A DNA stretch of 64,000 nt from Actinomycetes bacterium (GTDB taxonomy: Bacteria > Actinomycetota > Acidimicrobiia > Spongiisociales > JAHEDJ01): the NCBI GenBank assembly GCA_024641245.1, contig JAHEDK010000002.1, forward strand, positions 167,136-231,135. The letters run 5' to 3'. This document shows, piece by piece, positions 1 to 64,000 of this stretch (the stretch's first letter is position 1; each line of letters opens with the position of its first letter). The position numbers and the translations under genes are program-made. Below the pieces are notes generated by a model. That model did no database searches. It had not been told where the DNA came from and saw only the letters and a list, made by a program, of their open reading frames with translations.

Positions 1-816
1 GACGCCACACAGGTCGACATCGCTTTCATGGCGGAGTTGCAGCGCGACAACCGCAACCTCGGTGCGGAAGAGGTAACCCCGGCACTGCTGGCAATCCCCA
101 CCGACAAGCCACTCGTTGGAGATGCACAACACATCCTCAACGATTGGGCAACCATCGACGCCTACCAGCAGAGCGCTGATCTCCCGGGCGCCGCCTTGTA
201 TGCCGCGATATGGAGGAACGTGCTCCGGCTCACCTTCCACGACGAGATGCCGGAACGGTTCTGGCCAGACGGAGGCAGTCGCTGGTTCGAAGTGGTCAAC
301 AGCTTGCTCCGGCAACCGGCCAATGCCTGGTGGGACATAGCCTCCACCTCAGATGTGGAGGGTCGAGATGAGATCCTCGAGTTCGCCATCATCGCCGCGA
401 TGAACGAGTTGCGCGACGAACTCGGTGACGACCCGACTGAATGGCGATGGGGCGACCTGCACGAAGCGACCTTCCGGAATGCGACGTTCGGAGAGTCTGG
501 GATCCCTCCCCTGGAGTGGTTGTTCAATCGTGGCCCGTACGCAGTGGGCGGCGGCGGATCGATCGTTAACGCCACGAGTTGGAACGCCGCCGACGGCTAT
601 GAGGTCGTAGCACTGCCTTCGATGCGGATGATCGTCGATCTGTCCAACTTCGAGCGGTCGCGAACAGTCCACCCGACCGGTCAATCCGGGCACATCTACC
701 ACCCCCACTACATCGATATGGCAGAGTCATGGGTGCTCAACGACCTGCACCCGATGCATTGGGATCGCGGCTCGGTCGAAGCCGATGCGGAGGGAACGCT
801 GACGCTGAAGCCTTGA
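1..816 (+). CDS. penicillin acylase (Ntn-hydrolase) family protein, C-terminal ~270 aa; 5' end lies outside window
   Basis: Frame is open from nt 1; ORF 28..816 translation carries penicillin amidase C-terminal motifs (TFHDEMPERFWPDG..., SWVLNDLHPMHWDRG). Confidence 0.7.
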   Translation, partial: DATQVDIAFMAELQRDNRNLGAEEVTPALLAIPTDKPLVGDAQHILNDWATIDAYQQSADLPGAALYAAIWRNVLRLTFHDEMPERFWPDGGSRWFEVVNSLLRQPANAWWDIASTSDVEGRDEILEFAIIAAMNELRDELGDDPTEWRWGDLHEATFRNATFGESGIPPLEWLFNRGPYAVGGGGSIVNATSWNAADGYEVVALPSMRMIVDLSNFERSRTVHPTGQSGHIYHPHYIDMAESWVLNDLHPMHWDRGSVEADAEGTLTLKP

Positions 817-875
817 GAGCAGTAGGCAGTAGGCAATAGGCAACGGGTGTCTGGTGGATACGCGATACTGGGTGC

Positions 876-1748
876 GTGCGCGAGTACGAATCACCGAAGC
901 CGGCGGAACAGGAATACGGCACCTCGGACCTAGCCGACCGCCTCGACGCGATGAACATGGAGTCGGTCGAGCGGGTATTGCGGCGCGCGATACAGCTTCA
1001 GTTCGACGACGAGCACGGCCCGGACACGCTCAGTCCAGAACACATCGAGCGCATCGCCGGGGAGATCGGCATCGACCCTGCCCACGTCCGCCGGGCTCTC
1101 TTCGAAGAGGCCACCGCCTCCGAGCAAGTCGAAATGACACCTCTCGATCGGTTCCTGGCCCCGGTGCGCATGAAGGAACGCACCATGGTCGTGGGCGACC
1201 TCGCTGAGGTCACCAACACGGTCGACACCTGGCTCGAGAAGCACGAGGGGCTCCAGAAGCGGCGCCTGCACGGACGCGGGATCGTCTGGGAGAAGGATCC
1301 GTCGCCGGTCGCCTCGATTCGCATGGGACTCCACCTCGGCAAGGGCAGCGGAGCCTTGCGGGCGGTCGGACCGGTGACCCATCACGTTCACAGCGTCGAG
1401 CCCGGGAAGCATCTCGTCACGCTCGAAGCCGACACGAGCATCATCGGGAAGACTGCCAAAGGCCTCCTGGCGGCCGGCGCCGGATTGTCGGTTGTGCTGG
1501 CACTGGTGCTCGGCATCATGGGTGCCGGATGGGCCGCGCTTGGCGGCGCGGCGGTGGCGCTCGCCGTGTTCGGTGGCATAGCGGTCACCACGGCCAGACT
1601 GTGGTCCGGTCGCGTTCGCAACGGGCTCAAGCGTGCCCTCGACGCGATTCGCCTGCCGGACGTCAATCGTGTTCACGAATCGATCCTCGATCGGATCGAA
1701 CGGGCGCTCTCCACCGTTCGAGGGCGCGACACTCGCTCCAGGTATTGA
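876..1748 (+). CDS. hypothetical membrane protein (C-terminal Gly/Ala-rich TM segments)
   Basis: 290-aa ORF with two hydrophobic helices near the C-terminus; no recognisable family. Start could be an internal Met. Confidence 0.45.
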   Translation: MREYESPKPAEQEYGTSDLADRLDAMNMESVERVLRRAIQLQFDDEHGPDTLSPEHIERIAGEIGIDPAHVRRALFEEATASEQVEMTPLDRFLAPVRMKERTMVVGDLAEVTNTVDTWLEKHEGLQKRRLHGRGIVWEKDPSPVASIRMGLHLGKGSGALRAVGPVTHHVHSVEPGKHLVTLEADTSIIGKTAKGLLAAGAGLSVVLALVLGIMGAGWAALGGAAVALAVFGGIAVTTARLWSGRVRNGLKRALDAIRLPDVNRVHESILDRIERALSTVRGRDTRSRY

Positions 1749-1795
1749 GACCGAATCAGGCGGCGTACCATGGTGATAACAGAAAGGTCGTCGCC

Positions 1796-1876
1796 GTGAA
1801 GAAGCTACTCATCATCCTCGTCATAGGCGCCATCATTGCCCTCGTCATCAAGAAGGGCTGCGCCGACTCCACCTAG
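1796..1876 (+). CDS. possible 26-aa small hydrophobic peptide (VKKLLIILVIGAIIALVIKKGCADST)
   Basis: GTG start preceded by gaaagg 8 nt upstream; single TM-like stretch in an otherwise gene-free gap. Confidence 0.2.
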   Translation: MKKLLIILVIGAIIALVIKKGCADST

Positions 1877-2032
1877 CAGGGCTGCGAGGGAGACGCACGA
1901 GGTAACCGGCTCGAGTTCAGGAGACCGAGCATCGGGTTCTCACTGAGGTTCCGTGGAAGCCTGTTCACCACAACGTTGCCGGTCGAAGCACCGACCGGAA
2001 TCTCTCGAGACAGATGTGGGTTGACTCCCGAC

Positions 2033-2545
2033 ATGGACGAAAAGACACTTGCGGACTTCCGCCGCTCAAGAGACGAGTTCCTCGGCTCGAGCCGTCGGTC
2101 ACCCCTCCCTCGCCACCTGCGTCGTGACTTTGGCGGCCTGGACTACTTCGAGGGCAACGGTGCACTCGACCTCCATCTCGACTACCACCCGGTGGAGCCG
2201 ACTCCGGTCGAGATAGGAACATCGGACGGACACGTTCGTACGTACTATCGAGCTGCCAAGCTCAGCTTCAACATCGAAGGTGAGCCGGTCGAATTGACTG
2301 CGCTGCGCTCGCCCGGCCATCCCGGCCTATTCCTACCCTTCAGGGACGCTACCTCGGGTAGCGAGAGCTACGGGGCCGGACGCTACCTGGACCTCGAAGA
2401 CCCTGTCGACGGAAAGCTCCACGTCGACTTCAACCTGGCATACAACCCCTACTGCGCCTACTCAGATGACTACTCCTGCGCACTTCCACCCCATGAGAAC
2501 TGGCTGACGGTGCCCATCCGAGCCGGGGAGAGAAGCTTCAAGTAG
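2033..2545 (+). CDS. DUF1684 family protein
   Basis: Translation motifs ...GHPGLFLPFRDATSGSESYGAGRYLD..., CAYSDDYSC typical of DUF1684; start placed at the internal ATG (MDEKTL). Confidence 0.65.
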   Translation: MDEKTLADFRRSRDEFLGSSRRSPLPRHLRRDFGGLDYFEGNGALDLHLDYHPVEPTPVEIGTSDGHVRTYYRAAKLSFNIEGEPVELTALRSPGHPGLFLPFRDATSGSESYGAGRYLDLEDPVDGKLHVDFNLAYNPYCAYSDDYSCALPPHENWLTVPIRAGERSFK

Positions 2546-2718
2546 TGAAGCCACCTGCCATGTAGAGGGATATGAAGCAGAACAACGGCCGCGCCATACG
2601 TGACACGTGAGGGAATTCAACCGCATCACAACGCTGTCCGCGAAGTGATGGTGCTGGCGTGACCAACCCCCGCCGGAAAGCGTAGGGTGAATCGCGTCAC
2701 ACCTTGAGGAGGTAGACC

Positions 2719-3357
2719 ATGGTCACGTCTTCCGAGCCCTTCGCTGCTCGCCTGGACATCGACTACCCCGAAACGCTCGACAGGTTCACGACGTTCTTCC
2801 GGCTGATCTGGATCATCCCGATCGGTATCATCCTTTCCCTGCTCACCGCAACCGGCAACGAAACCGTGGCCGAGACCGGCGAACACATCGAACGGACGGG
2901 CCTCGGTATCACCGGAGGGCTCGCTCTCGCAACGATGCTGATGATCGTGTTTCGGATGCGGTACCCACGCTGGTGGTTTGACTTCGCTCGCGAGCTGACC
3001 CGCTTCGGAGCGCGGGTCGCTGCCTATTTCTTCTTGCTCACCGATCAGTACCCCTCGACCGTTGACGAGCAAGCGGTGCACCTCGAGATCGATTACCCCG
3101 ACGCGGAGCGAGACCTCAATCGCTGGCTGCCACTGGTGAAGTGGCTGCTGGCCATCCCCCACTACATCGTGCTCGCCGTACTGGCAGCCATCGGGATGGT
3201 CGTCTGGGTCATTGCCTGGTTCGCCATCCTCTTCACGGGACGCTATCCCCGCCCGCTCTTCGACTATCTGGTGGGCGTCGGCCGATGGGGACTGCGAGTG
3301 GAGGCGTACGCGTTCCTGCTGGTTACCGACGAATATCCGCCGTTCAGCCTCAAATAG
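2719..3357 (+). CDS. DUF4389 domain membrane protein
   Basis: Duplicated motif FFRLIWIIPIGII / LVKWLLAIPHYIVLAVL...GRYPRPLFDY typical of DUF4389; RBS gaggagg upstream. Confidence 0.65.
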   Translation: MVTSSEPFAARLDIDYPETLDRFTTFFRLIWIIPIGIILSLLTATGNETVAETGEHIERTGLGITGGLALATMLMIVFRMRYPRWWFDFARELTRFGARVAAYFFLLTDQYPSTVDEQAVHLEIDYPDAERDLNRWLPLVKWLLAIPHYIVLAVLAAIGMVVWVIAWFAILFTGRYPRPLFDYLVGVGRWGLRVEAYAFLLVTDEYPPFSLK

Positions 3358-4285
3358 GCCGTATCTCGCCCCTGTCGCGCCCGAGGAAGGCCTCAATGGC
3401 TCTGATCATGTGACCGGCATGCGTGAGGGGAGCTTCATGGCGAGCTCCGACCAGTTCCACCACCTCTGGATCGCGCAGCAGCGAGGCCAGTTCGTACTGG
3501 ATTTCGGGAAACATCAATTGATCCTCGGTGTTGATTATCACCAGGGCGGGTTGTTCCAGTTTGCCGATCCATGGGCGTGCATCGAAGCGGTTGACGGCTG
3601 CGCCTGCCAGCCAGTAGAGGTCGGGGTCCCGGTTCTGAAACTGCCAGTAGGCCCAGCGCAAGTGCCTGGGAAGCACCGCCCCGACGTTCGCAAGGTAGGC
3701 GGTTCTCGCCCGGGTGCCTTCGGACCTGCTGAGGCGATCGAAGGCCCTGGCCAGCACGATGACTCCCCCTCCCACGAATCGCTCGGCCGCCGAACGAGCA
3801 GGCCCGGCAGACGTGCCGGCCAGGATCAGCTTGTCGACTCGCTGTGGATGCCGGTGGGCCAGTTCGAGGGCGGCCAGTCCGCCCATCGAGTACCCGGCAA
3901 CGGAGGCCTGGTCGATTCCCAGCGCGGTCATGATGCCGGCCAGATCGTCGGCGAGGTCGGCGATCTCATAACGGGCTCGCAACAGATCCGACTTCCCGGT
4001 GTTCCGGCCGTCCGGCACGATCACCCGGTAGTTCTTGGCGAGCCTGCCGATCAACTTCCACCACACGACGAGACCATGATCCCCCCAGCCGTGGACGAGC
4101 ACCAGCGGCGGAGCTACCGGGTTGCCGGCCTCCCGAACGAAGAACTCATTGTCGCCGACGAACACAGACCGCCCGGGCAGGCGGAGCGGGTGTTCTTGCG
4201 CTTCGGCCGGTTTGAGTTGTGGCTCGGGGCCCAGAAGTCTCCAACCGGCCCACAACAAGATGAGCCGCTTCATCCAGCGCATCAT
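3350..4285 (-). CDS. alpha/beta-fold hydrolase
   Basis: HGWGDHG...GYSMGG nucleophile elbow and catalytic His near the C-terminus; N-terminal signal-like segment. Confidence 0.8.
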
Positions 4286-4731
4286 CGTGGCCCGCCCAGC
4301 GCGTCGCGGGCAAACACGTACTCATCCACAGGCCGGCCTTCAATCAGGTGCTCCTGGATGATCCGTTCCATGACCTCGGTCGTGACCGACCGGTACCAGA
4401 CGCCATCCGGATAGACGACGGCGATGGGTCCTTGCTCACAGATGCGGAAGCAGTCGGCCTTGGTCCTCAGCGCCACGGCCCCCCCGTCGATTCTTCCGAC
4501 CGGGGGCGGTTCGCCCATCGACCCCCGCCACGGGGGAGGCGCACTCGCCAACTCCAGGTCCTTCATGCGCCGCTTCACGTACTCCCATACCCTCGATGAC
4601 TCCTCATACGTCGAGCAGCGCGGCGTCGTCTGTTCTGCGCACAGGAACAAGTGGCGGCGCAAACCGCCGATGGATAGTGCCGAGGCGATCTTCTGCAGCC
4701 GTTCGTCGAGATGAAGCGGTCGGTCACTCAT
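4282..4731 (-). CDS. thioredoxin-like [2Fe-2S] ferredoxin family protein
   Basis: Cys pattern [12 protein letters not shown] ... [20 protein letters not shown] typical of the (2Fe-2S) ferredoxin / NuoE-like fold; overlaps the hydrolase gene by 4 nt. Confidence 0.6.
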
Positions 4732-4859
4732 GAGCCGTTCACGATACCGGGTTGACGGCGGGGCCTCGCCGGGTCTTGATGAAAAGCCGAGCGACTGACG
4801 GAGACGGTCGCGATCCGACCCGGCCGACTGCGCGGCCGATCGGTCTGATCGCAGCCCCT

Positions 4860-5906
4860 TCAGCTCAGGAGGCGGATGCCCGCTCCGGCCACGATTGACC
4901 CGATCACGGCCGCCGCTTCGGTCCGTTCGGCCTCGAGGGCAGCGAGAAGGAAGTCCAGACGATCGGGGTGGACCGAGATCAGCAGACCTCCCGACGTCTG
5001 TGCGTCGGCGAGTACATCTCTGAGTGGTGACCCGACGTCGCCGAAATCCACGTGATCGATCACGGCGGACATATTCCGTATGGACCCACCCGGCAGGATG
5101 CCCTGGGTGGCGAGGTCGAGCACCCCTTCGATCAGTGGAACCGAGGCGGCGTGGACCTCGGCGCCCACTTCCGCCGCCGATACCATCTCATGCAGATGGC
5201 CGAGCAGTCCGAAGCCGGTGACGTCCGTAGCCGCGTTGACCCCGACCGACGTCATGGCTCGGGCGGCCCCTTCATTGAGGGCGGCCATCACTTCGATGGC
5301 CCGCCTCTCCACCCCGGGATCCACACGGCCGTTCTTGATCGCTGTGGCGATGATGCCGGTACCCAGCGGTTTGGTCAGGACGAGTACATCGCCGGGTTGG
5401 GAGCCGGAGTTGGTGACGAGGCGGTCGGGCTCCACGATCCCGGTGATGGCAAAGCCGTACTTCGGTTCCGGATCGTCGATCGAGTGACCACCGACGAGCG
5501 TGCACCCCGCCAGTTCGAGCACAGCCGCGCCGCCGGCGATCACCTCTTCGAGCAAGTCGAAAGGCAGCGTGTCACGGGGCCATCCGACCAGCTGCAGGGC
5601 GGTGAGCGGAGTCCCTCCCATCGCGTACACGTCGGATAGGGCGTTGGCAGCCGCAATACGGCCCCAATCGTAAGGATCATCGACAACCGGGGTGAAGAAG
5701 TCGACCGTCTGGACGAGAGCCGTACCGCCGGGCTCGACGAACACGGCCGCATCGTCACTGGTCTCGAAGCCGACCAGGAGGTCCGGATGACGGGTGACCG
5801 GTGAGTTGCGCAAACGGCGCAGGACCTGCGCCAGCTCGTCAGAACCGAGCTTGCACGCTCAGCCGCTTCCGTGTGAGTACTGGGTCAGACGCGGTTTCAA
5901 GTCCAT
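4860..5906 (-). CDS. selD: selenide, water dikinase SelD; selenoprotein with in-frame UGA (Sec) at codon 16
   Basis: ORF track gives 4860..5813, but the frame continues upstream through a TGA at 5859-5861 (complement) to an ATG at 5904-5906 preceded by GGAGGTG. Read-through translation [29 protein letters not shown] matches the SelD N-terminal LTxYSHGxG(C/U)xCK motif. Confidence 0.85.
5816..5851 (-). promoter_or_regulatory. candidate SECIS hairpins downstream of the selD UGA
   Basis: mRNA stem AGCUCG/CGAGCU (loop GUUCUGA) starts 7 nt after the UGA; a second stem GGCGCA/UGCGCC follows. Confidence 0.35.
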
Positions 5907-6067
5907 CTTGGGCACCTCCTTCCTGGTCGCGAGCTGCTGGTCGCTCGTCAAGATGCCAGTTTGGCACGGCCCGGGAATACGGATGCCGTTTGCCTCTGGT
6001 CCCACTCGCTCGGTCTTGAGAAGCTGATCAGGTCATGTCGCCTTTTTCACGCGCTCGAGGCTCTCTC

Positions 6068-6553
6068 ATGGTGAAGGGAGAGTTGCAGGTGCAGGCAGAT
6101 GACGAGCAAGCCTTCACTCGTTTCGTCAAAGAGACGGAACCGCGGCTCTCCTATGCGCTGGCCGCCGCCTACGGGCCGGAGGTCGGCGCGGATGCAACCG
6201 CGGACGCCCTCACCTATGCGTGGGAGAACTGGGACAAGGTTCGGGTCATGAACAATCCAGCCGGCTATCTCTACCGGGTCGGCCAGAGCCGCTCTCGAAT
6301 CTACAGACGGCCACACCTGCTGTTTCCGGGCGTGGCGCCGTTGGAAATTCACGATGTGGAACCCGGACTACCCGGCGCACTCGAGTCCCTCACCCGCAAC
6401 CAGCGGGTGGCGGTAGTACTACTCAACGCACTCGAATGGACCGAGAACGAGGCCGCCGAGTTCCTCGGGGTCTCCCGTTCGACCGTTCGCACCCATGCAG
6501 AACGTGGAATGAACCGGCTGCGTGCCGCCCTGGAGGTGACCGTCGATGCCTGA
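6068..6553 (+). CDS. RNA polymerase sigma-70 factor, ECF subfamily
   Basis: Region 2 (DDEQAFTRFV...YALAAAYG) and region 4 HTH (AEFLGVSRSTVRTHAERGMNRLR); start placed at internal ATG 6068. Confidence 0.8.
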   Translation: MVKGELQVQADDEQAFTRFVKETEPRLSYALAAAYGPEVGADATADALTYAWENWDKVRVMNNPAGYLYRVGQSRSRIYRRPHLLFPGVAPLEIHDVEPGLPGALESLTRNQRVAVVLLNALEWTENEAAEFLGVSRSTVRTHAERGMNRLRAALEVTVDA

Positions 6554-7433
6554 CGTCGAAGTTCAACTGCGCACGTACTTCGATTCGAACGTCGAACGAA
6601 TCGACGCCGAAGATGTGGTAGCCGGAACTCGAGTCACCAGTCAGCTGAAGCGCTGGGACGTCCGGGCACGACACCCAATCCGGGTCGCTTCCGCATCTGC
6701 CGTGTTGATGACGGCCGCTATCGGCGCAGTCGCCGTCGGAGCCTGGGCGCTCGGGCGAGGGGGAAGCCGGATTGGAGAGGCCGTTACCACCCCCACTGCT
6801 GCACAACCGTTCGACACCATCGTCTGGCCCATATCGCTGATTGCCGCAGGCGTGGCGATTGCCGCGGCCGTTGTACTGATGACGAAGATGAGAAAGGGAA
6901 ACTCCATGGATACTCTGGAACGCCAAACACCCGAGGTGCGCATCGAGCACCTCCGCAAATCGAATCGCGGCCTGATAATCGCGCTGGTCGTGACAGTGCT
7001 GGCCCTGGCCGGCCTGGGCGGCTGGGTATTGTTCGACAAGGTGCTCGACACCGGCATCGAAGCCGACGTCCAGGCGCTGCTGGACGAGTTCCTCGCCAAC
7101 GCCAACGCGGGCGATCTCGAGGCGAACACCGATCTGTTCACATCCAGGGCGGCCTACATCGAGGGAGACGGCACCGTCTACCCGGCGCAGGACATCCCCG
7201 CGCACTGGGCAGACCTCGAAAGCCGCCTCGGGCAGTTCACCGGTGAGCAACTCGGTGATCCGCTGATCATCGAGGATCCCGATGCCAATCGCTACTTCGT
7301 TTCCATGCCGGGACAAGTCGGCTGGGGACGGGATCCCTACTTCAAGCACTTCCTGACGTTCGTCCTCACCGAGGTCGATGGGGAACTGAAGATCATCAGC
7401 CAGATGGTCAGTCCCCTCGACAACTGGCGCTAA
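6546..7433 (+). CDS. putative anti-sigma factor / membrane protein with C-terminal SnoaL-like (NTF2-like) domain
   Basis: Start overlaps the sigma-factor stop (ATGCCTGA); two TM helices; C-terminal ~130 aa resemble DUF4440/SnoaL-like folds. Confidence 0.5.
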   Translation: MPDVEVQLRTYFDSNVERIDAEDVVAGTRVTSQLKRWDVRARHPIRVASASAVLMTAAIGAVAVGAWALGRGGSRIGEAVTTPTAAQPFDTIVWPISLIAAGVAIAAAVVLMTKMRKGNSMDTLERQTPEVRIEHLRKSNRGLIIALVVTVLALAGLGGWVLFDKVLDTGIEADVQALLDEFLANANAGDLEANTDLFTSRAAYIEGDGTVYPAQDIPAHWADLESRLGQFTGEQLGDPLIIEDPDANRYFVSMPGQVGWGRDPYFKHFLTFVLTEVDGELKIISQMVSPLDNWR

Positions 7434-7439
7434 TCCGTC

Positions 7440-7474
7440 CAGAGCCCGGTGGAAGGGGGTCCACCGGGCTCTTC
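7440..7474 (+). terminator. intrinsic terminator-like hairpin (12-bp perfect stem gagcccggtgga/tccaccgggctc)
   Basis: Perfect inverted repeat immediately downstream of the stop at 7433, followed by ttctcgttctt. Confidence 0.5.
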
Positions 7475-7526
7475 TCGTTCTTGCGTCAGAGCCAGGCGCC
7501 ACGCGCCCAGAATTGACGCAAGAACG
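7469..7526. repeat. palindromic repeat element, copy A (arms TTCTTGCGTCA / TGACGCAAGAA, 25-nt GC-rich spacer)
   Basis: 19 nt (cttctcgttcttgcgtcag) are identical to copy D at 52819-52836; same architecture as copies at 51746-51795 and 52755-52871. Confidence 0.55.
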
Positions 7527-7538
7527 GTTAGGCGAGAG

Positions 7539-8456
7539 TCACCGGCCGGCGTCGAGCGGCACCTCCACCTCCGCTACCCCCCTCAGCTGAACCGACGCCA
7601 CCGCTCCCACGATCAGGACCATGCCGGCAATCTGAACAGAGGCCATCTTCTGGGCAAACATCATCCAGGCGGCGACGGCACCGATGACGGGTTCGGCCGT
7701 TGCGATGACGCCGACGAAGCCGGCGGAAGCTCGCCGCAATGCCTGGAGTTCGAGCATGAAGGGAATCGCCGTTCCGATGATGCCCAACCACGCCAACTCG
7801 ACCCAGACCCTCGGCGACAGGTCGGTCGGAAAGGACCACACCGGCTGAATTCCGGCCCACATCAGCGCCGAAATGGCGAACCCGTAGGCCATGATGCCTG
7901 ACGGCGGCATCGTTTGGCCGAGCCTCTCACCGATAATCAGATACGCGGCGAACGTCAGCGCTGCTGCCAACCCGGCCCCGACGCCGATGAGGTCGATGTC
8001 GGACACCCGCCACACCTCGGCAATGAGACCGGTCCCGATCAGCGCCACGTATGCCGCCCACCAGGTCGACCGACGAATGACTCTTCGTTCAACCCATCTC
8101 ATCCACAACAACACAACGATCGGCGCCAGGAACTGAAGTGTCATACCGGGCCCCACGCCGATGCGGTCGACCGCCTCGTAGTAAGCCGCGTTCACCGCCG
8201 TGAGACTCGCCCCGAACAGAAGCAACAGGGTCCACGAGGCTCGTGCATCCAGCTTTCCCCGAAACCACGCGTACGGCAGCAGTACGACAACGGCCACCAT
8301 CGCCCTCGACTGGGCTGCCCTCGCCGCGCTGATTTCGACGAGGGCGTCGCTGGCGATCGCACCGCTCACGCCGAAGAGCAGCGCGGCGGTAAACGCGTAC
8401 GCAAAGGCCGAACCTCGGATGTTTGTCTCGTGCACAGGGCTATCCTGCCCCGCCAT
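7539..8456 (-). CDS. EamA/DMT family transporter
   Basis: 10-TM profile with two EamA-like halves. Confidence 0.75.
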   Translation of the reverse strand: MAGQDSPVHETNIRGSAFAYAFTAALLFGVSGAIASDALVEISAARAAQSRAMVAVVVLLPYAWFRGKLDARASWTLLLLFGASLTAVNAAYYEAVDRIGVGPGMTLQFLAPIVVLLWMRWVERRVIRRSTWWAAYVALIGTGLIAEVWRVSDIDLIGVGAGLAAALTFAAYLIIGERLGQTMPPSGIMAYGFAISALMWAGIQPVWSFPTDLSPRVWVELAWLGIIGTAIPFMLELQALRRASAGFVGVIATAEPVIGAVAAWMMFAQKMASVQIAGMVLIVGAVASVQLRGVAEVEVPLDAGR

Positions 8457-8931
8457 GACCGATCAGACCACTTGGCTCACTCCTGCTGCACACAAGAAAC
8501 TCCAGGAGGAGTTCGAATCCCTCACCACCGAGGGCCGCATACACATCGAAGAACGCATCGCGGAAGCCCGCTCGCACGGCGACATCCGAGAGAATGCCGA
8601 CTACGACGCGGCGAAGAACGAACAGGGGATGATGGAAGCGCGGATTCGGCAACTGCGCCACCTGCTCGACACGGCCGAGATCCGTGAAGCCGAGGACAGT
8701 GGCGTTGTGCAGGTCGGCACGATCGTCACGGTCGTCGATTCAGATGGCAGTTCGACGGAGTATTTCGTCGCGCCGACCGAGAATCGAATCCCCGGGTTTC
8801 TGCTCGCCTCACCAACCGGACCGCTCGGAAGCGCTCTACTCGGTGCCGCGATCGGCGACCAGGTCAGCTATAAGGCCCCCGGCGGAACCTTCACCGTCAC
8901 AGTGGAAGCCGTTCGACCGTTCGAAAATTGA
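8455..8931 (+). CDS. greA: transcription elongation factor GreA
   Basis: Internal ATG of ORF 8200..8931 gives a 158-aa product: N-terminal coiled coil (IAEARSHGDIRENADYDAAKNEQ) and C-terminal FKBP-like domain. Confidence 0.85.
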   Translation: MTDQTTWLTPAAHKKLQEEFESLTTEGRIHIEERIAEARSHGDIRENADYDAAKNEQGMMEARIRQLRHLLDTAEIREAEDSGVVQVGTIVTVVDSDGSSTEYFVAPTENRIPGFLLASPTGPLGSALLGAAIGDQVSYKAPGGTFTVTVEAVRPFEN

Positions 8932-9054
8932 ATTACCGAGCGGTTCTAGGTTCCAACACTGCACGGAGAGATCCCCCGCCCAGGGTCAATTGCCAAGGGC
9001 CTCCTGCTGCCCGGTTAGCCTGAACCCGATCGACCCCGGCTTTGAGGCCCGCGT

Positions 9055-10461
9055 ATGAAACTTCGTCTCCACAGTCCCCGCGAGCTCGCCACCAGGCTCA
9101 GATTGACCGCGCGCCGCAACCCCGAAGAGGTAGAGGAATACCTCGATACCCACCATGAGGAATGGGAAGCGCTGGCGGAGGCGGACCCGCACGATGCCGC
9201 CGACATCCTCGAGGAACTAGGCGAACAAGCGGCCACCGACCTCATCGCCGATCTCGATCCGGACGACGCCGCCGACGTCCTCGAGGAAATGCGGGACGAC
9301 CTAGCTGCCGACATCCTCGAGGAGATGGACCCGGAGGATGCAGCTGATGTCCTCGAGGAGATGCCCGCCGACGAGGCAGTCGACATCATTCATCGCCTCG
9401 ATCCGGAAGCGCGGATGGAGCTCATCGCCAAGCTCGAGCCGTACTTCACCGACGAAGTCAGACAGTTGCTCGAGTACCCGACGGACACCGTCGGGGGCCA
9501 TATGACTTCATCGTTCGCCTCGCTGCCGCTCGGCATGACCGCAGGTGAGGCGATCGAGCGCATCCGGCAGCTGAACGAAGAGCTCGAAGATCTCTCCTAC
9601 GTCTACATCGTCGATGACGACCGCAAGCTCGTTGGTGTCTTGTCGTTCCGGGAACTGGTGTTCAATCGGCCGGGTGCCGGCCTCGCCGACGTGATGATCC
9701 CGAATCCCATTGGCGTCACTCCCCTCACCGATCGCGAAGAGGCCGCAGAGCTGGCCCAGCGCTACCACCTCTTCAGCCTCCCCGTCGTCGACGACAGTGG
9801 ACGGCTGATCGGCCGGCTCCCCAATGAGGAAATCATGGAGGCGATCCAACTGGAGGCCTCCGAGGACTTCGCGCTGGCGACCGGTGCCGGTGCCCACGAG
9901 ACGGTCTTCACGCCCGTGTTGGGCTCGGTCCGGATGCGGCTCCCCTGGCTCAGTCTCAACCTACTCTTCGCCCTGGTGGTCACATTCGTGATCGAACACC
10001 AAACAGGGATCATCAGTGAGGAGCCCATCCTGGCGGCGTTGATGCCCGTGATCGCCGGGCTCGGCGGCAACAGTGGGTTCCAGAGCCTGGCCGTGGTGAT
10101 CAGGGCCCTCGCCACCGATGACGTCCCGGGTGCTCAGATCTTTTCGGTGATGGGTAGACAACTCGCCATTGGTGTCCTGAACGGAGTGAACCTGGCGGTA
10201 ATCGCCGGGGCCCTCGCCATGTTCCTGATCAACACCGGCGTCTTCAACTCCAACTCGTCGCCCATCACGATGGGGCTTGCGGTGGGCATCGCCGCCTTCG
10301 GAAACGTGACTGTTGCCGGCTTCGCAGGGTCCGGCATACCACTTCTGCTGAGGAAACTTGGACTCGATCCTGCCCAGGCCTCGAGCATCTTCCTGACGTT
10401 GATCACCGACGTCGTCGGCTTCGGTGGGTTCCTGGCCATATCGGCCGCGATCTTGAGCTGA
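9055..10461 (+). CDS. mgtE: magnesium transporter MgtE
   Basis: Acidic N-domain, tandem CBS domains and five C-terminal TM helices (PVIAGLGGNSGFQSLAVVIRALA, LITDVVGFGGFLAI). Confidence 0.85.
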   Translation: MKLRLHSPRELATRLRLTARRNPEEVEEYLDTHHEEWEALAEADPHDAADILEELGEQAATDLIADLDPDDAADVLEEMRDDLAADILEEMDPEDAADVLEEMPADEAVDIIHRLDPEARMELIAKLEPYFTDEVRQLLEYPTDTVGGHMTSSFASLPLGMTAGEAIERIRQLNEELEDLSYVYIVDDDRKLVGVLSFRELVFNRPGAGLADVMIPNPIGVTPLTDREEAAELAQRYHLFSLPVVDDSGRLIGRLPNEEIMEAIQLEASEDFALATGAGAHETVFTPVLGSVRMRLPWLSLNLLFALVVTFVIEHQTGIISEEPILAALMPVIAGLGGNSGFQSLAVVIRALATDDVPGAQIFSVMGRQLAIGVLNGVNLAVIAGALAMFLINTGVFNSNSSPITMGLAVGIAAFGNVTVAGFAGSGIPLLLRKLGLDPAQASSIFLTLITDVVGFGGFLAISAAILS

Positions 10462-10602
10462 ACGCGGAAATCCGGGTCTCGGGGACCCGTTCATAGTTCT
10501 GGTTACAGAACCCGAGTTGATTGCTTCGACGTGAAGAGGTGTTTTCAGCGTGCCGGCACTCGCAAGCCTGAGCCGTTGCCCTCCGAATCGGCGTTATCCC
10601 TT

Positions 10603-12186
10603 CTAGCCCGTACGGCCCGGGAATTCCACAATGTCGGCGGTTCGGCTCATCAATCGATCGACCTCGATCATGGCTCGCACGACATTGGCATCGAACCGGC
10701 TGCCGGCGTGGGCACGCAACTCGGCAAATGCCTGCTCCGGCACCATCCGCGGCCGGTGTGGGCGGTCGGAGGTCATCGCGTCGTACGCGTCCGCCACCAA
10801 AACGATTCTGGCGAACAGCGGAATGTCCGCTTCCTTCAACCGGCGTGGATACCCCTCGCCGTCAAGTTGTTCGTGATGACATAACACGGCATTGGCAACG
10901 TCTTCGTGCACAGCTTCGGCTATCAAATCGAACCCGCTGGCCGCATGCGCGCGGATAGCCGCCCAATCCTCATCATTGAGTGATTCGGTCTTGAGTAACA
11001 CCGAATCGGGAACGGCTAGCATCCCGACATCGTGAAGTAGCCCCGTCAATCTGAGCCGTTCGAGCTCGAAAACCTTCAGTTCCAGAACCGTTCCAATCTG
11101 TGTCGACAGCTCCGCAACCCGCACCGAGTGATCGGCCAGCCACGGCGCCCGCATGCGCAAGGCGGCGAGCAACGTTCCAACAACGGGCGTCATCGAGGTG
11201 AGCGACCGGCCCGAGCCGGCAAACGCCGGGGCGCCACCACTCAGCTTCGTGCAATTCTTGCCCGCCCGCTTGGCCGAGTACAGCGCCCGGTCGGCGGCTT
11301 CGACGATGTCCTTGGCCGACTGTGCATCATGTGGGAAGACCGAAACACCGAGGCTGACCGTCACCTGCCCGACACCAGACATGGGCTGGTCGGCAACTGC
11401 CAGACGGATACGCTCTGCCGCCTGGATCGCCCCTTCGGCATCCGTTTCCGGCATGATGATCCCGAATTCTTCACCTCCAACACGGCAGGCGATGTCGACC
11501 TCCCGGATCTGCCTCCGAAACGCTTCACCCATTCCCCGCAGCACAGCATCGCCGGTGCTGTGACCGTAGTTGTCGTTGACCGCCTTGAAATCATCGATGT
11601 CTGCCATGACTACGGCCAGCGGACGGTCGTAGCGACGGGCGCGCTCGAGTTCCTCACTCAGTCGATCAAAGAAGTATCCATGATTCTTGAGGCCGGTTAG
11701 CCAATCGGTGACTGAGAGCGCCTGCAACTGCGTTACCGATTGTTCGAGTTCCTCGTTCCGCTCCCGCTCACGCTCATAGAGCCGGCTGATCTCCTCGAGC
11801 ACCGGTCTACTGGCCTCGGCCGAGAGAAGGCCGGAACCACTGGAAACAGCCCGGATCGCGCCGATCAGATCTGCAGGCTTGCCTTTCACGACATAGGCGG
11901 CAGTGCCGGTGGATACCATTTCGCCGAGATGGGCTACATCACCGAACGAGGCGATCGCGACAATCTCGAGGCGTTGAGCTGAGAGGTCGCGCAACCGCCT
12001 GGCTGCCGTAACAGCCCCCATACCGGGGAGCGCGACGTCGATGACGGCCACCGTCGGGGACATGACGCGAGCGCGCTGGATGGCTTCCTCACCGGTGGAG
12101 GCTTCCCCAACGACTTCGAAACCGGCTCCTGCCAGCACACTTGCCGTGGCGGCACGAGCAGTTGCATCGTCGTCGACGAGCATCAC
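10603..12186 (-). CDS. response regulator receiver - GGDEF diguanylate cyclase - HD-GYP phosphodiesterase hybrid
   Basis: REC (DVALPGMGAV), GGDEF domain (GHSTGDAVL...RVGGEEFGII), HD-GYP domain (LHDVGMLAVP...HHEQLDGEGYP). Confidence 0.85.
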   Translation of the reverse strand: MMLVDDDATARAATASVLAGAGFEVVGEASTGEEAIQRARVMSPTVAVIDVALPGMGAVTAARRLRDLSAQRLEIVAIASFGDVAHLGEMVSTGTAAYVVKGKPADLIGAIRAVSSGSGLLSAEASRPVLEEISRLYERERERNEELEQSVTQLQALSVTDWLTGLKNHGYFFDRLSEELERARRYDRPLAVVMADIDDFKAVNDNYGHSTGDAVLRGMGEAFRRQIREVDIACRVGGEEFGIIMPETDAEGAIQAAERIRLAVADQPMSGVGQVTVSLGVSVFPHDAQSAKDIVEAADRALYSAKRAGKNCTKLSGGAPAFAGSGRSLTSMTPVVGTLLAALRMRAPWLADHSVRVAELSTQIGTVLELKVFELERLRLTGLLHDVGMLAVPDSVLLKTESLNDEDWAAIRAHAASGFDLIAEAVHEDVANAVLCHHEQLDGEGYPRRLKEADIPLFARIVLVADAYDAMTSDRPHRPRMVPEQAFAELRAHAGSRFDANVVRAMIEVDRLMSRTADIVEFPGRTG

Positions 12187-12264
12187 TCGAATGTCCAGTG
12201 CAGTCCTCCGCGTCGATAGCTTCTGTGTTCCTATCGGCGCGAAACCGGCGATCGTTGAGGAACT

Positions 12265-12801
12265 CTATGAACCGATCTCGTAGCCTGGCACATCCTGGAA
12301 TGGGCCTTCGAAAGAGACCGACGTCCCGTCGACGAGCTTCAGCAGATAGTGGGCCTCGAGATCGGCCTTCTGGTCGTCGGTGAGATCGGCCGGGTCGGCG
12401 AGTACTAGTTCGAGCACCGAAGCGTCGTCGATCACGTGTGCCTCGGCGACGGGGCCGAACGTGTCAACGACATCGAGGATGAGCTGTTCTAGGTCGTGGT
12501 CCGTCACACCACTGCTGACGTCATCCAGGACGATCACGAGAAGATCACCGTTGTCACCGGGACTCCGATGGACGATCTCGTAAGTCGGCAGCGCGGCGAC
12601 CTCGAGCGTAGTAGTGGTCGAGTCACCTTCGTCTCCCTGTGTGTCGACTCCGTCCGCGTCGCCGGAGGTGTCGCCGCTCAGGATGCTCGTAGACGTCGCA
12701 GACGCCTCATCCGTGAGGGTCGTCGTGCTCTCGTCGTCTCCGCTGCACGCGGCTGCTGCCAGGAGAGCGATCAGAAATGGGATCAGAATTCGTATGCGCA
12801 T
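12265..12801 (-). CDS. hypothetical lipoprotein (acidic, Thr/Asp-rich)
   Basis: Signal peptide with lipobox LLAAAAC; start set at MRIRILIPF. Confidence 0.45.
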   Translation of the reverse strand: MRIRILIPFLIALLAAAACSGDDESTTTLTDEASATSTSILSGDTSGDADGVDTQGDEGDSTTTTLEVAALPTYEIVHRSPGDNGDLLVIVLDDVSSGVTDHDLEQLILDVVDTFGPVAEAHVIDDASVLELVLADPADLTDDQKADLEAHYLLKLVDGTSVSFEGPFQDVPGYEIGS

Positions 12802-12873
12802 GACCCTCCAACGTACACGACCATCGCCAAAGTTCCCTATCAACCTGCGTGCGGGAGGGGTAGGATCTGACAG

Positions 12874-14187
12874 GTGAGGCGGATTTGCTGGGAATTCGTG
12901 CTGGTTTTACTCGTGTTTGTTGCGTCGACGGGTCCTGTTGTCGCGCAAGAAACGACAGATCTGCCGACCTGCGCCCCGATCACGCTTGAGGACCTGTTTC
13001 CCGAGTTGTATGCACCGGAGGAACCGGCGGCGGATGACTCGGCTGCCGAAGCCCCGGTGGCGGCGGAAGAACCGCCCGCTGATGCACCGCCGGTAGAGGA
13101 GCCACCCGCGGATATACCGCCGGCAGGCGAGCCTCCTGCCGAAGCTCCACCCCCCGTCGAGGAACCGGCTGAACCCGCCTGCACGCCATTCGTCTACAAC
13201 CTCGACTACCCGGTGGCCGGCAAGTCGGTGGCGGTGTCCTCGTTCGGCGCAGATCGCTCCGACCACCAGCACGCCGGCAACGATATCGCGGCGGCGTCTC
13301 TCACCCCGGTAGTGGCTGCGGCAAGCGGACGGGTTTCCTGGGTCGCTCCGGAGTGCTGCGCGCTGGCCATCCGCCATGACGACGGCTGGACGACCTGGTA
13401 CATCCACCTCAACAACGATACGTTCGGCACAGATGACGGCCTCGGGTGGGGGATCGCGCCGGGGCTGGCGGTGGACACACCGGTTGTGGCCGGACAAATC
13501 ATCGGCTGGGTCGGCGATTCCGGCAATGCCGAAGACTCGCAGCCGCATCTCCATTTCGAGTTGCGGGATCCGTCGGGAACTGCAGTCGACCCGGCGTCCA
13601 GCCTCTCGGCAGGCCGGCAGCGAACGGAGACCCAGGACTTCCGGGGACCATTCGCCGACGACGATGGAAGCCCGTTCGCAGAGGCGATCTCGACACTGAC
13701 ATCGGTGGGGCTTCTAGCGGGATGTGGCGACGATCCGGCCGCCTTCTGCCCCGATACACCGATGACCGGCCTCGAGATTGCCACTCTGGTAGAGCGCATC
13801 ACCGACCTCGACATCACCAACGTACGCCTGGCGAGAAGTCCGGAAGGTCCCTGGCAAGACAGGATGAGGGCGCGAACCGGTTTCGTCCGGCCACCCCGCG
13901 CGTTGTCATCGTGCGCCCTCAGGGCGTTCTGCACCGACGCTCTCATCACCTTTGAAGATCTGAGAGAGCTTGCGGCCCTCCTACAGGAAATGACCTCAAC
14001 CGACCTCGACACGCTCATGACCGTCGAGGATCTGGCGGGTTCGCTGTTGGAGCAGAGCGATGGCAGCACACCGCTCGCCTACTGCAACGCCTCTCTCACC
14101 CGCTACGTTACGAATGGAGAAATGGCAGAGATGATCGCCAGGGCGCTGGGACTGGTCGGCCCACCGCCGTGTGATCAGATCGAGTGA
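12874..14187 (+). CDS. secreted M23 family metallopeptidase with N-terminal Pro/Glu-rich repeat
   Basis: Signal peptide; (E/A)PPA-type repeats; M23 motifs HQHAGNDIAA...GDSGNAEDSQPHLHFEL. Confidence 0.7.
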   Translation: MRRICWEFVLVLLVFVASTGPVVAQETTDLPTCAPITLEDLFPELYAPEEPAADDSAAEAPVAAEEPPADAPPVEEPPADIPPAGEPPAEAPPPVEEPAEPACTPFVYNLDYPVAGKSVAVSSFGADRSDHQHAGNDIAAASLTPVVAAASGRVSWVAPECCALAIRHDDGWTTWYIHLNNDTFGTDDGLGWGIAPGLAVDTPVVAGQIIGWVGDSGNAEDSQPHLHFELRDPSGTAVDPASSLSAGRQRTETQDFRGPFADDDGSPFAEAISTLTSVGLLAGCGDDPAAFCPDTPMTGLEIATLVERITDLDITNVRLARSPEGPWQDRMRARTGFVRPPRALSSCALRAFCTDALITFEDLRELAALLQEMTSTDLDTLMTVEDLAGSLLEQSDGSTPLAYCNASLTRYVTNGEMAEMIARALGLVGPPPCDQIE

Positions 14188-15008
14188 GCAGCTGCCAGAA
14201 CGCGCTCCCTGAACGCTGCTCCCAATGCAGGCGTCACCGATCCGCCGGCGAACCTACGCTCCCCCACCCGGCTGACCGGCATCACCTCTTTCACGGTCGA
14301 CAGGACGAAGAACTCTTGCGCACGCTCGAGTCGTACGATCGGGAACCGGCCCTCCCGCACTTCGATACCGAGATCGGCAGCCACCTCCATGGTCACCGTT
14401 CGAGTGATCGAGCTGAGAATGCCGAGATCGAGTGAAGGGGTCTCAACCACTCCGTCGACGACCCAGCCGACCGAATTCGTCGGACCCTCGAGCATGATCC
14501 CTTCCCGACTGATCAGCAATGCGTCGTCGAATCCTGCGGATTTCGCCATGCGCACGGACGCCATGTTTGGTCCGTATGACAGGCCCTTCACTCCTGCCAG
14601 CTCCCATGGAAACCCACCAGAGTGCCATGGGGCTGATATCTCAATCAGCGCCATGGACGGCGGAAGGATCGGCAGTTCCTCCCAAAAGACGATCAGCCTC
14701 GGTGGGGCGTCGATGTGGGCATCGGTACCGCCCCTGGTGGCGATCACGCGCACCACACAGTCCCCACCGTCGGCGGCGGCAGTCGCTACCCAATCGGTGA
14801 TCAAGCTTCGATCCGGCAGCATCGCCTCCATACCGAGAACAGCCGCGCTGTTCATGAGCCGATCGAGGTGAGCGTCGACGGCGAAGGCGACACCATCGTA
14901 TGACCGGAGAGCCTCAAAGCAGCCATCACCTCGTACGACTCCCCAGTCGAACACGGAGATGGAGGCAGTAACGGGGTCGACCTCTTTGCCATCGATCAGG
15001 ACTCGCAT
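14175..15008 (-). CDS. class IV aminotransferase (branched-chain aminotransferase / aminodeoxychorismate lyase family)
   Basis: Fold-type IV motifs (VFDWGVVRGDGCFEALR, ...SREGIMLEGPTNSV); start at MRVLIDGK. Confidence 0.75.
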   Translation of the reverse strand: MRVLIDGKEVDPVTASISVFDWGVVRGDGCFEALRSYDGVAFAVDAHLDRLMNSAAVLGMEAMLPDRSLITDWVATAAADGGDCVVRVIATRGGTDAHIDAPPRLIVFWEELPILPPSMALIEISAPWHSGGFPWELAGVKGLSYGPNMASVRMAKSAGFDDALLISREGIMLEGPTNSVGWVVDGVVETPSLDLGILSSITRTVTMEVAADLGIEVREGRFPIVRLERAQEFFVLSTVKEVMPVSRVGERRFAGGSVTPALGAAFRERVLAAAHSI

Positions 15009-15111
15009 GCGTGAGAGGCTAGCGCTGGTGGGGAAGAGGCAGAAGGCCATCAGCCCCACGGAGGTGGCGGAGGAACTCGGTACTGCGGCGATCTCCGTGT
15101 GTTCGGAATCA

Positions 15112-16821
15112 CTAGCGGCCCTGATACCCGTTCGTGATCGGGAGCCTGCGGTCCTTTCCGAACGCTTTCGTCGTGATCTTCACGCCCGGGGCAGCCTGCC
15201 GCCGTTTGTACTCGTTCTGGTCGACCAAGCGCGCCACGCGGGCAACGACGTCCGGGGCGAAGCCACGAGCAACTACACCGGCTACCGACAGGTCATCCTC
15301 GACGTATGCTCTCAGAATCCCATCGAGCTCGTCGTAATCGGGAAGGCTGTCGCTATCCAGTTGGTCGGGACGCAACTCAGCCGACGGAGGTTTCTCGATG
15401 ATGGAAGGAGGGATCACCTCGCGCTCAGTGTTACGCCATAAGGCCAGGCGGTAGACAAGGGTCTTGAGGACGTCTTTCAGGACCGCGTATCCGCCTGCCA
15501 TGTCCCCGTAGAGAGTGGCATAGCCGACCGCCATCTCAGACTTGTTTCCGGTCGCCACGACCATCCCTCCGAATTTGTTGGAGACCGCCATGAGGATGGC
15601 GCCCCGGATCCGGGCCTGCAGGTTTTCCTCGGCCACTCCAAACGGCTCTCCTGCAAACACGGGCATCAGCGTGCGGAGATAGGCCTCGAACACGTCGTCC
15701 ATCGGCACGACCTCAAAGCGAATCCCCAATCGTTCGGCGAGGTCACGTGAGTCGGTAACCGAACCATCGGAACTGAAGCGAGAAGGCATTGAGATCCCCA
15801 GCACATGCTCTGGCCCCAGGGCATCGGCGGCGATGACTGCAGTCAGTGCGGAATCGATGCCCCCGGAGAGCCCGATTACTACATGGTGGAAGCCGTTCTT
15901 GCGTACATAATCACGCAGTCCAACCACAAGCGCCCCGTAGACCTCCGCCTCGGGTGGTTCGAGTAGCGGGACCGGCGCAACCGGTTCGAGTGGGCGACGT
16001 TCGGCCCGGTCGGATGAGATCGAGTCGATGACGCGATTCGATCGCCTGTCGGAGATCGGCACGTCAACGACAAAGAAGTGCTCGACGAACTGGGGTGCCC
16101 TGTAGAGAAGAGTCCCGTCGGCTGTCAGCACGAGACTGGCACCATCGAAGACCAACTCGTCCTGCCCCCCGACCTGATTGACGTATACCAGAGGAACGCC
16201 TGCCTCGAGGGCGCGCTGCCGCAACATCTCTTCGCGCTCGGTGGCCTTGCCGTAATGGAACGGCGAGGCGTTGATGTTCAGCAAAACCTGTGCCCCACCG
16301 GCTGCTTGTTGCGCTGGAGGCCCGTCGGCAACCCAGATGTCCTCGCAGACGGAGACGCCCGCGGCAACTCCGTCCAATCCCCACAGGGCAGCTTCGTTGC
16401 CGCCGCGGATGAAGTAGCGGGTCTCGTCGAATACGCCGTAATCGGGCAGCAGGACCTTGTGATACACCCCCCGCACCGCGCCGTCGTACAGAAGTCCTGC
16501 TGCATTGGCCAGCGTTCGCTCCATTGCATCGCCGGTGGGAACGCGTCCGCCCCCTGCCCTATCGACGAATCCGACCACCGTCACTGCTCGGCGGGAAGCC
16601 GAAGCCAGACGGTGGAGCACCTCGAGGTTGGCGTCGATGAACCCCTGCCGCAGCAACAGGTCCTCGGGCGGGTAGCCGGTGATGGCCAGCTCAGGCAGGA
16701 CCAGCACATCTGCCTGCTGTTCCTCGGCCCTGGACATTGCTTCGAGGATCTTCACTTCATTGCCCGGGAGGTCGCCGACAACCAGATCGAGTTGCGCACC
16801 CGCTACGCGAAGGTTTTGCAT
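15112..16821 (-). CDS. nadE: glutamine-dependent NAD+ synthetase
   Basis: N-terminal CN-hydrolase domain (LVLPELAITGYPPEDL) plus C-terminal NAD synthetase PP-loop (GLSGGIDSAL). Confidence 0.9.
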   Translation of the reverse strand: MQNLRVAGAQLDLVVGDLPGNEVKILEAMSRAEEQQADVLVLPELAITGYPPEDLLLRQGFIDANLEVLHRLASASRRAVTVVGFVDRAGGGRVPTGDAMERTLANAAGLLYDGAVRGVYHKVLLPDYGVFDETRYFIRGGNEAALWGLDGVAAGVSVCEDIWVADGPPAQQAAGGAQVLLNINASPFHYGKATEREEMLRQRALEAGVPLVYVNQVGGQDELVFDGASLVLTADGTLLYRAPQFVEHFFVVDVPISDRRSNRVIDSISSDRAERRPLEPVAPVPLLEPPEAEVYGALVVGLRDYVRKNGFHHVVIGLSGGIDSALTAVIAADALGPEHVLGISMPSRFSSDGSVTDSRDLAERLGIRFEVVPMDDVFEAYLRTLMPVFAGEPFGVAEENLQARIRGAILMAVSNKFGGMVVATGNKSEMAVGYATLYGDMAGGYAVLKDVLKTLVYRLALWRNTEREVIPPSIIEKPPSAELRPDQLDSDSLPDYDELDGILRAYVEDDLSVAGVVARGFAPDVVARVARLVDQNEYKRRQAAPGVKITTKAFGKDRRLPITNGYQGR

Positions 16822-16862
16822 AGGCGTAGCTTAGGAACGCGTCAACCAACGCAAGGGCGGGA

Positions 16863-19790
16863 ATGAACGGCAATCGGTCACCATCGCGATACGGCATCTG
16901 GCCTGAACTCGCCCTGCGCCTTGCGCGGGCCGGGTGGCTCACCAACGGTGTGGTCGACGAACCGGCCGTTCCCCTCTTGCGCGCCGTCCGTTCTGGGCCC
17001 GATCCGGAGGGTGCACTCGAGCGGATCGCCGCCATCCTCGAGCGAGATCCGGGGGTCGCCGCCCGGACCCTGGAGGATCTCCAGTTCGGTCTCGCACTGG
17101 TGGCTGTGGCAGGAGCCAGCCGGGTTCTCTCTCAACGAGTGCTGCTCGAGCCGGCCATGCTGCCGGGACCGCACGATTCCTCTCCCCGGCCGCCCGATTT
17201 GCATGACATGCATCCCGAAGCCCTGAGAGCCGTCCGGCGCTTTGTTCAGACCTCGATGCTCGGAATCGCCGTGCGCGACCTCATGGGCTACGACGACCTG
17301 CCCGCCGTCGGTAGAGCACTGGCGGTGCTGGCAGACTCGGCGGCGACGTTCGCACTCGAATCCGCCCATAACCAGGTGCGCACAGCGCCGCGCTACGCAG
17401 ATATGCCACCCGTCCCTATCGCGGTCATAGCTATGGGGAAATGGGGTGGCCTGGAACTCAACTACTCCTCGGATATCGACGTTCTGTTCGTTCACGGCAA
17501 CCCCTCGTCCCTGGATGCCGGGCGCGCAACTGAGTACGCCGGAAGAGTCAGCGCGACCTTCATGGCCACACTCTCCCAGGTCACCGCCGATGGTTCCGCC
17601 TATCGAGTCGACGCCGATCTTCGACCGGAAGGGAAGAACGGTCCGCTGGTGCGCACCGTGGAGTCGTACCGCGCCTATTACGAGCGCTGGGCCAGCACCT
17701 GGGAGTTCCAGGCCCTCATCAAAGCCCGCCCGGCGGCCGGTGATGTGGCGCTCGGTGCTTCCTTCCTGGCCGCCATCGAACCGTTTGTCTATCCGGAGAC
17801 ACTCGACCCATCGGCCGTGCGAGAGGTCCGGGAGATGAAGGGACGCATCGAGGGACGAGCCGCCGAACAGGGAATCGACGAGGCCGAGATCAAGCGTGGA
17901 ATCGGGGGAATCCGGGACGTCGAATTCGCGGTGCAACTGCTGCAGTTGGTGCACGGGAGATTCGATCCCCACTTGCGTTCGCCCAACACGCTGAGGACCC
18001 TTCGCACACTCGCCGATGAAGGGTATGTCGGCCGGCCAGACGCAGAGGCAATGGCAACCGCCTACGTGTGGTTGCGCACCCTCGAACACCGGATCCAGCT
18101 GGTGGACCTTCGCCAAACCCACATGCTCCCCATACCCGCCTCTGAGCGCGAACGTCTCGCCAAGGCGATGACCTACCGGGACGGCGCCGCGGGATCCGCC
18201 CTAGCCTCATTCGAGCGTGATCTCGTCACGCACCGGAGCGTGGTGCGAACCATTCACGAGCGCCTGTTCTACCGCCCGCTGCTCGAGGCCTTTGCCGCCT
18301 CCCCGACCATCGCACTCACACCAGAAGGTGTGGCGCGCCAACTCTCGGCCCTCGGGTTCCGGGACGTTTCCGGGGCGCGTCGGGCGGTGGTGGATCTAAC
18401 CGCAGGTCTGTCGAGGCGTTCGAAGCTCATGCAGCAAACGCTCCCTCTGTTGCTCGAGTGGCTGTCACGGTCGCCGGATCCCGATCTGGGTCTCGAGCAA
18501 CTTCGCGTTCTAGTCACGACCACGAAGGACAACGCACCGCTGGTCGCGATACTTCGTGACAATCCGGTGGCGGCGGAGCGACTGTGCTATCTGCTCGGGG
18601 CCAGCCGCGTTGCCGGTAGGTTCATCGACCGCATCCCGCGCTTCCTCCCGGAACTCGGTGACGACAGTCGCATTCGCCGACCTATGAACCCGGCTGAGGT
18701 GAGAACGGACGCAGTCGAGTACGTCATGTTGCGTCCGACACATGAACGCCGATTGAACGCATTACGGAGATACGTCCGCAGCGCAACGCTGCGCATTGTG
18801 GCCAGGGATCTGCTCGACCTGGGCGGGGAACTACCGCCGGCCAGGGAGCTCTCGGACCTGGCGGACGGAGCCGTCGGCGCTGCCTTGCAGATTGCAGGGG
18901 ATGAATTCAGAGGTACGCCAAGTGCCGGGCTTCCATTCTCAGTCATTGCCATGGGCAAATGGGGAGGTCGGTTTCTCGACTACCCATCTGATCTCGATGT
19001 TCTCTTCGTCTACGAGGCCGCCGAAAACCTCCACGGGGAGCCTGCTCGCAGAGCTGCCGACGAACTCGCCCGCCGGTTCAGCGCCGCGCTGGGAAAGGTG
19101 ACCCCGGAAGGCATTGCCTTTAGAGTCGATCCCGGGCTGCGGCCCGAGGGCAAGGACGGCCCCCTCGCCCGCACACTGGACGGATACCGACAGTATTACG
19201 AGCGCTGGTCGGCGGTGTGGGAACACCAGGCGCTCATCAGGGCCCGCTGTGTGGGCGGCGATGCGGAACTTGGCGAACGATTCGTTGCCATGGCAGGGGA
19301 ATTCGCATTTCCGGATCGACTCTCATCGGAGGCCGTCCGCGAGATCCGCACGATGAAGGCTCGTATCGAGGCCGAGCGGATACCTCCCGGCGAGGATCCC
19401 GACTTCCATTTCAAACTGGGCAGAGGAGGTCTGGTCGATGTCGAATTCCTCGTGCAACTACTGCAGATGCGCCGCGGAGCGGTGGTGCCGGCCTTGCGCG
19501 CTCCGGCGACGCTCGAGGCTATAGCCGGAGCCGTCGACGCGGATCAGCTGACTGCCCAGGAAGGCGACAGCCTCACGGCGGCCTACCAGTTCTGCACGAA
19601 GATCCGCAACCGCCTCTACATCCAGACGGGCAGGGACATCGGCTCGCTGCCGACCGATCCGACCGAGCTCGCCCGCCTCGCCTTGTCACTCGGCTATCGA
19701 GGAGGCTCGGTCGGCAAGCTGCGTGAGGACTACCGCAGGGTGACGCGCCGGGCCCGTCGAGTCTTCGAACGACGATTCTATGAGGATTGA
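16863..19790 (+). CDS. glnE: bifunctional glutamine synthetase adenylyltransferase / adenylyl-removing enzyme GlnE
   Basis: 975 aa with two nucleotidyltransferase repeats (AMGKWGG...SDIDVLFV and AMGKWGGR...SDLDVLFV). Confidence 0.9.
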   Translation: MNGNRSPSRYGIWPELALRLARAGWLTNGVVDEPAVPLLRAVRSGPDPEGALERIAAILERDPGVAARTLEDLQFGLALVAVAGASRVLSQRVLLEPAMLPGPHDSSPRPPDLHDMHPEALRAVRRFVQTSMLGIAVRDLMGYDDLPAVGRALAVLADSAATFALESAHNQVRTAPRYADMPPVPIAVIAMGKWGGLELNYSSDIDVLFVHGNPSSLDAGRATEYAGRVSATFMATLSQVTADGSAYRVDADLRPEGKNGPLVRTVESYRAYYERWASTWEFQALIKARPAAGDVALGASFLAAIEPFVYPETLDPSAVREVREMKGRIEGRAAEQGIDEAEIKRGIGGIRDVEFAVQLLQLVHGRFDPHLRSPNTLRTLRTLADEGYVGRPDAEAMATAYVWLRTLEHRIQLVDLRQTHMLPIPASERERLAKAMTYRDGAAGSALASFERDLVTHRSVVRTIHERLFYRPLLEAFAASPTIALTPEGVARQLSALGFRDVSGARRAVVDLTAGLSRRSKLMQQTLPLLLEWLSRSPDPDLGLEQLRVLVTTTKDNAPLVAILRDNPVAAERLCYLLGASRVAGRFIDRIPRFLPELGDDSRIRRPMNPAEVRTDAVEYVMLRPTHERRLNALRRYVRSATLRIVARDLLDLGGELPPARELSDLADGAVGAALQIAGDEFRGTPSAGLPFSVIAMGKWGGRFLDYPSDLDVLFVYEAAENLHGEPARRAADELARRFSAALGKVTPEGIAFRVDPGLRPEGKDGPLARTLDGYRQYYERWSAVWEHQALIRARCVGGDAELGERFVAMAGEFAFPDRLSSEAVREIRTMKARIEAERIPPGEDPDFHFKLGRGGLVDVEFLVQLLQMRRGAVVPALRAPATLEAIAGAVDADQLTAQEGDSLTAAYQFCTKIRNRLYIQTGRDIGSLPTDPTELARLALSLGYRGGSVGKLREDYRRVTRRARRVFERRFYED

Positions 19791-19877
19791 TCCCGGCGAC
19801 GCGGGCCGACCCTGAAGCCGATACCATTGCGTCCCCGCCGGTTTTGTCACTCCGTCGGCGCGGTCAGGAAGGCAGCG

Positions 19878-21053
19878 ATGAATACCGATGTGAAGCGACT
19901 ACAGAAGATCGTCCGCGAGATCGCTCCGACCGCCATTGATCTCCGCAGGAAGATCCACGCCAATCCCGAACTGGGAAATGCAGAGCACGAAACGACGGCG
20001 CTGGTTGATGCGACACTGCGCGACGTCGGTATCCGGCCACGAGTCCGACTCGGGCACACCGGACTGACGGCTGATCTCGGAGAAGGAGGCACCCTGGTCG
20101 GGTTCCGTGCAGATCTCGACGCGTTGCCGATCACCGAGGCAACCGGCCTTTCGTTTGCCTCGACCAACCCCGGCGTGATGCACGCATGCGGACACGACGG
20201 CCACACCGCCATCGGCCTCGGCATTGCCCTCGCCTTGTCGGAGTACGGGAAGTTGCCGGGGCGAGTCCGATTCATATTCCAGCCTGCTGAGGAGATCTTC
20301 CCGGGTGGTGCCTTCGACATGGTGCGCGAGGGCGTGGTCGAAGATGTCTCTGCGCTGATTGCCTTTCACATGGATCCGACGCTGGCTGCCGGAAAGGTGG
20401 GCCTCAAGATTGGAGCCATCACGAGCTCGTCTGATCGCTTCGAGATCACGATCAGCGGACCGGGAGGTCACACAGCACGACCTCATGAAACGGTCGACGC
20501 CGTATATGCCGCCGGACGGGTGGTGACCGAACTGCCAACGCTCCTCAACCGGACGCTCGATGCCAGGACGCCGATGTCGCTCGTTTTCGGGACAATCCAC
20601 GGAGGCAAGGCCGACAACGTCATACCGACCAGCGTGACAATGACGGGAACGGTTCGCATCCTGGACAAGGGCACGTGGGATTCAATGCCGGATCGCGTGC
20701 AGACGCTTGTTCGGGAGATCGTGGCACCGGTCCACGCCACCGCAGATGTGCACTACCAACGGGGAATACCCCCGGTGATCAACGATGCCGGCGTGCTGTC
20801 CGAGGTCGAGTTCGCCATTCACGAGGTACTCGGGACCCAGGCTGTAGCGGCGACGCATGCCAGCCTCGGGGCGGAGGATTTCGCTCGCTTCCTCGACCTC
20901 GTGCCCGGAGCGTTGCTTCGCCTCGGTTCTGCGGGATACGACGGGAAGGTCGACCTGCACTCCGCCGCATTCGACATCAACGAAGACGCAATCGAGCACG
21001 GAATCCTGGTCGGCGCGGCGAGCCTGCTGCGATTGATGCAGTGCAAGTGGTAG
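19878..21053 (+). CDS. M20D family amidohydrolase (hippurate hydrolase / N-acyl-amino acid amidohydrolase-like)
   Basis: HACGHDGHTA metal-binding motif and overall M20 architecture. Confidence 0.8.
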   Translation: MNTDVKRLQKIVREIAPTAIDLRRKIHANPELGNAEHETTALVDATLRDVGIRPRVRLGHTGLTADLGEGGTLVGFRADLDALPITEATGLSFASTNPGVMHACGHDGHTAIGLGIALALSEYGKLPGRVRFIFQPAEEIFPGGAFDMVREGVVEDVSALIAFHMDPTLAAGKVGLKIGAITSSSDRFEITISGPGGHTARPHETVDAVYAAGRVVTELPTLLNRTLDARTPMSLVFGTIHGGKADNVIPTSVTMTGTVRILDKGTWDSMPDRVQTLVREIVAPVHATADVHYQRGIPPVINDAGVLSEVEFAIHEVLGTQAVAATHASLGAEDFARFLDLVPGALLRLGSAGYDGKVDLHSAAFDINEDAIEHGILVGAASLLRLMQCKW

Positions 21054-21170
21054 GGAATCGCGTCACCACTCGTTCATCGATTGCCATTGTCGTTTGGCGA
21101 CTGGGCCTGCCAAACCCCAGAACCCAGAACCTAGAACTCAGAACGGGCTCCAGGTACCAGGTACCAGATG

Positions 21171-22193
21171 TCAATCCGCCAGCTTGAACCCCTCCGCGGA
21201 TAGGGCATGGCTCAGAGCTTCCGCCTCGCCGGGGCGAACAGAAAGCGTCAAGACACCTCCGCCACCCTGCGGACCGTGGCGAAGTTGGAGGTCACGCACA
21301 TCAACGGAGCTGAGGGCAAGTGCGCGGCCGACCGCCGCCAGTTCACCGGGATGGTCTTCGAGAATCACCCGTACTGCCATGACCGGCGGGGCGAGTGTCC
21401 GGCGCAAATCCCTCGCTCGCTCCAGGAACTGCATCACGCTCGACTCCGACTCCACATCGTCTGCGATTTCGCCGAGGCGGAGCGCGAAACTCCGGAGTTC
21501 GGAAACAACCGCCGCTCGGTTCTCCCCCAACAACTCCGACCACAGCGCCGGATCTGACAACGCCACCCGCGTCAAGTCGCGGAAGCTACCGGCCGCTAGG
21601 GGAAGAGCCTCGGTATGGCGCTCGGCCTCACCGAGCAGGGTGGCGGCGAGGACCTGCGGGAGGTGACTGACGATCGCCACGGCTAGATCGTGATCGGCAG
21701 CAGACATGCGAACCGGGTTTGCACCCAGCGACACAACGAGGTTCTCCACCCGACTCAGATCGTCGGGGTCGGCGCCATCCTCGACAACGACCCAGCTCGC
21801 CCCACGAAACAAGGCACCCGAGGCGGCACCGGGACCCGATTGTTCGCGCCCGGCCATCGGGTGGGTGCCGACGAAATGATCGAGATGGTTCGCCGCCCGG
21901 CAGATCGGATCCTTCACACCGGCAACGTCGATCACCAGCCCATCCGTGGAGAGGTCGCCGATAGTGGCGATGACGGCGCGGGGTGGACCGGCCAGCACGA
22001 TCAAGGCCGCGCCCTGGATCGCGGCAACCGTCGATGGGGCGGAGGCATCGAGCGCGCCCGCCTCGAGGGCGGTGATGAGCGCTGAGTCGTCCGGGTCCCA
22101 GCCCGTCACATTCCATCCGGTCTGCCGCAGCGCCAGGCCGATTGATGCGCCGATCAAACCCGTTCCGACCACGGCTGCCGATCGAGCCGTCAC
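21171..22193 (-). CDS. tyrA: prephenate dehydrogenase TyrA with C-terminal ACT domain
   Basis: Rossmann motif VVGTGLIGASIG; C-terminal ACT-like segment; 4-nt overlap with upstream DAHP synthase gene. Confidence 0.8.
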   Translation of the reverse strand: MTARSAAVVGTGLIGASIGLALRQTGWNVTGWDPDDSALITALEAGALDASAPSTVAAIQGAALIVLAGPPRAVIATIGDLSTDGLVIDVAGVKDPICRAANHLDHFVGTHPMAGREQSGPGAASGALFRGASWVVVEDGADPDDLSRVENLVVSLGANPVRMSAADHDLAVAIVSHLPQVLAATLLGEAERHTEALPLAAGSFRDLTRVALSDPALWSELLGENRAAVVSELRSFALRLGEIADDVESESSVMQFLERARDLRRTLAPPVMAVRVILEDHPGELAAVGRALALSSVDVRDLQLRHGPQGGGGVLTLSVRPGEAEALSHALSAEGFKLAD

Positions 22194-23212
22194 CCCTGGA
22201 GACCGACCGCCGCAACAAGCTTGCGGATCGACACCATCAACTCGGCGAACTCCTCGGGCAGCAAGGCCTGGGCTCCATCGACTTTGGCGAGTTCCGGATC
22301 GGGATGAACATCCACCATGAACCCGTCGGCGCCGGCCGCCACCGCCACCCTCGAAAGTGGAGCGACGAGATAGCGATGACCGGCTGCGTGGGACGGATCG
22401 ACGATCACAGGGAGATGCGAAAGGCTCTTCAATATCGGCACCGCCGTGATGTCCAGCGTGTTGCGCGCCGCAGTCTCGAAGGTTCTGATTCCGCGCTCGA
22501 CCATGATGATCTCGTGATTGCCCTCTTTATAGATGTATTCGGCGGCGTTCAACCACTCCTCGATCGTGGCGGTGAACCCTCGCTTGAGCATCACCGGTCT
22601 GGCTTGCCGCCCTACCTCGGTGAGCAGCGTGTAATTGGCCATATTGCGGGTCCCAACCCGCAGAATGTCGGCATACGAGGACACCAGCTCGATGTCGCGC
22701 GGATCGAGTATCTCGGCGACGAACGGCATGTCGAATTCCTCGCGAGCTTCGGCCAGCATCTCGAGCCCGGCCTCGCCGAGACCCTGAAACGAGTACGGCG
22801 AAGTGCGGGGTTTGAACGCATCTCCGCGCAGGACCGTCGCCCCCGCCTTCTTCACGGCCTCGGCGGCCCTGAACAGGAGGTCGCGGCTCTCAACCGCACA
22901 CGGGCCCGCAATCGCCGTGAAGGTACCGCCCCCGATCGCAACGCCGCGCGTATCGATCACCGTGTCTTCCTCCTGGAAGTCACGGCTCACGAATTTGAAG
23001 GGTTTGAGAACGGGCACGGCTCGCTCGACACCCGGCATCGCCTCCCAGGGGAGCTGCTGGATGAGGACGCGATCACCGAGTGCTCCGATGACGGTCCTCA
23101 GTCGACCCTCAGAAATATGCGCCTGTGAGTCGATACTCTCCAAACGCTCCACTACGTGGGCGATGTCGGCAGGGGTCGCGTCTTTCTTCATGACGATGAT
23201 CATGGCGCTCAT
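22190..23212 (-). CDS. 3-deoxy-7-phosphoheptulonate (DAHP) synthase, type I-beta with N-terminal regulatory domain
   Basis: AroF/KDSR fold motifs (IAGPCAVES..., VDPSHAAG) with ~80-aa N-terminal ferredoxin-like extension. Confidence 0.85.
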
Positions 23213-23532
23213 TGTCGCAGCGTTTCATCACCTGCGGGATCGCCGAACCCGCTGTCGGCCAGTGCAAGTGCGCGTATAGTCGCTCCGTGCGGCATCGCGG
23301 CCCGGAGCCCCTCGGCCACTTCATCGACAACGCGTGGATCCCACAGGCTGAACAACACAGCTCCGGTTTCATCACCACCAAACAATGCCAGCCTGCATTG
23401 CGGATCTTCGACGAACTCGTCGGTCAACTCCTGCAGCCAATCGGCCGGCAGATCGGGAGGTGACTCGAGAAGGAGCGCTCGCATCTGCGGCATGGTAACG
23501 ACCGAATGAACCCGTCGTCCGGACACGTACAC
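23209..23532 (-). CDS. hypothetical protein
   Basis: 107-aa ORF overlapping the DAHP synthase start by 4 nt; no recognisable motif. Confidence 0.35.
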   Translation of the reverse strand: MYVSGRRVHSVVTMPQMRALLLESPPDLPADWLQELTDEFVEDPQCRLALFGGDETGAVLFSLWDPRVVDEVAEGLRAAMPHGATIRALALADSGFGDPAGDETLRQ

Positions 23533-23540
23533 TTGAGCGC

Positions 23541-24488
23541 ATGAGGCGGATCATGGTGACGGGAGCGGCGACGTGGACGGGCGGCCGCCTCATTCAGAGA
23601 CTCGAGGGTCAACCCGACGTCGAGGTCATCGCAGTCGACGAGTTGCGCCCGAGCGTCGAGTTCAGCTCGCCGATGCACGAACTGGCCATCGACGAACTCG
23701 AGTTCGCTCACTTCTTCCTGGACGCCCGGCCACATGCGTTGGTCCATCTGCAAGCCGTCGATCGGGCGGCGATCCTCGGGCGAGAGAAATCGCACAGCCG
23801 CGTCGTGATGGGTGCACATGGATTGTTCGGCGCCCTGCAGCGATGCACAACGGTCGAGACGGTAGTCATGAAGTCTGATTCCGCGTTCTACGGATCGGGA
23901 CCACGGCAACCCTCCATCCTGACCGAATCAACCGAACCGAGGCGCACAGCCAGCGCCCACACCAGAAGTATCCGCGACATCGAGGAGCTCCTCGCCGAGG
24001 TAGCCGGCGACCTTCCCGCGGTGACCTTCACGACTCTGCGCATCGCCCCCATCATCGGAGCGGAGATCGGGAACCCGATCAGCCGATACCTCCAACTGCC
24101 CGTCGTTCCAACCCTCCTGGGATACGACCCGCGGATGCAGGTCATCTTCGAAGAGGACGCAGTCTCAGCCCTCTTGCATGCTGTGGCCCGGCCGGTTTCC
24201 GGGACCTTCAATATCGCCGCCGATGGTCAGCTGTACCTCAGCCGGATCCTCAGATTGGGCCGCCGCCTCGCCCAACCGCTTCCCGCCCCGCAGCATCGGG
24301 CAACCATGCGGGCACTGCGAGCACTCGGCAACCCATTCCCCGGCAATCTCGAGGACTACCTTCGAAACGGCCGCGTCATGGACACGACGCTGATGAAAGA
24401 ATCGTTCGGGTGGAAACCAAAGCTCACCGCCCGTCAAGCCGTCCTGGCCTCCTATGGGCGCGTCCGCAGTCCCGGGACATCGTCGTGA
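23541..24488 (+). CDS. NAD-dependent epimerase/dehydratase family protein
   Basis: N-terminal VTGAATWTGGRL Rossmann motif; SDR-extended architecture. Confidence 0.7.
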   Translation: MRRIMVTGAATWTGGRLIQRLEGQPDVEVIAVDELRPSVEFSSPMHELAIDELEFAHFFLDARPHALVHLQAVDRAAILGREKSHSRVVMGAHGLFGALQRCTTVETVVMKSDSAFYGSGPRQPSILTESTEPRRTASAHTRSIRDIEELLAEVAGDLPAVTFTTLRIAPIIGAEIGNPISRYLQLPVVPTLLGYDPRMQVIFEEDAVSALLHAVARPVSGTFNIAADGQLYLSRILRLGRRLAQPLPAPQHRATMRALRALGNPFPGNLEDYLRNGRVMDTTLMKESFGWKPKLTARQAVLASYGRVRSPGTSS

Positions 24489-25684
24489 GCGACTCAATCT
24501 CCGGTCTGCTAGGACGTTTGAGCCGGGACGAACTCAGGGCATTCGCTCGCGCCGCCGATATTCGCGGGCGCTCAACGATGACGAAGGAACAGCTCATTGC
24601 TGCACTGCAACTGGCCCTGCAGCCCCCACCCGAGGAATCCGAGAGAGTGCGAGCTTCGATGCCGTCACTGCCGGATCTGTCCGAAGCGCGCCGCCGCCGG
24701 ATTTCCGCCGGCCGTCGGTTCGAGTGGATGGTTGACAGGCGCAGATCGTGCACGCTGCGGACTATCGAGGGCTTCTCCTGCGGCCTTCCTGCCATTGCCG
24801 AACACGAGCGCTGCGCACTCCATGGGGGGATCGACATCTCCGACCTGGCGGTGCCGGCCGCCGGCCATCTCGGGGCAGACACCTGGCCCGCCCTAATCCG
24901 CCATCTCCTGCTTGCTTCGTACGACAACGATGCCCTCGGGCTCGACCCCGTCGTATCGGAGATGATCTGGCACATTGCCAACTTCCTCTACTTCGAGTAC
25001 TTCAGGGTGGAGGTCGAGGGAATCGAGAACGTGCCGGCAAAGGGGGCAGGCGTCCTGGTGAGCAACCATGCCGGCGCCTTCATCCCCTACGACGGGATGA
25101 TGCTGCAACTCGCCGTCGTCAACGAGGCCGAACTCCCCAGGCGGGTCCGCGTGGTCGGGACCGAGATCCTCAACCTCGTTCCCTTCCTCTCGCACCTCTA
25201 CCGGAAGGCCGGGGCGGCCTTTGCCAGCAAAGAGGACGCTCGCTGGGTACTCAATCACGGCTACCTGCTCGGTGCCTTTCCTGAGGGCGTTCCGGCCTTC
25301 CAGAAACCGCACGCCGAGGCATACCAACTCCGCAGGTTCGGCCGGGGAGGGTTCGCCGCGCTCGCTATCGAGGCCGGAGCTCCGATCATCCCGGTCGCCA
25401 TCGTCGGATCTGAAGACGTCCATCCGGCGCTCTTCAGCTCTCGTCGCCTGGCTCAGTTGTTCAAGCTGTTCTTCCCGCAGCAGCGGGTCGAGGAGATCGG
25501 TGTATTCCTCAACCCGATTCCTCTGCCCGTCAAGTGGCGAATCAGATTTCTCGAGCCCATCGAGATGCCAGGACCCGGCGTCCCGACCGATCGGCTCACA
25601 GTCCTCGAAATCGCCGAGCAGACTCGCGAGGTCATTCAGCTTGCCCTCGACGACATGCTGGAAGACCGCGGTTCGGTCTTCTGA
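24485..25684 (+). CDS. lysophospholipid acyltransferase (PlsC family) with N-terminal Rho_N/SAP-like domain
   Basis: GTG start overlapping the upstream stop (GTGA); acyltransferase motifs VSNHAG...FPEG...IPVAIVG. Confidence 0.75.
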   Translation: MSDSISGLLGRLSRDELRAFARAADIRGRSTMTKEQLIAALQLALQPPPEESERVRASMPSLPDLSEARRRRISAGRRFEWMVDRRRSCTLRTIEGFSCGLPAIAEHERCALHGGIDISDLAVPAAGHLGADTWPALIRHLLLASYDNDALGLDPVVSEMIWHIANFLYFEYFRVEVEGIENVPAKGAGVLVSNHAGAFIPYDGMMLQLAVVNEAELPRRVRVVGTEILNLVPFLSHLYRKAGAAFASKEDARWVLNHGYLLGAFPEGVPAFQKPHAEAYQLRRFGRGGFAALAIEAGAPIIPVAIVGSEDVHPALFSSRRLAQLFKLFFPQQRVEEIGVFLNPIPLPVKWRIRFLEPIEMPGPGVPTDRLTVLEIAEQTREVIQLALDDMLEDRGSVF

Positions 25685-25771
25685 ACCGGTTCGGGAGCAG
25701 CTCACGGCCTTAGTCGGGTCGCTGTACGGGCGCCGCTTGCAATAGTTAGCAGCCTGCGTTATATTGCTAAT

Positions 25772-26155
25772 GTGAGTGATAAACAGGAAGAGAGCTCGGG
25801 AATAGCCGAACTCGGGACGTTCATCCGCCAGCAACGCGAACGTTCCAAGATGTCACTTCGAAGACTGGCCGACCGGGCGGGGATTTCGAATCCTTACCTC
25901 AGCCAGATCGAACGAGGGTTACGGAAACCATCGGCCGAAATCCTGAAATCACTCGCACGGGAGTTGTCGATACAGGCGGAATCGATGTACGTGAGGGCAG
26001 GATTGCTCGACGAAGGCTTCTCACCCCCGACGGTTGTCGAGGCGGTCGAGGCAGACCCGACATTGAGCACCCGTCACAAACAAGTATTGCTCGAGCTCTA
26101 CCGGACTCTCATCGAGGTCGGTGGGGTCGAGCCGGACAATAAGGAGACACCATGA
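25772..26155 (+). CDS. XRE-family helix-turn-helix transcriptional regulator
   Basis: HTH_3 motif (MSLRRLADRAGISNPYLSQIERG). Confidence 0.7.
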   Translation: MSDKQEESSGIAELGTFIRQQRERSKMSLRRLADRAGISNPYLSQIERGLRKPSAEILKSLARELSIQAESMYVRAGLLDEGFSPPTVVEAVEADPTLSTRHKQVLLELYRTLIEVGGVEPDNKETP

Positions 26156-26712
26156 TCGAAACGAAGAAGGCGTTCTACGCCGCCGTCGGCGCCCCGCTGG
26201 TCGGTTTGAAGCGGACCGGTGATGCACTGAAGGAACTCTCAGACAAGCTGACCGAGCGGTTTGGTGACGTGAGCGAGAAGCTCACCGACGATGCTCGCAA
26301 GGAGTTCGACCTCTGGGCCGACGAAGGCGAGAAACTCATCGGCAAGATCTCCGAGCAGAAGGTCGTTGAAGACCTGAGTGCCCGGGTCGATCTCGACGAG
26401 ATCCAGGAACGCGTCGGAAAGCTGCGGGACCAACTCGAGGACATCCTCACCTCGTGGCGCGAATCGTTCTCACCGAGCGAGACGATCGAGAAGCCGGTGG
26501 TCGAGGTCGAGAAGAAGCCGGTTGCCAAGAAGCCGGCGGCCAAGACCGCGGCGGCGAGAAAGCCGGCCGCCAAGACGGCTCCGACCAGGAAACCTGCTGC
26601 CAAGAAGGCTCCCGCGTCGAAACCCGCCGCCAAAAAGCCCGTAGCCAAGGCAACCACAGCCAAGAAGCCCGTAGCCAAGAAGCCGGCCGCCAAGGCAACC
26701 GCAGCCAAGTAG
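26152..26712 (+). CDS. heparin-binding-haemagglutinin (HbhA)-like / histone-like lysine-rich protein
   Basis: N-terminal coiled-coil resembling mycobacterial HbhA (MIETKKAFYAAVGAPLVGL...), C-terminal (K)KPAAK repeats; start overlaps XRE stop (ATGA). Confidence 0.6.
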   Translation: MIETKKAFYAAVGAPLVGLKRTGDALKELSDKLTERFGDVSEKLTDDARKEFDLWADEGEKLIGKISEQKVVEDLSARVDLDEIQERVGKLRDQLEDILTSWRESFSPSETIEKPVVEVEKKPVAKKPAAKTAAARKPAAKTAPTRKPAAKKAPASKPAAKKPVAKATTAKKPVAKKPAAKATAAK

Positions 26713-26817
26713 CGGATCGTCCCGGCATGAACGTTGTTGAGGGCCCCTCGGGGCCCTCAACTCGAAGAGAGTGTGCCGTCGATGCACGGCCGGTGCCAGA
26801 CGGGCACCGGCCCGTTT

Positions 26818-27222
26818 CTAATGCTTGACCAGAGGATCGAGGTCTTTGGCGAACTCGATCCAGCGTGAGACCATCGATTCGGTGGGAAGCCGCCGGACGA
26901 GCTTCTTCTTCTCGTTGATCTCGACCATCTTGTTCGTGAGAGAGGTCGCATTCCGGCGGCGGAGTTCCTTGATCGTGTCGACACCAGCAGCCTCGAGCAG
27001 ATCGGAGTACTCGCCGCCGATTCCTTTGCATCTCATCAAGTCGGCGCGGTTGACCCATTCGAGGATCTGCTTCTCGGTGAATCCGGTGGCGGCGGCCAAC
27101 GCTTTGCGACCATTGCGATCGGCGGCTCGCTTCATGAGCGCTTCGGTCGTTCGTATCCCGTTCTTCCTCAGCTTCGTAGCAGTGCGTTGCGCGATCCCCT
27201 CAACGGCGTCGATTGACGGCAC
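26818..27222 (-). CDS. DUF4332 domain protein
   Basis: Helix-hairpin-helix-like repeats (IDAVEGIAQRTATKLRKNGIRTTEAL / LMRCKGIGGEYSDLLEAAGVDTIKEL). Confidence 0.6.
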   Translation of the reverse strand: MPSIDAVEGIAQRTATKLRKNGIRTTEALMKRAADRNGRKALAAATGFTEKQILEWVNRADLMRCKGIGGEYSDLLEAAGVDTIKELRRRNATSLTNKMVEINEKKKLVRRLPTESMVSRWIEFAKDLDPLVKH

Positions 27223-27315
27223 TCCCGCTCCTTTCCCGGTGACTCATCGAGATAGCTCCTCGCCTCGCCGAGGCCTCTTCTCGCCGGCCAGCCTACCGAA
27301 TTCGCCAACCACCCG

Positions 27316-27906
27316 TCAGCTGCGTGGTTGGAGTTCGGCGACGTCGTCCGGCGTGTCGACGTCGCGTGGTGGCATGTGCTCGACCCATACCTCACGTACC
27401 CATTCCGGGTGGGCCTGCAAGAGCCGCTGCGCTCCGGTGTCGCCTTCGAGGCTCATCAGCCGGGTCCAAAGTGAGCGGTCGACGATGACCGGGTTCGACC
27501 ACGTGTACCGGTACCTGGGGACAACGGCCGGCCGTTTCTCTCGTTTGACCACGGTGAGCATCTCAGCGACAACGTCTGCACGAATATCGGGCTGGTCGCC
27601 CATCACGAGCAAGACCTTGTCGGCTCGCGAATCCCTCGTCAGGGAGTCCAGACCCACTCGAAGCGACGAGGCGATGCCTTCCTCGTACTCATCGTTGATC
27701 ACCACGGAAGAATCGCCGAAGGCTACACCATCGAGCACAGCCTCAGCTTCGTGACCGATCACAACCCAGATCTCATCGATTCCAAACGATCGCGTACGCT
27801 CTATAACATGCCCGAGCAACGTTCCCTCTCCCCATGGAAGCAGTTGCTTGGGCGACCCCAGACGGGTGGAGGAGCCTGCGGCGAGAATGAGCGCGGCGAC
27901 CGACAT
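27316..27906 (-). CDS. MobA-like NTP transferase (molybdenum cofactor cytidylyl/guanylyltransferase family)
   Basis: LILAAGSSTRLGSPKQLL motif; start moved to internal ATG (MSVAAL). Confidence 0.7.
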   Translation of the reverse strand: MSVAALILAAGSSTRLGSPKQLLPWGEGTLLGHVIERTRSFGIDEIWVVIGHEAEAVLDGVAFGDSSVVINDEYEEGIASSLRVGLDSLTRDSRADKVLLVMGDQPDIRADVVAEMLTVVKREKRPAVVPRYRYTWSNPVIVDRSLWTRLMSLEGDTGAQRLLQAHPEWVREVWVEHMPPRDVDTPDDVAELQPRS

Positions 27907-27961
27907 CGAATCCCTTCGGTGTGACGAGGCACCACTATACGGCCGGCGCAACCACCCGGAA

Positions 27962-29014
27962 TCAGTCGGCGGATGGCAGGCTCGACGACCTGCCCGTGCC
28001 GGTGGCGTGCCGGACGAGGACCATCTCCGCCAGAATCTCCACCGCCGTTTCGCGGGCACCATTGGCTCCGAGGTCGAGTCCGATCGGCCCGTGAATCCTT
28101 TCCAGCGCAGATGGTGGTACTCCAGCCCCGGCTAAACGTTCCAGTCGCTTGGCGTGCGTTTTGCGGCTGCCCATCGCGCCCAGATATCGAACATCTCTGG
28201 CAAGCGCAGCCTGGACCACCGGATCTTCGTACCGGGGATCGTGCGACAGTACAACCACGAAGGTGCGCTCATCAAGGGCCAGCCGGTCCACGACTTCCTC
28301 GGGCCAGGCGGTGATGACTTCCCGAGCATCAGGAAACCGATCTGGAGTTGTGAACGCCGACCGCGGATCGCACACGGTCACGGAGAAACCGGCGCAAGCC
28401 GCCAGCGCACTCAGAGTCTGGCCGATTTCAACGGCACCGAAGATCACCAACCTCGGCGGCGGAGCAACGGGTTCGACGAACACTTCACTTCCGGCCACCG
28501 AGGTGATCGTGGGATGCTCGGTGTCCATCACGAGCCGGACCAAGGGCAGGATCGCCTCCACCACCTCCTCGGAGAGGTCCGTCGCGATCAGACCGAGTTC
28601 GTGATCGAAAATACCCCGCGTTCCTGCGCTCGGCCCGTCGACGACGGAGGCGAGCGACCCGGACCGCTGAGAAGCAACGTATTTCCCGACCTCGTCGATC
28701 CGAAACCGATCTATGAACACATCGATGACGCCGCCACAGGACAACCCGACCTCGAATGCAGCCTCATCCGATATGCCGTAGCCGACGAGCTTGCTTTGGC
28801 CGCTCTCGAGCACCTGCTGAGCATGTAGGAACACGTCGTTCTCGACGCATCCGCCCGAGACGGAGCCCTCCATGTCACCGGCCGACGACACCAGGAATCT
28901 GCTGCCGAGCGGTCGGGGCGCCGGACCCTGAACGCGAACGAGGGTGGCGGCCGCGACGGCCTTCCCTTCGGCCTCCCACCGCCGGGCCACCTCGACGCTC
29001 CGTACGAGGTCCAC
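27962..29014 (-). CDS. XdhC/CoxI family molybdoenzyme maturation protein
   Basis: XdhC_CoxI N-domain (SSAGDMEGSVSGGCVE) and Rossmann-like C-domain; start placed at internal GTG (29014) to avoid a 90-nt overlap with the M15 peptidase gene. Confidence 0.7.
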   Translation of the reverse strand: MDLVRSVEVARRWEAEGKAVAAATLVRVQGPAPRPLGSRFLVSSAGDMEGSVSGGCVENDVFLHAQQVLESGQSKLVGYGISDEAAFEVGLSCGGVIDVFIDRFRIDEVGKYVASQRSGSLASVVDGPSAGTRGIFDHELGLIATDLSEEVVEAILPLVRLVMDTEHPTITSVAGSEVFVEPVAPPPRLVIFGAVEIGQTLSALAACAGFSVTVCDPRSAFTTPDRFPDAREVITAWPEEVVDRLALDERTFVVVLSHDPRYEDPVVQAALARDVRYLGAMGSRKTHAKRLERLAGAGVPPSALERIHGPIGLDLGANGARETAVEILAEMVLVRHATGTGRSSSLPSAD

Positions 29015-29019
29015 CCGGA

Positions 29020-30225
29020 TCAGCCCTCGAGGAGATGATCGGGGACGTGGTTCCACTCGAAATGACCGCCGTCCGTGTAGGTCCAACCGCCACCCCAGGC
29101 AAAACCCCATTTCTGAAAGATGGCGGCGATATCAGGATCCATACCGATCCGGCCCCCATATGGGTTGTCACTCGGATTGATGTCGATGGCTATGCCCCAC
29201 GTGTGGCGGGAGACGGCGCCCCCTTTGTCCCCCCCACGGATCAGGCGCGGGTTGAAGCAACCGCCGGCGATCTGGAAATCCTGCCGATCGATGTGCGCCC
29301 ACAGGCCTTCATTGATGAGCTCATCGATAGCGGAGCGCAGATAGGGGACGACGACACGATGGCAGCGGAACGGCCCGAGTAGCGGGAGGGTGACGTTGAC
29401 GATGTTCTCGTCTTTCCATGTCTGGTCAATCACGACCCGATCGCCGTCGCCGGTGGGTCGGTAGGAGAACTCACCGAACTTCTCTTTGACGAGCACCGTC
29501 GGCATGACCCCGTCTGGGTCGGCCGGATCATCGCGACTTGAAATCCTCAGCCTGATGTCGGGAAGGCGTGTCCAGAGATCGATCACGATTTCGTCCTGAG
29601 CGCGAAATCCCCATACCGCCATCGACGACTTGCGCTCGAATCCAAAGGACGCCGCAACGGCCTCTGAGAAGACGAGTTCGCTCCACCAGACGGCCTCGTC
29701 CGGGGCGATGGCGCCTACGACCAATCGCTGCCTCGAGCCGTCCCATCCGACGAACTCGACATCGTCGCCGACCTGTGCACCGCGCAGATTCGCCGACGTC
29801 TCCCCGAATACGAGGGTGCCCGCGCGCAGCGCGGCGGCGACGTCACCTCCGATCAGCGGCGCAGCACGGCCCGGGTCGACCGCCAGCGAGGACATGGGGA
29901 TGAAGTAGCCGGGATCGGGCTCCTGTACGACAACTCCGGCGCGATAGACGCCGGTGAGCTGAATCGTCCCACGATGGAGCGCAACAGATCGAGCACCGTG
30001 CTCCGCTGCCACGCCGACGACAGCCAGTTCGGCTTCTGTTGACAGTCCCCCCGGCTCAGTTACACCGATCACCGCGGATCCCAGGGTCCCGCTGGCGGCG
30101 ACCGCGGGAGCCAGCGGTAGACCGAGAACCATCGCCAGCACCATGGCCACGGAAATCGTCGCACGTAAGTGGATGCCCACCGGACGGGCGAAAGCAGCCG
30201 CCCCGGCTGAAGTCCCGAGTTTCAC
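29020..30225 (-). CDS. secreted peptidase M15 family protein (VanY / D-Ala-D-Ala carboxypeptidase-like C-terminal domain)
   Basis: Signal/TM at N-terminus; C-terminal HTWGIAIDIN...GGHFEW metal-binding motifs. Confidence 0.7.
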   Translation of the reverse strand: MKLGTSAGAAAFARPVGIHLRATISVAMVLAMVLGLPLAPAVAASGTLGSAVIGVTEPGGLSTEAELAVVGVAAEHGARSVALHRGTIQLTGVYRAGVVVQEPDPGYFIPMSSLAVDPGRAAPLIGGDVAAALRAGTLVFGETSANLRGAQVGDDVEFVGWDGSRQRLVVGAIAPDEAVWWSELVFSEAVAASFGFERKSSMAVWGFRAQDEIVIDLWTRLPDIRLRISSRDDPADPDGVMPTVLVKEKFGEFSYRPTGDGDRVVIDQTWKDENIVNVTLPLLGPFRCHRVVVPYLRSAIDELINEGLWAHIDRQDFQIAGGCFNPRLIRGGDKGGAVSRHTWGIAIDINPSDNPYGGRIGMDPDIAAIFQKWGFAWGGGWTYTDGGHFEWNHVPDHLLEG

Positions 30226-30264
30226 AAGGCCAGCGTACCCTCCACCAAGTCGACAAGAACTGTT

Positions 30265-30375
30265 TTCTCAGCAATACAAGAGCGCGAAAACGCGCCACAG
30301 CATTGCGGAGAAAGCGTGTAGGAGATTCTCAGCAATACAAGAGCGCGAAAACGCGCCACAGCATTGCGGAGAAAG
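30265..30375. repeat. two perfect 50-bp direct repeats (period 61), each an imperfect palindrome around gcgcgaaaacgcgc
   Basis: Units at 30265-30314 and 30326-30375 are identical (ttctcagcaatacaagagcgcgaaaacgcgccacagcattgcggagaaag); arms ttctcagcaatac / gcattgcggagaa are near-complementary. Confidence 0.85.
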
Positions 30376-30378
30376 TGT

Positions 30379-31620
30379 CTATCTCAGGCGGAATCGGGCG
30401 ACCGTCTCAACATGGAATGATTGCGGGAACATGTCGACCGGAACCGCGTAATCGAGGTTGTAACCCATCTCCCCGAGCAGCCGGGCATCACGGGCCAGGC
30501 TGGCAGGATCACAGGCAACGTACGCGATCGTCCGCGGCGTCGATCTGGTGATCGAAGCAACGCCGTCGGCGCCCAGACCCGACCTAGGTGGATCACAGAC
30601 GACCACCGTCCACTCGCCCCGGGTGAATCCATCAACCGTCGAAGCCACGACCTCCACCTCGATGCCTGCCGTTGCGCGGTTGTGAACAAGGTCGTCGACA
30701 GCCATTCCTGCGGACTCGACCGCCAGCACGCGTCCTGCGCTCCGCCCCACCGTCAAGCTGAAGAGGCCTCCGCCGGCATACGCATCGAGCAATGTGTCAG
30801 CAGGCGTGACCCCGAGGGCAGCACGTACGAGGTCCACCAGAACTTCCGCGCCCGCAGTGTTGTTCTGAAAGAAAGCCGAAGCCGTCACCCGGAACGCCGT
30901 GTCACCAATCGTCTCTCTGAGAAAGGGATCACCGCTGATCGCTTCGGGGCGCCCCCGCCTGACCCTGCACACCGGGAACGACCAATCGTGTGCGGCCTCA
31001 GGAACGGGGCCCGACACGACCGCCAACCGATCACCGGTATTGATCCCCGCCCGAAGAGTGACGCGATGCATCGGACTGAGGTCGCCCATCTCATCGAGCA
31101 TGGCGCGGAGGGGCTCCGCCAGCAGCGGGCATTCATCCAGCATCTCGAGCTCGCGCGTGCGCCGAAGGTGCAGGGCGGGTCGACCTTGTTGAACGCGGAA
31201 GTCCATTCGATTTCGATAGCCGAACGCAGGGCCGGGCGTCACCGTCTGGCGAACATCGGGATCGTCGATCTTCCCGAGGTGGCGCAGTTGGCCGATCACA
31301 ACGCCGCGTTTCCACACCGCCTGGATCTCACGGGCGGCGAACTGCCACTGGCACCCACCGCAGCGACCGAAGTGCCGACAGGCCGGGGCTATTCGATCTT
31401 CGGAAGGTTCCACGATCGACAGGAGCGCAGCTCGCGACCAGGAACCGCGCTCTTCGAGGACCTCGACATCAACGACTTCCTCGGGAAGCGCGCCGTCCAC
31501 AAACACGGCTTTTCCGTCGAGGCGGCCGACGGCCTCACCTCCGTGCGCCATGTCGTGAATGCGGATCGTGGTCAGGGCAACACCTCGTCGAGGATCTCCA
31601 CCAGCGAACCCTGCAGCCAC
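30379..31620 (-). CDS. 23S rRNA (uracil-C5)-methyltransferase, RumA/RlmD-like (TRAM + 4Fe-4S + SAM-MTase)
   Basis: TRAM domain (HGGEAVGRLDGKAVFV), Cys cluster CRHFGRCGGCQWQ, SAM motifs (LDAYAGGGLFSL) and nucleophile Cys (VACDP). Start may be the internal ATG at 31551. Confidence 0.8.
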   Translation of the reverse strand: MAAGFAGGDPRRGVALTTIRIHDMAHGGEAVGRLDGKAVFVDGALPEEVVDVEVLEERGSWSRAALLSIVEPSEDRIAPACRHFGRCGGCQWQFAAREIQAVWKRGVVIGQLRHLGKIDDPDVRQTVTPGPAFGYRNRMDFRVQQGRPALHLRRTRELEMLDECPLLAEPLRAMLDEMGDLSPMHRVTLRAGINTGDRLAVVSGPVPEAAHDWSFPVCRVRRGRPEAISGDPFLRETIGDTAFRVTASAFFQNNTAGAEVLVDLVRAALGVTPADTLLDAYAGGGLFSLTVGRSAGRVLAVESAGMAVDDLVHNRATAGIEVEVVASTVDGFTRGEWTVVVCDPPRSGLGADGVASITRSTPRTIAYVACDPASLARDARLLGEMGYNLDYAVPVDMFPQSFHVETVARFRLR

Positions 31621-32024
31621 GACAAGTAGTCGAAGAGCGCCTGATCCGATTCCCGCTCAGCGCCGCCGGGTAGCTCTGCGCGCGCCGATTGCACGAGACG
31701 CGCTTCGGTCAATACCCGAAGCCACGCCTCCGCCTCCGCGGTGGAAAGCACAACACCCTCGACGCCTCCTTCCACGGTCAGCGCGAAGGCGGATCGATCG
31801 GCCGCCCGACCGTGCTGCAGTTCGCTCTCCAACAGCCGGCAGAACTCGGCGTCGGCTTCGTCATCAAGGGGATACGCCCGCAACGCCAGGCGCTCGGCCG
31901 CCGGATCCGGGTCGAACCTGCCAACAGAATCGAGCAAGGTCGGGACGAGTGATAGCAACTCGACTTCCCAGGGAGCCAGCGTCATTCGGACCCCACCCGC
32001 GCACGGCGCAAAAGGTTCACTCAT
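31572..32024 (-). CDS. DUF2017 domain protein (ClpS-associated)
   Basis: Conserved downstream partner of clpS in actinobacteria; 4-nt start/stop overlap with clpS. Confidence 0.55.
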   Translation of the reverse strand: MSEPFAPCAGGVRMTLAPWEVELLSLVPTLLDSVGRFDPDPAAERLALRAYPLDDEADAEFCRLLESELQHGRAADRSAFALTVEGGVEGVVLSTAEAEAWLRVLTEARLVQSARAELPGGAERESDQALFDYLSWLQGSLVEILDEVLP

Positions 32025-32251
32025 GCCCGCTCCAGCGTTGCGTCTAGGCCATGGACTCTTAGCCGGAAGCAGGTCAGTTCAACGTGTTCGCGGGCACCGG
32101 CGGCCACGGCGGCGCTCCCGCGGCGGTGAATGTCGAGCATCAGAGAAGTGGCATCGCTCCTGGTCAGATTGAGAAGGCGCCGGAAAACATAGGCAACGTA
32201 GGCGGCCAGATTGACCTCGTCGTTCCACACGATCACATTCCACGTTTCCAT
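32021..32251 (-). CDS. clpS: ATP-dependent Clp protease adaptor ClpS
   Basis: 76-aa protein with the ClpS core (VIVWNDEVNLAAYVAYVF...LDIHRRGSAAV). Confidence 0.85.
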   Translation of the reverse strand: METWNVIVWNDEVNLAAYVAYVFRRLLNLTRSDATSLMLDIHRRGSAAVAAGAREHVELTCFRLRVHGLDATLERA

Positions 32252-32260
32252 ACCGCGACG

Positions 32261-32515
32261 CTAGTGGACTGGTGGGCGGCGGGTCGCCGGCTGCGCCGGC
32301 GGCTGTAGGCATCTCGCCACCGCCCGCACCCGCGACTCTTCGATCGACATCTCGAAATCGACGCGCGCCACCCGCCATTCCCGGCCGAACTTGACGGCAG
32401 GCAGACGACCGGAACGCAGCACACCGGACACGACGAAGGTCGACACATCCATGCAGTAACAGATATCGGCAACCGACAACCATTCTCTGGCAATAGCAAC
32501 CTCGATGTGATTCAT
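32261..32515 (-). CDS. helix-turn-helix (excisionase/MerR-like) DNA-binding protein
   Basis: LSVADICYCMDVSTFVVSGVLRSGRLPAVKFGREWRV resembles excisionase-family HTH_17; start at MNHIEV. Confidence 0.45.
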   Translation of the reverse strand: MNHIEVAIAREWLSVADICYCMDVSTFVVSGVLRSGRLPAVKFGREWRVARVDFEMSIEESRVRAVARCLQPPAQPATRRPPVH

Positions 32516-32639
32516 AGCGCCAGGCGCAGTCCCGCCGGCGGCTCTACGGCAAGCGCCGCTCACCTCGCGAAAACCCACCTTCACTCATTCCTCATCGACA
32601 CTGTTGTATATCGTATTCTATCGCTATCTGCCCTCAAGG

Positions 32640-32957
32640 ATGCACAGCATGGATCCACTAAGACATCCGGACCTCATCGAAGTATCTCGCCACCTTCGCC
32701 GGCAATGGGAACGAGTAGTCGAAGCAGAGCAGGCGGCCGCCCGGGCAACGTGGTTACGCCGGCGCACGCTGAGAGATCGCCTGATCGACGCCGAGGACCG
32801 TGGAGAGCAAGCAACCCTTTGGTGCATTGACGGCCGGGCCTCCACCGGCCTCGTGGGTGCGGTCGGTTCGGATCATGTCGTGTTACTCACAGGCGATCGG
32901 AGCCGTTTCGTCCTCCTGCACCAGATCGTCGCGGCCGGATTCGAAGCCGCCGAATGA
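32640..32957 (+). CDS. hypothetical protein
   Basis: ORF whose stop overlaps the ParA-like gene start; no motifs. Confidence 0.35.
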   Translation: MHSMDPLRHPDLIEVSRHLRRQWERVVEAEQAAARATWLRRRTLRDRLIDAEDRGEQATLWCIDGRASTGLVGAVGSDHVVLLTGDRSRFVLLHQIVAAGFEAAE

Positions 32958-33988
32958 ACCGCCCACGCATGGCCACGGTCCTGTCGGCGCGGGAATGGGA
33001 GCCGAGGCTGGTAGATGCAGCCCGGCGCGATCCGATCGTGAGGATCGTGCGTCGGGCGTATGAACCACAAGACCTGGAGCGCGCCGCACCACTCGACATC
33101 GTGGTGGTTGGATCCGAAACCTCATGGATAACATCCAATCGGATCCGGTTGATACGCCGGAGCGGAACGCACGTCATCGGCGTCTATCCAACAGGCGACG
33201 GACCTGGGCACGAACTCCTTCGTCGAGGCGGCGTCGACGTCGCATTGCCGGACACAACCACCCCGGAAGACCTGTTGAGTGCAGCGTCGGTGGTCGCGGC
33301 GCAGTCCCTAGCTCCGGTAGGCCGGGGCCGGCTCATCTCAGTCACGGGCCCGAGGGGGGCTCCGGGTCGAACAGAAATCGCCGTCTCCGTCGCGTACGCC
33401 ATCGCCGAACGCATCTCGACCGCGATCGTCGACCTCGACACCGAAGCCCCCGGGGTCACCTTCCGGATGGGGTTCGAACCCGGCGCCAACCTCATTGATA
33501 TCGCCGACGCCATCCGCACGACAGATCGACTCGTGGCACGGGATATCCGCCCGAACCTGACGGCGATCGGTGGGCCCGTCCCGCTCCGGACCGACCCCTC
33601 AAACAGGCTCGGAATCGCCGCACTCCTCGACGCCGTCCTGGCAGCATTCCCAGTCACCGTTGCGGATATCGGGCCGTGGAGGCCGGATCACTCGATCCTG
33701 GCCACCAGCGACGCGGCCGTCGTTGTATGTGACGCCTCCCCCATGAGTCTCATCAGAGCAGTGCAGTTCGTTCGCGACTGGGAGGGGCCAATTCCATACG
33801 TTGTCATCAATCGCGTCGGATCTGCGCAGGAGGAGGACATTCTTCGTTCTGCAAGAAGAGCAATGGGATTGGAGCCCCACACCCTCATTCCTGAGCTCTC
33901 GATTATCGATGGACGGGAAGGGCCGGCGCTCCGGCATCTCCTCGAATCCCTCGCAATCGACCTCCTGGCCGGCCCGCTCGATCTATGA
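32954..33988 (+). CDS. ParA/MinD/CpaE-like P-loop protein with degenerate Walker A (both Lys replaced by Arg) and N-terminal receiver-like domain
   Basis: ISVTGPRGAPGRTEIAVSVAYAIA aligns to KGGxGK[ST] but reads PRGAPGRT. Confidence 0.55.
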   Translation: MNRPRMATVLSAREWEPRLVDAARRDPIVRIVRRAYEPQDLERAAPLDIVVVGSETSWITSNRIRLIRRSGTHVIGVYPTGDGPGHELLRRGGVDVALPDTTTPEDLLSAASVVAAQSLAPVGRGRLISVTGPRGAPGRTEIAVSVAYAIAERISTAIVDLDTEAPGVTFRMGFEPGANLIDIADAIRTTDRLVARDIRPNLTAIGGPVPLRTDPSNRLGIAALLDAVLAAFPVTVADIGPWRPDHSILATSDAAVVVCDASPMSLIRAVQFVRDWEGPIPYVVINRVGSAQEEDILRSARRAMGLEPHTLIPELSIIDGREGPALRHLLESLAIDLLAGPLDL

Positions 33989-34101
33989 TCGGCGACGGCC
34001 CGGAGTCACAACTTCAAGGGCCGTTGGACCCTGTGCCGCGTTGACCTTTGGCAATACGGTGAAGGGCGGAGAGGAACAACTCAACTACATCGGGAGCCGC
34101 T

Positions 34102-34584
34102 GTGGCAGGAATGAGCCGTCGGACTTTCTTGAGTCGCGCCACCGCGTCGATTGTCGGCGGGATCGGCGCGCTGATGGGCATCCCCACGGTTGCCTATCTC
34201 ATTTCTCCTGCCAAGGCTCGCGGTGGTCTTGGAGTCGAGGCGATCCCGCTCGGGCCTACCAACAAAGTGCCAATCGGGGAACCCACCCTCTTCAAAGCAA
34301 CCATCGAGCGCAAGACCGGATGGGTCACGCAGGCCGAAGAGCTCGCCTTCTACGTCTTCACAGAAGACGGGCGCAACTTCACGGCACTGTCCAACGTTTG
34401 CACGCACCTTGGCTGCCGGGTGCGGTGGGTCGGCAACGAGAAACAGTTCTTCTGCCCTTGCCACAATGCCGTCTTCACCGAAACCGGGAAAGTGGTTTCG
34501 GGCCCACCGCCCAGAGCCCTAGACCAGTACGAGCTGTCGGTTGAAGGTGACCAGTTGTTCGTCGTCGGGAAGGTCGAAGCATGA
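34102..34584 (+). CDS. Rieske [2Fe-2S] iron-sulfur subunit of cytochrome bc/b6f-type complex (set 1), Tat-exported
   Basis: Twin-arginine signal (SRRTFLS); Rieske boxes CTHLGC and CPCHNAVF. Confidence 0.9.
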   Translation: MAGMSRRTFLSRATASIVGGIGALMGIPTVAYLISPAKARGGLGVEAIPLGPTNKVPIGEPTLFKATIERKTGWVTQAEELAFYVFTEDGRNFTALSNVCTHLGCRVRWVGNEKQFFCPCHNAVFTETGKVVSGPPPRALDQYELSVEGDQLFVVGKVEA

Positions 34585-35270
34585 TCCAGAAGCTCAGTGC
34601 TTGGTTCGAAGAGCGGATGGGATGGAAGCCGATCTGGACGGCACTGGCGCTCCGCAACATCCCCAAGGTCAACTGGCTGTACACGCTGGGCAGCGCCACG
34701 CTCCTCGTCACAGTGAACCAGATTCTGACCGGCATCCTCCTCACCATCTACTACGTCCCCAGCCCTCAGGATGCCTACAACAGCGTTGCCTTCATAACGA
34801 ACGAGATCACTGCCGGCTGGCTCATCAGAGGGCTGCATCATTGGGGTGCCAGTGCGATGGTCGTCCTGGCCGGACTCCACATGCTGCGGGTGGTCTTCCA
34901 CGGCGCCTATAAGTTCCCCCGCGAAATCACCTGGTTCACCGGACTCGGCCTCCTGGCCGTGACGATGGCCTTCGGATTCACCGGGTACTTGCTGCCGTGG
35001 GATCAGAAGGCTTACTGGGCTACCACGGTGGGTACCCGAATGCTGGAGGTGACACCCGTCATCGGTGATTGGCTGCTCCGGATCGCCCGCGGTGGGGAAG
35101 AGCTGTCGGCCGTGACGCTCACCCGGTTCTACGGAACCCATGTATGGGTGCTCCCGTCGGTGCTCCTGCTACTCCTGGGTATCCACCTCTTTCTGGTCGT
35201 CCGCGTCGGCATCAGCGCACCTCCGACACCCAAGGAGACAGACGAGAAGCCCAAAGTGTGGTTCGAATAA
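34581..35270 (+). CDS. cytochrome b6-like subunit (N-terminal half of cytochrome b), set 1
   Basis: Four TM helices with haem-ligand His pairs (GLHHWGASAMVVLAGLHMLRVVFHG; THVWVLPSVLLLLLGIHLF); ATGA overlap with Rieske gene. Confidence 0.9.
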   Translation: MIQKLSAWFEERMGWKPIWTALALRNIPKVNWLYTLGSATLLVTVNQILTGILLTIYYVPSPQDAYNSVAFITNEITAGWLIRGLHHWGASAMVVLAGLHMLRVVFHGAYKFPREITWFTGLGLLAVTMAFGFTGYLLPWDQKAYWATTVGTRMLEVTPVIGDWLLRIARGGEELSAVTLTRFYGTHVWVLPSVLLLLLGIHLFLVVRVGISAPPTPKETDEKPKVWFE

Positions 35271-37669
35271 TGAAACGCGAAGAACGCTCCAAATACCTCG
35301 AGGAGTACGCAGAGGACAAGAAGAAGGGCATCCCGTTCTTCCCGGACGCCGTGTTCAAGGACGTCCTGGTTGCATTGATCGTGTTGATCATTCTCATCGG
35401 CCTCGCCTACTTCGCAGGCGCCCCGCTCGAAGAACGTGCGAATCCATCCGACAGCGACTACACACCTCGACCGGAGTGGTACTTCCTCTGGCTCTTCCAA
35501 CTGCTCAAGTACTTTCCGGGCAACCTCGAGTTCGTCGGCGTCATCCTCCTGCCTGCCCTCGGATTCGCCATCCTCTTCGCCATGCCGTACCTGGACAGGA
35601 CCAAGCTCCGTCACTTCCGCAACCGCAGTTGGGTGATGGCATCAACCGGCGTCGCCGTGGTAGCCATGGGGTTTCTCACAGTCCAATCCATCAGGGAGAC
35701 CCCGGCGCCGGCCGACGTGAGCGGCACCATCAACGCCGCCGTTCTCTTCACCGAGAATTGCTCCGTATGCCACGGCACATCGATCGATGTCCCGACCGGG
35801 ATAAACCTGCATGAGACGATTGCCGGGGGTCACGAGGGGATGCCGGCCTTCGCAGCCACTCTGTCGACCGATGAAATCGATGCCCTCGCAGGATTCCTGG
35901 TCTCTCCGCAGGGAGGGGCGATATTCACCGCCAACTGCGCGGCATGCCACGATTCGAGTGACCTCGCCGCCGCCACCCCGTTCCAGCTCCAGGACGCCCT
36001 GAATCAAGGCACCGCCTACGCGCCGCATGATGGACTCGACATACCCGACTGGTCCGAGGTCCTCTTCGGCCAGGATCGAACCGCGCTCCTCAACTTCTTG
36101 CTTGCTCCGGACGGCCAGCGCCTCTACACGCTCTACTGCTCCGAATGTCACGGAACCTCGATCAGCTGGGAAGGGGAACGAGACGAACTCGAAGCGCTCA
36201 TCCGCCAGGGCGGCAACCACCTCGAGATGACCCAGTGGAGGGACGTGCTGCCGGAGGACCAGATCACCGAACTCGCTCTGTTCGTCGTCGAACCATCCAC
36301 GGCTCCCGGGGGCGAGCAACTGTTTGCACAGCACTGCTCGAGTTGTCACGGCGTGCGGGTGCCGAGCGCTCCCGACATAGAAACCGCCTACAACATCATC
36401 GCCGACGGTGCAGAGCACCGATCGATGCCTGTCTGGGGCGACGTTCTCACCGAGGAGCAGCTAACCGCACTCACAACCTACACGCTCGAAGCCAGTCGCG
36501 GCACACCGGTCATCGTCGGCCAGCAACTGTTCGGTCAATTGTGCTCGTCGTGCCACGGTGACTTCGGTGAAGGCGGCCCGAACCCCGCCGACCCCATCAG
36601 AATCATCCCTCCGATCAGTACGGCGAGCTATTTGGAGACCCGGGACGACGCCACGTTGCGCGCCATCATCTCAAAGGGTCAGTCGGACCAGGGCATGTCG
36701 CCTTTCCTGGAGAGCGAAGGTGGACCGCTGACCGAGGACGAGGTGAATGCCGTGGTTGCGTTCCTCCGTTCGTGGGAATCGGATCCGCCGGTCGATTTGC
36801 CGCCCGATCTTGCCCGTGGACCCGTCGCGGGTGGAAGCGTGCAGGTGTATGCGGCGTTCTGCGCCCAATGCCACGGAGCAGATGGGGCAGGCGGCCCCGA
36901 TTTGGTCGGTCCTTCCTTGACCTCGGCAGAATTCCAGGATTCCTTCACCGATGAGCAACTGCACGAGGCCATCGACCTCGGCCATGCTGCTACTTCGATG
37001 ATCGCCTGGGGCGAGGTCCTCACCGCCGATCAGATCCAGGGACTCGTCGACCACATCCGCTCGCTGGGCGGACGCGGTACCCTGCAGACGATCGTCTACG
37101 AACGCGACATTGCTCCGATCTTCCAGGCGTCTTGCGCCGGTTGCCACGGGTCGTCGGGGGGTTGGGATGCATCCACCATGGAGTCCGTGATCGGCAGCGG
37201 AAGCAGCGGGCCGGCCGTCGTCGCCGGCGATCCCGACGGGAGTCATCTCGTGCAGCGCCTTCGTGGCGAGGGCAACTTGATGCCCCCGGCCGGAGCGCTG
37301 CCGGACAACCAACTCGATCTGATCGTGCAATGGATTGCCGGGGGAGCAACCGCCGAAGTGACAACAGGCGACGCGCAATCCGGCGGCGGCGACATCGGTG
37401 ATTACACGTGGACGAAGGATGTCCAGCCGATCCTGCAGGCCAGTTGCGCGGCCTGCCACGGATCGTCCGGGGGTTGGTACGCGGGGACGTACAGCTCCAC
37501 GATCAACAGCGGCGACAGCGGTCCGGCCGTCGTCCCTGGGAATGCCGACGACAGTTCGATGATCCAACGACTGCTCGGCAACGGCAACCTGATGCCGCCG
37601 GGAGCTCCGCTTTCGGAAGAACAGATCGCCGTCCTGATCTACTGGGTCAACAGCGGCGCCAAGGAATAG
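35270..37669 (+). CDS. cytochrome b subunit IV (PEWY-containing) fused to an octahaem c-type cytochrome domain
   Basis: N-terminal 150 aa = subunit IV (TPRPEWYFLWLF; 3 TM). Then eight CxxCH motifs (CSVCH, CAACH, CSECH, CSSCH, CSSCH, CAQCH, CAGCH, CAACH); the last two sit in repeated CxxCHGSSGGW...GNLMPP modules. Start overlaps the upstream stop (TAATG). Confidence 0.85.
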   Translation: MKREERSKYLEEYAEDKKKGIPFFPDAVFKDVLVALIVLIILIGLAYFAGAPLEERANPSDSDYTPRPEWYFLWLFQLLKYFPGNLEFVGVILLPALGFAILFAMPYLDRTKLRHFRNRSWVMASTGVAVVAMGFLTVQSIRETPAPADVSGTINAAVLFTENCSVCHGTSIDVPTGINLHETIAGGHEGMPAFAATLSTDEIDALAGFLVSPQGGAIFTANCAACHDSSDLAAATPFQLQDALNQGTAYAPHDGLDIPDWSEVLFGQDRTALLNFLLAPDGQRLYTLYCSECHGTSISWEGERDELEALIRQGGNHLEMTQWRDVLPEDQITELALFVVEPSTAPGGEQLFAQHCSSCHGVRVPSAPDIETAYNIIADGAEHRSMPVWGDVLTEEQLTALTTYTLEASRGTPVIVGQQLFGQLCSSCHGDFGEGGPNPADPIRIIPPISTASYLETRDDATLRAIISKGQSDQGMSPFLESEGGPLTEDEVNAVVAFLRSWESDPPVDLPPDLARGPVAGGSVQVYAAFCAQCHGADGAGGPDLVGPSLTSAEFQDSFTDEQLHEAIDLGHAATSMIAWGEVLTADQIQGLVDHIRSLGGRGTLQTIVYERDIAPIFQASCAGCHGSSGGWDASTMESVIGSGSSGPAVVAGDPDGSHLVQRLRGEGNLMPPAGALPDNQLDLIVQWIAGGATAEVTTGDAQSGGGDIGDYTWTKDVQPILQASCAACHGSSGGWYAGTYSSTINSGDSGPAVVPGNADDSSMIQRLLGNGNLMPPGAPLSEEQIAVLIYWVNSGAKE

Positions 37670-37811
37670 TCAATACGAAGCACTCAACACGAGGTGCGGC
37701 GTTCGGCCCGTCGCGATTCGACACTCCGTCGGGTCGGGTTGCTACTCTCCACCGCACCCCGGCGCCGAGCCGGGAGTCGTACAGTAGGGTGTCGACGACG
37801 GAGCATCTGGT

Positions 37812-39608
37812 ATGGAGAAACTTCACTTCTTCGACGAGAACATCCCCTGTCTCGCCGCCTGTCCGGTCAACACGAATGCCGGCATGTACGTTGCCGCCAT
37901 CGCAGACGGACAGGATGAACTGGCCTATCTAACCGCTCGCCTCCCCAACCCGTTCGCCTCCGTCTGCGGTCGGGTTTGTGCGGCGCCATGCGAGGACGCC
38001 TGTCGGCGCGGCGAAATCGACAAGCCCATCGCCATCCGGGCGCTCAAGCGATTCGTCACCGATCAATTCGGCGTCGAATCCGGCATGGATACCTACCGGC
38101 AGGTCGCCGCCCCTGCTCTCGAGTCGCGATCACAAAGCGTCGGGATTGTCGGAGGGGGCCCGGCCGGCCTGGCCGCCGCCCACGACCTCCGCCGCCTCGG
38201 CTACGGCGTCACGCTGTACGAAGCCACCGGTCAGCTCGGCGGCATGATGCTGCTGGGGATCCCCGAGTACCGCCTTGATCGATCCCTCCTGGCGGCGGAG
38301 ATCAAGGCCATCACCGACCTGGGCGTCGAGGTTCGGTTGAACACGAAACTCGGCGATGGCATCACGCTCGATGACCTCCGCCGGCAGCACGATGCCCTAT
38401 TCGTGGCCATCGGGGCGACCCTCGGACGCGGACTCGACCTCGAAGGCCACGACGCAGACGGGGTGTTGAAGGCGATCGAGTACCTGATCAACGCCAACCA
38501 GGGGTTCGCAACCGACGTCGGTCAGAAGGTGGTCGTAATCGGTGGCGGCGACGTGGCGATGGATGCAGCAAGGACCGCGCTACGAGCTGCAACCTACGAT
38601 GAGATCGCCCGCCGCCATGCCGAATACGACGAAGAGGACGGGCGCTCATCCATGACGGAAGCCCTCGACGTGGCTCGCACGGCTGCCCGGACTGGTGCTC
38701 AGGACATAACCATCATGTCACTCGAGGCCAAACACGAGATGCCGGCGTCGGAGTTCGAGGTCGAAGAGGCCGAGCACGAGGACATCAAGTTTGTCAACCG
38801 GCGCGGTCCCGCCCGGATACTCACCGCCGATGGCAAGGTCACCGGCATCGAGACGATCGGGGTCACGCGCGTTTTCGACGAGAACGGCCGGTTCTCCCCT
38901 GAATTCGACGATGCAGATCGGCTGACGCTGGAGGCAGACACCATCATCATGGCTATCGGCCAGGCGATCGATGTTGAGGCACTGGGAGCGAACGGCCCTG
39001 AGTTGAGTCCTCGCAAGACAATCCAAGTGGGTGAGGACAGCCTGGCGACTTCGCTTCCGATGGTATGGGCCGGCGGCGATGCAGCCAGGGGCCCGCGCAC
39101 TCTCATCGATGCGATCGCAGACGGCCGGATTGCGGCCCGTGAGATCCACGAGGCGTTTGGCGGCAGCTTCGCCGAGCAGGATACCGGAACCATGGTGCAA
39201 CTGGACCAGTTCCACCGTCTCGACGACATCTACGACCGGGTCCCCCGGGTCGCCGTGCCCACGCTGCCGACGGACCGGCGCATCGGTCTGGCAGAAGTCG
39301 AAACAGGGTTCACCGTCGAAGAGGCCAGGTGTGAGGCACAGAGGTGTCTGCGCTGCTTCGCCAACATCCTGCTCGATACCGACATTTGTGTTTTATGCGC
39401 GCTGTGCGCCGACGTCTGCCCGCTCGACCTGATTTCGCTGGTTCCCTCGGAGGACATTCACCCAGACGAGCCGGGTGGCACGGCGTTAATGTTGAACGAG
39501 CAAAGCTGCATCCGTTGCGCGCTGTGTATTGAGCGATGCCCGACAGATGCACTGTCGATGGGACTGTGGACCGGAGTGGGAGTGCCGAAATTGGGAGCAC
39601 CGGTATGA
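37812..39608 (+). CDS. GltD-like FAD/NAD(P)H-dependent oxidoreductase with N-terminal Fe-S domain and C-terminal 2x[4Fe-4S] ferredoxin domain
   Basis: N-terminal Cys cluster (CLAACPV...CGRVCAAPCEDAC), FAD motif GIVGGGPAGLAAA, NAD(P) motif VVVIGGGDVAMDAA, C-terminal CLRCF...CVLCALCADVCP and CIRCALCIERCP. Confidence 0.85.
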   Translation: MEKLHFFDENIPCLAACPVNTNAGMYVAAIADGQDELAYLTARLPNPFASVCGRVCAAPCEDACRRGEIDKPIAIRALKRFVTDQFGVESGMDTYRQVAAPALESRSQSVGIVGGGPAGLAAAHDLRRLGYGVTLYEATGQLGGMMLLGIPEYRLDRSLLAAEIKAITDLGVEVRLNTKLGDGITLDDLRRQHDALFVAIGATLGRGLDLEGHDADGVLKAIEYLINANQGFATDVGQKVVVIGGGDVAMDAARTALRAATYDEIARRHAEYDEEDGRSSMTEALDVARTAARTGAQDITIMSLEAKHEMPASEFEVEEAEHEDIKFVNRRGPARILTADGKVTGIETIGVTRVFDENGRFSPEFDDADRLTLEADTIIMAIGQAIDVEALGANGPELSPRKTIQVGEDSLATSLPMVWAGGDAARGPRTLIDAIADGRIAAREIHEAFGGSFAEQDTGTMVQLDQFHRLDDIYDRVPRVAVPTLPTDRRIGLAEVETGFTVEEARCEAQRCLRCFANILLDTDICVLCALCADVCPLDLISLVPSEDIHPDEPGGTALMLNEQSCIRCALCIERCPTDALSMGLWTGVGVPKLGAPV

Positions 39609-40342
39609 CATTGGGCCAACGAATCCGCGAAAGCACGATAGGTCGTTCGATCTGGCGCGCCACCGACCGAACCACCGAACGCGACCAGGCGGCCGGTCAC
39701 TGGGCGAACTTCTTTCTGCACATCTACCCGGTGAAAGTGCGCAAGAAGGAGATCACGTTCCGCTATTCCTGGTATCTAGGTGTGGCGTCGGTGGTCCTGT
39801 TCGGATCGCTGATCGTTTCGGGCATCTACCTGATGTTCTTCTACGTCCCGTCGCCTGCCCAGGCCTACGGCGACATCCTCAACCTGCAAACGCGGGTCGC
39901 GTTCGGACAGTACATCCGCAACGTGCACCGCTGGTCGGCTCACCTCATGGTGCTGGTGGTGGCCGCGCACATGGCCCGGGTGTTTTATCGAGGGGCATAC
40001 AAGAAACCCCGCGAATTCAACTGGGGTATCGGCGTGATCCTCCTCGTGCTCACGCTGCTCCTTTCGTTCACCGGCTACCTGCTCCCCTGGGACCAGCTCG
40101 CCTACTGGGCGGTCACGGTCGGCACCGAGATGGCCGCCTTCGTCCCGCTGATCGGGGACACCGTCAAGGAAATGATGCTGGGTGGGCCGGTGGTTGCTTC
40201 GTCGACGCTGCTGCGGTTCTACGTTCTGCATGTCGCCGTTCTGCCCACGGCTGTCGTTCTCCTCATCACAATCCATATGTGGAGATGGCGCAAAGACAGC
40301 ATGCTCGACGCGGCGAAGGAGGGTGTTGATGTCGACGCCTAG
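39605..40342 (+). CDS. cytochrome b6-like subunit, set 2
   Basis: His pairs (NVHRWSAHLMVLVVAAHMARVFYRG; FYVLHVAVLPTAVVLLITIHMW); ATGA overlap with upstream gene. Confidence 0.9.
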   Translation: MTLGQRIRESTIGRSIWRATDRTTERDQAAGHWANFFLHIYPVKVRKKEITFRYSWYLGVASVVLFGSLIVSGIYLMFFYVPSPAQAYGDILNLQTRVAFGQYIRNVHRWSAHLMVLVVAAHMARVFYRGAYKKPREFNWGIGVILLVLTLLLSFTGYLLPWDQLAYWAVTVGTEMAAFVPLIGDTVKEMMLGGPVVASSTLLRFYVLHVAVLPTAVVLLITIHMWRWRKDSMLDAAKEGVDVDA

Positions 40343-40865
40343 ACCAGATCAGGAAAATCCTGAGATCGTCGCCGGACAACGGGTGCTCGGGGTTGTTCCA
40401 GGCAAGCCGCCGGGCGGCGACCGCAAGGTTCTGAGCGAGCAGGAACCGGTCATGGTCTGGCCGCACCTACTCGTCCGCCACGGGGTGGCGGCGCTGGTGG
40501 TCATCGCCGTCGTTCTGGTGCTTGCCATATTCTTCGATGCCCCGCTGCGTGAGATCGCCAACCCCACGCTGACGCCCAACCCGGAAAAGGCCCCCTGGTA
40601 TTTCGCGGCGCTCCAGGAGCTGCTCTCGATGTTCCATCCGCTGGTGGCCGGTGTGCTGGTCCCGGGCGCCATCGTCCTCGGGCTCTTCGCGCTTCCGTAT
40701 GTGGATCGGACTTCGACGATCGAGCCGCGGTTCCGCAAGGTGGCGGTGGCGACGTTCACGATCTTCATGGTCGTGTGGATAGTCCTGACGGTTATCGGAT
40801 TCGCCTTCCGCGGCCCCAACTGGGGTTGGGTGTGGCCATGGCAAGAGTGGTACGGAGAGCTATGA
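40329..40865 (+). CDS. cytochrome b subunit IV-like protein, set 2 (Qo-site motif variant APWY)
   Basis: Three TM helices; NPEKAPWYFAALQELL in place of the canonical PEWY; coupled start (overlaps upstream stop). Confidence 0.8.
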   Translation: MSTPRPDQENPEIVAGQRVLGVVPGKPPGGDRKVLSEQEPVMVWPHLLVRHGVAALVVIAVVLVLAIFFDAPLREIANPTLTPNPEKAPWYFAALQELLSMFHPLVAGVLVPGAIVLGLFALPYVDRTSTIEPRFRKVAVATFTIFMVVWIVLTVIGFAFRGPNWGWVWPWQEWYGEL

Positions 40866-41368
40866 GCAACGGAATCGGTCGGAGAGAATTCCTATCCCGG
40901 GCCTGGAAGTGGGGTGCCGCCCTCATCGGTGTCGCCGGCGGTTGGACCACGTGGGATATCCTGCAGCCCCGGGTCACCGGAGGCTTTGGTGGCGTCATCA
41001 AGACCAAGGCAGCCGACACAGTGCCGGACACCAACGTCGAATCCATCCGGGCCGCCAGAACCTACCTGACGAAGATCGACGGGCAGGTTGTAGCCCTCTC
41101 CGAGAAATGCCCGCACCTCGGTTGCCGGGTGCCGTGGTGTGATTCGTCCGGACAGTTCGAGTGCCCGTGCCACGGCTCGGTCTTCAACCGGGCGGGCGAG
41201 TACCGCGCAGGGCCCGCTCCCCGCGGAATGGACCGCTACGAGTTCGAGACGATCGACGGCATCGTCTACGTAGACACCGGAGCACCGGTATCCGGGCCGG
41301 CAATCGGTGTGGAGACCCTCAACGAACCCGTACGAGGGCCATCGTGTGAGGACAGCTCCCATGGGTGA
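40862..41368 (+). CDS. Rieske [2Fe-2S] iron-sulfur subunit, set 2, Tat-exported
   Basis: RREFLSR twin-arginine signal; CPHLGC and CPCHGSVF boxes; ATGA overlap. Confidence 0.9.
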   Translation: MSNGIGRREFLSRAWKWGAALIGVAGGWTTWDILQPRVTGGFGGVIKTKAADTVPDTNVESIRAARTYLTKIDGQVVALSEKCPHLGCRVPWCDSSGQFECPCHGSVFNRAGEYRAGPAPRGMDRYEFETIDGIVYVDTGAPVSGPAIGVETLNEPVRGPSCEDSSHG

Positions 41369-41825
41369 GCGTCCGGTTGACCAGGAACTCGAACAGTCGA
41401 CCGTCAGATGGATGCAGGCCGGACTGGCCCTGATGGTCGTCCTGGTGCTGGCGTTTCCCGCCTACCGGCTCCTCGAACCTACCAACCGCGAAGAAGCACG
41501 CGACCTCTTGACGGAAGAACTCGCCGTCCAGGGCGAAGAGCTATTCGCGGGGCAGTGCGCCTCCTGTCACGGCGAAAAGGGGCTGAATGGACCGATCGGT
41601 CCGTCGCTCAACTCGAAGCAGTTCCTGGAGGCGGCCACCGACAGCCAGATCATCAGCCTCGTCTCGGTCGGCGTCCCGGGCTCTCAGATGGGCGCCTACT
41701 CGATCGACTTCGGAGGCCCACTGACACTCGAGCAAATCACCGGCATCGCAACCTATCTGCGCTCGCTGGAGAAAGACGCCCCGGACAATCCTGACTGGCG
41801 AGCAGTAGTAACGCCGGGGAGCTAG
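41361..41825 (+). CDS. membrane-anchored monohaem class I cytochrome c
   Basis: N-terminal TM helix; single CASCHG haem motif with downstream Met ligand region; start overlaps Rieske stop. Confidence 0.75.
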   Translation: MGERPVDQELEQSTVRWMQAGLALMVVLVLAFPAYRLLEPTNREEARDLLTEELAVQGEELFAGQCASCHGEKGLNGPIGPSLNSKQFLEAATDSQIISLVSVGVPGSQMGAYSIDFGGPLTLEQITGIATYLRSLEKDAPDNPDWRAVVTPGS

Positions 41826-41948
41826 TCGCGGGTTGCTAGTCGCGGGTTGCTAGCTCACAGGCGACCCTCTCGCGCGTTTCTCCCCCGCACCGGCGGGGGA
41901 GATGCCGAGGTCCACGAGGCAGAGGGGGTTACTCGCGACCGCGACCCG
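41826..41948. terminator. convergent-gene terminator region with 14-bp tandem repeat (gctagtcgcgggtt x2) and perfect hairpin tctcccccgc-accg-gcgggggaga
   Basis: Lies between the + strand cytochrome c gene and the - strand ccmE; strong GC hairpin readable on both strands. Confidence 0.5.
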
Positions 41949-42371
41949 CTACGCGTCCGTCGGGACCTCGTAGGGGTGCCCTTCGTCCTCGGGCGCTTGG
42001 TACTGCTCGTCGTGTTTGACGACCAGCTGGTCGCTGCGGAAGACGTCACCGTCCCAGGCGCCTTCGACGATCGCACCGACGCCTTCGCGGAACAGTTCCG
42101 GTGGGGCTCCCTGGTGCACGATGTGCACTTCATGGGCACCGTCGGACACGGTGAACTCGACTCCATCCGAGGTGGCAACCAGTGTCCCGACTTCGACCTG
42201 ACCGCCGAGCCGGAACCGCTCACCATCGGGGAACTGAGCCCTCTGCTCGATAGCTTCGTTGGGGGTCAAGTAGTAGACGAGGTTCTCGCCGAGGCTGAGA
42301 AACACCATCCATCCGATGATCACAACGATCGCTCCGATGGCGGGAAGTACGAACCAGCGATATCGAGTCAT
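41949..42371 (-). CDS. ccmE: cytochrome c maturation haem chaperone CcmE
   Basis: N-terminal anchor, OB-fold, haem-binding His in LVVKHDEQYQAP. Confidence 0.9.
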   Translation of the reverse strand: MTRYRWFVLPAIGAIVVIIGWMVFLSLGENLVYYLTPNEAIEQRAQFPDGERFRLGGQVEVGTLVATSDGVEFTVSDGAHEVHIVHQGAPPELFREGVGAIVEGAWDGDVFRSDQLVVKHDEQYQAPEDEGHPYEVPTDA

Positions 42372-42372
42372 G

Positions 42373-42486
42373 TCAGCCCTCCACCCGGCGGCGGACGCTG
42401 CGCAGGCGCACAGTCAAGAACACCGCATATCCGATCATGAAGCCGTACACCACCGTGTAGGCAAAAACGACCCATCCGTTAGACAT
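42373..42486 (-). CDS. ccmD: haem exporter protein CcmD (37 aa)
   Basis: Unannotated small ORF MSNGWVVFAYTVVYGFMIGYAVFLTVRLRSVRRRVEG between ccmC and ccmE; single TM plus basic tail as in CcmD; overlaps ccmC stop and abuts ccmE start. Confidence 0.6.
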   Translation of the reverse strand: MSNGWVVFAYTVVYGFMIGYAVFLTVRLRSVRRRVEG

Positions 42487-43204
42487 CTCGCACCTTCTCG
42501 AGGTTGGGAGCCGTGATGGCGGCACCGGCGGGCGTGGCATCAGCGGCGGCGGATTGTTCTTCGAGTTGTTCCTCGCCCCTGGCGATGGCCGTCTTGACGC
42601 TCATGAAGGCGAGATAGACCACGGTGAACGCTCCAACGTTGCTGAGCAACGCCAGCAGGATCTCTCCATCGATCGGAGAATCCGGTCGCACCACCGTGAT
42701 CCCCTGGTGCAACGTGCGAACGATGATCACCGAAACGTAGGACAGCGGCACGAGGAAGAAGGCCACGATGCCCAGCACCGCGGATCTCGTCGCCCGCATG
42801 GCCGGGTCGGGAATGCTGCGGCGCAAAGCCAGGTAACCGAGGTAGACGAAGAACATGAGGGCCGTCGTCATCATGCGGGCATCGCCCCAGTCCCAGAACG
42901 TCCCCCACACCGGGTAACCCCAGATCATGCCGGTCATGAGCGCCAGCGCGGTGAAGAACACGCCGACCGAGACGCTGGACTCGGCGATTCGATCGTAAAC
43001 GGGCTTGCGTCTCGCCAGCCACAGGATCGAGGCGGCGAACGTCACAAGAAACGAGAGGTAGGCAAGCCACGCCGAAGGTACGTGCACGTACATGATGCGG
43101 GTGTAGTCGCCCTGCAACTGATCGAGCGGCGCCTGGCCACCGAAGTAGAAGCCGACCAGCACCGCTGCCAGTGCGATCAACCCGAGTATTCGATGTCTAT
43201 TCAA
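42479..43204 (-). CDS. ccmC: haem exporter / haem lyase subunit CcmC
   Basis: WGTFWDWGD (WWD domain) motif and 6 TM helices. Confidence 0.9.
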   Translation of the reverse strand: MNRHRILGLIALAAVLVGFYFGGQAPLDQLQGDYTRIMYVHVPSAWLAYLSFLVTFAASILWLARRKPVYDRIAESSVSVGVFFTALALMTGMIWGYPVWGTFWDWGDARMMTTALMFFVYLGYLALRRSIPDPAMRATRSAVLGIVAFFLVPLSYVSVIIVRTLHQGITVVRPDSPIDGEILLALLSNVGAFTVVYLAFMSVKTAIARGEEQLEEQSAAADATPAGAAITAPNLEKVRDV

Positions 43205-43881
43205 CGTGAGGCCTCCTCGAGGAATCGGGCGGTCAGCACACCTACCACTGCCAGCCCGAGTACCACGGCAAGTAGCAGAAGGATGGGAGTGAGGATACTT
43301 GACTTCTGAGCCAACGCTTCATACGTCTGTGATGCTCCGACGAGCAGCGGCAACGCCAGCGGTGCCACCAGCAGCGGTGCCAGCGTGTTACGAGAGCGCA
43401 GACCGGCCGTGATACCGGAGGCGAGCGTACCGATGAGCGCCAGGCCGACGGCCATCAGCAGAAGGACCAAAATCAGGATCGCCCACCCCTCTACCGGGTC
43501 CGGGTTGTAGAGGATGATCGTGGCGGGCGCAAGCACTCCTTCGAACACGAGCAACAGGAGGACGCTCGCCACAACCCTGCCCGCGAACTGCGCGGCCGGG
43601 TCCACGCCGAGCAACACCATCATCTCGCGATTGGCCGAACTCTCTGTGGCCGACTGGCGGAACGTGACCAGCATCCCGAACAGCAGGGTCACGACCCAGA
43701 ACATGCCCGGTCCGATCGAGGCGATGAGTGGACGGTCGGTCCCGATCGCCAGCGGGATGAGCAGCAGCGCAACCGCTCCAAACGGGATCGTGATGTTCAG
43801 GACCTCGCCGGTCCGTCCTTCGACCCGCAGATCCTTCAACCCGATCTCATATGCCTGGCCCCAGAACGACGGACCGCTCAT
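43201..43881 (-). CDS. ccmB: haem exporter membrane protein CcmB
   Basis: CcmB-type 6-TM ABC permease; 4-nt overlaps with ccmC and ccmA. Confidence 0.85.
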   Translation of the reverse strand: MSGPSFWGQAYEIGLKDLRVEGRTGEVLNITIPFGAVALLLIPLAIGTDRPLIASIGPGMFWVVTLLFGMLVTFRQSATESSANREMMVLLGVDPAAQFAGRVVASVLLLLVFEGVLAPATIILYNPDPVEGWAILILVLLLMAVGLALIGTLASGITAGLRSRNTLAPLLVAPLALPLLVGASQTYEALAQKSSILTPILLLLAVVLGLAVVGVLTARFLEEASR

Positions 43882-44534
43882 GATGAGCTCCCCGCGATCA
43901 CGATCCCACCCGTCAGCTCATAGGTCGATTGCACCAGCGGCAGCATGCGATCGAGTTCGTGGGACACGAAGACGGCGGCGCCACCACGGGAACGGACGTT
44001 CTCGACAACTGCGTCGACGAGTTGTCCGGCCTCTCGATCTAGTCCGGCGTGGGCCTCATCGAGCAGCAGTAGGTCGGGCCTGGTGAGAATCACCCTGGCG
44101 AACTCAACTCGCCGCTGCATACCATGCGACGACTGCTCCGCCCGCCGGTGCTTCGCCCCACCCAGCCCGACCACGTCGAGCATCTCATCTACCCGCTCGT
44201 CAGTGTGGCCCGACAACCGGGCGACGAAGGCGAGATTCTCACGCAGCGTCAACTGCGGGTAGAGCGCCGGTTGATGGCCGATCAGCGCGATCCGGCGCCG
44301 GATCGCAAACGCCGTCGCTTCGCCCATCTCGGTGCCGAACACCGCCACCGAGCCCTCCGTCGGTCGCAGCAACGTGGCCAGCACCCGGAGCAGCGTCGAC
44401 TTTCCCGAACCATTCGGCCCAACGATCCCGGCTGCCTCCCCGGACGGTACCGCCAGCTCCACGCCCTTCAATACCGGCACCCGGCCGTATCGAACGGCGA
44501 CGCCGTGCAGCTGCACTGTGGGAGGTGTGGACAT
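43878..44534 (-). CDS. ccmA: haem ABC exporter ATPase CcmA
   Basis: Walker A GPNGSGKST, signature and Walker B LLLDEA; start set at internal ATG (MSTPPTVQLHGV). Confidence 0.85.
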   Translation of the reverse strand: MSTPPTVQLHGVAVRYGRVPVLKGVELAVPSGEAAGIVGPNGSGKSTLLRVLATLLRPTEGSVAVFGTEMGEATAFAIRRRIALIGHQPALYPQLTLRENLAFVARLSGHTDERVDEMLDVVGLGGAKHRRAEQSSHGMQRRVEFARVILTRPDLLLLDEAHAGLDREAGQLVDAVVENVRSRGGAAVFVSHELDRMLPLVQSTYELTGGIVIAGSSS

Positions 44535-44804
44535 GACAGACGAGTGTACGCACGCAGCTTCGGGCGCCGAAACGCGACCCCGGATAAACACCACCCGTTC
44601 TCTCCCTTTCGCCACCTTTTCAGGGTTTTATGGCGGGTTTCAACCCAGGCAGGGCCCAAGTGCCCCAGGGCGCGAGGACTTTGCGCTGTTGGTGTGTTTC
44701 CGATATACCCGTATCCTCTGCAATGAGAAACGGGGGACCGACCCTGAATCGCCGCCGGAACGGCTCATTCACACGGTGATCCCCATGGAGGAAGGCACAG
44801 CAAA

Positions 44805-46844
44805 ATGAACGCGACCCTCGGGTATCTCTCGATCCTGGCCGCAGTGGTGGGAGCGCTCGGTATCACCGTGCGGGGTTTCATCGCGATGCGTGATCCGGAG
44901 CGGGCGAACAAAGGGTATCTGGGGTTGCCCGTCATACTGTTCGTGTCCGGAGCCGTCGGCGCAATGTTCTTCCTGGAACTCGGGCTTCTCACCGACGACT
45001 TCTCGATCAAGTACATCGCCAACAACTCCTCGACCACCACCCCGTTTCTCTTCAAGGTCGCCTCTGGATGGGCATCGCTGGAGGGATCGATCGTTTTGTG
45101 GGGTCTGGTCCTGGCCGGCTTCACATTCGCCGTATACGCACGGTTCTTCAGAAGCGAAAGCGGCGACCGGCTCGCAGCAGGGGCTCTGGCGATCATGGGG
45201 CTCATCTCTCTTTACTTCTTCGGGCTAATGGCCACAATCTCCGACCCATTCGCTCGCTGCGTGCAAACGTTCAGCGACGGTGTCGGTTGTGTGACCGGCG
45301 AGAACGCGATCCTCGCCAACGTGATCTCCTCCCCGATCGAAGGGCGCGGCGCCAACGCACTGCTCCAGAACCATTGGCTCATGGCCCTGCATCCACCAAC
45401 GCTCTACGTCGGCTATGTCGGGCTCAGCGTCCCCTTTGCGTTTGCCATCTCGGCGCTCCTCCTCAAAACCACCGGGGCGGCCTGGCTGACCCGGACCCGC
45501 AACTGGACGGTGTTCGCCTGGATGTTCCTCACTGCCGGCATTGTTCTCGGTGGGCTCTGGTCGTATGAGGTGCTCGGCTGGGGCGGCTACTGGGCATGGG
45601 ACCCGGTTGAGAACGCCTCCTTCATGCCGTGGCTGGTCGCGACTGCCTTCTTGCACTCGTCTGTCGTGCAGGCGAGGCGCGGGATGCTGCAGTCGTGGAA
45701 CTTCGTCCTCGTCATCACGACCTTCGCGCTCACGATTCTCGGCACCTTCTTGACCCGCTCCGGCGTAATCGTTTCGGTTCACAGCTTCTCGCAGTCCGCC
45801 ATCGGGCCTGCCCTGTTGATCTTCCTGGTGGTCGTGCTGCTGGGATCGCTCGGGCTCTTCGCGTCAAGGGCTCACACCATCGCCTCTTCTCCCCGGCTCG
45901 ATTCACTCAGCAGCCGGGAAGGGGTGTTCTTGTTCAACAACCTTCTGCTCACCGTGTTCGCGTTCATGGTGCTGACAGGGACGCTCTACCCGCTCTTCGT
46001 TGAGGCGTTCTCCGACTCGACGGTGGGCGTCGGTCGTCCGTTCTTCGATCGCATGGCGATCCCGTTGTCCTTCCTGTTGCTGCTGGCGATGGGCATCGGA
46101 CCGGTCTCGCCCTACCGGGCGGCGAGCGCCCGCGTCGTGTGGGAGCGGATTCGCTGGCCCGTCCGGGTTGCCCTCGGCGCCGCCGCGCTGGCCGTCGTGT
46201 TCGGCTATCGGAACTCGTTCCTGCTGCTCGGTGTTCTGGCCGCCGTGTTCGTCATGGGCGTGATCATCCGCAACCTCTACGACGCCGCCCGGACCAGGGC
46301 AGACAAACTCGGTATCGGACGGAGACAGGCCGCCGCCCGGATCATGCGCGGCGACCCGCACTATTGGGGTGGCCAGATCTCCCACCTGGGCGTTGCGATA
46401 CTGGCACTGGGCATCGCCTTCTCAGCCAACCTGTCGGAGACCGCCACGGTGACCATCGACGCCGGAGATACGGTCAACTTCGCCGGCTTCGAGGTGACCT
46501 ACGAACAGGAGTTCAGCCGCCAGGAACCGGGCCGGTTCGTCACCGGAGCAGACATCACGGTGACCCGGGACGGGTCGGTCGTCGGTACGTACCAGCCACG
46601 GCTGAATCAGTACGGCAACACGCGGGAATCGATCGCCACCCCAGAGGTCGACACCATGTTCTCAGGCGACCTGTACCTCTCGCTCCGCAGCATCGATCCT
46701 TCATCCGTGACCCTCGAGGTCTATTGGTTCCCGTTCATCTGGCTCATCTGGGTTGGAGGCTTCCTGGCGGCCGCCGCCGGGGTCTGGGGATTCGCGGTCA
46801 AGAAGCCCGAACGTTCGGTTGCACGGGACGACACGCGTGTCTGA
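44805..46844 (+). CDS. ccmF: cytochrome c-type biogenesis protein CcmF
   Basis: WGGYWAWDPVEN WWD motif; ~15 TM; RBS ggaggaagg. Confidence 0.9.
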   Translation: MNATLGYLSILAAVVGALGITVRGFIAMRDPERANKGYLGLPVILFVSGAVGAMFFLELGLLTDDFSIKYIANNSSTTTPFLFKVASGWASLEGSIVLWGLVLAGFTFAVYARFFRSESGDRLAAGALAIMGLISLYFFGLMATISDPFARCVQTFSDGVGCVTGENAILANVISSPIEGRGANALLQNHWLMALHPPTLYVGYVGLSVPFAFAISALLLKTTGAAWLTRTRNWTVFAWMFLTAGIVLGGLWSYEVLGWGGYWAWDPVENASFMPWLVATAFLHSSVVQARRGMLQSWNFVLVITTFALTILGTFLTRSGVIVSVHSFSQSAIGPALLIFLVVVLLGSLGLFASRAHTIASSPRLDSLSSREGVFLFNNLLLTVFAFMVLTGTLYPLFVEAFSDSTVGVGRPFFDRMAIPLSFLLLLAMGIGPVSPYRAASARVVWERIRWPVRVALGAAALAVVFGYRNSFLLLGVLAAVFVMGVIIRNLYDAARTRADKLGIGRRQAAARIMRGDPHYWGGQISHLGVAILALGIAFSANLSETATVTIDAGDTVNFAGFEVTYEQEFSRQEPGRFVTGADITVTRDGSVVGTYQPRLNQYGNTRESIATPEVDTMFSGDLYLSLRSIDPSSVTLEVYWFPFIWLIWVGGFLAAAAGVWGFAVKKPERSVARDDTRV

Positions 46845-47250
46845 TTCGATTCGCAAGATCGCGGCGGCGGTGGTGACTATCGGCCTGGCGGTTGTCGTCG
46901 TAATCGGCCTCATCCAGGGCGACCGAACCGATGAAGATCGCGCCCGGTCCATCGGCTCCAGAGTGAAGTGTCCCGTTTGCCAGGGCGTAGCCATTGCCGA
47001 TTCTCCTTCGGAAACTGCCAGAGCGATGATGGACGTCGTCGAAGAGCGAATCGCAGACGGGTGGTCGGACAGACAGATCATCGACTACTTCGCGGAGCGC
47101 TACACCGACAGCATCGTCATCGACCCGCCCTTCAGCGGGAATACGCTGCTCGTCTGGCTGCTGCCGATCCTGGCAGTAGTCGCAGGCTTCTTCATGATCT
47201 TCTCCCGGCGCAAGACGCCGGTGCCAAAACCCGATGAGGTGAAACAGTGA
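46837..47250 (+). CDS. ccmH: cytochrome c-type biogenesis protein CcmH (CxxC)
   Basis: VKCPVCQG motif, C-terminal TM; GTG start overlapping ccmF stop. Confidence 0.75.
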   Translation: MSDSIRKIAAAVVTIGLAVVVVIGLIQGDRTDEDRARSIGSRVKCPVCQGVAIADSPSETARAMMDVVEERIADGWSDRQIIDYFAERYTDSIVIDPPFSGNTLLVWLLPILAVVAGFFMIFSRRKTPVPKPDEVKQ

Positions 47251-48080
47251 GCAACTTCAACCAGGAGTCATACGATCGGGCGGTCGCCCGCAAGGAACTG
47301 GCCTTGACCGATCTCGAAGAGCTGGCCCAGCAGGTGGACGACGGTGAGATCGACGCGCCCACCGCGGCAGGACTCCGGAGCGGCTACGAGGCTGAACTCG
47401 GCGCGGCCGAAGCCGAACTGGCCAGACTCGGTCCACCGCCCACTCCCAAGAAGTCGCCCGGTCAAGCGTCGACCAAACGTGCGCCGAGCGAGAACGGACG
47501 GCCGGCCCGGAAGTCGAGCGACTTGAATACTCGTCTGCTGGTCGGCGCCGGCATTCTCATCGTCGCCCTCGTCGTGATTCTCATCTCGGTCCAGAATTCG
47601 GCGCAGCCGGATCCGGCCGCGATGGGCACCCAGGTGACGACGGCAAGCGGCGAGGACCCCTGCGCGGAGCTGGCCGACGCGTTGACCAGTCACTCCGACA
47701 ACGGCTTTCGTCTCGCACTGGCCGACTGCTACGCAGACGTCGGAAACGCCATGTCGGCGATCGAGCACTACCGGGCCGTCGCCGATGCCGAAGGTGCCGC
47801 CGACGGCGAGGTCGCACGGGCAAACGTGGGACTCGGCTTCCTCAACCTTCAAATCGGTGAGCTCGCCAAGGCCGCCGACTACATGCGCGTGGCGCTCGAG
47901 CGCGACGCCGCCAACGTCGAAGCTCAATACTTCCTGGGCATGATGCTCGTCTACGACCTCGGCGATCCGGCCGCAGGAGCCCCATATCTCGAGTCGGTAC
48001 TCGCAACTCCCGACCTGCCGGAGACGGTGATCCTCGAAATCCAGGCAGCGCTCGATGTCGCGGCGGGCGAGGGCTCATGA
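47247..48080 (+). CDS. CcmI/CycH-like TPR protein
   Basis: N-terminal coiled-coil, single TM, C-terminal TPR repeats; translationally coupled between ccmH and ccmG. Confidence 0.55.
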   Translation: MSNFNQESYDRAVARKELALTDLEELAQQVDDGEIDAPTAAGLRSGYEAELGAAEAELARLGPPPTPKKSPGQASTKRAPSENGRPARKSSDLNTRLLVGAGILIVALVVILISVQNSAQPDPAAMGTQVTTASGEDPCAELADALTSHSDNGFRLALADCYADVGNAMSAIEHYRAVADAEGAADGEVARANVGLGFLNLQIGELAKAADYMRVALERDAANVEAQYFLGMMLVYDLGDPAAGAPYLESVLATPDLPETVILEIQAALDVAAGEGS

Positions 48081-48685
48081 CCAACACGGACCTCGCCGTC
48101 GAGCCGACCCCGGAAGCACCGCAACGCAACCTCAAACTGTGGATAACGACCGGCCTGGCGGCGGTGGCCTTCATCGCGCTCGCCCTCGTGTTCAACAGCC
48201 GGTTTGGCGTTGACCCCCGGGTCGTCGAATCCCCGCTCATCGGGCAACCCGCCCCGAACCTCGAACTCGAGGTTCTCGAGCAGGACGCCATCTCTGGCCC
48301 CATGGCAATGTCGGAATTTCGCGGCAGCGTGGTCGTGGTCAACTTCTTCGCCTCTTGGTGCATCCCCTCCTGTCGCGATGAGCACCCCCATCTCACCGCG
48401 GCCGCCGCCGACTACGCCGACCGCGGCGTCCGGTTCGTTGGAATAGCCACCAGCGACACACCCGAAGACACACGCGGGTTCCTCGACGCGCTCGGGTGGG
48501 GAACCAACTACACCTACCTCAACGATCCCGATGCCAGGGCAGGAGTCGAGTTCGGCACATTCGGAGTTCCCGAAACGTTCGTGATCGACCGGGAGGGGCT
48601 CGTCACGCACAAGTTCACGGGGCCGGTCACATACGATGAACTGGTCGTCGAGTTGGAGAAGGCGTTGACCGAGACGGGTTCATGA
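48077..48685 (+). CDS. thiol:disulfide interchange protein CcmG/DsbE-like (thioredoxin fold) with atypical WCIPSC (CxxxC) active site
   Basis: N-terminal anchor and TlpA/ResA-like fold; active site reads W-C-I-P-S-C, checked in the DNA (tgg tgc atc ccc tcc tgt). Confidence 0.75.
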   Translation: MTNTDLAVEPTPEAPQRNLKLWITTGLAAVAFIALALVFNSRFGVDPRVVESPLIGQPAPNLELEVLEQDAISGPMAMSEFRGSVVVVNFFASWCIPSCRDEHPHLTAAAADYADRGVRFVGIATSDTPEDTRGFLDALGWGTNYTYLNDPDARAGVEFGTFGVPETFVIDREGLVTHKFTGPVTYDELVVELEKALTETGS

Positions 48686-48794
48686 CGGCGTGCCCGGGAC
48701 AAATGGCCCCACCGTCGAGGCACTAGGCTCCTATGCGCCGCCGGAAGGTCGGGCGAACATTGGTCCGGCGTAGGATCCTGCAGGGGAGACAGGG

Positions 48795-49484
48795 ATGCAG
48801 AGAACAAACGAGCTGACACAAGGCGCGCGGCGGCTGGCCTGGTTGACACTTTTGACGCTCGCATGGTTGTTGTGGATGAGTCAGGCGGCCGCCCACGCCC
48901 AGGAACTCCCGGTACGGGATGATCCGTTCTGGAAGACGGACACCTGCCTCGGCTGCCATCAGCAGTCGGACCTGTCGGTGACGCTGCCATCCAACGAGAC
49001 GCTGCGCCTCGCCGTGTATAGAGGCGCGTACGAAGATTCGGTGCATGGTCGAACAGGAGTGGCCTGCCGCAATTGCCATCTCGACATCACGGGGTATCCG
49101 CACCCTGATCTCACCGCCGGAAGCCTGGCCGAGTTCTCAGAACAGCAGGCCAGTTCTTGCGAGATGTGTCACCGTGACCACTACGGCAAAGTGGCGGATG
49201 AGCTGCATGAGGAGTCCGGTGGGTTGCTGTGCTTCGAGTGTCATGATCCGCACACCACCGGCACCGGCTCCGTCTCGGCAGAAGTGCAAGCCTCCTGCAA
49301 CGCCTGCCACTCCGAGGGTATCGCCATTCCTGTCGAGGGGATTCATGCCGCGCCCGAGGTACCTGTCGCGGAGACCACAAGCGGCGTTACAATCCTGCTC
49401 ATCCTCGGCGGAATCTTCGTCGGTTTCGTCGTCCTCGTCTGGCTGGCGACGGTGGCTTGGCGTGTCGTGCGCGACCGAAGCTGA
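48795..49484 (+). CDS. pentahaem c-type cytochrome with signal peptide and C-terminal TM anchor
   Basis: Five CxxCH motifs (CLGCH, CRNCH, CEMCH, CFECH, CNACH); hydrophobic C-terminus ILLILGGIFVGFVVLVWLATVAW. Confidence 0.8.
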   Translation: MQRTNELTQGARRLAWLTLLTLAWLLWMSQAAAHAQELPVRDDPFWKTDTCLGCHQQSDLSVTLPSNETLRLAVYRGAYEDSVHGRTGVACRNCHLDITGYPHPDLTAGSLAEFSEQQASSCEMCHRDHYGKVADELHEESGGLLCFECHDPHTTGTGSVSAEVQASCNACHSEGIAIPVEGIHAAPEVPVAETTSGVTILLILGGIFVGFVVLVWLATVAWRVVRDRS

Positions 49485-49625
49485 TCGGGCCCGTTTCCGC
49501 AGGTTAGCTTGTAGCAATTCCCAATCTTGTGCGCCCTTTCACATGGGTCGAATGACCCTACGCGATCTGCGCGCGGATCCGTCATCATGTCGGTACACGA
49601 GTCGAGTAGCTCCCGGGGAGGAAGC

Positions 49626-51698
49626 ATGAGTCGATTTCGACACACACGCTTGGTTGTGCTTGTCGCCCTGCTGATGGTCTTAGCGGCCTGCACGAGCAGC
49701 GCCGACGACACCACCACTACGGGAGCGGAAGGGTCAACGCCCACGACAGCTCCACCGGTCGTCGAGCCGGCGGAATCCGAGCTCGTGGTTCCGTTCCTAG
49801 CGGCCTGGGTCGGTTCTGGACACAACGACGCGACTGCTGAAGCCTTCGTGCACTGGAATGAGGACGACCCCCAGGTCATTCCGACCAGTTGCGCGAAGTG
49901 CCACAGCACCCCCGGTCACCTCGATTTCCTCGGAGCCGACGGCAGCCCGTTCGGCAGCGTTGAAGCCGACGCCCCCATCGGGACCACGATCCAATGCGAA
50001 GCGTGCCACAACGATGTCACGATCTCCCTGGACAGCGTCGTGATGCCATCGGGTCTCGAACTCACCGGCCTCGGCGACGAATCCCGTTGCATGAACTGCC
50101 ACCAGGGCAGGGAGTCCAAGATCAGCGTGGACGCATCGATTACCGAAGCGGGCGTCGAAGAGGACACCGTCTCCGAGGATCTGGGTTTCCGGAACATCCA
50201 CTACTTCGCGGCTGCCGCCACCAAATACGGTACCGAAGCCAAGGGTGGCTATGAGTACGAGGGCAAGACGTACGATGCGTTCTTCGTCCACGTCGAGGGA
50301 TACTCGACCTGTATTCAGTGCCATGATCCGCACACGCTGGAACTGAAGATCGCCGAATGCTCGACATGCCACACCGGTGTCGCCACGGTTGAGGATCTCC
50401 GAGATGTCCGTATGCCGGGATCACTCGTCGACTTCGACGGAGACGGGAATCTCGAAGAGGGCATCTACTACGAACTCGAGGGCGTGCGGGGACTCTTGCT
50501 CCAGGCCATTCAGGCGTATGCCTCCGAGGTGGCGGGAACCGGCATCACCTACGATGCCAACGCCTACCCGTACTTCTTCGATGAGGCCGGCAAGGGCTTT
50601 GGCGCGTGGACCCCGCGTCTGCTCAAAGCGGCGTACAACTATCAGGTGTCCCTCAAGGACCCGGGAGCATTCGCGCACGGTGGCAAGTACATCCTCGAGT
50701 TGATGTACGACTCGATCGAGAACCTCAACGAAGCCATCTCGTCGCCCATCGACATGACGGCGATGCACCGAATCGACCACGGGCACTTCGCCGGGTCCGA
50801 GGAAGCCTTCCGGCACTGGGACGAGGATGGCGCCGTGCCGGCTTCGTGCTCACGGTGCCACTCGGCTGGAGGCGTGCCGCTGTATCTGCAGGAAGGCGTG
50901 ACGATAACCCAGCCAACTTCCAACGGGTTCAACTGCTCGACGTGCCACAACAGCACGAGCGAGTGGACCCGGTATGAGGTCCTCGATGTGACCTTCCCGA
51001 GCGGTGCGACTATCGACAGCGGCGACCAGAACGCCAACCTTTGCATGACCTGTCACCAGGGCCGTGAATCCGGCGCAAGCGTCGACCGGCGGATCGGAGA
51101 CACCGGGGCGGATACCGTCAGCGACACACTTGGCTTCATCAACGTGCACTACCTGCCGGCGGGCGCCACGCTCTTCGGCAGCGAGGCAGCGGGTGGCTAC
51201 CAGTACGCCGGGCAGACCTATGCCGGAGCCAACGATCACCCCATCGCCACGTGCACGGGTTGCCACAGCGCCCACACACTACAGGTTGAGGTTGAGGCCT
51301 GCGGGGGTTGCCATCAGGGGACGAACTCTGAAGAAGACCTGCAGGACATCCGCATCACCGCCGGCGACTTCGATGGTGACGGCGACGAGGCCGAGGGCAT
51401 CGCCGGAGAGGTCGAGACCATGCGCGAAGCCCTGCTGGCGGCGATGCAGGCGTATGCGGACGCCACGGACGGCGTGAGCCCGATCGTGTACGACGCCCAC
51501 GCCTATCCGTACTTCTTCAACGACGCCGGTGAGAGCTATTCGACCTGGACGCCGCGTCTGCTGAGGGCCGCCTACAACTACCAGTACGCAACGAAGGACC
51601 CTGGTGCGTTCGCCCACAACCCGGCCTACGTGCTCGAGTTGTTGTATGACTCGCTGGCGGACATCGGCGCCGACGTGACGGGGCTGATCAGGCCGTAG
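49626..51698 (+). CDS. decahaem c-type cytochrome lipoprotein (two tandem pentahaem halves)
   Basis: Start ATG after GGAGGAAG; lipobox LAAC; ten CxxCH motifs; residues ~90-400 and ~400-690 are clear internal duplicates (e.g. YPYFFDEAGKGFGAWTPRLLKAAYNYQ vs YPYFFNDAGESYSTWTPRLLRAAYNYQ). Confidence 0.85.
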   Translation: MSRFRHTRLVVLVALLMVLAACTSSADDTTTTGAEGSTPTTAPPVVEPAESELVVPFLAAWVGSGHNDATAEAFVHWNEDDPQVIPTSCAKCHSTPGHLDFLGADGSPFGSVEADAPIGTTIQCEACHNDVTISLDSVVMPSGLELTGLGDESRCMNCHQGRESKISVDASITEAGVEEDTVSEDLGFRNIHYFAAAATKYGTEAKGGYEYEGKTYDAFFVHVEGYSTCIQCHDPHTLELKIAECSTCHTGVATVEDLRDVRMPGSLVDFDGDGNLEEGIYYELEGVRGLLLQAIQAYASEVAGTGITYDANAYPYFFDEAGKGFGAWTPRLLKAAYNYQVSLKDPGAFAHGGKYILELMYDSIENLNEAISSPIDMTAMHRIDHGHFAGSEEAFRHWDEDGAVPASCSRCHSAGGVPLYLQEGVTITQPTSNGFNCSTCHNSTSEWTRYEVLDVTFPSGATIDSGDQNANLCMTCHQGRESGASVDRRIGDTGADTVSDTLGFINVHYLPAGATLFGSEAAGGYQYAGQTYAGANDHPIATCTGCHSAHTLQVEVEACGGCHQGTNSEEDLQDIRITAGDFDGDGDEAEGIAGEVETMREALLAAMQAYADATDGVSPIVYDAHAYPYFFNDAGESYSTWTPRLLRAAYNYQYATKDPGAFAHNPAYVLELLYDSLADIGADVTGLIRP

Positions 51699-51745
51699 CG
51701 TGACAGAGGGGGCCGGGCACACACCCGGCCCCCTCGTTGTTCCCC

Positions 51746-51795
51746 CTTCTTGCGTCACTTTGGGGCTCGATGTGCCCGGAAGTGACGCAAGAAGT
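51746..51795. repeat. palindromic repeat element, copy B (13-bp perfect arms cttcttgcgtcac / gtgacgcaagaag, 24-nt spacer)
   Basis: Same arms as copies at 7469-7526 and 52755-52871; abuts the 3' end of the DUF559 gene. Confidence 0.55.
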
Positions 51796-51796
51796 C

Positions 51797-52720
51797 TCAA
51801 GCAGCCTGGTGGATCGCGGCCAGGACTTCCGCAACAACGGAATCCGGCCGGCCAATCAGGTCCCACCAGGTGTATCGAAGCGTTCTCCAGCCGAGTAGCT
51901 CTGTCTGGTTCTGGATCACGCGGTCTCTGCGAAACGTGGGGCGATCCATGTGAAACGCTTCGGAGTCGAGTTCGATCCGCAGGCGGTGCTCGATGAAGGC
52001 GAAGTCGGCCCGGCATACGAACGTCCCGTCAGGGTTTCTGATCTCCACCTGTGGCGTCGGTTGCGGCGTACGGAGCCCCCACGACCGGCGAAACAGATCT
52101 TCCAGTTCGCTCTCGGTGACGCCATCCCAGTGGAGCCGCTGCTCGACGAACGGCCGTATGACCCCGACTCCCCTGCGGCCGCGCCTGGCGACCCGGCCGA
52201 CCAGCGCGGCAACACCTTCGAGCGTAAAGCTCCGAGTTCTCAGACCTCTATCGAGAGCCGACTCGACCAGCCACGGCGCGCTGGCGCCCAGATCGACGAC
52301 CGTTCGGACCGGAGTGGTCACCGGGATACCCGAGACCTCCGCCGAGTCCTCGGGAGCGAGATCGGTCGACTCGTGAACGACGAACTCCTGATGCGCCCGA
52401 TTCCAGCGGGGCATCACTACCTCGATGCGCGGAGGCTTGCGATCAACCAGGCCGTGCAGGAATGCAGCGGTCTGGTGGGAGGCCAGCGCCAGATCGCCTG
52501 CGGTCGTGGTCGCGATGAGCACGGCCTGATGCCAGTCGCGCGGCACGGCGGGGAAAACGTACGTGCGGTAGGCCACCCGCTCGAGCACTCCGCGGGACGT
52601 CAAACCTTTCAACTGATCTGAGCTGAGCCCTGCCTCAATGACAGCAGCACGATCGACTACGCCGTGTCGCAAGGCGGCCCTCTGAGTGAGAATCTGCAAC
52701 GGTGTCATGCCCAACACCAT
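51797..52720 (-). CDS. DUF559 endonuclease-domain protein (AbiEi-like N-terminal HTH + Vsr/RE-like fold)
   Basis: C-terminal DUF559 motifs (VEIRNPDGTFVCRADFAFIEHRLRIELDSEAFH) of the widely amplified actinobacterial family; start set at MVLGMT. Confidence 0.7.
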   Translation of the reverse strand: MVLGMTPLQILTQRAALRHGVVDRAAVIEAGLSSDQLKGLTSRGVLERVAYRTYVFPAVPRDWHQAVLIATTTAGDLALASHQTAAFLHGLVDRKPPRIEVVMPRWNRAHQEFVVHESTDLAPEDSAEVSGIPVTTPVRTVVDLGASAPWLVESALDRGLRTRSFTLEGVAALVGRVARRGRRGVGVIRPFVEQRLHWDGVTESELEDLFRRSWGLRTPQPTPQVEIRNPDGTFVCRADFAFIEHRLRIELDSEAFHMDRPTFRRDRVIQNQTELLGWRTLRYTWWDLIGRPDSVVAEVLAAIHQAA

Positions 52721-52754
52721 CAAGGTTGGGTGTGACAAATCCCGAACCCAGTGA

Positions 52755-52871
52755 ACTTGCGTCAGAAACGGGCGCCGGCCGCCCCAAACTGACGCAAGAA
52801 AGGGATAGGGGCGCCACCTTCTCGTTCTTGCGTCAGTGTTCCGAGCAACGGGCCCAGAAGTGACGCAAGAA
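52755..52871. repeat. palindromic repeat element, tandem copies C and D
   Basis: acttgcgtcag...ctgacgcaagaa (52755-52800) and ttcttgcgtcag...gtgacgcaagaa (52825-52871), each with a 23-nt GC-rich spacer. Confidence 0.55.
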
Positions 52872-52939
52872 TGAGGAGAGACAGAGAAGTGGGGAGCCTT
52901 TCGGCTCCCCACTTCGGGTGTTCGTTAAGCGACTCTTGT

Positions 52940-53935
52940 CTACGGCAGGCGGCCTGCTCCGTGGCAACTCACGCAGAGGGCATCCGGGATGTTCTTCAGC
53001 AAGTACGCCTTGGTAGACGTATGCGGATAGTCGAAGGATGTCCCATCATCGGGATTGCCGTGGCAGCGCGTGCAGCGCGGATGGTTGTTGTGCGTTTCCG
53101 AGTCCACTCTTGGCTCGTGGCACGATCCGCACCACGCATCCGACCCATCCCGTCCGTCCCACACCAGTGGTGCGTTGGCGAACTGGAAGTTCGGGTTGCG
53201 CGACAACAGCTTGTACCCGTAGGCGTACGAAGTGAAGGCATCACCGTCGGAGTCCTCGAGCGTCGCGTAAGCACAGGCAGCGTTGAATCCGTCTCCAAGC
53301 ACCACCGCGCCATCAGCGGCTGCGCACCAATGCCAGACACCTTCGGCCCCGTCGAAATCGAGGGCCAAAGGAGCACCCCTGCTACCAGCGGCAACAGTTG
53401 TGCCCTCATCGGCAGGGTATACCCACTTGTTGATCAATTGGCCGAAGTCACCGTGTGGCGTGTGGCAGGTGCCGCACGACAACGAGCCTTCGACGGCCGA
53501 GTTCGTAGTACGGCCGTCATACCCGAAAATGAACGCACCATCAGGGCTCACCGAAGCCCCCGGCGTGTGTCCGTTCCCCAGGTTGGAGCTGTACACAGCC
53601 CGATCCGAGGCGGTACCCGACGGCGCTGCCGCCGACCAACCAGGTCGCGGACCTGTGGGATCGGCGCCCATATAGCTATGGCAGGTCGCACAGACGGCCT
53701 CGATGCTGGACAACGCCATCAACGCGTAGGCGCCGGCGGCGTCGTGCACGTCGTGACACTGCAGGCAGAAGTCCGTCGAGGCGCTGTAGCCACCGTGGGG
53801 CGACACGTTGCCGTCATAGGGATCTCCTAGTGCTGGTGGCTCCGTCGGCGTCTGCGCGACGGCAGCCGTCATCGGCACCAACAACGCAGCCACCATGCAG
53901 ACAACGAGACCGACGGTTCGTATTCGTCGTCTCAA
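52940..53935 (-). CDS. secreted hexahaem c-type cytochrome
   Basis: TTG start 5 nt after GGAGG; signal peptide ...AAVAQ; six CxxCH (CLQCH, CATCH, CGTCH, CGSCH, CTRCH, CVSCH). Confidence 0.75.
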   Translation of the reverse strand: MRRRIRTVGLVVCMVAALLVPMTAAVAQTPTEPPALGDPYDGNVSPHGGYSASTDFCLQCHDVHDAAGAYALMALSSIEAVCATCHSYMGADPTGPRPGWSAAAPSGTASDRAVYSSNLGNGHTPGASVSPDGAFIFGYDGRTTNSAVEGSLSCGTCHTPHGDFGQLINKWVYPADEGTTVAAGSRGAPLALDFDGAEGVWHWCAAADGAVVLGDGFNAACAYATLEDSDGDAFTSYAYGYKLLSRNPNFQFANAPLVWDGRDGSDAWCGSCHEPRVDSETHNNHPRCTRCHGNPDDGTSFDYPHTSTKAYLLKNIPDALCVSCHGAGRLP

Positions 53936-54249
53936 TTCACCCTCCTCCCGATCGGGCGCTAGCCCGACGTCATGGGAGCCGACCGCTCCCTCCAGTCCCT
54001 TTCCAAACCGTTCCCCGTGCCGCCCTGCGACTCGGGGTGCCCAATCAACGATCAGGATAATCAGACCTTTTAGGTCAAAATATGCCGATAGCACTTGGCG
54101 TATTCATCACTCTATGTGTTTGTCGACACGGCGTCAAGTTGGAGAAGGGCCCCATAACGACAGGGCCGTTCGGCCCTATCAACGAGGCACACCGCACTAC
54201 CGAAATCGGCCGGAACAGGTATTATTTATCTCAGGGTGGCGGAGGATAA

Positions 54250-55752
54250 TTGACCAAACTCGTCAAGTTTCGAGTAATGGGTGTATTTCGTCAGCGGATC
54301 GTGCTTGCGACCACGCTGAGCGTTTTCTTCGGCGTTCTCACGTTCCTGCCGGCTGCAGCCGGGCCCGGCCAACCCGCGGACGCAGCAGCAAGTTCGATGC
54401 CCCTCACAATCCTTGCGATGGCGCAGGCAGCTGAGTTCCCGGATCCCCACGGCCTCCTCAACGCCAACAGCAACGGGTGTCTCTCCTGCCACGACACACA
54501 CGACGCGCCCGGGCCGGCGTTGCTGGCAACTGCCACCGAAAAGGAAGCCTGCTACCGGTGTCACGATGGGAGCGGTGCCACGGCCAACATCCGGGCAGCA
54601 TTCGGTGAGTCGATACTCGGGGAGAGTACCCAACGTTCATACCATCCCCTCCCCCACGCGCTCGACGGATACTCGGTAACTTGTGGCGACTGCCACACGC
54701 CGCATCAGGCTCGATCCGAGTTCACGAAGCTCCTGCGTATCAACGACGGTTCCGGCGGCTGGGTCTACTCGCCGACCGACACACCGATTGGCAACACCTA
54801 CTGCTACCGGTGCCACGGCACCGATTCTCCATTCCCCGCACCATTCGGCGATCAGACCACGTTCGAGGGAGGCGTACACCAGGTGCTCGGTGGCGATCCT
54901 CCCTCGGGATCGGGCATCCAGTGCGTGAACTGTCACGACGGCCACGGTTCGGCCTACCCGGGCCTCTCGCAACAAGAGGCCACCTGCTTCACCTGCCACA
55001 ACACGGCAACGCCCAACACCAACCCCGATCTGCCCTTCGACACCACCGAACTCGAGTACGCCTTCACGGCCGTAGCCAACGACTACGACGCCACCGACGC
55101 CGACGGCTTGATTCGCATCTACCACCACCCCATCGGCGACGATGAACAAGACGGCGGGAGCCGTCGGGTCGAGTGCGCCTCATGCCACAACGCTCATCGA
55201 GTTGACCGCGACTACTCAGGAACTGGGAGCAAGATTTCGAATCCGGGAGACACCCGGGGGGACGTCGCCATTACGTGGACGGACGGCACGTTCACCCGGG
55301 GCACCATCTCACAGTTTTGCGTTGCGTGTCACCAGGACCCGGCCACGACCGCTCCAATCAACGCCGGCACCTGGGTCCCCTACGACATACGGCTCACCGA
55401 CGACTCAGCCGTCCTCAACGGGAGCGGCGGACCCCACGACACTTTCGACGCAACGTACTATTTCACCAACGAACGGTCTGACCACGGTGCGGGCGCCCAA
55501 CTCGCCTGCACCGCCTGCCACGACCCGCATGGCTCATCGAACGCCTACATGTTGCGCGAGAATGTGATCAGCCCTGGCGGAGCGGGTGTGCCCGCCGGCA
55601 CCGTCGGCCCTCGGGTGACCGGATTCGTCGATGAGGACACCCCAGAACAACAGACAATCCTCTCGGGCTTCTGTGGCAGCTGCCACGGCGATCACCACAC
55701 CCCCAACAGGCTCTGCACACAGTGCCACAATCACGGATCGCCGCGGTTCTGA
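54250..55752 (+). CDS. secreted undecahaem c-type cytochrome
   Basis: Signal peptide; 11 CxxCH motifs (CLSCH, CYRCH, CGDCH, CYRCH, CVNCH, CFTCH, CASCH, CVACH, CTACH, CGSCH, CTQCH). Start may be the ATG at 54277. Confidence 0.85.
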   Translation: MTKLVKFRVMGVFRQRIVLATTLSVFFGVLTFLPAAAGPGQPADAAASSMPLTILAMAQAAEFPDPHGLLNANSNGCLSCHDTHDAPGPALLATATEKEACYRCHDGSGATANIRAAFGESILGESTQRSYHPLPHALDGYSVTCGDCHTPHQARSEFTKLLRINDGSGGWVYSPTDTPIGNTYCYRCHGTDSPFPAPFGDQTTFEGGVHQVLGGDPPSGSGIQCVNCHDGHGSAYPGLSQQEATCFTCHNTATPNTNPDLPFDTTELEYAFTAVANDYDATDADGLIRIYHHPIGDDEQDGGSRRVECASCHNAHRVDRDYSGTGSKISNPGDTRGDVAITWTDGTFTRGTISQFCVACHQDPATTAPINAGTWVPYDIRLTDDSAVLNGSGGPHDTFDATYYFTNERSDHGAGAQLACTACHDPHGSSNAYMLRENVISPGGAGVPAGTVGPRVTGFVDEDTPEQQTILSGFCGSCHGDHHTPNRLCTQCHNHGSPRF

Positions 55753-55811
55753 TGACAGACCCGACCTCCATCACCCGGCGAATGCCATTGGGCCCTACAG
55801 GACACAATTCG

Positions 55812-55860
55812 ACCGCGGGTACCGTCGCGTTAGGACCCGCGGGTGCTGTCAGGAACCGCG
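55812..55860. promoter_or_regulatory. three related CCGCGG-core palindromes (accgcgggt, ACCCGCGGGT, aaccgcggat) upstream of the Rrf2 gene; candidate operator array
   Basis: Perfect 10-bp palindrome at 55836-55845 flanked by two 9/10 variants at ~24 and ~18 nt spacing, ~80-120 nt upstream of the Rrf2 start. Confidence 0.35.
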
Positions 55861-55936
55861 GATTGGGCCACATGGGAGAGAGGCGAGGGCCCGCAATGGT
55901 TTGTGAATGCCGTGAGTGGTCGAGAGGGGGCCCACG

Positions 55937-56362
55937 GTGTTGATCACCCGCGAGGTCGACTACGCCGTGCGCTGTGTTCTCGACGTAGCCCGCACCGGGC
56001 ACACCTCCACCGGAGCAGTCGCCGAACGGGCCGGGATACCCCCATCGATCCTCGGGCGCATCGTGGCGGCTGTATCGAAAGCCGGCATACTCACTACCAG
56101 ACGAGGAGTCAAAGGCGGCATCGATCTTGCGCGCGATCCAAGCGAGATCAGCCTGCTTGACGTCATAGAGGCGGTGCAAGGTCCGCTCTTCGTCAACATC
56201 TGCTGCGAGCATCCCGAAACCTGTGACGCCGCTACCAACTGTCCGATCCGACCCGTCTGCGAGGACGCCTTCGACGAGCTGAGACGGGTCTTCTCGGTGA
56301 CCTACGACACATTGCTCAACGGCGGCCACGTTCCTCTCCGCCCGTTCGTCCAAGAGGAGTAG
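55937..56362 (+). CDS. Rrf2 family transcriptional regulator (IscR/NsrR-like, three-Cys cluster)
   Basis: N-terminal wHTH (TREVDYAVRCVLDVA...STGAVAERAGIPPSILGRIV) and Cys cluster CCEHPETC...C...C; GTG start after GAGAGGGGG. Confidence 0.8.
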   Translation: MLITREVDYAVRCVLDVARTGHTSTGAVAERAGIPPSILGRIVAAVSKAGILTTRRGVKGGIDLARDPSEISLLDVIEAVQGPLFVNICCEHPETCDAATNCPIRPVCEDAFDELRRVFSVTYDTLLNGGHVPLRPFVQEE

Positions 56363-56423
56363 GCGTGTATTACCTGGGGACCATTGCGGCCTATAGCGCA
56401 CCCCATCTCGTCGGGTTTTCGCG

Positions 56424-57296
56424 ATGAAGCGACGAACCCAGCTTTACGCGCTCGGCGGACTCCTCATTGTTGTTTCGTTTGCCGCCTGGCGGTTGACGGA
56501 CGATCCGGCAATCGAACCACCGCTGATCCCGATCGCAGCAACCGCCGTGGTCGCAGACTCCGACTTCGACGCGTGCCTCGAGTGCCACGACGACATCGAG
56601 CAATCCCTCCAAGCCGGACTGGTGCAACTCATCGGATTTCGACACGAAGAGCACTTCTCGAATTCCGGCGACGTCGGTTGCGGCAACTGCCACGGTCTCG
56701 ACACGCACGATCGCACCCCGCCGCAGGCACCGACCATGGAGGATTGTTTTTCGTGCCACCTCGACGCCGGGCCGGCTGCCGAGTTGCCGTGTCTCCGCTG
56801 TCACGACAACGCCACTGTGCCACCGCCGCAGAGCCACTTCACCTCAGAGTGGCGCGACGTTCACGGCTCCGGCGCCCTGCTCAGCCAGTCGCTGTGCGAG
56901 ACCTGCCACTCGCGACAAGATTTCTGCACGGCGTGCCACGGTGTCGATATTCCGCATCCAGACGGATGGACCGGCTATCCACACGCACGTGCGACGTTCG
57001 ATTCGGGCATCGAGTCGTGTGCACGCTGCCACGAGCGCGGTCCGGAACTGACGGCTCGCGACGAATGTGACGGCTGCCACCATCCGCAGAACCCCGCAGA
57101 ACCCATCTGGAAGGATGCTCACCCAGAGGTGGTCCGAAGCCAGGGTGGCTCGACGTGCTTCGAGTGCCACGACCCCAACACATGCGCCACATGTCACACA
57201 TCGGGAGTTGAAGACTTCTCCGCCGATCTCAACCGGCTCGAAGTGCCCGGCCCACCAAAGGTCACGGAGTCACCGCCCGAGGACGGTGACTCGTGA
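56424..57296 (+). CDS. membrane-anchored decahaem c-type cytochrome
   Basis: N-terminal TM; ten CxxCH motifs (CLECH, CGNCH, CFSCH, CLRCH, CETCH, CTACH, CARCH, CDGCH, CFECH, CATCH). Confidence 0.85.
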   Translation: MKRRTQLYALGGLLIVVSFAAWRLTDDPAIEPPLIPIAATAVVADSDFDACLECHDDIEQSLQAGLVQLIGFRHEEHFSNSGDVGCGNCHGLDTHDRTPPQAPTMEDCFSCHLDAGPAAELPCLRCHDNATVPPPQSHFTSEWRDVHGSGALLSQSLCETCHSRQDFCTACHGVDIPHPDGWTGYPHARATFDSGIESCARCHERGPELTARDECDGCHHPQNPAEPIWKDAHPEVVRSQGGSTCFECHDPNTCATCHTSGVEDFSADLNRLEVPGPPKVTESPPEDGDS

Positions 57297-58309
57297 GTCT
57301 GTCCCCGGTACCCATCGGACCGGCGGGACGCTCGCCCGGAATCCCATTCCCGGCACCACCGACCGCCCTCCGGCGATTCTCAACGCAACCACCGCCACCT
57401 CCCGACGGCGAGCCATCTCGCCGTCCCGAGCTTCGTGCCCTCGGTGACGGGGCGGGCTCGGGAAGGGACAACAGGGCATCGGAGCCACGCGGGTCTCGCT
57501 GGCTTCGGCGCCTCGTCATCATCGTCGCGACCGTCGGCGCCCTCGTATTCGTCGCCTCCTGGAGCTACGCCTCGTCATCGCGCAACATGTGCGGAAGCTG
57601 TCATAGCGTCTCGGCGGCTGCAGAATCCGCCGGTGATTCGGTGCACGCAGATATCCCGTGCCTCGCCTGCCACAGGCAAGCGGGCATCGTCGGAGCGTTC
57701 ACCTACCTCCCTGTGCTGCTGCGCGAGTCTGTTCACGAGCTGACTGGACTCTCTATCGCCGAAGGAGTGCTCGACCCCGTCGGATGTGGTTCTTGTCACT
57801 CTTTCCTATCCGACGCGGCGGCGCGAGGCGATCATCCGGACGAGACAGCAGAATGCTCGTCCTGCCACGGCAACGTAGCCCACCCGGGAGCCGGGACGGC
57901 TCCGGAAGGGGACGGCCATCCGTCCGGGTTCTTCGCTTTCCACGGCCGGGATTCCGTCGCTTCGCCCGGATCATGCGCAGAATGCCATAAGAACGACTTC
58001 TGCTCGGCCTGCCACTTCCGCACGGAGTATCCGCATCCGGAAACCTGGACGTCGCTCCATGGTCCGGCGTCAATCGAAGGCGGCCCCGCTGCTTGTGTGA
58101 TGTGCCACGAGCCCACGTACTGTTCGAGCTGTCACGGCGCCGACATCCCCCATCCGGACAACTGGTTCGAGATCCATCATCGGGCAACCGACCCGGCAGT
58201 CGGGTCGGCCTGCCTATCGTGCCATGCAGCCTCCGAGTGCTCCTCCTGCCACGTCCGGCACTCAGTTCACAACGAGCAAGGGCTCTACCAGTGGGACCTC
58301 AAGCCATGA
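57293..58309 (+). CDS. membrane-anchored decahaem c-type cytochrome with NapC/NirT/NrfH-like N-terminus
   Basis: Pro-rich cytoplasmic tail, single TM then CGSCHS immediately after it (NapC/NrfH-like topology); ten CxxCH in total; start overlaps upstream stop. Confidence 0.8.
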   Translation: MSLSPVPIGPAGRSPGIPFPAPPTALRRFSTQPPPPPDGEPSRRPELRALGDGAGSGRDNRASEPRGSRWLRRLVIIVATVGALVFVASWSYASSSRNMCGSCHSVSAAAESAGDSVHADIPCLACHRQAGIVGAFTYLPVLLRESVHELTGLSIAEGVLDPVGCGSCHSFLSDAAARGDHPDETAECSSCHGNVAHPGAGTAPEGDGHPSGFFAFHGRDSVASPGSCAECHKNDFCSACHFRTEYPHPETWTSLHGPASIEGGPAACVMCHEPTYCSSCHGADIPHPDNWFEIHHRATDPAVGSACLSCHAASECSSCHVRHSVHNEQGLYQWDLKP

Positions 58310-59157
58310 AAGGCATCCGGGTGCTCATGACTGTGGTCCTCACTCTCGTACTCGCTGAGGTGACGCTCGTGGCCTTCGTGACCTTCTCCGAGGATGCCCG
58401 GGGCGCGGTCACCGACGCGTGGGCCAAGACCGTGAACGCGTGGGCCGGCTCGGAGGAGCGGGCAGGCAATTTCGAGCTGCTCCTGTCGTCTGCAGACGAG
58501 TTCGCTGCTGAATGGGTCCAGCCATTGTGGAGCGCGCCGGAGGCGGCTCCGGCCGGCACCGGATTCTCCGAATGCGTGACCTGCCACACGGATTACGCCG
58601 AACGTCGCCTGTTCACCGGCGTCTTCATGAATCATCCACTGCATTCGGAGTTGGGAATCGCGTGCGCCGAATGCCACACCGACGTTGCGCATCCCCTCCC
58701 TCTCCCTCCGGCCGAAGAGACTTGTGCAGGGTGCCACAATCAAGTCGAACGAGACGGCCCGGCCTCCGACTGTAGCTATTGCCACAAACCTGGCTCGCTG
58801 GCGCACTATCAGTCACTTGGCGTTCCCGACGGAGCCGCCAACTGCAGCACCTGCCACCTTCCGGATTCGTTCGGGCACACCGATCAGCACGCCTTGACGG
58901 TTACTCCAAGCTTCGATGGAACCGATTCCGCCGTCTGCCTCAACTGCCATCAGGCGGCCGCCTGCGCTCGATGCCATGATTCCTCCCACCCGGCCGACTG
59001 GGTATCCCTTCACGGCGCAGAGGTCCAGGACGCCGGTACCGGCGCCGGCTCCTGCGCGGCGTGTCATTCGACAAACTGGTGCGCTGGAGCCTGCCACCTG
59101 AGTGGAACTCTCCAGGGCGGCAGGCTGCTCCCCCTACCGATCGGAGACGATGACTGA
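58306..59157 (+). CDS. membrane-anchored multihaem c-type cytochrome (8 CxxCH + 1 CxxxCH)
   Basis: N-terminal TM; CVTCH, CAECH, CAGCH, CSYCH, CSTCH, CLNCH, CARCH, CAACH plus WCAGACH (CX3CH); ATGA-type overlap with upstream gene. Confidence 0.8.
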   Translation: MKGIRVLMTVVLTLVLAEVTLVAFVTFSEDARGAVTDAWAKTVNAWAGSEERAGNFELLLSSADEFAAEWVQPLWSAPEAAPAGTGFSECVTCHTDYAERRLFTGVFMNHPLHSELGIACAECHTDVAHPLPLPPAEETCAGCHNQVERDGPASDCSYCHKPGSLAHYQSLGVPDGAANCSTCHLPDSFGHTDQHALTVTPSFDGTDSAVCLNCHQAAACARCHDSSHPADWVSLHGAEVQDAGTGAGSCAACHSTNWCAGACHLSGTLQGGRLLPLPIGDDD

Positions 59158-59819
59158 TGGCGAATCGACGAACCTTGCTCGTGCTCGTGGGCACGATCGG
59201 TGCGGTGGCAGCTGCTGCGGCCATCTGGATCGTAGGCGGCGCCGATCCGGATCCACTCATCGCCGAGGTGGATGGGATTCCGATCCGGCAATCACAAGCG
59301 GACTCGCGGATTGAAGGCATCGCCTCGATTCACGGCGACATCACGACGACGCTCGGTAGCGAGTGGAGAGCCACCGTGCTGCAGTCCCTCGTCGATGACG
59401 TGATCGTTCAGATCGAAGCCGACCGGAGATCCCTCGAACCGACCGATGCCGATCTCGAACAAGCAGTCGCCGATACCAAGGCAATGGTGGGTACCGATGC
59501 GGACTGGGAGATCTGGCTTACGGACCAGGGGCTCGACGACGAGGAAGTTGAGCGGCGCCTGACCACCCAGATCAGGACCAACCGTGTGTACGACGCGGTC
59601 ACCGCCGATGTGACTATCGCGCGCACCGACCTCGAGGCCTACTACGAGGCGAACCTCGACCAGTTCACCGTCGACGGCGCCGTCAGAGAACTCTCCGAGG
59701 TCGAAGAGCAAATCAAGGTGGCCGTTGAAAGCATGATGCGAGATCGCGTCTACGCCGAGTGGATCGACGCCCGCCGGGCCGAAGTCATCCTGGAGGTGGT
59801 GCACGATGACTGGCGATAG
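59157..59819 (+). CDS. SurA N-terminal-domain-like periplasmic chaperone (membrane anchored)
   Basis: N-terminal TM; SurA_N/PpiD-like helical domain; start overlaps upstream TGA. Confidence 0.5.
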   Translation: MANRRTLLVLVGTIGAVAAAAAIWIVGGADPDPLIAEVDGIPIRQSQADSRIEGIASIHGDITTTLGSEWRATVLQSLVDDVIVQIEADRRSLEPTDADLEQAVADTKAMVGTDADWEIWLTDQGLDDEEVERRLTTQIRTNRVYDAVTADVTIARTDLEAYYEANLDQFTVDGAVRELSEVEEQIKVAVESMMRDRVYAEWIDARRAEVILEVVHDDWR

Positions 59820-60480
59820 GCAACCCGCCGACAGGGAGCAGAATGTCAACGTCCTCCTGGTCATTGTCGGCTTGTTGACGCTCCTCGTGGTCGGGCTCGG
59901 TGCAGCCGTTGTCTTCATCCAACTCAACTCCGATCCGGTCCCCCAGACGGTTGCCGAACGGGACCTCAATCTCTGGCTGCGCCTCGCCGACGACAATCCT
60001 GATGCCGTATGGGCACAGGTCGGCCTGGGGCAAGCACACCTGGCAGGCCAGGATATGGAGGCCGCCCGGGCTGCCTTCGCAGCGGCCCTGGCCATCGATC
60101 CGGCTTCGCCGGAAGCACTGTTCCAGATGGGGCTCCTCGTCCGAGCAGAGGATCCGAATCTGGCCGTCGATTACCTTCGGCGAGCCGTCGAAGCCGCAAC
60201 GGGAGCAGACAAGGCGCGCCCGAACCTGGCGCTCGGAGATCTTCTGATGGAGCGAGGCGACTGGGAAGCGGCGCGGCTGGCCTATGAGTCGTCCATAGCC
60301 AATCTCCCCTTCCTATTGCCCGCGCACCTGGGACTTGCCCGGTCCCTCGAAGCGCTCGGTGACTCCGACGGTGCCCTTGCCGCCTACCTCCAGGCCTCGG
60401 CCTTCGATCCGACGGATCCCGAGATCAAGGAGGCGATCACTCGCCTCGGAGGCACCCAACCCGAGACAACGAACCCGTAG
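59806..60480 (+). CDS. membrane-anchored TPR-repeat protein
   Basis: Single TM followed by 3-4 TPR-like repeats. Confidence 0.6.
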   Translation: MTGDRQPADREQNVNVLLVIVGLLTLLVVGLGAAVVFIQLNSDPVPQTVAERDLNLWLRLADDNPDAVWAQVGLGQAHLAGQDMEAARAAFAAALAIDPASPEALFQMGLLVRAEDPNLAVDYLRRAVEAATGADKARPNLALGDLLMERGDWEAARLAYESSIANLPFLLPAHLGLARSLEALGDSDGALAAYLQASAFDPTDPEIKEAITRLGGTQPETTNP

Positions 60481-60488
60481 GAGCACCG

Positions 60489-61655
60489 ATGGACAGACCA
60501 CCACCAGGACCGATTGCGCACCAGCCACCGCCGTCTCCAGCGCCGGAATCGGGCAATGCCACCCAGACCACTCGCCGCCTAATGATCGGCATGATCATCG
60601 TGCTGTCACTCGCTGCCATCGGCCTGCTCATCCTCCTCCTGTTGCTCCTTCGATCCGGGGAGGAGCCCCAGTCGCTGGCGATGCCCGACGATTGCCCGCT
60701 CGACATCTCCCGCTCGGTATACGGATACGGAGCGGAGTTGGATCAGTTGCTCAACAAGCCGCTGGCCGTCACATTCGACGGCAGTGAGAACCTCTGGGTC
60801 TCCGATACCGGGAACGGGCGGGTCCTGGCACTCGACACCGATGGGAACCTTCTCAGAATCATCGGCACCGAGGAGGGGGCCGGCCGAATGTTCAGCCCGT
60901 ATGGCCTCGCCTTCGATGAGACCTACCAACGGCTCTACGTTGCCGACTGGACAGCCCGATTCGTGTTCATCTATTCGCCGGACGGGCGGTACATCGAGCG
61001 CATACCCGCAGATGACCAGGATTTGACGATCTTCGGCGAAGCCGGGTTCACGCCGTTCCATGTCGAGGTATGGGGGGCGCAGATAATCGTCTCCAGCAAC
61101 GATGGGCTGTATTTCTTCGACCGGGCGGGGCATGTCACCGACCACTGGGGCCAACGTGGGGCTGAGGCCGGGGAGTTTGCGTTCCCCGATGCCTTCGACA
61201 TCGACCGCACCGCCGGAACGTTCTACGTCGCGGACACTCTCAATCGTCGGGTCGTCGCACTCGATTCCGCAGGCGAAGTCCTGTGGATCTCCGGCCGGCC
61301 AGACCAGGCAGGGGCAATCACCGGGTTCTGGCAGCTCCCGCGGTCTATCACCGTCGGGCAGGACGGAAATGTGTACGTCGTCGACACATTCAGGGCGCAG
61401 GAGAAGTGCTCCGGGATGGGACACGTTGTGGTGCTCGATCCCGGCGGCGAACTCGTCTCCGAATTTGGAGCGGCCGGCAGCCAGGAATGGGCGTTCAGTT
61501 TCCCGGAGAAGCTCGCAATCGGTCCAAACGGTACATTCGGGCTCGCTGACCGAGAAAAGGGTCGCGTGGTGGTGTTCGACGTTGGACAGCTTCCACCGGC
61601 CGACGAGTCCGAGGCGGACAAGTACCTGCAATCGTTCACCCGCTTCGATGATTGA
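60489..61655 (+). CDS. membrane-anchored NHL-repeat (six-bladed beta-propeller) protein
   Basis: Pro-rich N-tail, TM, then repeated NHL-type blades (VSDTGNGRVLALDTDGN, YVADTLNRRVVALDSAGE, YVVDTF...). Confidence 0.75.
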   Translation: MDRPPPGPIAHQPPPSPAPESGNATQTTRRLMIGMIIVLSLAAIGLLILLLLLLRSGEEPQSLAMPDDCPLDISRSVYGYGAELDQLLNKPLAVTFDGSENLWVSDTGNGRVLALDTDGNLLRIIGTEEGAGRMFSPYGLAFDETYQRLYVADWTARFVFIYSPDGRYIERIPADDQDLTIFGEAGFTPFHVEVWGAQIIVSSNDGLYFFDRAGHVTDHWGQRGAEAGEFAFPDAFDIDRTAGTFYVADTLNRRVVALDSAGEVLWISGRPDQAGAITGFWQLPRSITVGQDGNVYVVDTFRAQEKCSGMGHVVVLDPGGELVSEFGAAGSQEWAFSFPEKLAIGPNGTFGLADREKGRVVVFDVGQLPPADESEADKYLQSFTRFDD

Positions 61656-61799
61656 GGGTGACGGACCCGGGCCGAAGGCCCAATCATCAAAGGTGTTCCT
61701 GACCCTTTAGTAAGTGACTCAGGTCCCTGGAGCGGCCGGCAGGTCATGCGATAGCTTGACGAGGAGAGATCGGACCAACAACCGATCCCGGAGAGATCG

Positions 61800-62909
61800 A
61801 TGCGCACCAAGCTGCAAGGGTTCGCTCTGTGGGGGATGCTGTTCTTTGCCGTCGTCGGACTCACGGCCCTGTCGGCCGACCCGGCCTCAGCGCAGGATTC
61901 CGCCGACTCGGAAGTCAACAACTACTGCCTGGGATGCCACGAATCCGGGAACATCATTCTCACGTTCCCGTCGGGGGAGATGCTTCCCGCCGTGGTGCCG
62001 CGTACCGTTTTCGACGCCTCTATCCACGGTCAGGTCGGCCTCACCTGCATCGCCTGTCATACCGATATCGGGCAGTACCCACACGACCCCATGTCGGCCG
62101 TCACCCGGCGAGACCTGGCGATCGAGTTGTACACCACGTGCTTCAACTGCCACGAGAGCGAATACACCGACACGCTCGACAACATGCACACCGAAGCTCT
62201 CGCCGGCGGCAACCGGGAAGCCGCCGTCTGCACCGACTGCCACGGCGCTCACAACGTCACCCACCCCAGCGTCGACACAACGGCCATCCCGCGCACCTGC
62301 CGGAACTGCCACTCCGAGATCTACGACCTGTACGCCGGCAGCATCCACGGTGCCGCCCTACTCGAACACGACAATCAGGACGTTCCAAGCTGCACGAGTT
62401 GTCACGGCGTCCACAGTGTTGAAGGACCCTCGCACTCGCAATTCCACCTGTTCTCACCGAAAATCTGCGAGGACTGCCACGCCGATGAAGCTCTCATGGG
62501 CAAGTACGGGATCAGCACGGCGGTCTTCGACACCTACGTAGCCGATTTCCACGGCACGACGGTCATGCTCTTCGAGGAACTGGCGCCCGACCAGAAGACC
62601 AACTCGCCGGTCTGTATCGACTGCCACGGCGTGCACAACATCCTGGCCGCCAACGAGGTCGACTCGACCGTCTACAAGGAGAACCTGCTCCTCACCTGTC
62701 AGCGGTGCCACCCAGACGCCACCGCCAACTTCCCCGACTCGTGGATGAAGCACTACCAACCGACCTCCGACCAGGCGGTCCTTGTCTGGCTGGTCAATTG
62801 GTTCTACCGACTCGTCATCCCCGGCGTCGTGGGGGGCATGCTCGTCTGGGTGACGATCGACGGCATTCGCCACTTGCAGCATCGACGGAAGGCGGCCGAG
62901 AGTGTCTGA
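61800..62909 (+). CDS. nonahaem c-type cytochrome with signal peptide and C-terminal TM anchor
   Basis: Nine CxxCH motifs (CLGCH, CIACH, CFNCH, CTDCH, CRNCH, CTSCH, CEDCH, CIDCH, CQRCH); C-terminal hydrophobic helix VIPGVVGGMLVWVTI. Confidence 0.85.
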   Translation: MRTKLQGFALWGMLFFAVVGLTALSADPASAQDSADSEVNNYCLGCHESGNIILTFPSGEMLPAVVPRTVFDASIHGQVGLTCIACHTDIGQYPHDPMSAVTRRDLAIELYTTCFNCHESEYTDTLDNMHTEALAGGNREAAVCTDCHGAHNVTHPSVDTTAIPRTCRNCHSEIYDLYAGSIHGAALLEHDNQDVPSCTSCHGVHSVEGPSHSQFHLFSPKICEDCHADEALMGKYGISTAVFDTYVADFHGTTVMLFEELAPDQKTNSPVCIDCHGVHNILAANEVDSTVYKENLLLTCQRCHPDATANFPDSWMKHYQPTSDQAVLVWLVNWFYRLVIPGVVGGMLVWVTIDGIRHLQHRRKAAESV

Positions 62910-64000
62910 CGTCCTTGAGCGCGCAGCAGTCGACGTCGAACTGGACGATCGGATACTGCGTTTTGGAAAGGCGGATCGCATCGAGCATGCGGTCCAGGTA
63001 ATCAGCTTCGCCGGCCTCGGCCTCACTGGGCTGATCCAGAAGTTCTTCGAGTCGGCGATTTCTCAGTGGTGGATTGAGTTCCTTGGTGGGTTGCCACAGG
63101 TGCGCGTCATTCATCGCTGGCTGGCGACCATCCTCATGCTCGCCGTCATCTGGCACTTCGGTAAAGCCGGATATCGCACGTACGTCGAACGGCGACCGCG
63201 AGCCATGGTCCCGAGCAAGCGCGACTGGATTGCCATCAAGGAATCGATCGCGGTGCTGGCGGGACGGCGTCACGAACCTGTGAAACAAGGTCGATTCACG
63301 TTCGCGGAGAAGGTCGAGTACTGGTCGTTCGTCTGGGGCACCGTCTTGATGATCGCCACCGGCTATATGCTGTGGAACCCGATTTCCACCGCCAAGTTCC
63401 TCCCCGGTGATTTCATCCCGGCCGCCAAAGCGGCACACGGTGGAGAAGCGATCCTGGCTGTGCTGGCCATCCTCGTCTGGCACATCTACCACGTGCACAT
63501 CAAGCATTTCAACAAGAGCATCTTCACCGGCTACATCAGCCGGGCAGAGATGATCGAAGAACATGGCCTCGAACTCGAGGCGATGGAGGCGGGCAAGACC
63601 GGTCCGCAGGCGACACAAGCCGAGATTGTGGAGCGGCGGCGCAAGTTCCTTCCCGCCTTCGGTGTTGTGGCGGTCCTCATGATGGCCGGCATCTACTGGT
63701 TCGTGAGCTTCGAGGATACGTCGATCGCCACCATCGAGCCCATCGAAAACGTGGTGGCATACAAGCCACTGCCTCCTGAACAGCAGAGCGGCCCGGCGCT
63801 TTCTGGTGACAATCCGCTCCCGACCATCGTCATCCCCGACACCACCCTCCCCACCGAGACGACGGTGCCGCAGGGTGAAGTCACATGGGCCACGGTTGGG
63901 CCCGTTCTGGCCGATAGCTGCGGTACGTGCCATTCGGCCTCGAACTCCATGGGCGGGCTCGACCTTTCGTCGTACGAGGGGGCGCTGGGTTCCGAGGGAG
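62902..64000 (+). CDS. FdnI/HydC-type dihaem cytochrome b membrane subunit with C-terminal c-type haem (CGTCHS) extension; 3' end outside window
   Basis: Absent from the ORF track because the frame runs off the window; GTG start overlaps the upstream stop. Four TM helices with conserved His (RIEHAVQVISFAGLGLTGL; HRWLATILMLAVIWH; YWSFVWGTVLMIATGY; AAHGGEAILAVLAILVWHIYHVH), then Pro/Thr linker and CGTCHSASNSMGGLDLSSY. Confidence 0.7.
   Translation, partial: MSDVLERAAVDVELDDRILRFGKADRIEHAVQVISFAGLGLTGLIQKFFESAISQWWIEFLGGLPQVRVIHRWLATILMLAVIWHFGKAGYRTYVERRPRAMVPSKRDWIAIKESIAVLAGRRHEPVKQGRFTFAEKVEYWSFVWGTVLMIATGYMLWNPISTAKFLPGDFIPAAKAAHGGEAILAVLAILVWHIYHVHIKHFNKSIFTGYISRAEMIEEHGLELEAMEAGKTGPQATQAEIVERRRKFLPAFGVVAVLMMAGIYWFVSFEDTSIATIEPIENVVAYKPLPPEQQSGPALSGDNPLPTIVIPDTTLPTETTVPQGEVTWATVGPVLADSCGTCHSASNSMGGLDLSSYEGALGSEG

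Follow-up and report, generated by a model that had tools for sequence, protein, structure and literature searches.

In the Coriobacteriia, 17–37 multihaem cytochromes have been tied to respiration on Fe(III) or anodes (PMC9686372, PMC7399161); published sets include those of Coriobacteriales S27 (PMC7399161) and of Parvivirga hydrogeniphila, an obligate Fe(III) reducer in culture (PMC9686372). The Thermincola model comprises a membrane decahaem, a periplasmic decahaem, a wall hexahaem and a surface cytochrome of NrfA fold (PMC7911101, PMC6703420). The multihaem clusters for extracellular electron transfer (EET) of Dethiobacter alkaliphilus, a Gram-positive iron reducer, are reported to harbour NHL and TPR proteins (PMC10376724); a Thermincola paper that we searched for NHL has no mention of it. 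For CbcL, MtoC and MtrH, a role in EET has been proposed, either in oxidising quinol or in reducing quinone (PMC6295460), and a 2018 survey found no CbcL homologues in Actinobacteria.

Haem motifs and gene content of the island

Counting the motifs per ORF gave 69 CxxCH and one CX3CH over eight ORFs of a ~15-kb island in our window (the whole analysed stretch of 64,000 nucleotides; Table 1), which reproduces exactly the predicted series of 5, 10, 6, 11, 10, 10, 8 (+1 CX3CH) and 9. Because the 37 likely genes of positions 1–34000 (10,863 aa) hold no CxxCH, and only ~0.007 per 5,000 aa are expected from the background composition, a chance origin of these motifs is excluded. All eight cytochrome ORFs match multihaem Pfam families, and independent assemblies of four sequencing runs yield identical proteins. 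Hydropathy, lipobox and signal-peptide-like N-termini upheld the original prediction of anchored, lipoprotein and secreted members, and domain matches confirmed the Rrf2, SurA-like, TPR and NHL genes. One start, that of the 8-haem gene, was corrected from 58093 to 58306 (gene call on L001). From C5 to the cytochrome b the coordinates show 1–14 bp overlaps or short gaps, hence an operon structure.

Table 1. Features of the island and of the neighbouring genes in the window.
Feature	Coordinates	Strand	Details
Two Rieske/cytochrome b6-type complexes	34063..41822	+	domain matches
bc-type complex (i)	within 34063..41822	+	Rieske, b6, PetD fused to 8 monohaem c domains
bc-type complex (ii)	within 34063..41822	+	GltD-like FeS flavoprotein, b6, PetD, Rieske, monohaem c
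System I Ccm genes	42482..48685	mixed	CcmC, B, A on -; CcmF, CcmH, TPR (CcmI-like), TlpA/CcmG-like on +
C1 pentahaem cytochrome c	48795..49484	+	5 CxxCH; signal-peptide-like N-terminus; C-terminal transmembrane anchor
C2 decahaem lipoprotein, 723 aa	49527..51698	+	10 CxxCH; tandem-duplicated pentahaem module
AbiEi/DUF559-like gene	51797..52720	-	within island; not a redox gene
C3 hexahaem secreted cytochrome	52940..54094	-	6 CxxCH; Paired_CXXCH_1 domains
C4 undecahaem secreted cytochrome	54250..55752	+	11 CxxCH; N-terminal hydrophobic signal
Rrf2-family regulator	55937..56362	+	PF02082 E=3e-27; Cx5Cx5C cluster-ligand spacing
C5 decahaem cytochrome	56424..57296	+	10 CxxCH in 290 aa; N-terminal hydrophobic anchor or signal
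C6 membrane-anchored decahaem	57293..58309	+	10 CxxCH; TM helix 74-92; NrfH/NapC-type tetrahaem module, then six haems
C7 cytochrome	58306..59157	+	8 CxxCH and one CX3CH at residue 259; N-terminal anchor
SurA-N-like chaperone, membrane-anchored	59157..59819	+	PF13624 E=4e-8; TM 8-26; without PPIase domain
TPR protein, membrane-anchored	59806..60480	+	TPR families E to 1e-15; TM 18-36
Six-bladed NHL beta-propeller, membrane-anchored	60489..61655	+	PF01436 E=2e-16; TM 36-54
C8 nonahaem cytochrome	61800..62909	+	9 CxxCH; signal peptide; C-terminal TM helix
FdnI/HydC-type dihaem cytochrome b with two C-terminal monohaem c domains	62902..64000	+	PF01292 E=3e-12

Upstream of the island, the predicted "complete" Ccm system stood for CcmA, B, C, F and H, the CcmI-like TPR protein and the TlpA/CcmG-like thioredoxin, but CcmE, sought alongside these genes, was not detected. 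Both predicted bc-type complexes are present, and each has a separate Rieske protein. Ten class-I monohaem c domains are carried on PetD and the cytochrome b, which suggests high-potential partners: oxygen, nitrate or Fe(II) oxidation would fit as well as Fe(III) reduction.

The core cluster and its relatives

The order Rrf2-C5-C6-C7-SurA-TPR-NHL is kept in ~16 uncultured Actinomycetota MAGs, where this core cluster is often joined to Rieske/cytochrome b6 genes and lies downstream of Ccm genes (3–6 kb in related loci). The Rrf2 gene (sequence CDAATNCPIRPVC) stands upstream of the cluster in nearly all related loci, the position of the SurA-like gene is conserved in all of them, that of the TPR gene is likewise conserved, and the NHL gene ends the cluster. 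Rieske-b6-PetD genes are found directly upstream of C5 in at least eight. C5, a weak paralogue of C6 and C7, is kept upstream of C6 in 15 loci and duplicated in three.

The NapC/NrfH-like nature claimed for C6 was borne out by its family profile, which matches D. vulgaris NrfH (2j7a_C, E=4e-10) with residues 5–155 over the whole NrfH length. In the family alignment (A1), the ten CxxCH and 11 extra His are all invariant. The family is small, with only 14 homologues in the word index and roughly twelve full-length clusters in a set of 1.84 billion representatives; the family search gave no member named as Coriobacteriia. C7 shows local similarity to ActA of ACIII (6lod_A, E=1e-8) and to c7-type polymer domains of Geobacter. 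Among the accessory proteins, the TPR protein weakly resembles CcmH/CycH(CcmI)-TPR (PF23914 E=4e-5, below cut-off), while the NHL protein matches NHL propellers in the PDB, including the sensor domain of M. tuberculosis PknD. Every accessory protein has a single N-terminal anchor, as expected without an outer membrane.

C8 matches MtrA (6r2q_A, E=2e-7), and its N-terminal half is 32% identical to C1. The following cytochrome b ORF is cut by the window end, with one CxxCH inside; the full-length L003 form has 500 aa and two CxxCH. Its dihaem assignment comes from hydrophobic segments and His positions, and FdnI models match it at E=9e-15, below their cut-off. The two genes share 8 bp and are again paired in L005, L033 and L025; by its composition the pair is a putative split CbcL-like module.

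The closest relative is a MAG labelled Acidimicrobiia, in agreement with the guess made for the host, and is apparently the most abundant bin of an ANME-2-rich mud volcano. The island is common to both at 87–92% DNA identity, except for the five-gene block C6–NHL, which has ~45% protein identity. This block behaves as a swapped cassette, exchanged as one unit between close relatives.

Since the cluster adjoins or is fused with bc-complex genes in relatives, and the sister MAG has been described as facultatively anaerobic and carrying narG (PMC11279179), one might think of an internal electron buffer or a bc supercomplex extension that supports ordinary respiration with oxygen or nitrate when redox conditions fluctuate. 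We regard this as highly improbable, because none of the loci examined has an oxidase or reductase gene linked to the cluster, and both the secreted or lipoprotein members (C2, C3 and C4) and the OcwA/OmhA-like fold of C2 point past the membrane surface.

Probable electron exchange across a monoderm-type envelope

We think it reasonably probable that the island encodes the respiratory multihaem network of an Acidimicrobiia-lineage actinobacterium and serves EET of a monoderm type between the membrane quinone pool and outside partners, the monoderm envelope of this uncultured host being an assumption from its phylum. The topology, the type of C6, the context and the lack of enzyme orthology all favour the EET function originally proposed; localisation, electron path, direction and substrate we infer from the sequence, and the fold of C2 is ambiguous.

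As many as three membrane modules would oxidise quinol: C6 as the NrfH-like decahaem, C8 with the FdnI-type cytochrome b as the split CbcL-like pair, and a Rieske/cytochrome b6 complex, which relatives encode in one cluster with C5-C6-C7. Electrons could then hop via the membrane-tethered C5, C7 and C1, which are haem-dense (~26–46 residues per haem) and mostly bis-His-capable, to the secreted or lipid-anchored C3, C4 and C2. C2, with the fold of the Gram-positive surface terminal reductases OcwA and OmhA, may be among the outermost carriers, and Fe(III)/Mn(IV) minerals, humics, electrodes or partner cells would be the final targets. The SurA-like chaperone, the CcmI-like TPR protein and the NHL propeller, all membrane-anchored, may be devoted to assembly or scaffolding, the Rrf2 protein, whose cysteine spacing is of Fe-S type, would be the regulator, and the adjacent System I Ccm genes would supply haem attachment.

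Such a chain may be reversible, which would allow electron uptake as well. Fe(II), reduced minerals, cathodes or partner cells might then feed the quinone pool and the bc complexes, with uphill transfer to NAD(P)+ for lithoautotrophy. This is unlikely in our view, although one bc-type complex of the window carries a GltD-like NAD(P)-binding FeS flavoprotein. In anammox bacteria, such a complex has been proposed to couple quinol oxidation to NAD(P) reduction. The genetic tie of the core cluster to Rieske/b6 complexes in relatives and the class-I monohaem c domains, usually of high potential, would also suit inward flow, and CbcL/MtoC-type and NapC-type modules occur in metal reducers and oxidisers and are considered reversible (PMC6295460). 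However, no Cyc2, carbon-fixation or oxidase context is visible within the window. The His counts of C1–C8 permit mostly bis-His haems, which are therefore probably low-potential and suit an outward path for electrons from menaquinol; no feature of the sequence determines the direction.

For outward EET, C2 is the candidate terminal protein. Its model, the only confident one among the island cytochromes, has pentahaem modules that match the NrfA/octahaem-nitrite-reductase fold as much as that of OcwA/OmhA. Because nitrite reductases share this fold, C2 could have a soluble-oxyanion role, and the main rival explanation is respiration or detoxification of N/S oxyanions (nitrite, hydroxylamine, sulfite, tetrathionate) between membrane and wall. 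Here C2 would belong to the enzymes of the NrfA superfamily and receive its electrons from C6 and the other quinol modules, and the surplus haems would be relays or electron storage. The true NrfH module in C6, the unusually high conservation of the C2 family (60–78% across phyla) with invariant non-haem residues including HQGR, NxHY and GGYEY, the slow reduction of nitrite and hydroxylamine by OcwA itself (PMC6703420) and the narG of the facultatively anaerobic sister fit this idea. We nevertheless consider it rather unlikely. The motif scan of the eight cytochromes revealed no CxxCK, nor is another known catalytic haem motif present. Each C2 pentahaem module has six invariant non-motif His for five haems in the family alignment, so that every C2 haem can be six-coordinate. 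C2 has no sequence-level match to NrfA, HAO, Otr, MccA or OcwA, and none of the island's cytochromes reaches the curated thresholds for NrfA, NrfB, HAO, Otr or MtrA; the Nrf/Hao/Otr orthology and CxxCK haems that would have spoken for oxyanion reduction are thus absent at the level of motif and sequence. C2 also lies outside the C6 operon, 5.6 kb upstream and paired with C1, the relatives' conserved core cluster holds no candidate catalytic subunit, and the island's ~70 haems, together with its secreted 6- and 11-haem proteins, far exceed what soluble-substrate systems use. Homologues of C2 elsewhere adjoin membrane quinol modules, so C2 may act near the membrane and not at the outer face of the wall.

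C1 has its hydrophobic segment at residues 191–209 and a sub-threshold DmsE/MtrA-family match. The true start of C2 is probably 49626, downstream of the annotated one, and that of C3 probably lies near residue 55–67, with a signal peptide ending AVA/QT. C3 matched no PDB sequence, including none of OmcS/CwcA type, and thus no wall-spanning polymer was recognised among the island proteins. The C3-C4 pairing recurs in L005, L011, L021 and L033. C4 has 58 homologues, the top one 88% identical and from an Acidimicrobiia MAG, as well as a distant match in a Coriobacteriia MAG; its relatives have 650–800 aa and FlgD_ig/FN3-type domains. Its AF2 model (pLDDT 66, not confident) gave no PDB fold match.

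Comparison with known systems

The pathway of Thermincola potens and T. ferriacetica (ImdcA, PdcA, CwcA, OcwA) has a cast analogous to that of the island, ImdcA, PdcA and CwcA being likened by description. OcwA is a nonahaem protein, whereas C2 is a decahaem lipoprotein of duplicated pentahaem modules with no sequence-level homology to it, and C3 lacks a CwcA-type match. The island adds the CbcL-like b/c module, the Rieske/b6 links and System I Ccm, and its host is a high-GC actinobacterium. The C2 fold is shared with OmhA, the S-layer undecahaem of Carboxydothermus ferrireducens (PDB 6qvm), but OmhA and the Fe clusters of Dethiobacter alkaliphilus belong to another phylum, and sequence orthology to them was not detectable; for neither organism has the fixed order C5-C6-C7-SurA-TPR-NHL, the Rrf2 regulator or the bc-complex linkage been described.

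Of the NrfH/CymA proteins (NapC/NirT family), D. vulgaris NrfH aligns entirely with the N-terminal helix and first four haems of C6. Six of nine C6 family members carry the CxxCHxM haem-1 motif, whereas the window copy has Val for Met. Unlike NrfH/CymA, C6 has six further haems in three CxxCH-x4-CxxCH pairs, no NrfA partner gene and scores under the curated family cut-offs. Geobacter sulfurreducens CbcL likewise combines nine CxxCH with a HydC/FdnI-type dihaem cytochrome b, but the island's module would be split into two overlapping genes, with two additional monohaem c domains on the b subunit and a C-terminal helix of its own on C8.

The Coriobacteriia sets are also actinobacterial multihaem cytochromes, although from another class and with no common cluster architecture reported. 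In view of S27 and Parvivirga hydrogeniphila, the original assessment of such systems as rare or undescribed in actinobacterial genomes was too strong. As Coriobacteriia already offer a precedent for iron reduction by multihaem cytochromes, the island is not a new category; it would be a known kind of system, and its arrangement is new and so far undescribed.

Cytochrome island and its surroundings

All eight multihaem cytochromes (C1–C8) of the original prediction were recovered exactly in a six-frame scan, and with codon-position GC filtering the eight ORFs gave a total of 69 CxxCH motifs. The 37 likely genes in the window's first 34 kb (10,863 aa) contain none, and from their composition about 0.007 CxxCH per 5,000 aa would be expected by chance. 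Cys and His reach 3.0% and 4.0% in the island proteins compared with 0.8% and 2.3% elsewhere, and all eight cytochrome ORFs match multihaem Pfam families. We regard the island ORFs as real genes because the same proteins were called, identical, on independent assemblies from four sequencing runs. These gene calls also corrected the limits of C7 and of the Rrf2 regulator to those in the table. The last ORF codes for a 500-aa protein and runs past the end of the window.

Features of the window, with haem motif counts, topology predicted from sequence and identity to the sister MAG
Feature	Position	Strand	Content	Predicted topology
SelD	4863-5858	-	selenide, water dikinase	
c-di-GMP protein	10606-12264	-	response-regulator/GGDEF/HD-type	
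Partner of fused PetD	34063-35267			
Fused PetD	35069-37666	+	subunit IV with cytochrome c domains	
Second bc-type set	37788-41822	+	GltD-like flavoprotein, cytochrome b6, PetD, Rieske, monohaem cytochrome c	
GltD-like flavoprotein	37788-39605		NAD(P)/FAD and 2x[4Fe-4S]	
Second Rieske	40859-41280			
System I Ccm	42482-48685		CcmA, B, C, F, H, CcmI-like TPR, TlpA-like thioredoxin	
C1	48795-49484		5 motifs	signal-peptide-like N-terminus, C-terminal hydrophobic helix
C2	49527-51698		10 motifs	lipobox LAAC, kept in family consensus
AbiEi-antitoxin-like gene	51797-52720	-	DUF559 (REase-like)	
C3	52940-54094	-	6 motifs	N-terminal signal alone
C4	54250-55752		11 motifs	N-terminal signal alone
Rrf2	55937-56362		regulator	
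C5	56424-57296		10 motifs	single N-terminal hydrophobic helix
C6	57293-58309		10 motifs	single N-terminal hydrophobic helix
C7	58306-59157		8 motifs (+1 CX3CH)	single N-terminal hydrophobic helix
SurA-like	59157-59819			single N-terminal hydrophobic helix
TPR	59806-60480			single N-terminal hydrophobic helix
NHL	60489-61655			single N-terminal hydrophobic helix
C8	61800-62909		9 motifs	signal-peptide-like N-terminus, C-terminal hydrophobic helix
Cytochrome b	62902-64000		FdnI-type, two C-terminal monohaem c domains	
Left flank	53852-57229		C3 N-terminus, C4, Rrf2, C5; 87% nt identity to sister MAG	
Divergent block	57230-61670		C6-C7-SurA-TPR-NHL; 43-56% aa identity to sister MAG (L033 5285-11161)	
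Right flank	61671-64000		C8, cytochrome b; 92% nt identity to sister MAG	

From C5 to cytochrome b, neighbouring genes overlap by 1–14 bp or leave gaps of at most 144 bp, and judged by this layout the stretch is an operon-like string. An AbiEi-antitoxin-like/DUF559 gene breaks the island between C2 and C3. The haems are packed at about 26–31 residues per haem in C5–C7 and at up to about 69 in C2; by His count, bis-His ligation is possible for nearly all of them. The topologies, read from the sequence without a dedicated predictor, agree with the anchored, lipoprotein and secreted classes first described, and the predicted set would meet the needs of a cell that has no outer membrane. A recent horizontal origin of the complete island was also considered; base composition lends it no support, as the GC content is a uniform 0.62–0.64 along the window.

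Directly upstream lie genes for System I (Ccm) maturation, here in an actinobacterium, and in the relatives Ccm genes are always found near the cytochrome cluster. CcmE was detected in the window neither by Pfam on unassigned ORFs nor by a six-frame motif scan, and may be encoded elsewhere in the genome. ClpS-DUF2017 and GlnE in the window are consistent with an actinobacterium. Two Rieske/b6-type complexes are encoded further upstream than the Ccm genes. In one of them PetD (866 aa) carries eight monohaem class-I cytochrome c domains as a fusion, with 8 CxxCH and seven Cytochrome_CBB3 stretches; the corresponding PetD of related MAGs has one CxxCH. The other carries the flavoprotein, and we take its composition to recall the Rieske/b complexes with NAD(P) linkage that have been proposed for anammox bacteria. 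Two further genes upstream of the island encode a c-di-GMP protein and SelD; the latter hints that selenoproteins or selenouridine are used.

Quinol-linked modules and the conserved core

C6 has a transmembrane helix at residues 74–92 and, behind it, a tetrahaem domain that can be aligned to NrfH. When the profile of the C6 family alignment was run against the PDB, it matched Desulfovibrio NrfH (2j7a_C) over residues 5–155 (E=4e-10), hence the whole NrfH with its helix and four haems. All ten CxxCH motifs and eleven further His are invariant in this alignment. A CxxCHxM first haem motif is an NrfH-type feature; it is present in six of the nine family members, and the window copy reads CGSCHSV. 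C6 scores under the curated cut-offs of PF03264 (21.7 vs 24.1 bits) and of the NCBIfam model TIGR03153 (27.4 vs 134.2). Taken together, C6 is by sequence an NrfH/NapC-type quinol-dehydrogenase module with three added CxxCH-x4-CxxCH pairs, and we predict that it oxidizes menaquinol. As far as sequence searches tell, the family is rare: a word-indexed search returned 14 matches among 5.8 billion proteins, and an exhaustive profile search of 1.84 billion representatives gave about a dozen clusters of full length, with the C-terminal dihaem repeat being more widespread than full-length C6. The best match among GTDB species representatives reaches 47%.

C8 and the FdnI/HydC-type cytochrome b are translationally coupled; the latter matches PF01292 (E=3e-12) and FdnI models (E=9e-15). 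CbcL, MtoC and MtrH consist of a multihaem c domain at the N-terminus (with 9 CxxCH for CbcL) and a HydC/FdnI-like dihaem b domain (PMC6295460). C8, with 9 CxxCH, and its cytochrome b reproduce this make-up, so that the pair is likened to Geobacter CbcL by composition. While the known proteins are single polypeptides with about six transmembrane helices, the island pair is encoded by two genes with an 8-bp overlap, with about 4–5 hydrophobic segments in the b subunit and one helix in C8. In the comparison with CbcL, no NCBIfam model matched. Against MtrA (6r2q_A), C8 gave a local match only (E=2e-7), and C8, C1 and C4 (51, 29 and 58 bits) all missed the 192-bit cut-off of TIGR03508 (MtrA/DmsE). 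Among the island Pfam annotations there was no porin-like gene that could serve as an MtrB-type partner.

C6 is present in about 16 MAGs among species-representative genomes. Nearly all of these carry the label Actinomycetota, uncultured Actinomycetes or Solirubrobacterales; the hot-spring bin HR12 is one of the MAGs. Their gene order is remarkably constant: Ccm genes, 3–6 kb on Rrf2, then C5 (once or twice), C6, C7, SurA-like, TPR and NHL, with Rieske-b6-PetD ahead of C5 in at least eight loci. The C3-C4 and C8-cytochrome b pairs recur beside this core in some of them. In two loci (L007 and L008), HemA, the glutamyl-tRNA reductase of haem synthesis, and a 268-aa hexahaem protein stand between Rrf2 and the cytochrome/bc genes. 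They occupy positions 6478-8594 of L007, the only locus annotated in detail, whose hexahaem protein scores above the NapC/NirT Pfam threshold. Most other related loci (L012, L016 and others) have a 6-haem ORF at this place; in the window neither HemA nor the hexahaem protein is found at the corresponding post-Rrf2 position.

The closest genome was found through C4, which shares 88% identity with a protein encoded by the Acidimicrobiia MAG GCA_029210695.1. The accession prefix of this sister MAG, JARGFH, opens the published accession range of the Taman mud-volcano MAGs, and its place in the accession order, together with the taxon label, makes bin C14-01 the most probable match. This bin accounts for 19% of an ANME-2-rich community and is apparently the most abundant bacterium there. 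The mud-volcano study screened its MAGs for MtrA homologues only, the Acidimicrobiia MAG is not among the listed positives, and it was given the role of an organic-matter degrader (PMC11279179). The island order is the same in the sister MAG. For C6, C7 and NHL, the sister MAG is no closer than any other MAG. Because this divergent block lies between flanks of 87–92% identity, and in the sister MAG an ISL3 transposase (9889-11148 of its locus, L033) coincides exactly with the right-hand breakpoint, C6-C7-SurA-TPR-NHL appears to act as a single exchangeable cassette that close relatives swap as a whole. Such an exchange would provide an independent argument that the five genes work together. 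The body of C3, adjoining the well-conserved C4, is 38% identical to its counterpart. We rejected the idea that C5 is absent from the sister MAG, as tblastn finds an intact plus-strand C5 at 4479-5348 of its locus (80% identical); the two small minus-strand ORFs that the public gene calls place there (4425-5225) are likely an annotation error.

C2, the other cytochromes and the helper proteins

C2 consists of a pentahaem module duplicated in tandem (2 × 5 haems), and its halves are 45% identical. Its AlphaFold model (pLDDT 85) shows a pentahaem fold of the NrfA type, C-terminal helical bundle included, and Foldseek ranked Thermincola OcwA first. Based on this search, the model indicates that C2 is a structural member of the NrfA/OcwA/OmhA superfamily that lacks the Lys-ligated catalytic haem; a motif scan found CxxCK neither in C2 nor in any other island protein. 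OcwA itself is a nonahaem protein (c554-like tetrahaem plus NrfA-like pentahaem) with two open-coordination haems, whereas C2 is a duplicated pentahaem instead. By sequence, the best PDB match of C2 was NrfA with E=0.057 over about 100 residues, PF02335 was not reported by Pfam, and NCBIfam matches stayed far under their cut-offs.

The C2 family gave more than 5,500 matches, 60–78% identical in Acidimicrobiia, Chloroflexota and Abyssubacteria. Its members are duplicated pentahaem lipoproteins of about 715 aa, with variants of about 1,030–1,200 aa. Outside the haem motifs HQGR, NxHY and GGYEY are invariant, which hints at a defined site. In three of three genomic contexts, one or more of them from Chloroflexota, modules that interact with quinol, of the MHC-FeS-NrfD, MHC plus cytochrome b or NapC type, lie within a few kb, in two of them directly upstream. 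We found no functional study of the family in the literature. The cultured Chloroflexi iron reducer Ardenticatena maritima, checked for a member of the C2 family, gave no functional lead, its largest cytochrome having 7 haems.

These data bear on the main rival explanation, in which the genes would serve a soluble nitrogen or sulfur oxyanion respiration centred on C2. The C2 fold is equally close to nitrite reductases and to OcwA, and the conservation of its sequence is enzyme-like, as the rival would have it. Yet the catalytic haem motif is absent, C2 has enough conserved His for the ligation of all its ten haems, no catalytic subunit is encoded in the core operon, and the haem count is far above what such systems use. 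We therefore judge this explanation unlikely. Close orthology of C2, C3 and C4 to NrfA, HAO, Otr, MccA, OmcS, MtrC or OcwA was rejected because PDB sequence searches with the three proteins gave nothing significant. For C3, with regard to OmcS-family filaments, no PDB sequence match was better than E=0.12, and that one was a cytochrome c7. C4 had no PDB match by sequence, and it is left without a fold assignment because its AlphaFold model is mediocre (pLDDT 66) and found no Foldseek match in the PDB.

C7 has a short yet significant similarity to the pentahaem ActA of Alternative Complex III. Of the helper proteins, NHL is a genuine six-bladed propeller resembling the PknD sensor domain among others, the TPR protein weakly resembles the TPR domain of the apocytochrome chaperone CcmH/CycH, and the SurA-like protein consists of the N-terminal chaperone domain alone. 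The Rrf2 protein (PF02082, E=3e-27) carries three cysteines in the arrangement C-DAATN-C-PIRPV-C. Such a Cx5Cx5C spacing of cluster-ligand cysteines is of the IscR/NsrR type, and by domain and spacing we consider the protein a putative Fe-S-type regulator. A search of five intergenic regions for a common palindrome as shared Rrf2 operator returned just unrelated short inverted repeats.

A candidate extracellular electron transfer network

The best-supported reading, which we hold to be fairly probable, is that the island encodes a monoderm-type extracellular electron transfer (EET) network, the localisation, path and substrate of which we infer. Electrons would enter or leave through three quinol-coupled modules, namely the NrfH-like C6, the CbcL-like C8 with cytochrome b, and Rieske/b6. 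The tethered cytochromes C5, C7 and C1 would form the relay and the secreted or lipid-anchored C3, C4 and C2 the terminal cytochromes; C2 might lie at the outer face of the wall and reduce Fe(III) oxides or electrodes. SurA-like, the CcmI-like TPR and NHL may be dedicated assembly or scaffold factors, and the Fe-S-type regulator and the local haem-attachment system would serve the network. The same system could also run in reverse, for electron uptake; the linkage to bc complexes, one of them flavoprotein-bearing, and the class-I c domains leave room for this, but we consider it quite unlikely.

The original prediction held that such a system might be undescribed in actinobacteria. This is too strong: Gram-positive EET is established, and multihaem EET in Actinobacteria is documented for Coriobacteriia (PMC9686372, PMC7399161), so that the category as such is not new. 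New, as far as our searches show, are the C5-C6-C7-SurA-TPR-NHL cluster with Rrf2 and bc linkage in an uncultured Actinomycetota clade including Acidimicrobiia, the split CbcL-like module in Actinomycetota, the cassette-like replacement of C6-NHL and the ecological context of the sister genome. If the EET reading is true, multihaem EET reaches beyond Firmicutes and Coriobacteriia into an uncultured clade related to Acidimicrobiia that occurs in soils, groundwater, hot springs and mud volcanoes, with a compact genetic marker: Rrf2, three cytochromes, SurA-like, TPR and NHL, often together with Rieske/b6. It also suggests that the sister MAG could join Fe(III) reduction or electron exchange with ANME-2, rather than degrade organics. 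One may speculate further that the cassette, C5 and Rieske/b6 form an unrecognised actinobacteria-specific wall conduit for electrons, traded between lineages, that makes uncultured Acidimicrobiia metal-reducing or DIET partners of methane-oxidising archaea; this we think very doubtful.

From its sequence, the island is a solid, testable genomic lead, and one that is not surprising to the field. By analogy, the proposed network would parallel the Thermincola model of ImdcA, PdcA, CwcA and OcwA role for role (PMC7911101, PMC6703420), and it would likewise parallel the clusters with NHL and TPR proteins whose expression Dethiobacter raises on ferrihydrite (PMC10376724).

Follow-up and report, generated by a model that had tools for sequence, protein, structure and literature searches.

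Why should genes for a SurA-like protein, a TPR protein and an NHL beta-propeller stand directly behind a row of multihaem cytochrome genes, and what could three such proteins do for the cytochromes? In the 64,000-nt stretch of DNA analysed here (the window), the three genes form the 3' half of a six-gene multihaem cytochrome operon with the order MHC1 (10-haem), MHC2 (10-haem, NapC/NrfH-like), MHC3 (8-haem), SurA-like, TPR and NHL (Table 1). An earlier, sequence-only reading had described the trio as genes that follow the cytochromes; the adjacency is real, but the trio does not merely follow, as it is a fixed part of the unit. All three open reading frames were found exactly where they had been placed, and the same gene calls were made in independent assemblies of the same organism (L001-L004). 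The overlapping or short junctions claimed for the trio were likewise found: the MHC3 stop and the SurA-like start share 1 nt (TGATG, 59155-59159), the end of the SurA-like gene runs 14 nt into the TPR gene, and 8 nt separate TPR from NHL. Further upstream, the stop of MHC1 overlaps the start of MHC2, and that of MHC2 the start of MHC3, by 4 nt each. Every gene of the trio is preceded by its own Shine-Dalgarno site, which for TPR (ATG at 59806) is GGAGG, some 10 nt before the start codon, and for NHL (ATG at 60489) is GGAG, 5 nt before it.

Table 1. Features of the six-gene unit and its immediate surroundings (window coordinates).
Feature	Coordinates	Strand	Basis and remarks
Rrf2-family transcriptional regulator	55916..56362	+	PF02082, 95.8 bits; 62 nt upstream of the six-gene unit
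MHC1, 290 aa, 10-haem c-type cytochrome	56424..57296	+	10 CXXCH; cytochrome Pfam matches; N-terminal hydrophobic helix
MHC2, 10-haem cytochrome, NapC/NirT/NrfH-like	57293..58309	+	Transmembrane helix, then immediately the first CXXCH
MHC3, 283 aa, 8-haem cytochrome	58306..59157	+	8 CXXCH; N-terminal transmembrane helix; L001 gene call agrees
SurA-like, 220 aa, membrane-tethered SurA/PrsA/PpiD-type chaperone core	59157..59819	+	Profile, AF2, Foldseek
TPR protein, one transmembrane helix and about 4-5 outward-facing TPR repeats	59806..60480	+	Generic TPR Pfam
NHL six-bladed beta-propeller	60489..61655	+	Cytoplasmic N-terminus of about 30 aa, one transmembrane helix, short linker, propeller
Intergenic gap, 144 nt	61656..61799	+	After NHL; short GC hairpin (GGGCCGAAGGCCC), no T-run
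9-haem cytochrome, C-terminal transmembrane helix	61800-62909	+	Variable neighbour, outside the conserved unit
Cytochrome b561-type membrane protein, C-terminal PSCyt1 domains	62902 to beyond the window	+	Variable neighbour, outside the conserved unit

Between 56424 and 61655, no promoter-like or terminator-like sites above shuffle expectation were found on the plus strand; the sole promoter-like match (60832-60859, 9/12) falls within the NHL gene, and 1.2 such matches are expected by chance. A separate promoter, as might mark an unrelated downstream operon, was thus not indicated, and the trio is co-operonic with the cytochromes. The Rrf2 gene, which precedes the unit in most related loci as well, probably encodes its regulator. 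The NHL gene is the last of the conserved unit, the gap behind it is probably the operon boundary, and the genes 3' of it vary from locus to locus.

About 40 independent loci share the six-gene order; nearly all of them carry the label Actinomycetota, and as far as sampled the operon is confined to uncultured Actinomycetota. Wherever an independent genome or contig locus extends far enough upstream, it has MHC1-MHC2-MHC3-SurA-TPR-NHL (10/10), and L022, L023 and L069 show the order of the window; MHC1, the first gene of the unit, has an equally placed orthologue in related loci, where that of MHC2 is conserved as well. The junctions recur with the order, since the MHC3 stop and SurA-like start overlap by 4 nt in 10/10 loci, and the SurA-TPR overlap (4-26 nt) and the TPR-NHL gap (4-42 nt) stay short across loci. 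A linkage test seeded by MHC3 alone covered 44 metagenome loci, representing 32 lineages at 90% amino acid identity. In the testable cases the SurA-like gene came next in 35/35, with TPR in 17/21 and NHL in 17/20, so that the trio, whose absence from orthologous cytochrome islands would have refuted the proposed partnership, is present there. In the reverse direction, all NHL-seeded loci with upstream sequence have multihaem cytochromes within 5 kb. The linkage of trio and cytochromes is far beyond chance, with order and overlaps recurring in unrelated contigs. Nevertheless, two lineages (L041/42 and L053/56) keep MHC1-3 and SurA with no TPR or NHL gene downstream, L005 is a reduced version without TPR, MHC2 and MHC3, and L015 carries TPR-NHL beside other cytochromes with no SurA-like gene; these absences and reduced loci imply that the trio is not an obligatory unit. 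In L024, the trio stands behind two cytochromes, with a 105-aa minus-strand gene in between.

The first protein of the trio had been read as a SurA-like chaperone, a designation that holds for the SurA-type core of N and C parts and fails for the peptidyl-prolyl isomerase domain, which is absent. SurA_N_3 (PF13624) matched at 33.6 bits (cut-off 27.2), and PDB profiles matched LIC12922 (7.5e-11), SurA (1e-5), Cj1289 and PrsA, the N part and the C tail each aligning to LIC12922 and SurA as two stretches. The AF2 model (pLDDT 90.6; helix 179-209 and strand 212-214 at about 98) retrieved SurA core chains as top Foldseek matches (TMt 0.73-0.77), along with Cj1289, LIC12922 and PrsA. Both parts of the core, the N domain and the C-terminal helix and strand, were thus detected, whereas for the parvulin PPIase no Rotamase profile matched the protein, and a loop of about 10 residues occupies the place of the parvulin insertion. 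Reportedly, in work by Behrens et al. from 2001, the SurA N and C core keeps chaperone function without its parvulin domains. The protein falls into a small, sharply bounded clade of 45 clusters (E<=1e-30), nearly all of 215-268 aa and matched in one stretch; among the matches listed beyond this clade, nearly all at 1e-28 or weaker, most have about 300-350 aa and align as two separate segments, the pattern that an intervening parvulin domain would give. Of the relatives that do contain a parvulin domain, the nearest one checked has housekeeping genes around it (MazG, enolase), and the cytochrome-linked clade is accordingly a specialised offshoot.

By its sequence, the TPR protein is generic and without a family-specific signature: generic TPR families matched at 40-56 bits, and consensus-designed TPR proteins were the best PDB profile matches. 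The YfgM-type family PF09976 (TPR_21) gave no match to the window protein at E<=0.01 and matched 7/12 family members weakly (best 2.3e-5), less well than generic TPR models did. The NHL protein, in turn, matched PF01436 at 59.5 bits (cut-off 20) and the PDB profiles of Thin, TRIM71, TRIM2 and PknD at 1e-22 to 1e-38. Its AF2 model (pLDDT 88.8) has a strand pattern consistent with six four-stranded blades and superimposes at TMt 0.83-0.88 on the six-bladed NHL domains of TRIM2, Thin and TRIM71 in Foldseek, which also returned the PknD sensor. As had been claimed, each of the SurA-like, TPR and NHL proteins has a single strongly hydrophobic N-terminal stretch by hydropathy (residues 8-26, 18-36 and 36-54, respectively), a helix in the AlphaFold models, and this is followed by an outward-facing protein-interaction fold. 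The charged N-termini of 15-35 residues in the TPR and NHL proteins argue for uncleaved type II anchors; the helix of the SurA-like protein may be either an anchor or a cleaved signal peptide. Neither a haem-binding CXXCH in the three proteins nor an invariant Cys in their alignments was found, and the three are taken as cofactor-free partners of the cytochromes.

An N-terminal hydrophobic helix is common to all six proteins of the unit. That of MHC2 spans residues 74-92 by hydropathy, and residues 75-134 gave weak matches below cut-off to PF03264 Cytochrom_NNT (21.7 vs 24.1 bits) and TIGR03153 NrfH (27.4 vs 134.2), which makes MHC2 a candidate quinol dehydrogenase; in MHC3, E18 inside the helix is invariant in the alignment. 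Nothing in the data points to the conduit through the cell wall that had been tentatively proposed. No outer-membrane channel or porin gene was found in 52.9-64 kb or in related loci, the former region containing only cytochrome, Rrf2, SurA-like, TPR, NHL and cytochrome b561-type genes. With MHC1-3 membrane-anchored and MHC2 NapC/NrfH-like, the unit looks like a membrane-surface quinol-linked complex. Ccm system I lies 10 kb upstream in the same island, and in other genomes the unit adjoins Rieske/cytochrome b, haem-biosynthesis and Ccm genes. Downstream, the 9-haem cytochrome and the b561-type protein resemble a split CbcL-like quinol module, whose homologues in L005 and L022 lie at another site or on the opposite strand.

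From fold and gene context, we infer that the trio is a dedicated extracytoplasmic, membrane-tethered accessory set for MHC1-3 (probability about 0.6), which probably folds or holds together the three cytochromes encoded just upstream. The parvulin-less SurA/PrsA/PpiD-type core would act on the membrane's outer face as a holdase or foldase for Sec-exported, cysteine-rich apocytochromes, during the attachment of 28 haems by Ccm system I and during cytochrome folding. The TPR protein may be its membrane-bound adaptor, formally like YfgM with PpiD or CcmI/NrfG with apocytochromes, and the NHL propeller might provide a rigid docking platform that keeps the anchored MHC1-3 in fixed positions relative to one another at the membrane surface. 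MHC1-3 themselves could link quinol oxidation, by the NapC-like MHC2 and the neighbouring Rieske/cytochrome b and cytochrome b561 modules, to further cytochromes.

The three proteins may leave their clients once these are assembled, or they may remain bound to them. NHL, perhaps with TPR and the SurA-type core, could be a permanent non-redox subunit of a membrane-anchored multihaem cytochrome supercomplex and not a transient assembly factor, fixing the geometry of the haem chain or docking it to the cell wall, to partner complexes (Rieske/cytochrome b, the cytochrome b561 module) or to an extracellular substrate. We regard this as a tentative second possibility. The fixed order and 4-nt overlaps suggest stoichiometric co-production, no other protein of the unit is as well conserved as NHL (42-60% identity vs 33-47% for the cytochromes), and given the near-stoichiometric synthesis implied by tight translational coupling together with this higher conservation, a permanent subunit fits at least as well as a transient factor. 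Moreover, the hydrophobic helices of all six proteins and the invariant MHC3 Glu suggest helix-helix contacts, NHL accompanies other cytochromes without SurA and MHC1-3 in L015, and complex-stabilising roles have been proposed for NHL propellers in the literature. On the other hand, all known proteins with the SurA/PrsA fold are chaperones or foldases, and MHC1-3 and SurA persist where TPR and NHL are missing.

An extension of cytochrome c maturation, in which TPR would be a CcmI/CycH/NrfG-like apocytochrome adaptor handing these many-haem substrates to CcmF/H, the SurA-like protein would keep them unfolded, and the trio would belong to haem attachment and not to complex assembly, appears unlikely. 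Ccm system I and haem-biosynthesis genes do flank the module here and in other genomes, a TPR 'NrfG' adjoins CcsA/B in the Uet cluster (see below), and PF23914 (TPR_CcmH_CycH) matches the window TPR protein at 24 bits and 11/12 relatives at E<=0.01 (best 2.2e-9), yet these PF23914 matches stay below the curated threshold (42 bits) and generic TPR models score far higher. Furthermore, the canonical place after CcmH is already taken by a gene for a transmembrane and TPR-like protein (47247-48080), whose similarity to the module TPR (E 0.017) is too low for a close paralogue. The module TPR gene in all loci compared sits between the SurA-like and NHL genes, linked to MHC3 and not to ccmF/ccmH, other ccm genes or nrf. 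More doubtful still is a propeller that is served by the cytochromes and itself binds a ligand (a mineral or metal, a cell-wall polymer or a redox-active small molecule) or catalyses, like the enzymatic NHL propeller PAL. Its high conservation, its many invariant Asp, Arg and Trp residues and additional Foldseek matches to PAL lyase and, among Trx-NHL proteins, to the NHL domains of NHLRC2 and SOQ1 would suit such a module, but structurally the propeller comes closest to NHL domains that bind protein or RNA and to the PknD sensor, canonical NHL blade motifs account for most invariant residues, and an invariant His or Cys that could form a metal or redox site is absent from the alignment. As to coincidence, SurA/PrsA-like, TPR and NHL domains are each common in envelope proteins, so the trio might in principle be unrelated downstream genes for general envelope protein folding; this is hardly credible, being contradicted by the synteny (order and overlaps conserved over about 40 loci, SurA-like/MHC3 linkage in 35/35), by the failure to find an internal promoter or terminator signal, and by the general PrsA-like relative being a different, parvulin-containing protein in a housekeeping context.

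A dedicated accessory set for the cytochromes also agrees with what is known from other electron-transfer loci. That NHL and TPR proteins are recurrent partners in EET clusters, as the sequence-only reading held for Gram-positives, is documented for the Gram-positive Dethiobacter (PMC10376724) and for Gram-negatives, and the trio is best read as analogous to accessory proteins encoded in the osc/omcZ (Geobacter), Uet (Tenderia) and Desulfovibrio ferrophilus clusters. For instance, in the account of Shen et al. 2025 given in PMC13194489, the prolyl-isomerase-containing chaperone OscH of the Geobacter sulfurreducens osc cluster is proposed to serve folding, and the beta-propeller-like OscD to have a role in morphology. 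The prolyl isomerase of the omcZ operon was reported necessary for OmcZ expression in Shewanella (bioRxiv 10.64898/2026.07.18.739370), and co-encoded prolyl isomerase/chaperone and beta-propeller proteins were reported to be needed for, or involved in, production of the Geobacter OmcZ and OmcS nanowires. The likeness lies in non-redox chaperone and propeller genes that are co-operonic with multihaem cytochromes, OscH and OscD being compared by description. In contrast to osc/omcZ, an isomerase domain is missing from the window chaperone, an N-terminal helix tethers each member of the trio, and the host is presumably a monoderm actinobacterium; the operon has no equivalent of the channel-like OscEFG or the protease OzpA, and the client cytochromes are small, membrane-anchored and not known as filament formers.

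The Uet cluster of 'Ca. Tenderia electrophaga' and Gallionella similarly unites the PPIase UetB, the NHL proteins UetH/I, an NrfG-like TPR protein, maturation genes and several multihaem cytochromes in a single conserved block, and the roles of its accessory proteins are putative, like those of the window trio. However, it is Gram-negative, with the outer-membrane beta-barrel UetC and a cupredoxin, whereas the window unit has no UetC-type channel; it uses Ccs (system II) instead of Ccm, UetB has the PPIase domain that the SurA-like protein lacks, and the gene orders differ. In Desulfovibrio ferrophilus (DFE_0448-0451 and DFE_0461-0465), NHL propellers are encoded among, and co-expressed with, multihaem (outer-surface) cytochromes, a likeness to the window by gene content, and the EET clusters of Dethiobacter alkaliphilus have NHL and TPR proteins among multihaem cytochromes. 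For both, the NHL proteins were proposed, at the level of annotation, to stabilise or orient cytochrome complexes; a SurA-like partner is not described, and cytochromes and lineage differ from those of the window.

For the SurA-TPR pair, a formal counterpart may be PpiD-YfgM of E. coli, in which, as described in PMC9643414, a SurA-like chaperone fold and a TPR-like partner receive newly translocated proteins at SecYEG. [quoted passage not shown] PpiD, however, has about 620 aa and a parvulin-like domain, and PpiD-YfgM is a general factor not operon-linked to its clients, whereas the window pair is operon-linked. SurA, PrsA, Cj1289 and LIC12922 share with the window protein, by profile and fold matches, the helical N domain and the C-terminal helix-strand chaperone core, but they carry one or two parvulin domains where it has a short loop, and they are soluble periplasmic proteins or lipoproteins, whereas the window protein belongs to a small clade linked to cytochromes.

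The three genes that follow the multihaem cytochromes MHC1, MHC2 and MHC3, encoding a SurA-like, a TPR and an NHL protein (the trio), lie precisely where the sequence-only reading had placed them (59157, 59806 and 60489), with domains that agree with Pfam, and identical gene calls were made in four independent short-read assemblies of the organism (L001-L004). Their junctions are overlapping or short, as had been claimed: the MHC3 stop and the SurA-like ATG share one base (TGATG), 14 nt are shared by the SurA-like and TPR genes, the latter having GGAGG about 10 nt before its start, and 8 nt separate TPR from NHL, whose start is preceded by GGAG. Since 4-nt overlaps at MHC1/MHC2 and again at MHC2/MHC3 couple the cytochrome genes in the same manner, 56424-61655 constitutes one tightly packed six-gene block. 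Inside this interval, no promoter- or terminator-like site on the + strand exceeded shuffle expectation, and the sole promoter-like match on that strand, at 60832-60859 within the NHL gene, is inside chance expectation. Folding of the 144-nt gap 3' of NHL yielded no significant signal (z = -0.27); the scan and the gap folding alone cannot fix the operon end. The membrane segment predicted at each N-terminus was recovered as well, in that every trio protein has exactly one strongly hydrophobic segment there, rendered by AlphaFold as a helix. None of the three contains a CXXCH motif.

Features of the six-gene block and its surroundings
Feature	Position	Strand	Details
Two Rieske/cytochrome b sets	34581-41825		
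GltD-like FAD/FeS NAD(P)H oxidoreductase	37812-39608		follows the fusion-bearing Rieske/cytochrome b set
Ccm system I, complete	41949-48685	both	
AbiEi-antitoxin-like gene	51797-52912	-	between 723-aa cytochrome and divergent cytochrome pair
Rrf2 regulator	62 nt 5' of six-gene block		
MHC1	56424-57296	+	
MHC2	57293-58309	+	
MHC3	58306-59157	+	
SurA-like gene	59157-59819	+	220 aa; SurA_N_3, 33.6 bits (cut-off 27.2), Pfam
TPR gene	59806-60480	+	224 aa; generic TPR families, 40-56 bits, Pfam
NHL gene	60489-61655	+	388 aa; NHL repeats, 59.5 bits (cut-off 20), Pfam
9-haem cytochrome	within 61800-64000		3' of NHL after 144-nt gap; C-terminal transmembrane helix
Cytochrome b561-type membrane protein	within 61800-64000		C-terminal PSCyt1 cytochrome c domains

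The same architecture recurs elsewhere. A scan of a genome collection with strict patterns gave 12 loci, and the order MHC1-MHC2-MHC3-SurA-TPR-NHL reappears around NHL homologues at 42-60% identity. Wherever an independent locus extends far enough 5' of the unit, the MHC3 stop and the SurA-like start overlap by 4 nt (10/10), while across 10 independent loci the SurA/TPR overlap is 4-26 nt and the TPR/NHL spacing 4-42 nt. Furthermore, a metagenome scan seeded by MHC3 alone retrieved 44 loci from 32 lineages at 90% amino acid identity; counting those with enough downstream DNA, the SurA-like gene comes next in 35/35, followed by TPR in 17/21 and NHL in 17/20, so that the trio accompanies orthologous cytochrome islands rather than being absent from them. 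The exceptions to TPR/NHL linkage belong to two contig families (L041/42 and L053/56); there, the unit stops after the SurA-like gene and convergent ferrochelatase and HemY genes come next; neither TPR nor NHL was found in the 5-6 kb 3' of the SurA-like gene in L041, L042, L053 and L056. Reduced forms also occur, namely MHC-MHC1-SurA-NHL, which lacks TPR, MHC2 and MHC3 (L005, GXP34 copy), and TPR-NHL behind other cytochromes with the SurA-like gene missing (L015). Because the genes 3' of NHL vary by locus, the unit ends at NHL. Several genomes carry a longer string that closes with the unit (Rrf2, HemA, NapC-like, Rieske, cytochrome b, cytochrome b-C/cytochrome c, MHCs, SurA, TPR, NHL) and is bordered by haem-biosynthesis genes, whereas in L024 (GWP04 copy) SurA-TPR-NHL stands behind two cytochromes and directly 5' of the Rieske/cytochrome b genes, which thus follow the unit instead of preceding it.

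In the PDB, a profile built from 16 members of the SurA-like family matched LIC12922 (7.5e-11), SurA, Cj1289, PrsA and trigger factor, separate aligned stretches accounting for the N domain and for the C-terminal tail. The confident AF2 model of the SurA-like protein (pLDDT 90.6), helical throughout except for short strands, resembled best the SurA core chains of BAM-SurA complexes (Foldseek TMt 0.73-0.77), Cj1289, LIC12922 and PrsA, PpiD-YfgM being a weak match. No parvulin domain was found in the protein, which has about 10 residues at the site where SurA and PrsA carry the insertion. When 1.84 billion representatives were searched exhaustively with HMMER, 45 clusters reached E<=1e-30, nearly all of them 215-268 aa long and matched in a single stretch; of the other matches listed, nearly all score no better than 1e-28, and most, at about 300-350 aa, align in two stretches, the pattern that an interrupting parvulin domain would give. 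The nearest inspectable parvulin-containing relative lies in a housekeeping neighbourhood with MazG and enolase. From the missing domain, the sharply bounded clade and this housekeeping context it follows that the protein belongs to a specialised branch of the SurA/PrsA family, small in extent and devoid of the isomerase domain. In E. coli, the N+C core of SurA is enough for chaperone function. The module is evidence that a cytochrome-linked SurA-type chaperone can do without the isomerase domain. Within the parvulin-less clade, His59, Trp70, Trp202 and Trp219 are invariant (alignments A2, A3); His is absent at the position matching His59 from both solved relatives included in the alignment, LIC12922 and E. 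coli SurA. His59 could be a clade-specific functional site.

The TPR protein combines a single transmembrane helix with four to five near-consensus TPR repeats, and its best solved relatives, consensus or designed TPRs and OGT, are uninformative for specific kinship. The CcmH/CycH TPR model and the YfgM-type model gave weak matches, both below threshold. We rejected, as the main reading, that it is the island's CcmI, because the PF23914 match is sub-threshold and a separate TM+TPR-like gene lies 3' of CcmH; membership of the YfgM family is likewise unsupported. The NHL protein starts with about 30 cytoplasmic residues, followed by a long transmembrane helix and a short linker that leads into a six-bladed propeller (AF2 pLDDT 88.8) resembling the NHL domains of TRIM2, Thin and TRIM71 (TMt 0.83-0.88), the PknD sensor being matched too. 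No Cys or His is invariant in the family alignment. Its relatives number in the hundreds, the named ones coming mostly from uncultured Actinomycetota/Actinobacteria, with a few other or generic labels. Some members (P0119, P0120; L022 10001-11473) have a second, C-terminal transmembrane helix and an acidic/proline-rich low-complexity tail, and propellers of the P0119/P0120 type would be tethered at both ends. Two NHL paralogues each are present in the MAGs with locus-tag prefixes GWP04 and GXP34 (P0005/P0013 and P0008/P0010), one copy per MAG having been inspected. In both the TPR and NHL families, a conserved 'LRP' motif ends the transmembrane helix (KLRP, WLLRP; alignments A4, A1), from which the window copies depart with LNS and LRS, respectively.

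The cytochromes 5' of the trio carry 10, 10 and 8 CXXCH motifs and one N-terminal hydrophobic helix each. MHC2 is a candidate quinol dehydrogenase, as its first haem motif directly follows the helix and it gives weak NapC/NirT/NrfH matches. In the MHC3 family, Glu18 is invariant in the middle of the helix (consensus LLLAExALVVxVFVSP, 11 sequences), which suggests an uncleaved anchor with an intramembrane polar contact. The 9-haem cytochrome and the b561-type protein that follow the block resemble a split Geobacter CbcL; in related loci (L005, L022), the pair occupies different positions and orientations. Farther 5' lie four additional multihaem cytochromes and, amid the cytochrome island, the AbiEi-like gene, perhaps a mobile or defence gene that was inserted there. 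Actinomycetota usually use cytochrome c maturation system II; the system I of the window has the genes for CcmE, CcmC, CcmB and CcmA on the - strand, and the + strand then carries those for CcmF, CcmH, a 277-aa TM+TPR-like protein occupying the place of CcmI, and a thioredoxin-like protein. One Rieske/cytochrome b set includes an 866-aa fusion of the C-terminal part of cytochrome b to about six mono-haem cytochrome c domains and PSCyt1, recalling the unusual Rieske/cytochrome b complexes of anammox bacteria. Together, the Ccm, Rieske/cytochrome b and cytochrome genes thus form a respiratory/cytochrome supercluster that takes up about 30 kb of the window.

A translationally coupled, conserved operon joins three membrane-anchored multihaem cytochromes to three interaction modules that are cofactor-free, face outward and are tethered to the membrane. 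That part of the sequence-only reading stands, and the trio is very probably tied in function to these cytochromes; for the proposed conduit through the wall, nothing we saw speaks, the client cytochromes being small and membrane-anchored. We favour a role in dedicated folding and assembly, which, taken whole, we rate at a probability of roughly 0.6: the SurA-core protein would act as holdase/foldase for exported apocytochromes, both while Ccm attaches their haems and while they fold, with the TPR protein as its adaptor and the NHL propeller as docking platform. A serious alternative is that some or all trio proteins are permanent subunits, since translational coupling implies stoichiometric synthesis of the six proteins, NHL is more conserved than the cytochromes, and the Glu within the MHC3 transmembrane helix is invariant.

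The assembly role could be extended further, although we consider this doubtful: the trio might be the Gram-positive equivalent of the machinery that assembles nanowires in Geobacter, that is, a self-contained, membrane-tethered platform required for a 28-haem membrane-surface wire in Actinomycetota, its parvulin-less SurA core being a Sec-proximal holdase, TPR the adaptor and NHL the docking propeller. On this view, the clade-specific invariant residues of the SurA-like protein (His59, Trp70, Trp202 and Trp219) could even mark a site that handles haem or apocytochrome. If the extended reading holds, many-haem proteins would generally need dedicated chaperone-propeller sets, and the compact set described here could serve for their heterologous expression. 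Multihaem cytochrome wires are difficult to express and assemble outside their hosts. To our knowledge, no cytochrome-based extracellular electron transfer system has been characterised in Actinomycetota. With three small genes, clear clients (three small cytochromes) and one operon, the trio represents a compact, sharply defined and testable candidate for the assembly of multihaem cytochromes in a phylum that has been little studied. The module also provides a conserved marker by which a quinol-linked multihaem system can be recognised in uncultured Actinomycetota.

We found no literature specific to this actinobacterial module. The association of SurA/PPIase-type chaperones, NHL and TPR proteins with multihaem cytochromes is an already known recurring theme, as the sequence-only reading had held for NHL and TPR, with examples in the Uet cluster, the Geobacter osc and omcZ operons, D. 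ferrophilus and Dethiobacter (PMC10376724). For instance, a co-encoded prolyl isomerase was reported to be required for OmcZ (bioRxiv 10.64898/2026.07.18.739370), and, as summarised in PMC13194489, a co-encoded prolyl isomerase/chaperone is proposed for OmcS production. The SurA-like/TPR pair is also formally like PpiD-YfgM (PMC9643414). In contrast to these known systems, the module described here is missing the isomerase domain, has an N-terminal tether on all three proteins, keeps a fixed six-gene architecture in an actinobacterial host and comes without any porin or channel component; therefore, we do not assign it to the osc or Uet systems.

Follow-up and report, generated by a model that had tools for sequence, protein, structure and literature searches.

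Two overlapping genes at the end of the window (the whole 64,000-nt stretch of an Acidimicrobiia genome analysed here) are probably the subunit genes of a two-part bc cytochrome of the CbcL type, which would act as a menaquinol:multihaem-cytochrome c oxidoreductase feeding the cytochrome island of the same window, a reading that we draw from sequence comparison and predicted structures. CbcL is one of the three inner-membrane gates that decide the respiration of extracellular acceptors in Geobacter, and it has been called unique as a b cytochrome directly linked to a multihaem c cytochrome. The split pair is a variant of this known system and not a new system, and it is common in Acidimicrobiia and Chloroflexota. 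The features of the pair are collected in Table 1.

Table 1. Features of the split CbcL-like gene pair (positions in the window)
Feature	Position	Strand	Basis or remark
Gene 1, nonahaem cytochrome c, 369 aa	61800..62909	+	Homologous to the periplasmic c domain and first membrane helix of CbcL
Sec signal peptide of gene 1, residues 1-31, predicted cleavage between ASA and Q	61800..61892	+	Read from sequence; AF2 helix 6-24
C-terminal membrane helix of gene 1, residues ~326-353	62775..62858	+	Corresponds to TM1 of fused CbcL
Overlap of both genes, 8 nt (GTGTCTGA), gene 2 starting within the end of gene 1	62902..62909	+	Translational coupling
Gene 2, first 366 of 500 codons, the rest cut by the window end	62902..64000	+	FdnI-type dihaem b, fifth helix, linker, PSCyt1
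Membrane domain of gene 2	62968..63708	+	AF2 model; FdnI and CbcL alignments; family invariants
Pro/Thr-rich linker, residues 275-322, outside the membrane, probably disordered	63724..63867	+	pLDDT <50; composition from sequence
First PSCyt1 monohaem c domain, start	63886..64000	+	CGTCH at 63919-63933; remainder and second PSCyt1 past the window end

A nonahaem cytochrome and a dihaem cytochrome b are encoded by overlapping genes

We looked first at the product of gene 1, which contains nine CxxCH motifs (at residues 43, 83, 114, 144, 167, 198, 223, 272 and 300), a signal peptide and a terminal helix, as expected from the original prediction of a nine-haem periplasmic cytochrome with a C-terminal anchor. 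Considering that GC3 is 0.84 against an overall GC of 0.63 for gene 1, and that its homologues are found at 50-89% identity, this is a real gene and not a chance reading frame. Outside the motifs, nine more histidines (H76, 95, 130, 151, 183, 205, 251, 279 and 318) are invariant among 121 homologues, giving an invariant second His for all nine haems, while neither CxxCK nor an open-site signature was found in gene 1. This fits the bis-His ligation that has been measured for the haems of CbcL (PMC9129911) and speaks against a catalytic haem. In the AF2 model the protein ends with a helix at residues 327-368 (pLDDT 83-97); residues V329, F335, Y336, P341 and G345 of this anchor are invariant across the 121 homologues, and the helix aligns to TM1 in fused forms.

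The GTG at 62902 overlaps the TGA of gene 1 (62907-62909) and is preceded by GGAAGG about 10 nt upstream. The same start was chosen by an independent gene call, in agreement with the overlapping GTG start that had been proposed. We also tested 80 related genome loci, all from metagenome-assembled genomes and scanned only for haem-motif ORFs, of which 77 were evaluable for the pair. Results showed that the 2 genes were adjacent and split in all 77 species genome loci, most often sharing 4 or 8 nt. We ruled out that a sequencing frameshift had produced the split, as the stop codon and the separate start are seen in the window, in 2 independent assemblies and in these 77 loci. The break between the genes corresponds to the cytoplasmic loop after the first membrane helix in the CbcL layout. 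A scan for promoters and terminators gave nothing above chance.

Gene 2 is cut by the window end, and its complete protein, P0001, identical to the window part, has 500 aa, in which five helices are followed by a Pro/Thr linker and then by two monohaem c domains of the PSCyt1 type. Its membrane part matches PF01292 (E 2e-12) and E. coli FdnI (1kqf_C; E 1e-10, 24% identity, Foldseek TM 0.77), FdnI being the only significant solved fold match. In the AF2 model, helices 23-47, 64-95, 134-158 and 171-201 form a four-helix b bundle and a fifth helix at 239-269 places the C-terminus outside; the proposed FdnI/HydC-type dihaem b was right as to type but has five helices instead of four. The predicted b-haem ligands are H29/H194 for the cytoplasmic-side haem and H71/H179 for the outer haem. 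These four candidates all lie within the gene 2 product and align at or beside His18/57/155/169 of FdnI, and the conserved loop GRFTFAEKVEYW (residues 130-141) aligns at the menaquinone-binding position of FdnI. Scores with the NCBIfam FdnI models, 56 and 51 bits, were far below the cut-offs of 339 and 116. Beyond the membrane part, both the Pro/Thr linker and the CGTCH haem c of the original prediction are present, and the complete protein adds the second PSCyt1 domain past the window end: P0001 scored 53.1 bits with PF07635 (PSCyt1; cut-off 22) in two stretches, with CGTCH (residue 340) and CGACH (residue 432) as haem c motifs.

Both genes are homologous to CbcL

As comparator we used the CbcL orthologue of Desulfuromonas thiophila, rebuilt from locus L005 with an assembly frameshift repaired by hand, and anchored by machine-read fragments of G. 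sulfurreducens CbcL (PMC9129911 supplement; 62-86% identity, same residue numbers). A homologue search with these fragments gave short C-terminal pieces only, one of which pointed to the D. thiophila locus. In BLASTP, gene 1 aligned with it from haem 1 to haem 9 (29.6% over 274 aa, E 1.3e-29), and the b domain of gene 2 aligned with the fifth helix included (26% over 265 aa, E 1.3e-17). For both halves the similarity to this orthologue is significant and collinear, consistent with the idea of the CbcL domain pair as 2 coupled genes, although the identity of Desulfuromonadia CbcL to the split pair is only 26-30%. The nine CxxCH motifs and the b-haem histidines were in register when the window pair was aligned with CbcL and four fused proteins. 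Profiles gave the same picture, as the nonahaem family profile scored CbcL at 115 bits against 18 bits for CbcA, and the b family profile scored CbcL at 103, FdnI at 53.5 and CbcB at 17 bits. Fused nine-haem/b proteins bridge the split and the one-polypeptide forms; in the one from Anaerolineae, the c domain is 51% identical and the b domain scores 268 bits.

The pair shares with the CbcL (GSU0274)/MtoC/MtrH family a nine-haem bis-His c domain, a membrane helix and an FdnI-type dihaem b in the same order. As in CbcL, there are six membrane helices in total (in the AF2 models, one in gene 1 and five in gene 2), the fifth helix of gene 2 aligns to the last CbcL helix, and FeS, flavin or molybdopterin partners are absent. 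On the contrary, CbcL is one polypeptide where there are two in all 77 loci, the c domain exceeds that of CbcL by about 45 residues, and the b subunits of the split clade carry one to five extra c-haem motifs after the last helix, which in our case form two PSCyt1 domains, absent from CbcL.

We also compared the pair with other known systems. CbcBA of G. sulfurreducens (GSU0593-0594), which acts as a low-potential quinol oxidase, likewise consists of 2 genes, for a dihaem b and for a multihaem c cytochrome with a C-terminal membrane helix, but this reading was rejected on sequence. There was no detectable b-subunit similarity (E 1.0 between P0001 and the D. thiophila CbcB-like protein; 17 bits by profile), and CbcB is of the four-helix type with the fourth haem ligand coming from CbcA, whereas here the four candidate ligands are all in the b subunit. 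Moreover, CbcA has seven haems instead of nine and gave a weak partial match (42 bits by BLASTP, 18 bits by profile), G. sulfurreducens has the two genes in reverse order, and no sign of the σ54 regulation of CbcBA was seen here.

Formate dehydrogenase-N of E. coli (PDB 1kqf) resembles the pair in its four haem-ligand histidines and cytoplasmic menaquinone-site loop, which align, and in its partner subunit, FdnH, giving one C-terminal membrane helix. It differs in that the partner here is a multihaem cytochrome and not an FeS protein, with no catalytic subunit, and in that the b subunit here is extended by a fifth helix and by haem c domains outside the membrane.

A precedent for the arrangement itself is found in Carboxydocella thermautotrophica, whose two-gene "Cbc-like" clusters (CFE_2192-2193 and CFE_2225-2226) are, by description, CbcL homologues in which the dihaem b membrane protein is separate from the multihaem c cytochrome, the latter with one membrane helix; an ImcH homologue is also present in this host, a Gram-positive iron reducer (PMC6085454). 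These clusters, compared by description and not by sequence, belong to the phylum Firmicutes and no PSCyt1 extension is mentioned for them. Two-gene CbcL-like clusters are therefore already known; the novelty lies in the phyla, in how prevalent the pair is and in the PSCyt1 extension.

The split pair is widespread and sits among multihaem cytochromes

The split clade was found in at least 517 species genomes and in thousands of metagenome proteins, and nearly all its members carry the PSCyt1 extension. Most carriers examined belong to Acidimicrobiia and Chloroflexota, and an ImcH-like gene often adjoins the pair. A 2018 survey had found no CbcL homologues in Actinobacteria or Chloroflexi (PMC6295460).

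We then asked what surrounds the pair. In most of the 80 loci it lies among large multihaem cytochromes and ImcH-like genes. Many multihaem cytochromes are also encoded in the window, with 5- to 11-haem cytochromes at 48.8-59.2 kb, and ccm genes were found around the pair in L004, L006 and the window. The downstream region could be read in 2 relatives, L003 (93% identity) and L004 (50%); in both, the pair is followed by a convergent ImcH-like heptahaem cytochrome gene and then by housekeeping genes. Neither a downstream formate dehydrogenase or hydrogenase nor adjoining genes for molybdopterin, FeS or NiFe subunits were present in L003 and L004. L006 (P0096), with a broken upstream region, was left out of the synteny.

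These observations suggest that many members of these phyla, which are abundant, mostly uncultured and as a rule taken to have a single membrane, possess an inner-membrane entry to extracellular electron transfer of the Geobacter type. The pair also provides annotators with a marker that is missed by searches with the fused protein, and structural work with a natural two-subunit version of a CbcL-type complex.

Possible mechanism and direction of electron flow

In the mechanism that we favour, the 2 subunits would be present 1:1 and assemble via the conserved anchor helix in the manner of FdnH and FdnI, and menaquinol would be oxidised near the cytoplasmic-side b haem, the loop GRFTFxEKxEYW occupying the position of the FdnI menaquinone pocket in the alignment. 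Protons from menaquinol would be released to the cytoplasm, while electrons would cross the membrane from the b haem held by H29/H194 to that held by H71/H179, and from there to the nine-haem wire and/or to the PSCyt1 domains tethered outside. The 5- to 11-haem cytochromes of the island would then carry the electrons onward to extracellular acceptors. In this outward direction no proton-motive force would be conserved, as argued for CbcL (bioRxiv 10.1101/2022.08.31.506072), which would suit low-potential acceptors; a CbcL-type enzyme is expected to be needed for extracellular acceptors below about -0.1 V. The quinol-oxidase function, the low-potential role and the direction of electron flow are what we infer for the split pair.

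The same complex might also run in reverse, as a quinone reductase in which electrons from donors outside the cell or in the periplasm (Fe(II), minerals, cathodes or reduced shuttles) would pass through the c haems and the b haems to menaquinone at the cytoplasmic face, generating proton-motive force by a redox loop like Fdn-N and the proposed MtoC. We regard this as rather unlikely. The FdnI fold and ligand pattern do belong to an enzyme running that way, and iron oxidisers exist among Acidimicrobiia. The direction could indeed be either, because relatives of CbcL such as MtoC occur also in Fe(II) oxidisers, and no sequence feature tells the CbcL, MtoC and MtrH proteins of Fe(III) reducers from those of Fe(II) oxidisers (PMC6295460). 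Against it, the ImcH-like gene adjoins the pair in the relatives, and the known carriers of the ImcH family have to date all been Fe(III) reducers (PMC6295460). Moreover, the reduction of menaquinone requires a low-potential donor, for which Fe(II) at neutral pH is marginal, and no known iron oxidase such as Cyc2 was noticed in the window, as read without a Cyc2-specific scan.

The PSCyt1 domains may pass electrons to partners other than the extracellular chain. Taken further, they could give the outer b haem another, independent port, as outlet or inlet, making the complex a branched two-port quinol/quinone oxidoreductase that could switch between two routes, one through the nine-haem wire and one through the monohaem domains, or that could run reversed as an energy-conserving uptake loop like that of Fdn-N. 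We consider such a branched complex unlikely; if it existed, uncultured Acidimicrobiia and Anaerolineae would have in it a main hub of their respiration and not a simple copy of CbcL.

As the split clade occurs in at least 517 species genomes, its role in respiration could also be a more general one, and the pair might be a quinol:cytochrome c oxidoreductase not dedicated to extracellular transfer, whose tethered PSCyt1 domains would serve terminal oxidases or periplasmic reductases like the monohaem subunits of alternative complex III or bc complexes. The very wide distribution of the split clade, its nearly universal PSCyt1 extension and the class I cytochrome c domains of the b6f-like complexes in the window are in line with this possibility, but the surroundings of the pair make it quite improbable: multihaem cytochromes, ImcH-like genes and ccm genes are its recurrent neighbours, while the gene-called loci L003, L004 and L006 contain no oxidase or reductase genes. 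In addition, a nine-haem wire would be needless for a soluble monohaem acceptor.

Finally, that the b protein anchors a formate dehydrogenase, a hydrogenase or an HAO- or NrfA-like multihaem enzyme, with the nonahaem protein as enzyme or electron-transfer subunit, is very improbable and largely refuted by the low FdnI model scores and the gene context in L003 and L004, on which the formate dehydrogenase/hydrogenase anchor was dropped, as well as by the constant nonahaem partner (77 of 77 loci) and the complete set of second His ligands.

We also noticed other candidate quinone-coupled modules near the island, namely an NrfH-like 10-haem protein at 57293-58309 and the b6f-like complexes at 34.6-41.8 kb; the ImcH-like gene of the relatives is a further candidate of this kind.

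Two overlapping genes encode a CbcL-like domain pair

The original prediction of a nine-haem cytochrome c with a C-terminal anchor was borne out for the first gene, whose product starts with a Sec signal peptide, carries CxxCH motifs at residues 43, 83, 114, 144, 167, 198, 223, 272 and 300 and ends in a hydrophobic helix (Table). GC3 of this ORF is 0.84, in a window of 63% GC. The nine haems are matched by nine extra invariant histidines, which at the level of sequence speaks for a protein that only conducts electrons and against an enzyme (see also PMC9129911).

A Shine-Dalgarno-like GGAAGG lies upstream of the GTG of the second gene, whose frame stays open to the end of the window (366 codons). 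This part matches PF01292 (E 2e-12), and public assemblies contain the identical protein in full (P0001, 500 residues). Its top named NCBIfam matches are FdnI models, with scores far under their cut-offs, and among solved structures only E. coli FdnI is related (1kqf_C; phmmer E 1e-10; Foldseek E 4e-7, TM 0.77). The overlapping GTG start and the FdnI-type cytochrome b had thus been described correctly, at the right coordinates. The AF2 model of P0001, computed without haems (mean pLDDT 83), contains five membrane helices (23-47, 64-95, 134-158, 171-201 and 239-269), after which come a disordered Pro/Thr linker (275-322) and a C-terminal part with two PSCyt1 domains (PF07635, 53 bits, cut-off 22; haem motifs CGTCH and CGACH). 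The FdnI type and the presence of C-terminal c-haem had thus been read correctly, but the helices are five and not four, and the haem c domains are two and not one. Judged by positive-inside loops and by alignment to FdnI, the N-terminus is cytoplasmic, as are the loops 96-133 and 202-238; the fifth helix thus carries the haem c domains to the outside, where c-type haem has to be attached.

Table. Coordinates of the gene pair, its neighbours and the b6f-like sets (positions in the window unless a relative's locus is named)
Feature	Position	Strand	Remarks
Nonahaem cytochrome c	61800-62909	+	369 residues, nine CxxCH
Cytochrome b start (GTG), frame overlapping the TGA stop of the nonahaem gene	62902	+	overlap GTGTCTGA
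Run of 5- to 11-haem cytochromes	48.8-59.2 kb		further upstream of the pair
ccmABC, ccmF, ccmH, thioredoxin	42.5-48.7 kb
ImcH-like neighbour of b subunit	L003 12073-13668; L004 11679-13238; L007 6721-8553	-	519-563 aa
Set 1 cytochrome b6	34581-35270	+
Set 1 PetD-like fusion	35069-37669	+	866 aa, eight CxxCH in class I cytochrome c/PSCyt1 domains
GltD/DPD-like FAD/NAD + 4Fe-4S oxidoreductase	37812-39608	+	after set 1
Set 2 cytochrome b6	39536-40342	+
Set 2 PetD-like subunit	40182-40865	+
Set 2 Rieske protein	40775-41368	+
Set 2 monohaem c	41307-41825	+

Both halves match a CbcL orthologue

We compared the pair with the CbcL orthologue of Desulfuromonas thiophila, reached by a fragment search with machine-read pieces of G. 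sulfurreducens CbcL (PMC9129911 supplement). Its gene (locus L005, 4697-6540) is broken near FLFIRKDI in a long-read assembly by a frameshift, probably a sequencing error, across which the 614 residues were rebuilt by hand; against the noisy machine-read fragments the comparator shows 62-86% identity, and residue numbers agree. About 4 kb downstream, a σ54-type response regulator is followed by two genes in CbcA-then-CbcB order (10392-12073), for a seven-haem cytochrome whose C-terminus forms a helix and for a 213-aa PF01292 cytochrome b; this pair was taken as the CbcBA-like comparator.

Aligned with this CbcL orthologue, both halves gave significant BLASTP matches, supporting the claim that its domain pair is present here as two genes. 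The nonahaem protein is 29.6% identical over 274 residues (43-311 vs 32-266, E 1.3e-29), from the first through the last haem, and the cytochrome b 26% over 265 residues (20-268 vs 342-603, E 1.3e-17), including the fifth helix. MAFFT put the nine CxxCH, the distal histidines, the b-haem motifs RF..H, HR and H..EA..A..H and the loop ..EK.EY/F in common columns. By contrast, the CbcA-like protein gave 42 bits over partial length and the CbcB-like protein no similarity by BLASTP (E 1), which fits, for these sequences, the statement by Joshi et al. that no sequence homology links CbcL with CbcBA (bioRxiv 10.1101/2021.04.15.440034). Family profiles rank the proteins alike: for the c domain, fused Anaerolineae proteins score 568 bits, other fused proteins 235-331, CbcL 115 and CbcA 18; for the b domain, the values are 425, 152-227, 103 and, for FdnI and CbcB, 53.5 and 17.

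Distribution and possible origin of the split

Among scanned species-representative genomes, at least 517 encode a relative of the b subunit. The best 80, all from uncultured organisms, are metagenome-assembled and labelled mostly Acidimicrobiia/Actinomycetota or Anaerolineae/Chloroflexota, with two Planctomycetota. Among them, all 77 loci with upstream DNA have a nonahaem homologue immediately upstream on the same strand, ending in its own stop codon, and the next start often overlaps by 4 or 8 nt. Past the last helix of the b subunit, c-haem motifs number one (52 loci), two (16), three (6), four (2) or five (1).

Fused proteins with both domains were recovered by searching exhaustively for homologues of the nonahaem protein and then running local phmmer with the b domain. 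Exactly nine CxxCH occur in four: P0241/P0391 from Anaerolineae (c domain 51% identity, b domain 268 bits), P0319, P0352 from Ca. Schekmanbacteria, and P0368. Other fused relatives, P0247 (780 aa), P0301/P0377 (717 aa) and P0313 (1005 aa), have 11 to 22 N-terminal CxxCH or four additional ones past the last helix; given this wide variation, the c-haem load on either side of the b domain is modular across the family. In a rough neighbour-joining b-domain tree rooted on FdnI, the split clade and two fused members form one group (80/100 bootstraps) nested among fused forms, with Desulfuromonas CbcL in a different fused subclade. This nesting suggests one ancient fission, although so crude a tree is only indicative.

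CbcL has been singled out as the one case in which a b cytochrome and a multihaem c cytochrome are linked with no further cofactors (bioRxiv 10.1101/2022.08.31.506072), and the fused homologues surveyed in 2018 included none from Actinobacteria or Chloroflexi (PMC6295460). Fission and fusion of such modules have precedent in the two-gene "Cbc-like" CbcL homologues described, with an ImcH homologue, in the Gram-positive Carboxydocella thermautotrophica (PMC6085454) and in cbcB-cbcA fusions noted in Chloroflexi (bioRxiv 10.1101/2021.04.15.440034). Our literature search, of incomplete coverage, found no description of the module in Acidimicrobiia or Anaerolineae, or of the PSCyt1 extension.

Proposed mechanism

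The analysis shows that the domains are homologous, how they lie in the membrane, and that both the ligands and the coupling of the genes are conserved; a mechanism can be added by analogy. Following Fdn-N (1kqf) and the argument made for CbcL (bioRxiv 10.1101/2022.08.31.506072), oxidation of menaquinol would take place close to the b haem on the cytoplasmic side; GRFTFxEKxEYW, the best conserved motif of the family, aligns with the FdnI loop lining the menaquinone pocket. Protons would be released to the cytoplasm, and electrons would cross the membrane via both b haems to reach the nine-haem wire, the PSCyt1 haems outside, or both. Invariant V329, F335, Y336, P341 and G345 in the nonahaem anchor helix suggest that it may pack specifically on the b bundle, like the FdnH helix on FdnI. 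We consider it rather unlikely that the same complex runs in the opposite direction, reducing quinone as proposed for MtoC, and less likely still that it uses its PSCyt1 domains in a more general role in respiration.

Gene neighbourhood

Genes for a SurA-like, a TPR and an NHL-repeat protein precede the pair in the window. In a relative's locus with 93% identity (L003), the pair is followed by a convergent gene for a 531-residue protein, with housekeeping and haem-biosynthesis genes beyond; the locus with 50% identity (L004) is arranged likewise, with ccm genes ahead. Next to the pair in these two loci we saw no formate dehydrogenase or hydrogenase genes, so that the downstream operon named beforehand as evidence against a CbcL-like module is absent there. 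Three helices at its N-terminus, an NrfH/NapC-like segment, and one CX3CH beside six CxxCH motifs make this neighbour ImcH-like by the hallmarks that Zhong and Shi describe (PMC6295460). By synteny, such a gene is expected just past the window end. As a homologue lies within 5 kb of the pair in about 50 of 80 loci, CbcL-like and ImcH-like genes often adjoin in these phyla.

Upstream in the window, a membrane-anchored 10-haem cytochrome (57293-58309, +), whose start resembles NrfH/NapC (TIGR03153, E 3e-6), is followed by a membrane-anchored multihaem cytochrome with 8 haems and one CX3CH (58315-59157, +). Each of the two is a candidate for an additional quinol dehydrogenase, and the split CbcL is thus not the sole candidate entry to the cytochrome island. 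That island also contains an Rrf2-family regulator (55916-56362, +), with a counterpart at the same place in L003, and its run of cytochrome genes is broken by an opposite-strand gene for an AbiEi-antitoxin-like/REase_MTES_1575 protein (51797-52912, -). In L003 an ISL3-family transposase (7497-8756) stands between the NHL-repeat and nonahaem genes, where the window has a gap of 144 nt; the cbcL-like pair is therefore intact as a unit separate from the upstream genes. Two b6f-like gene sets lie in tandem at 34581-41825 (+) and resemble the anammox Rieske/cytochrome b complexes with an NAD(P) oxidoreductase subunit.
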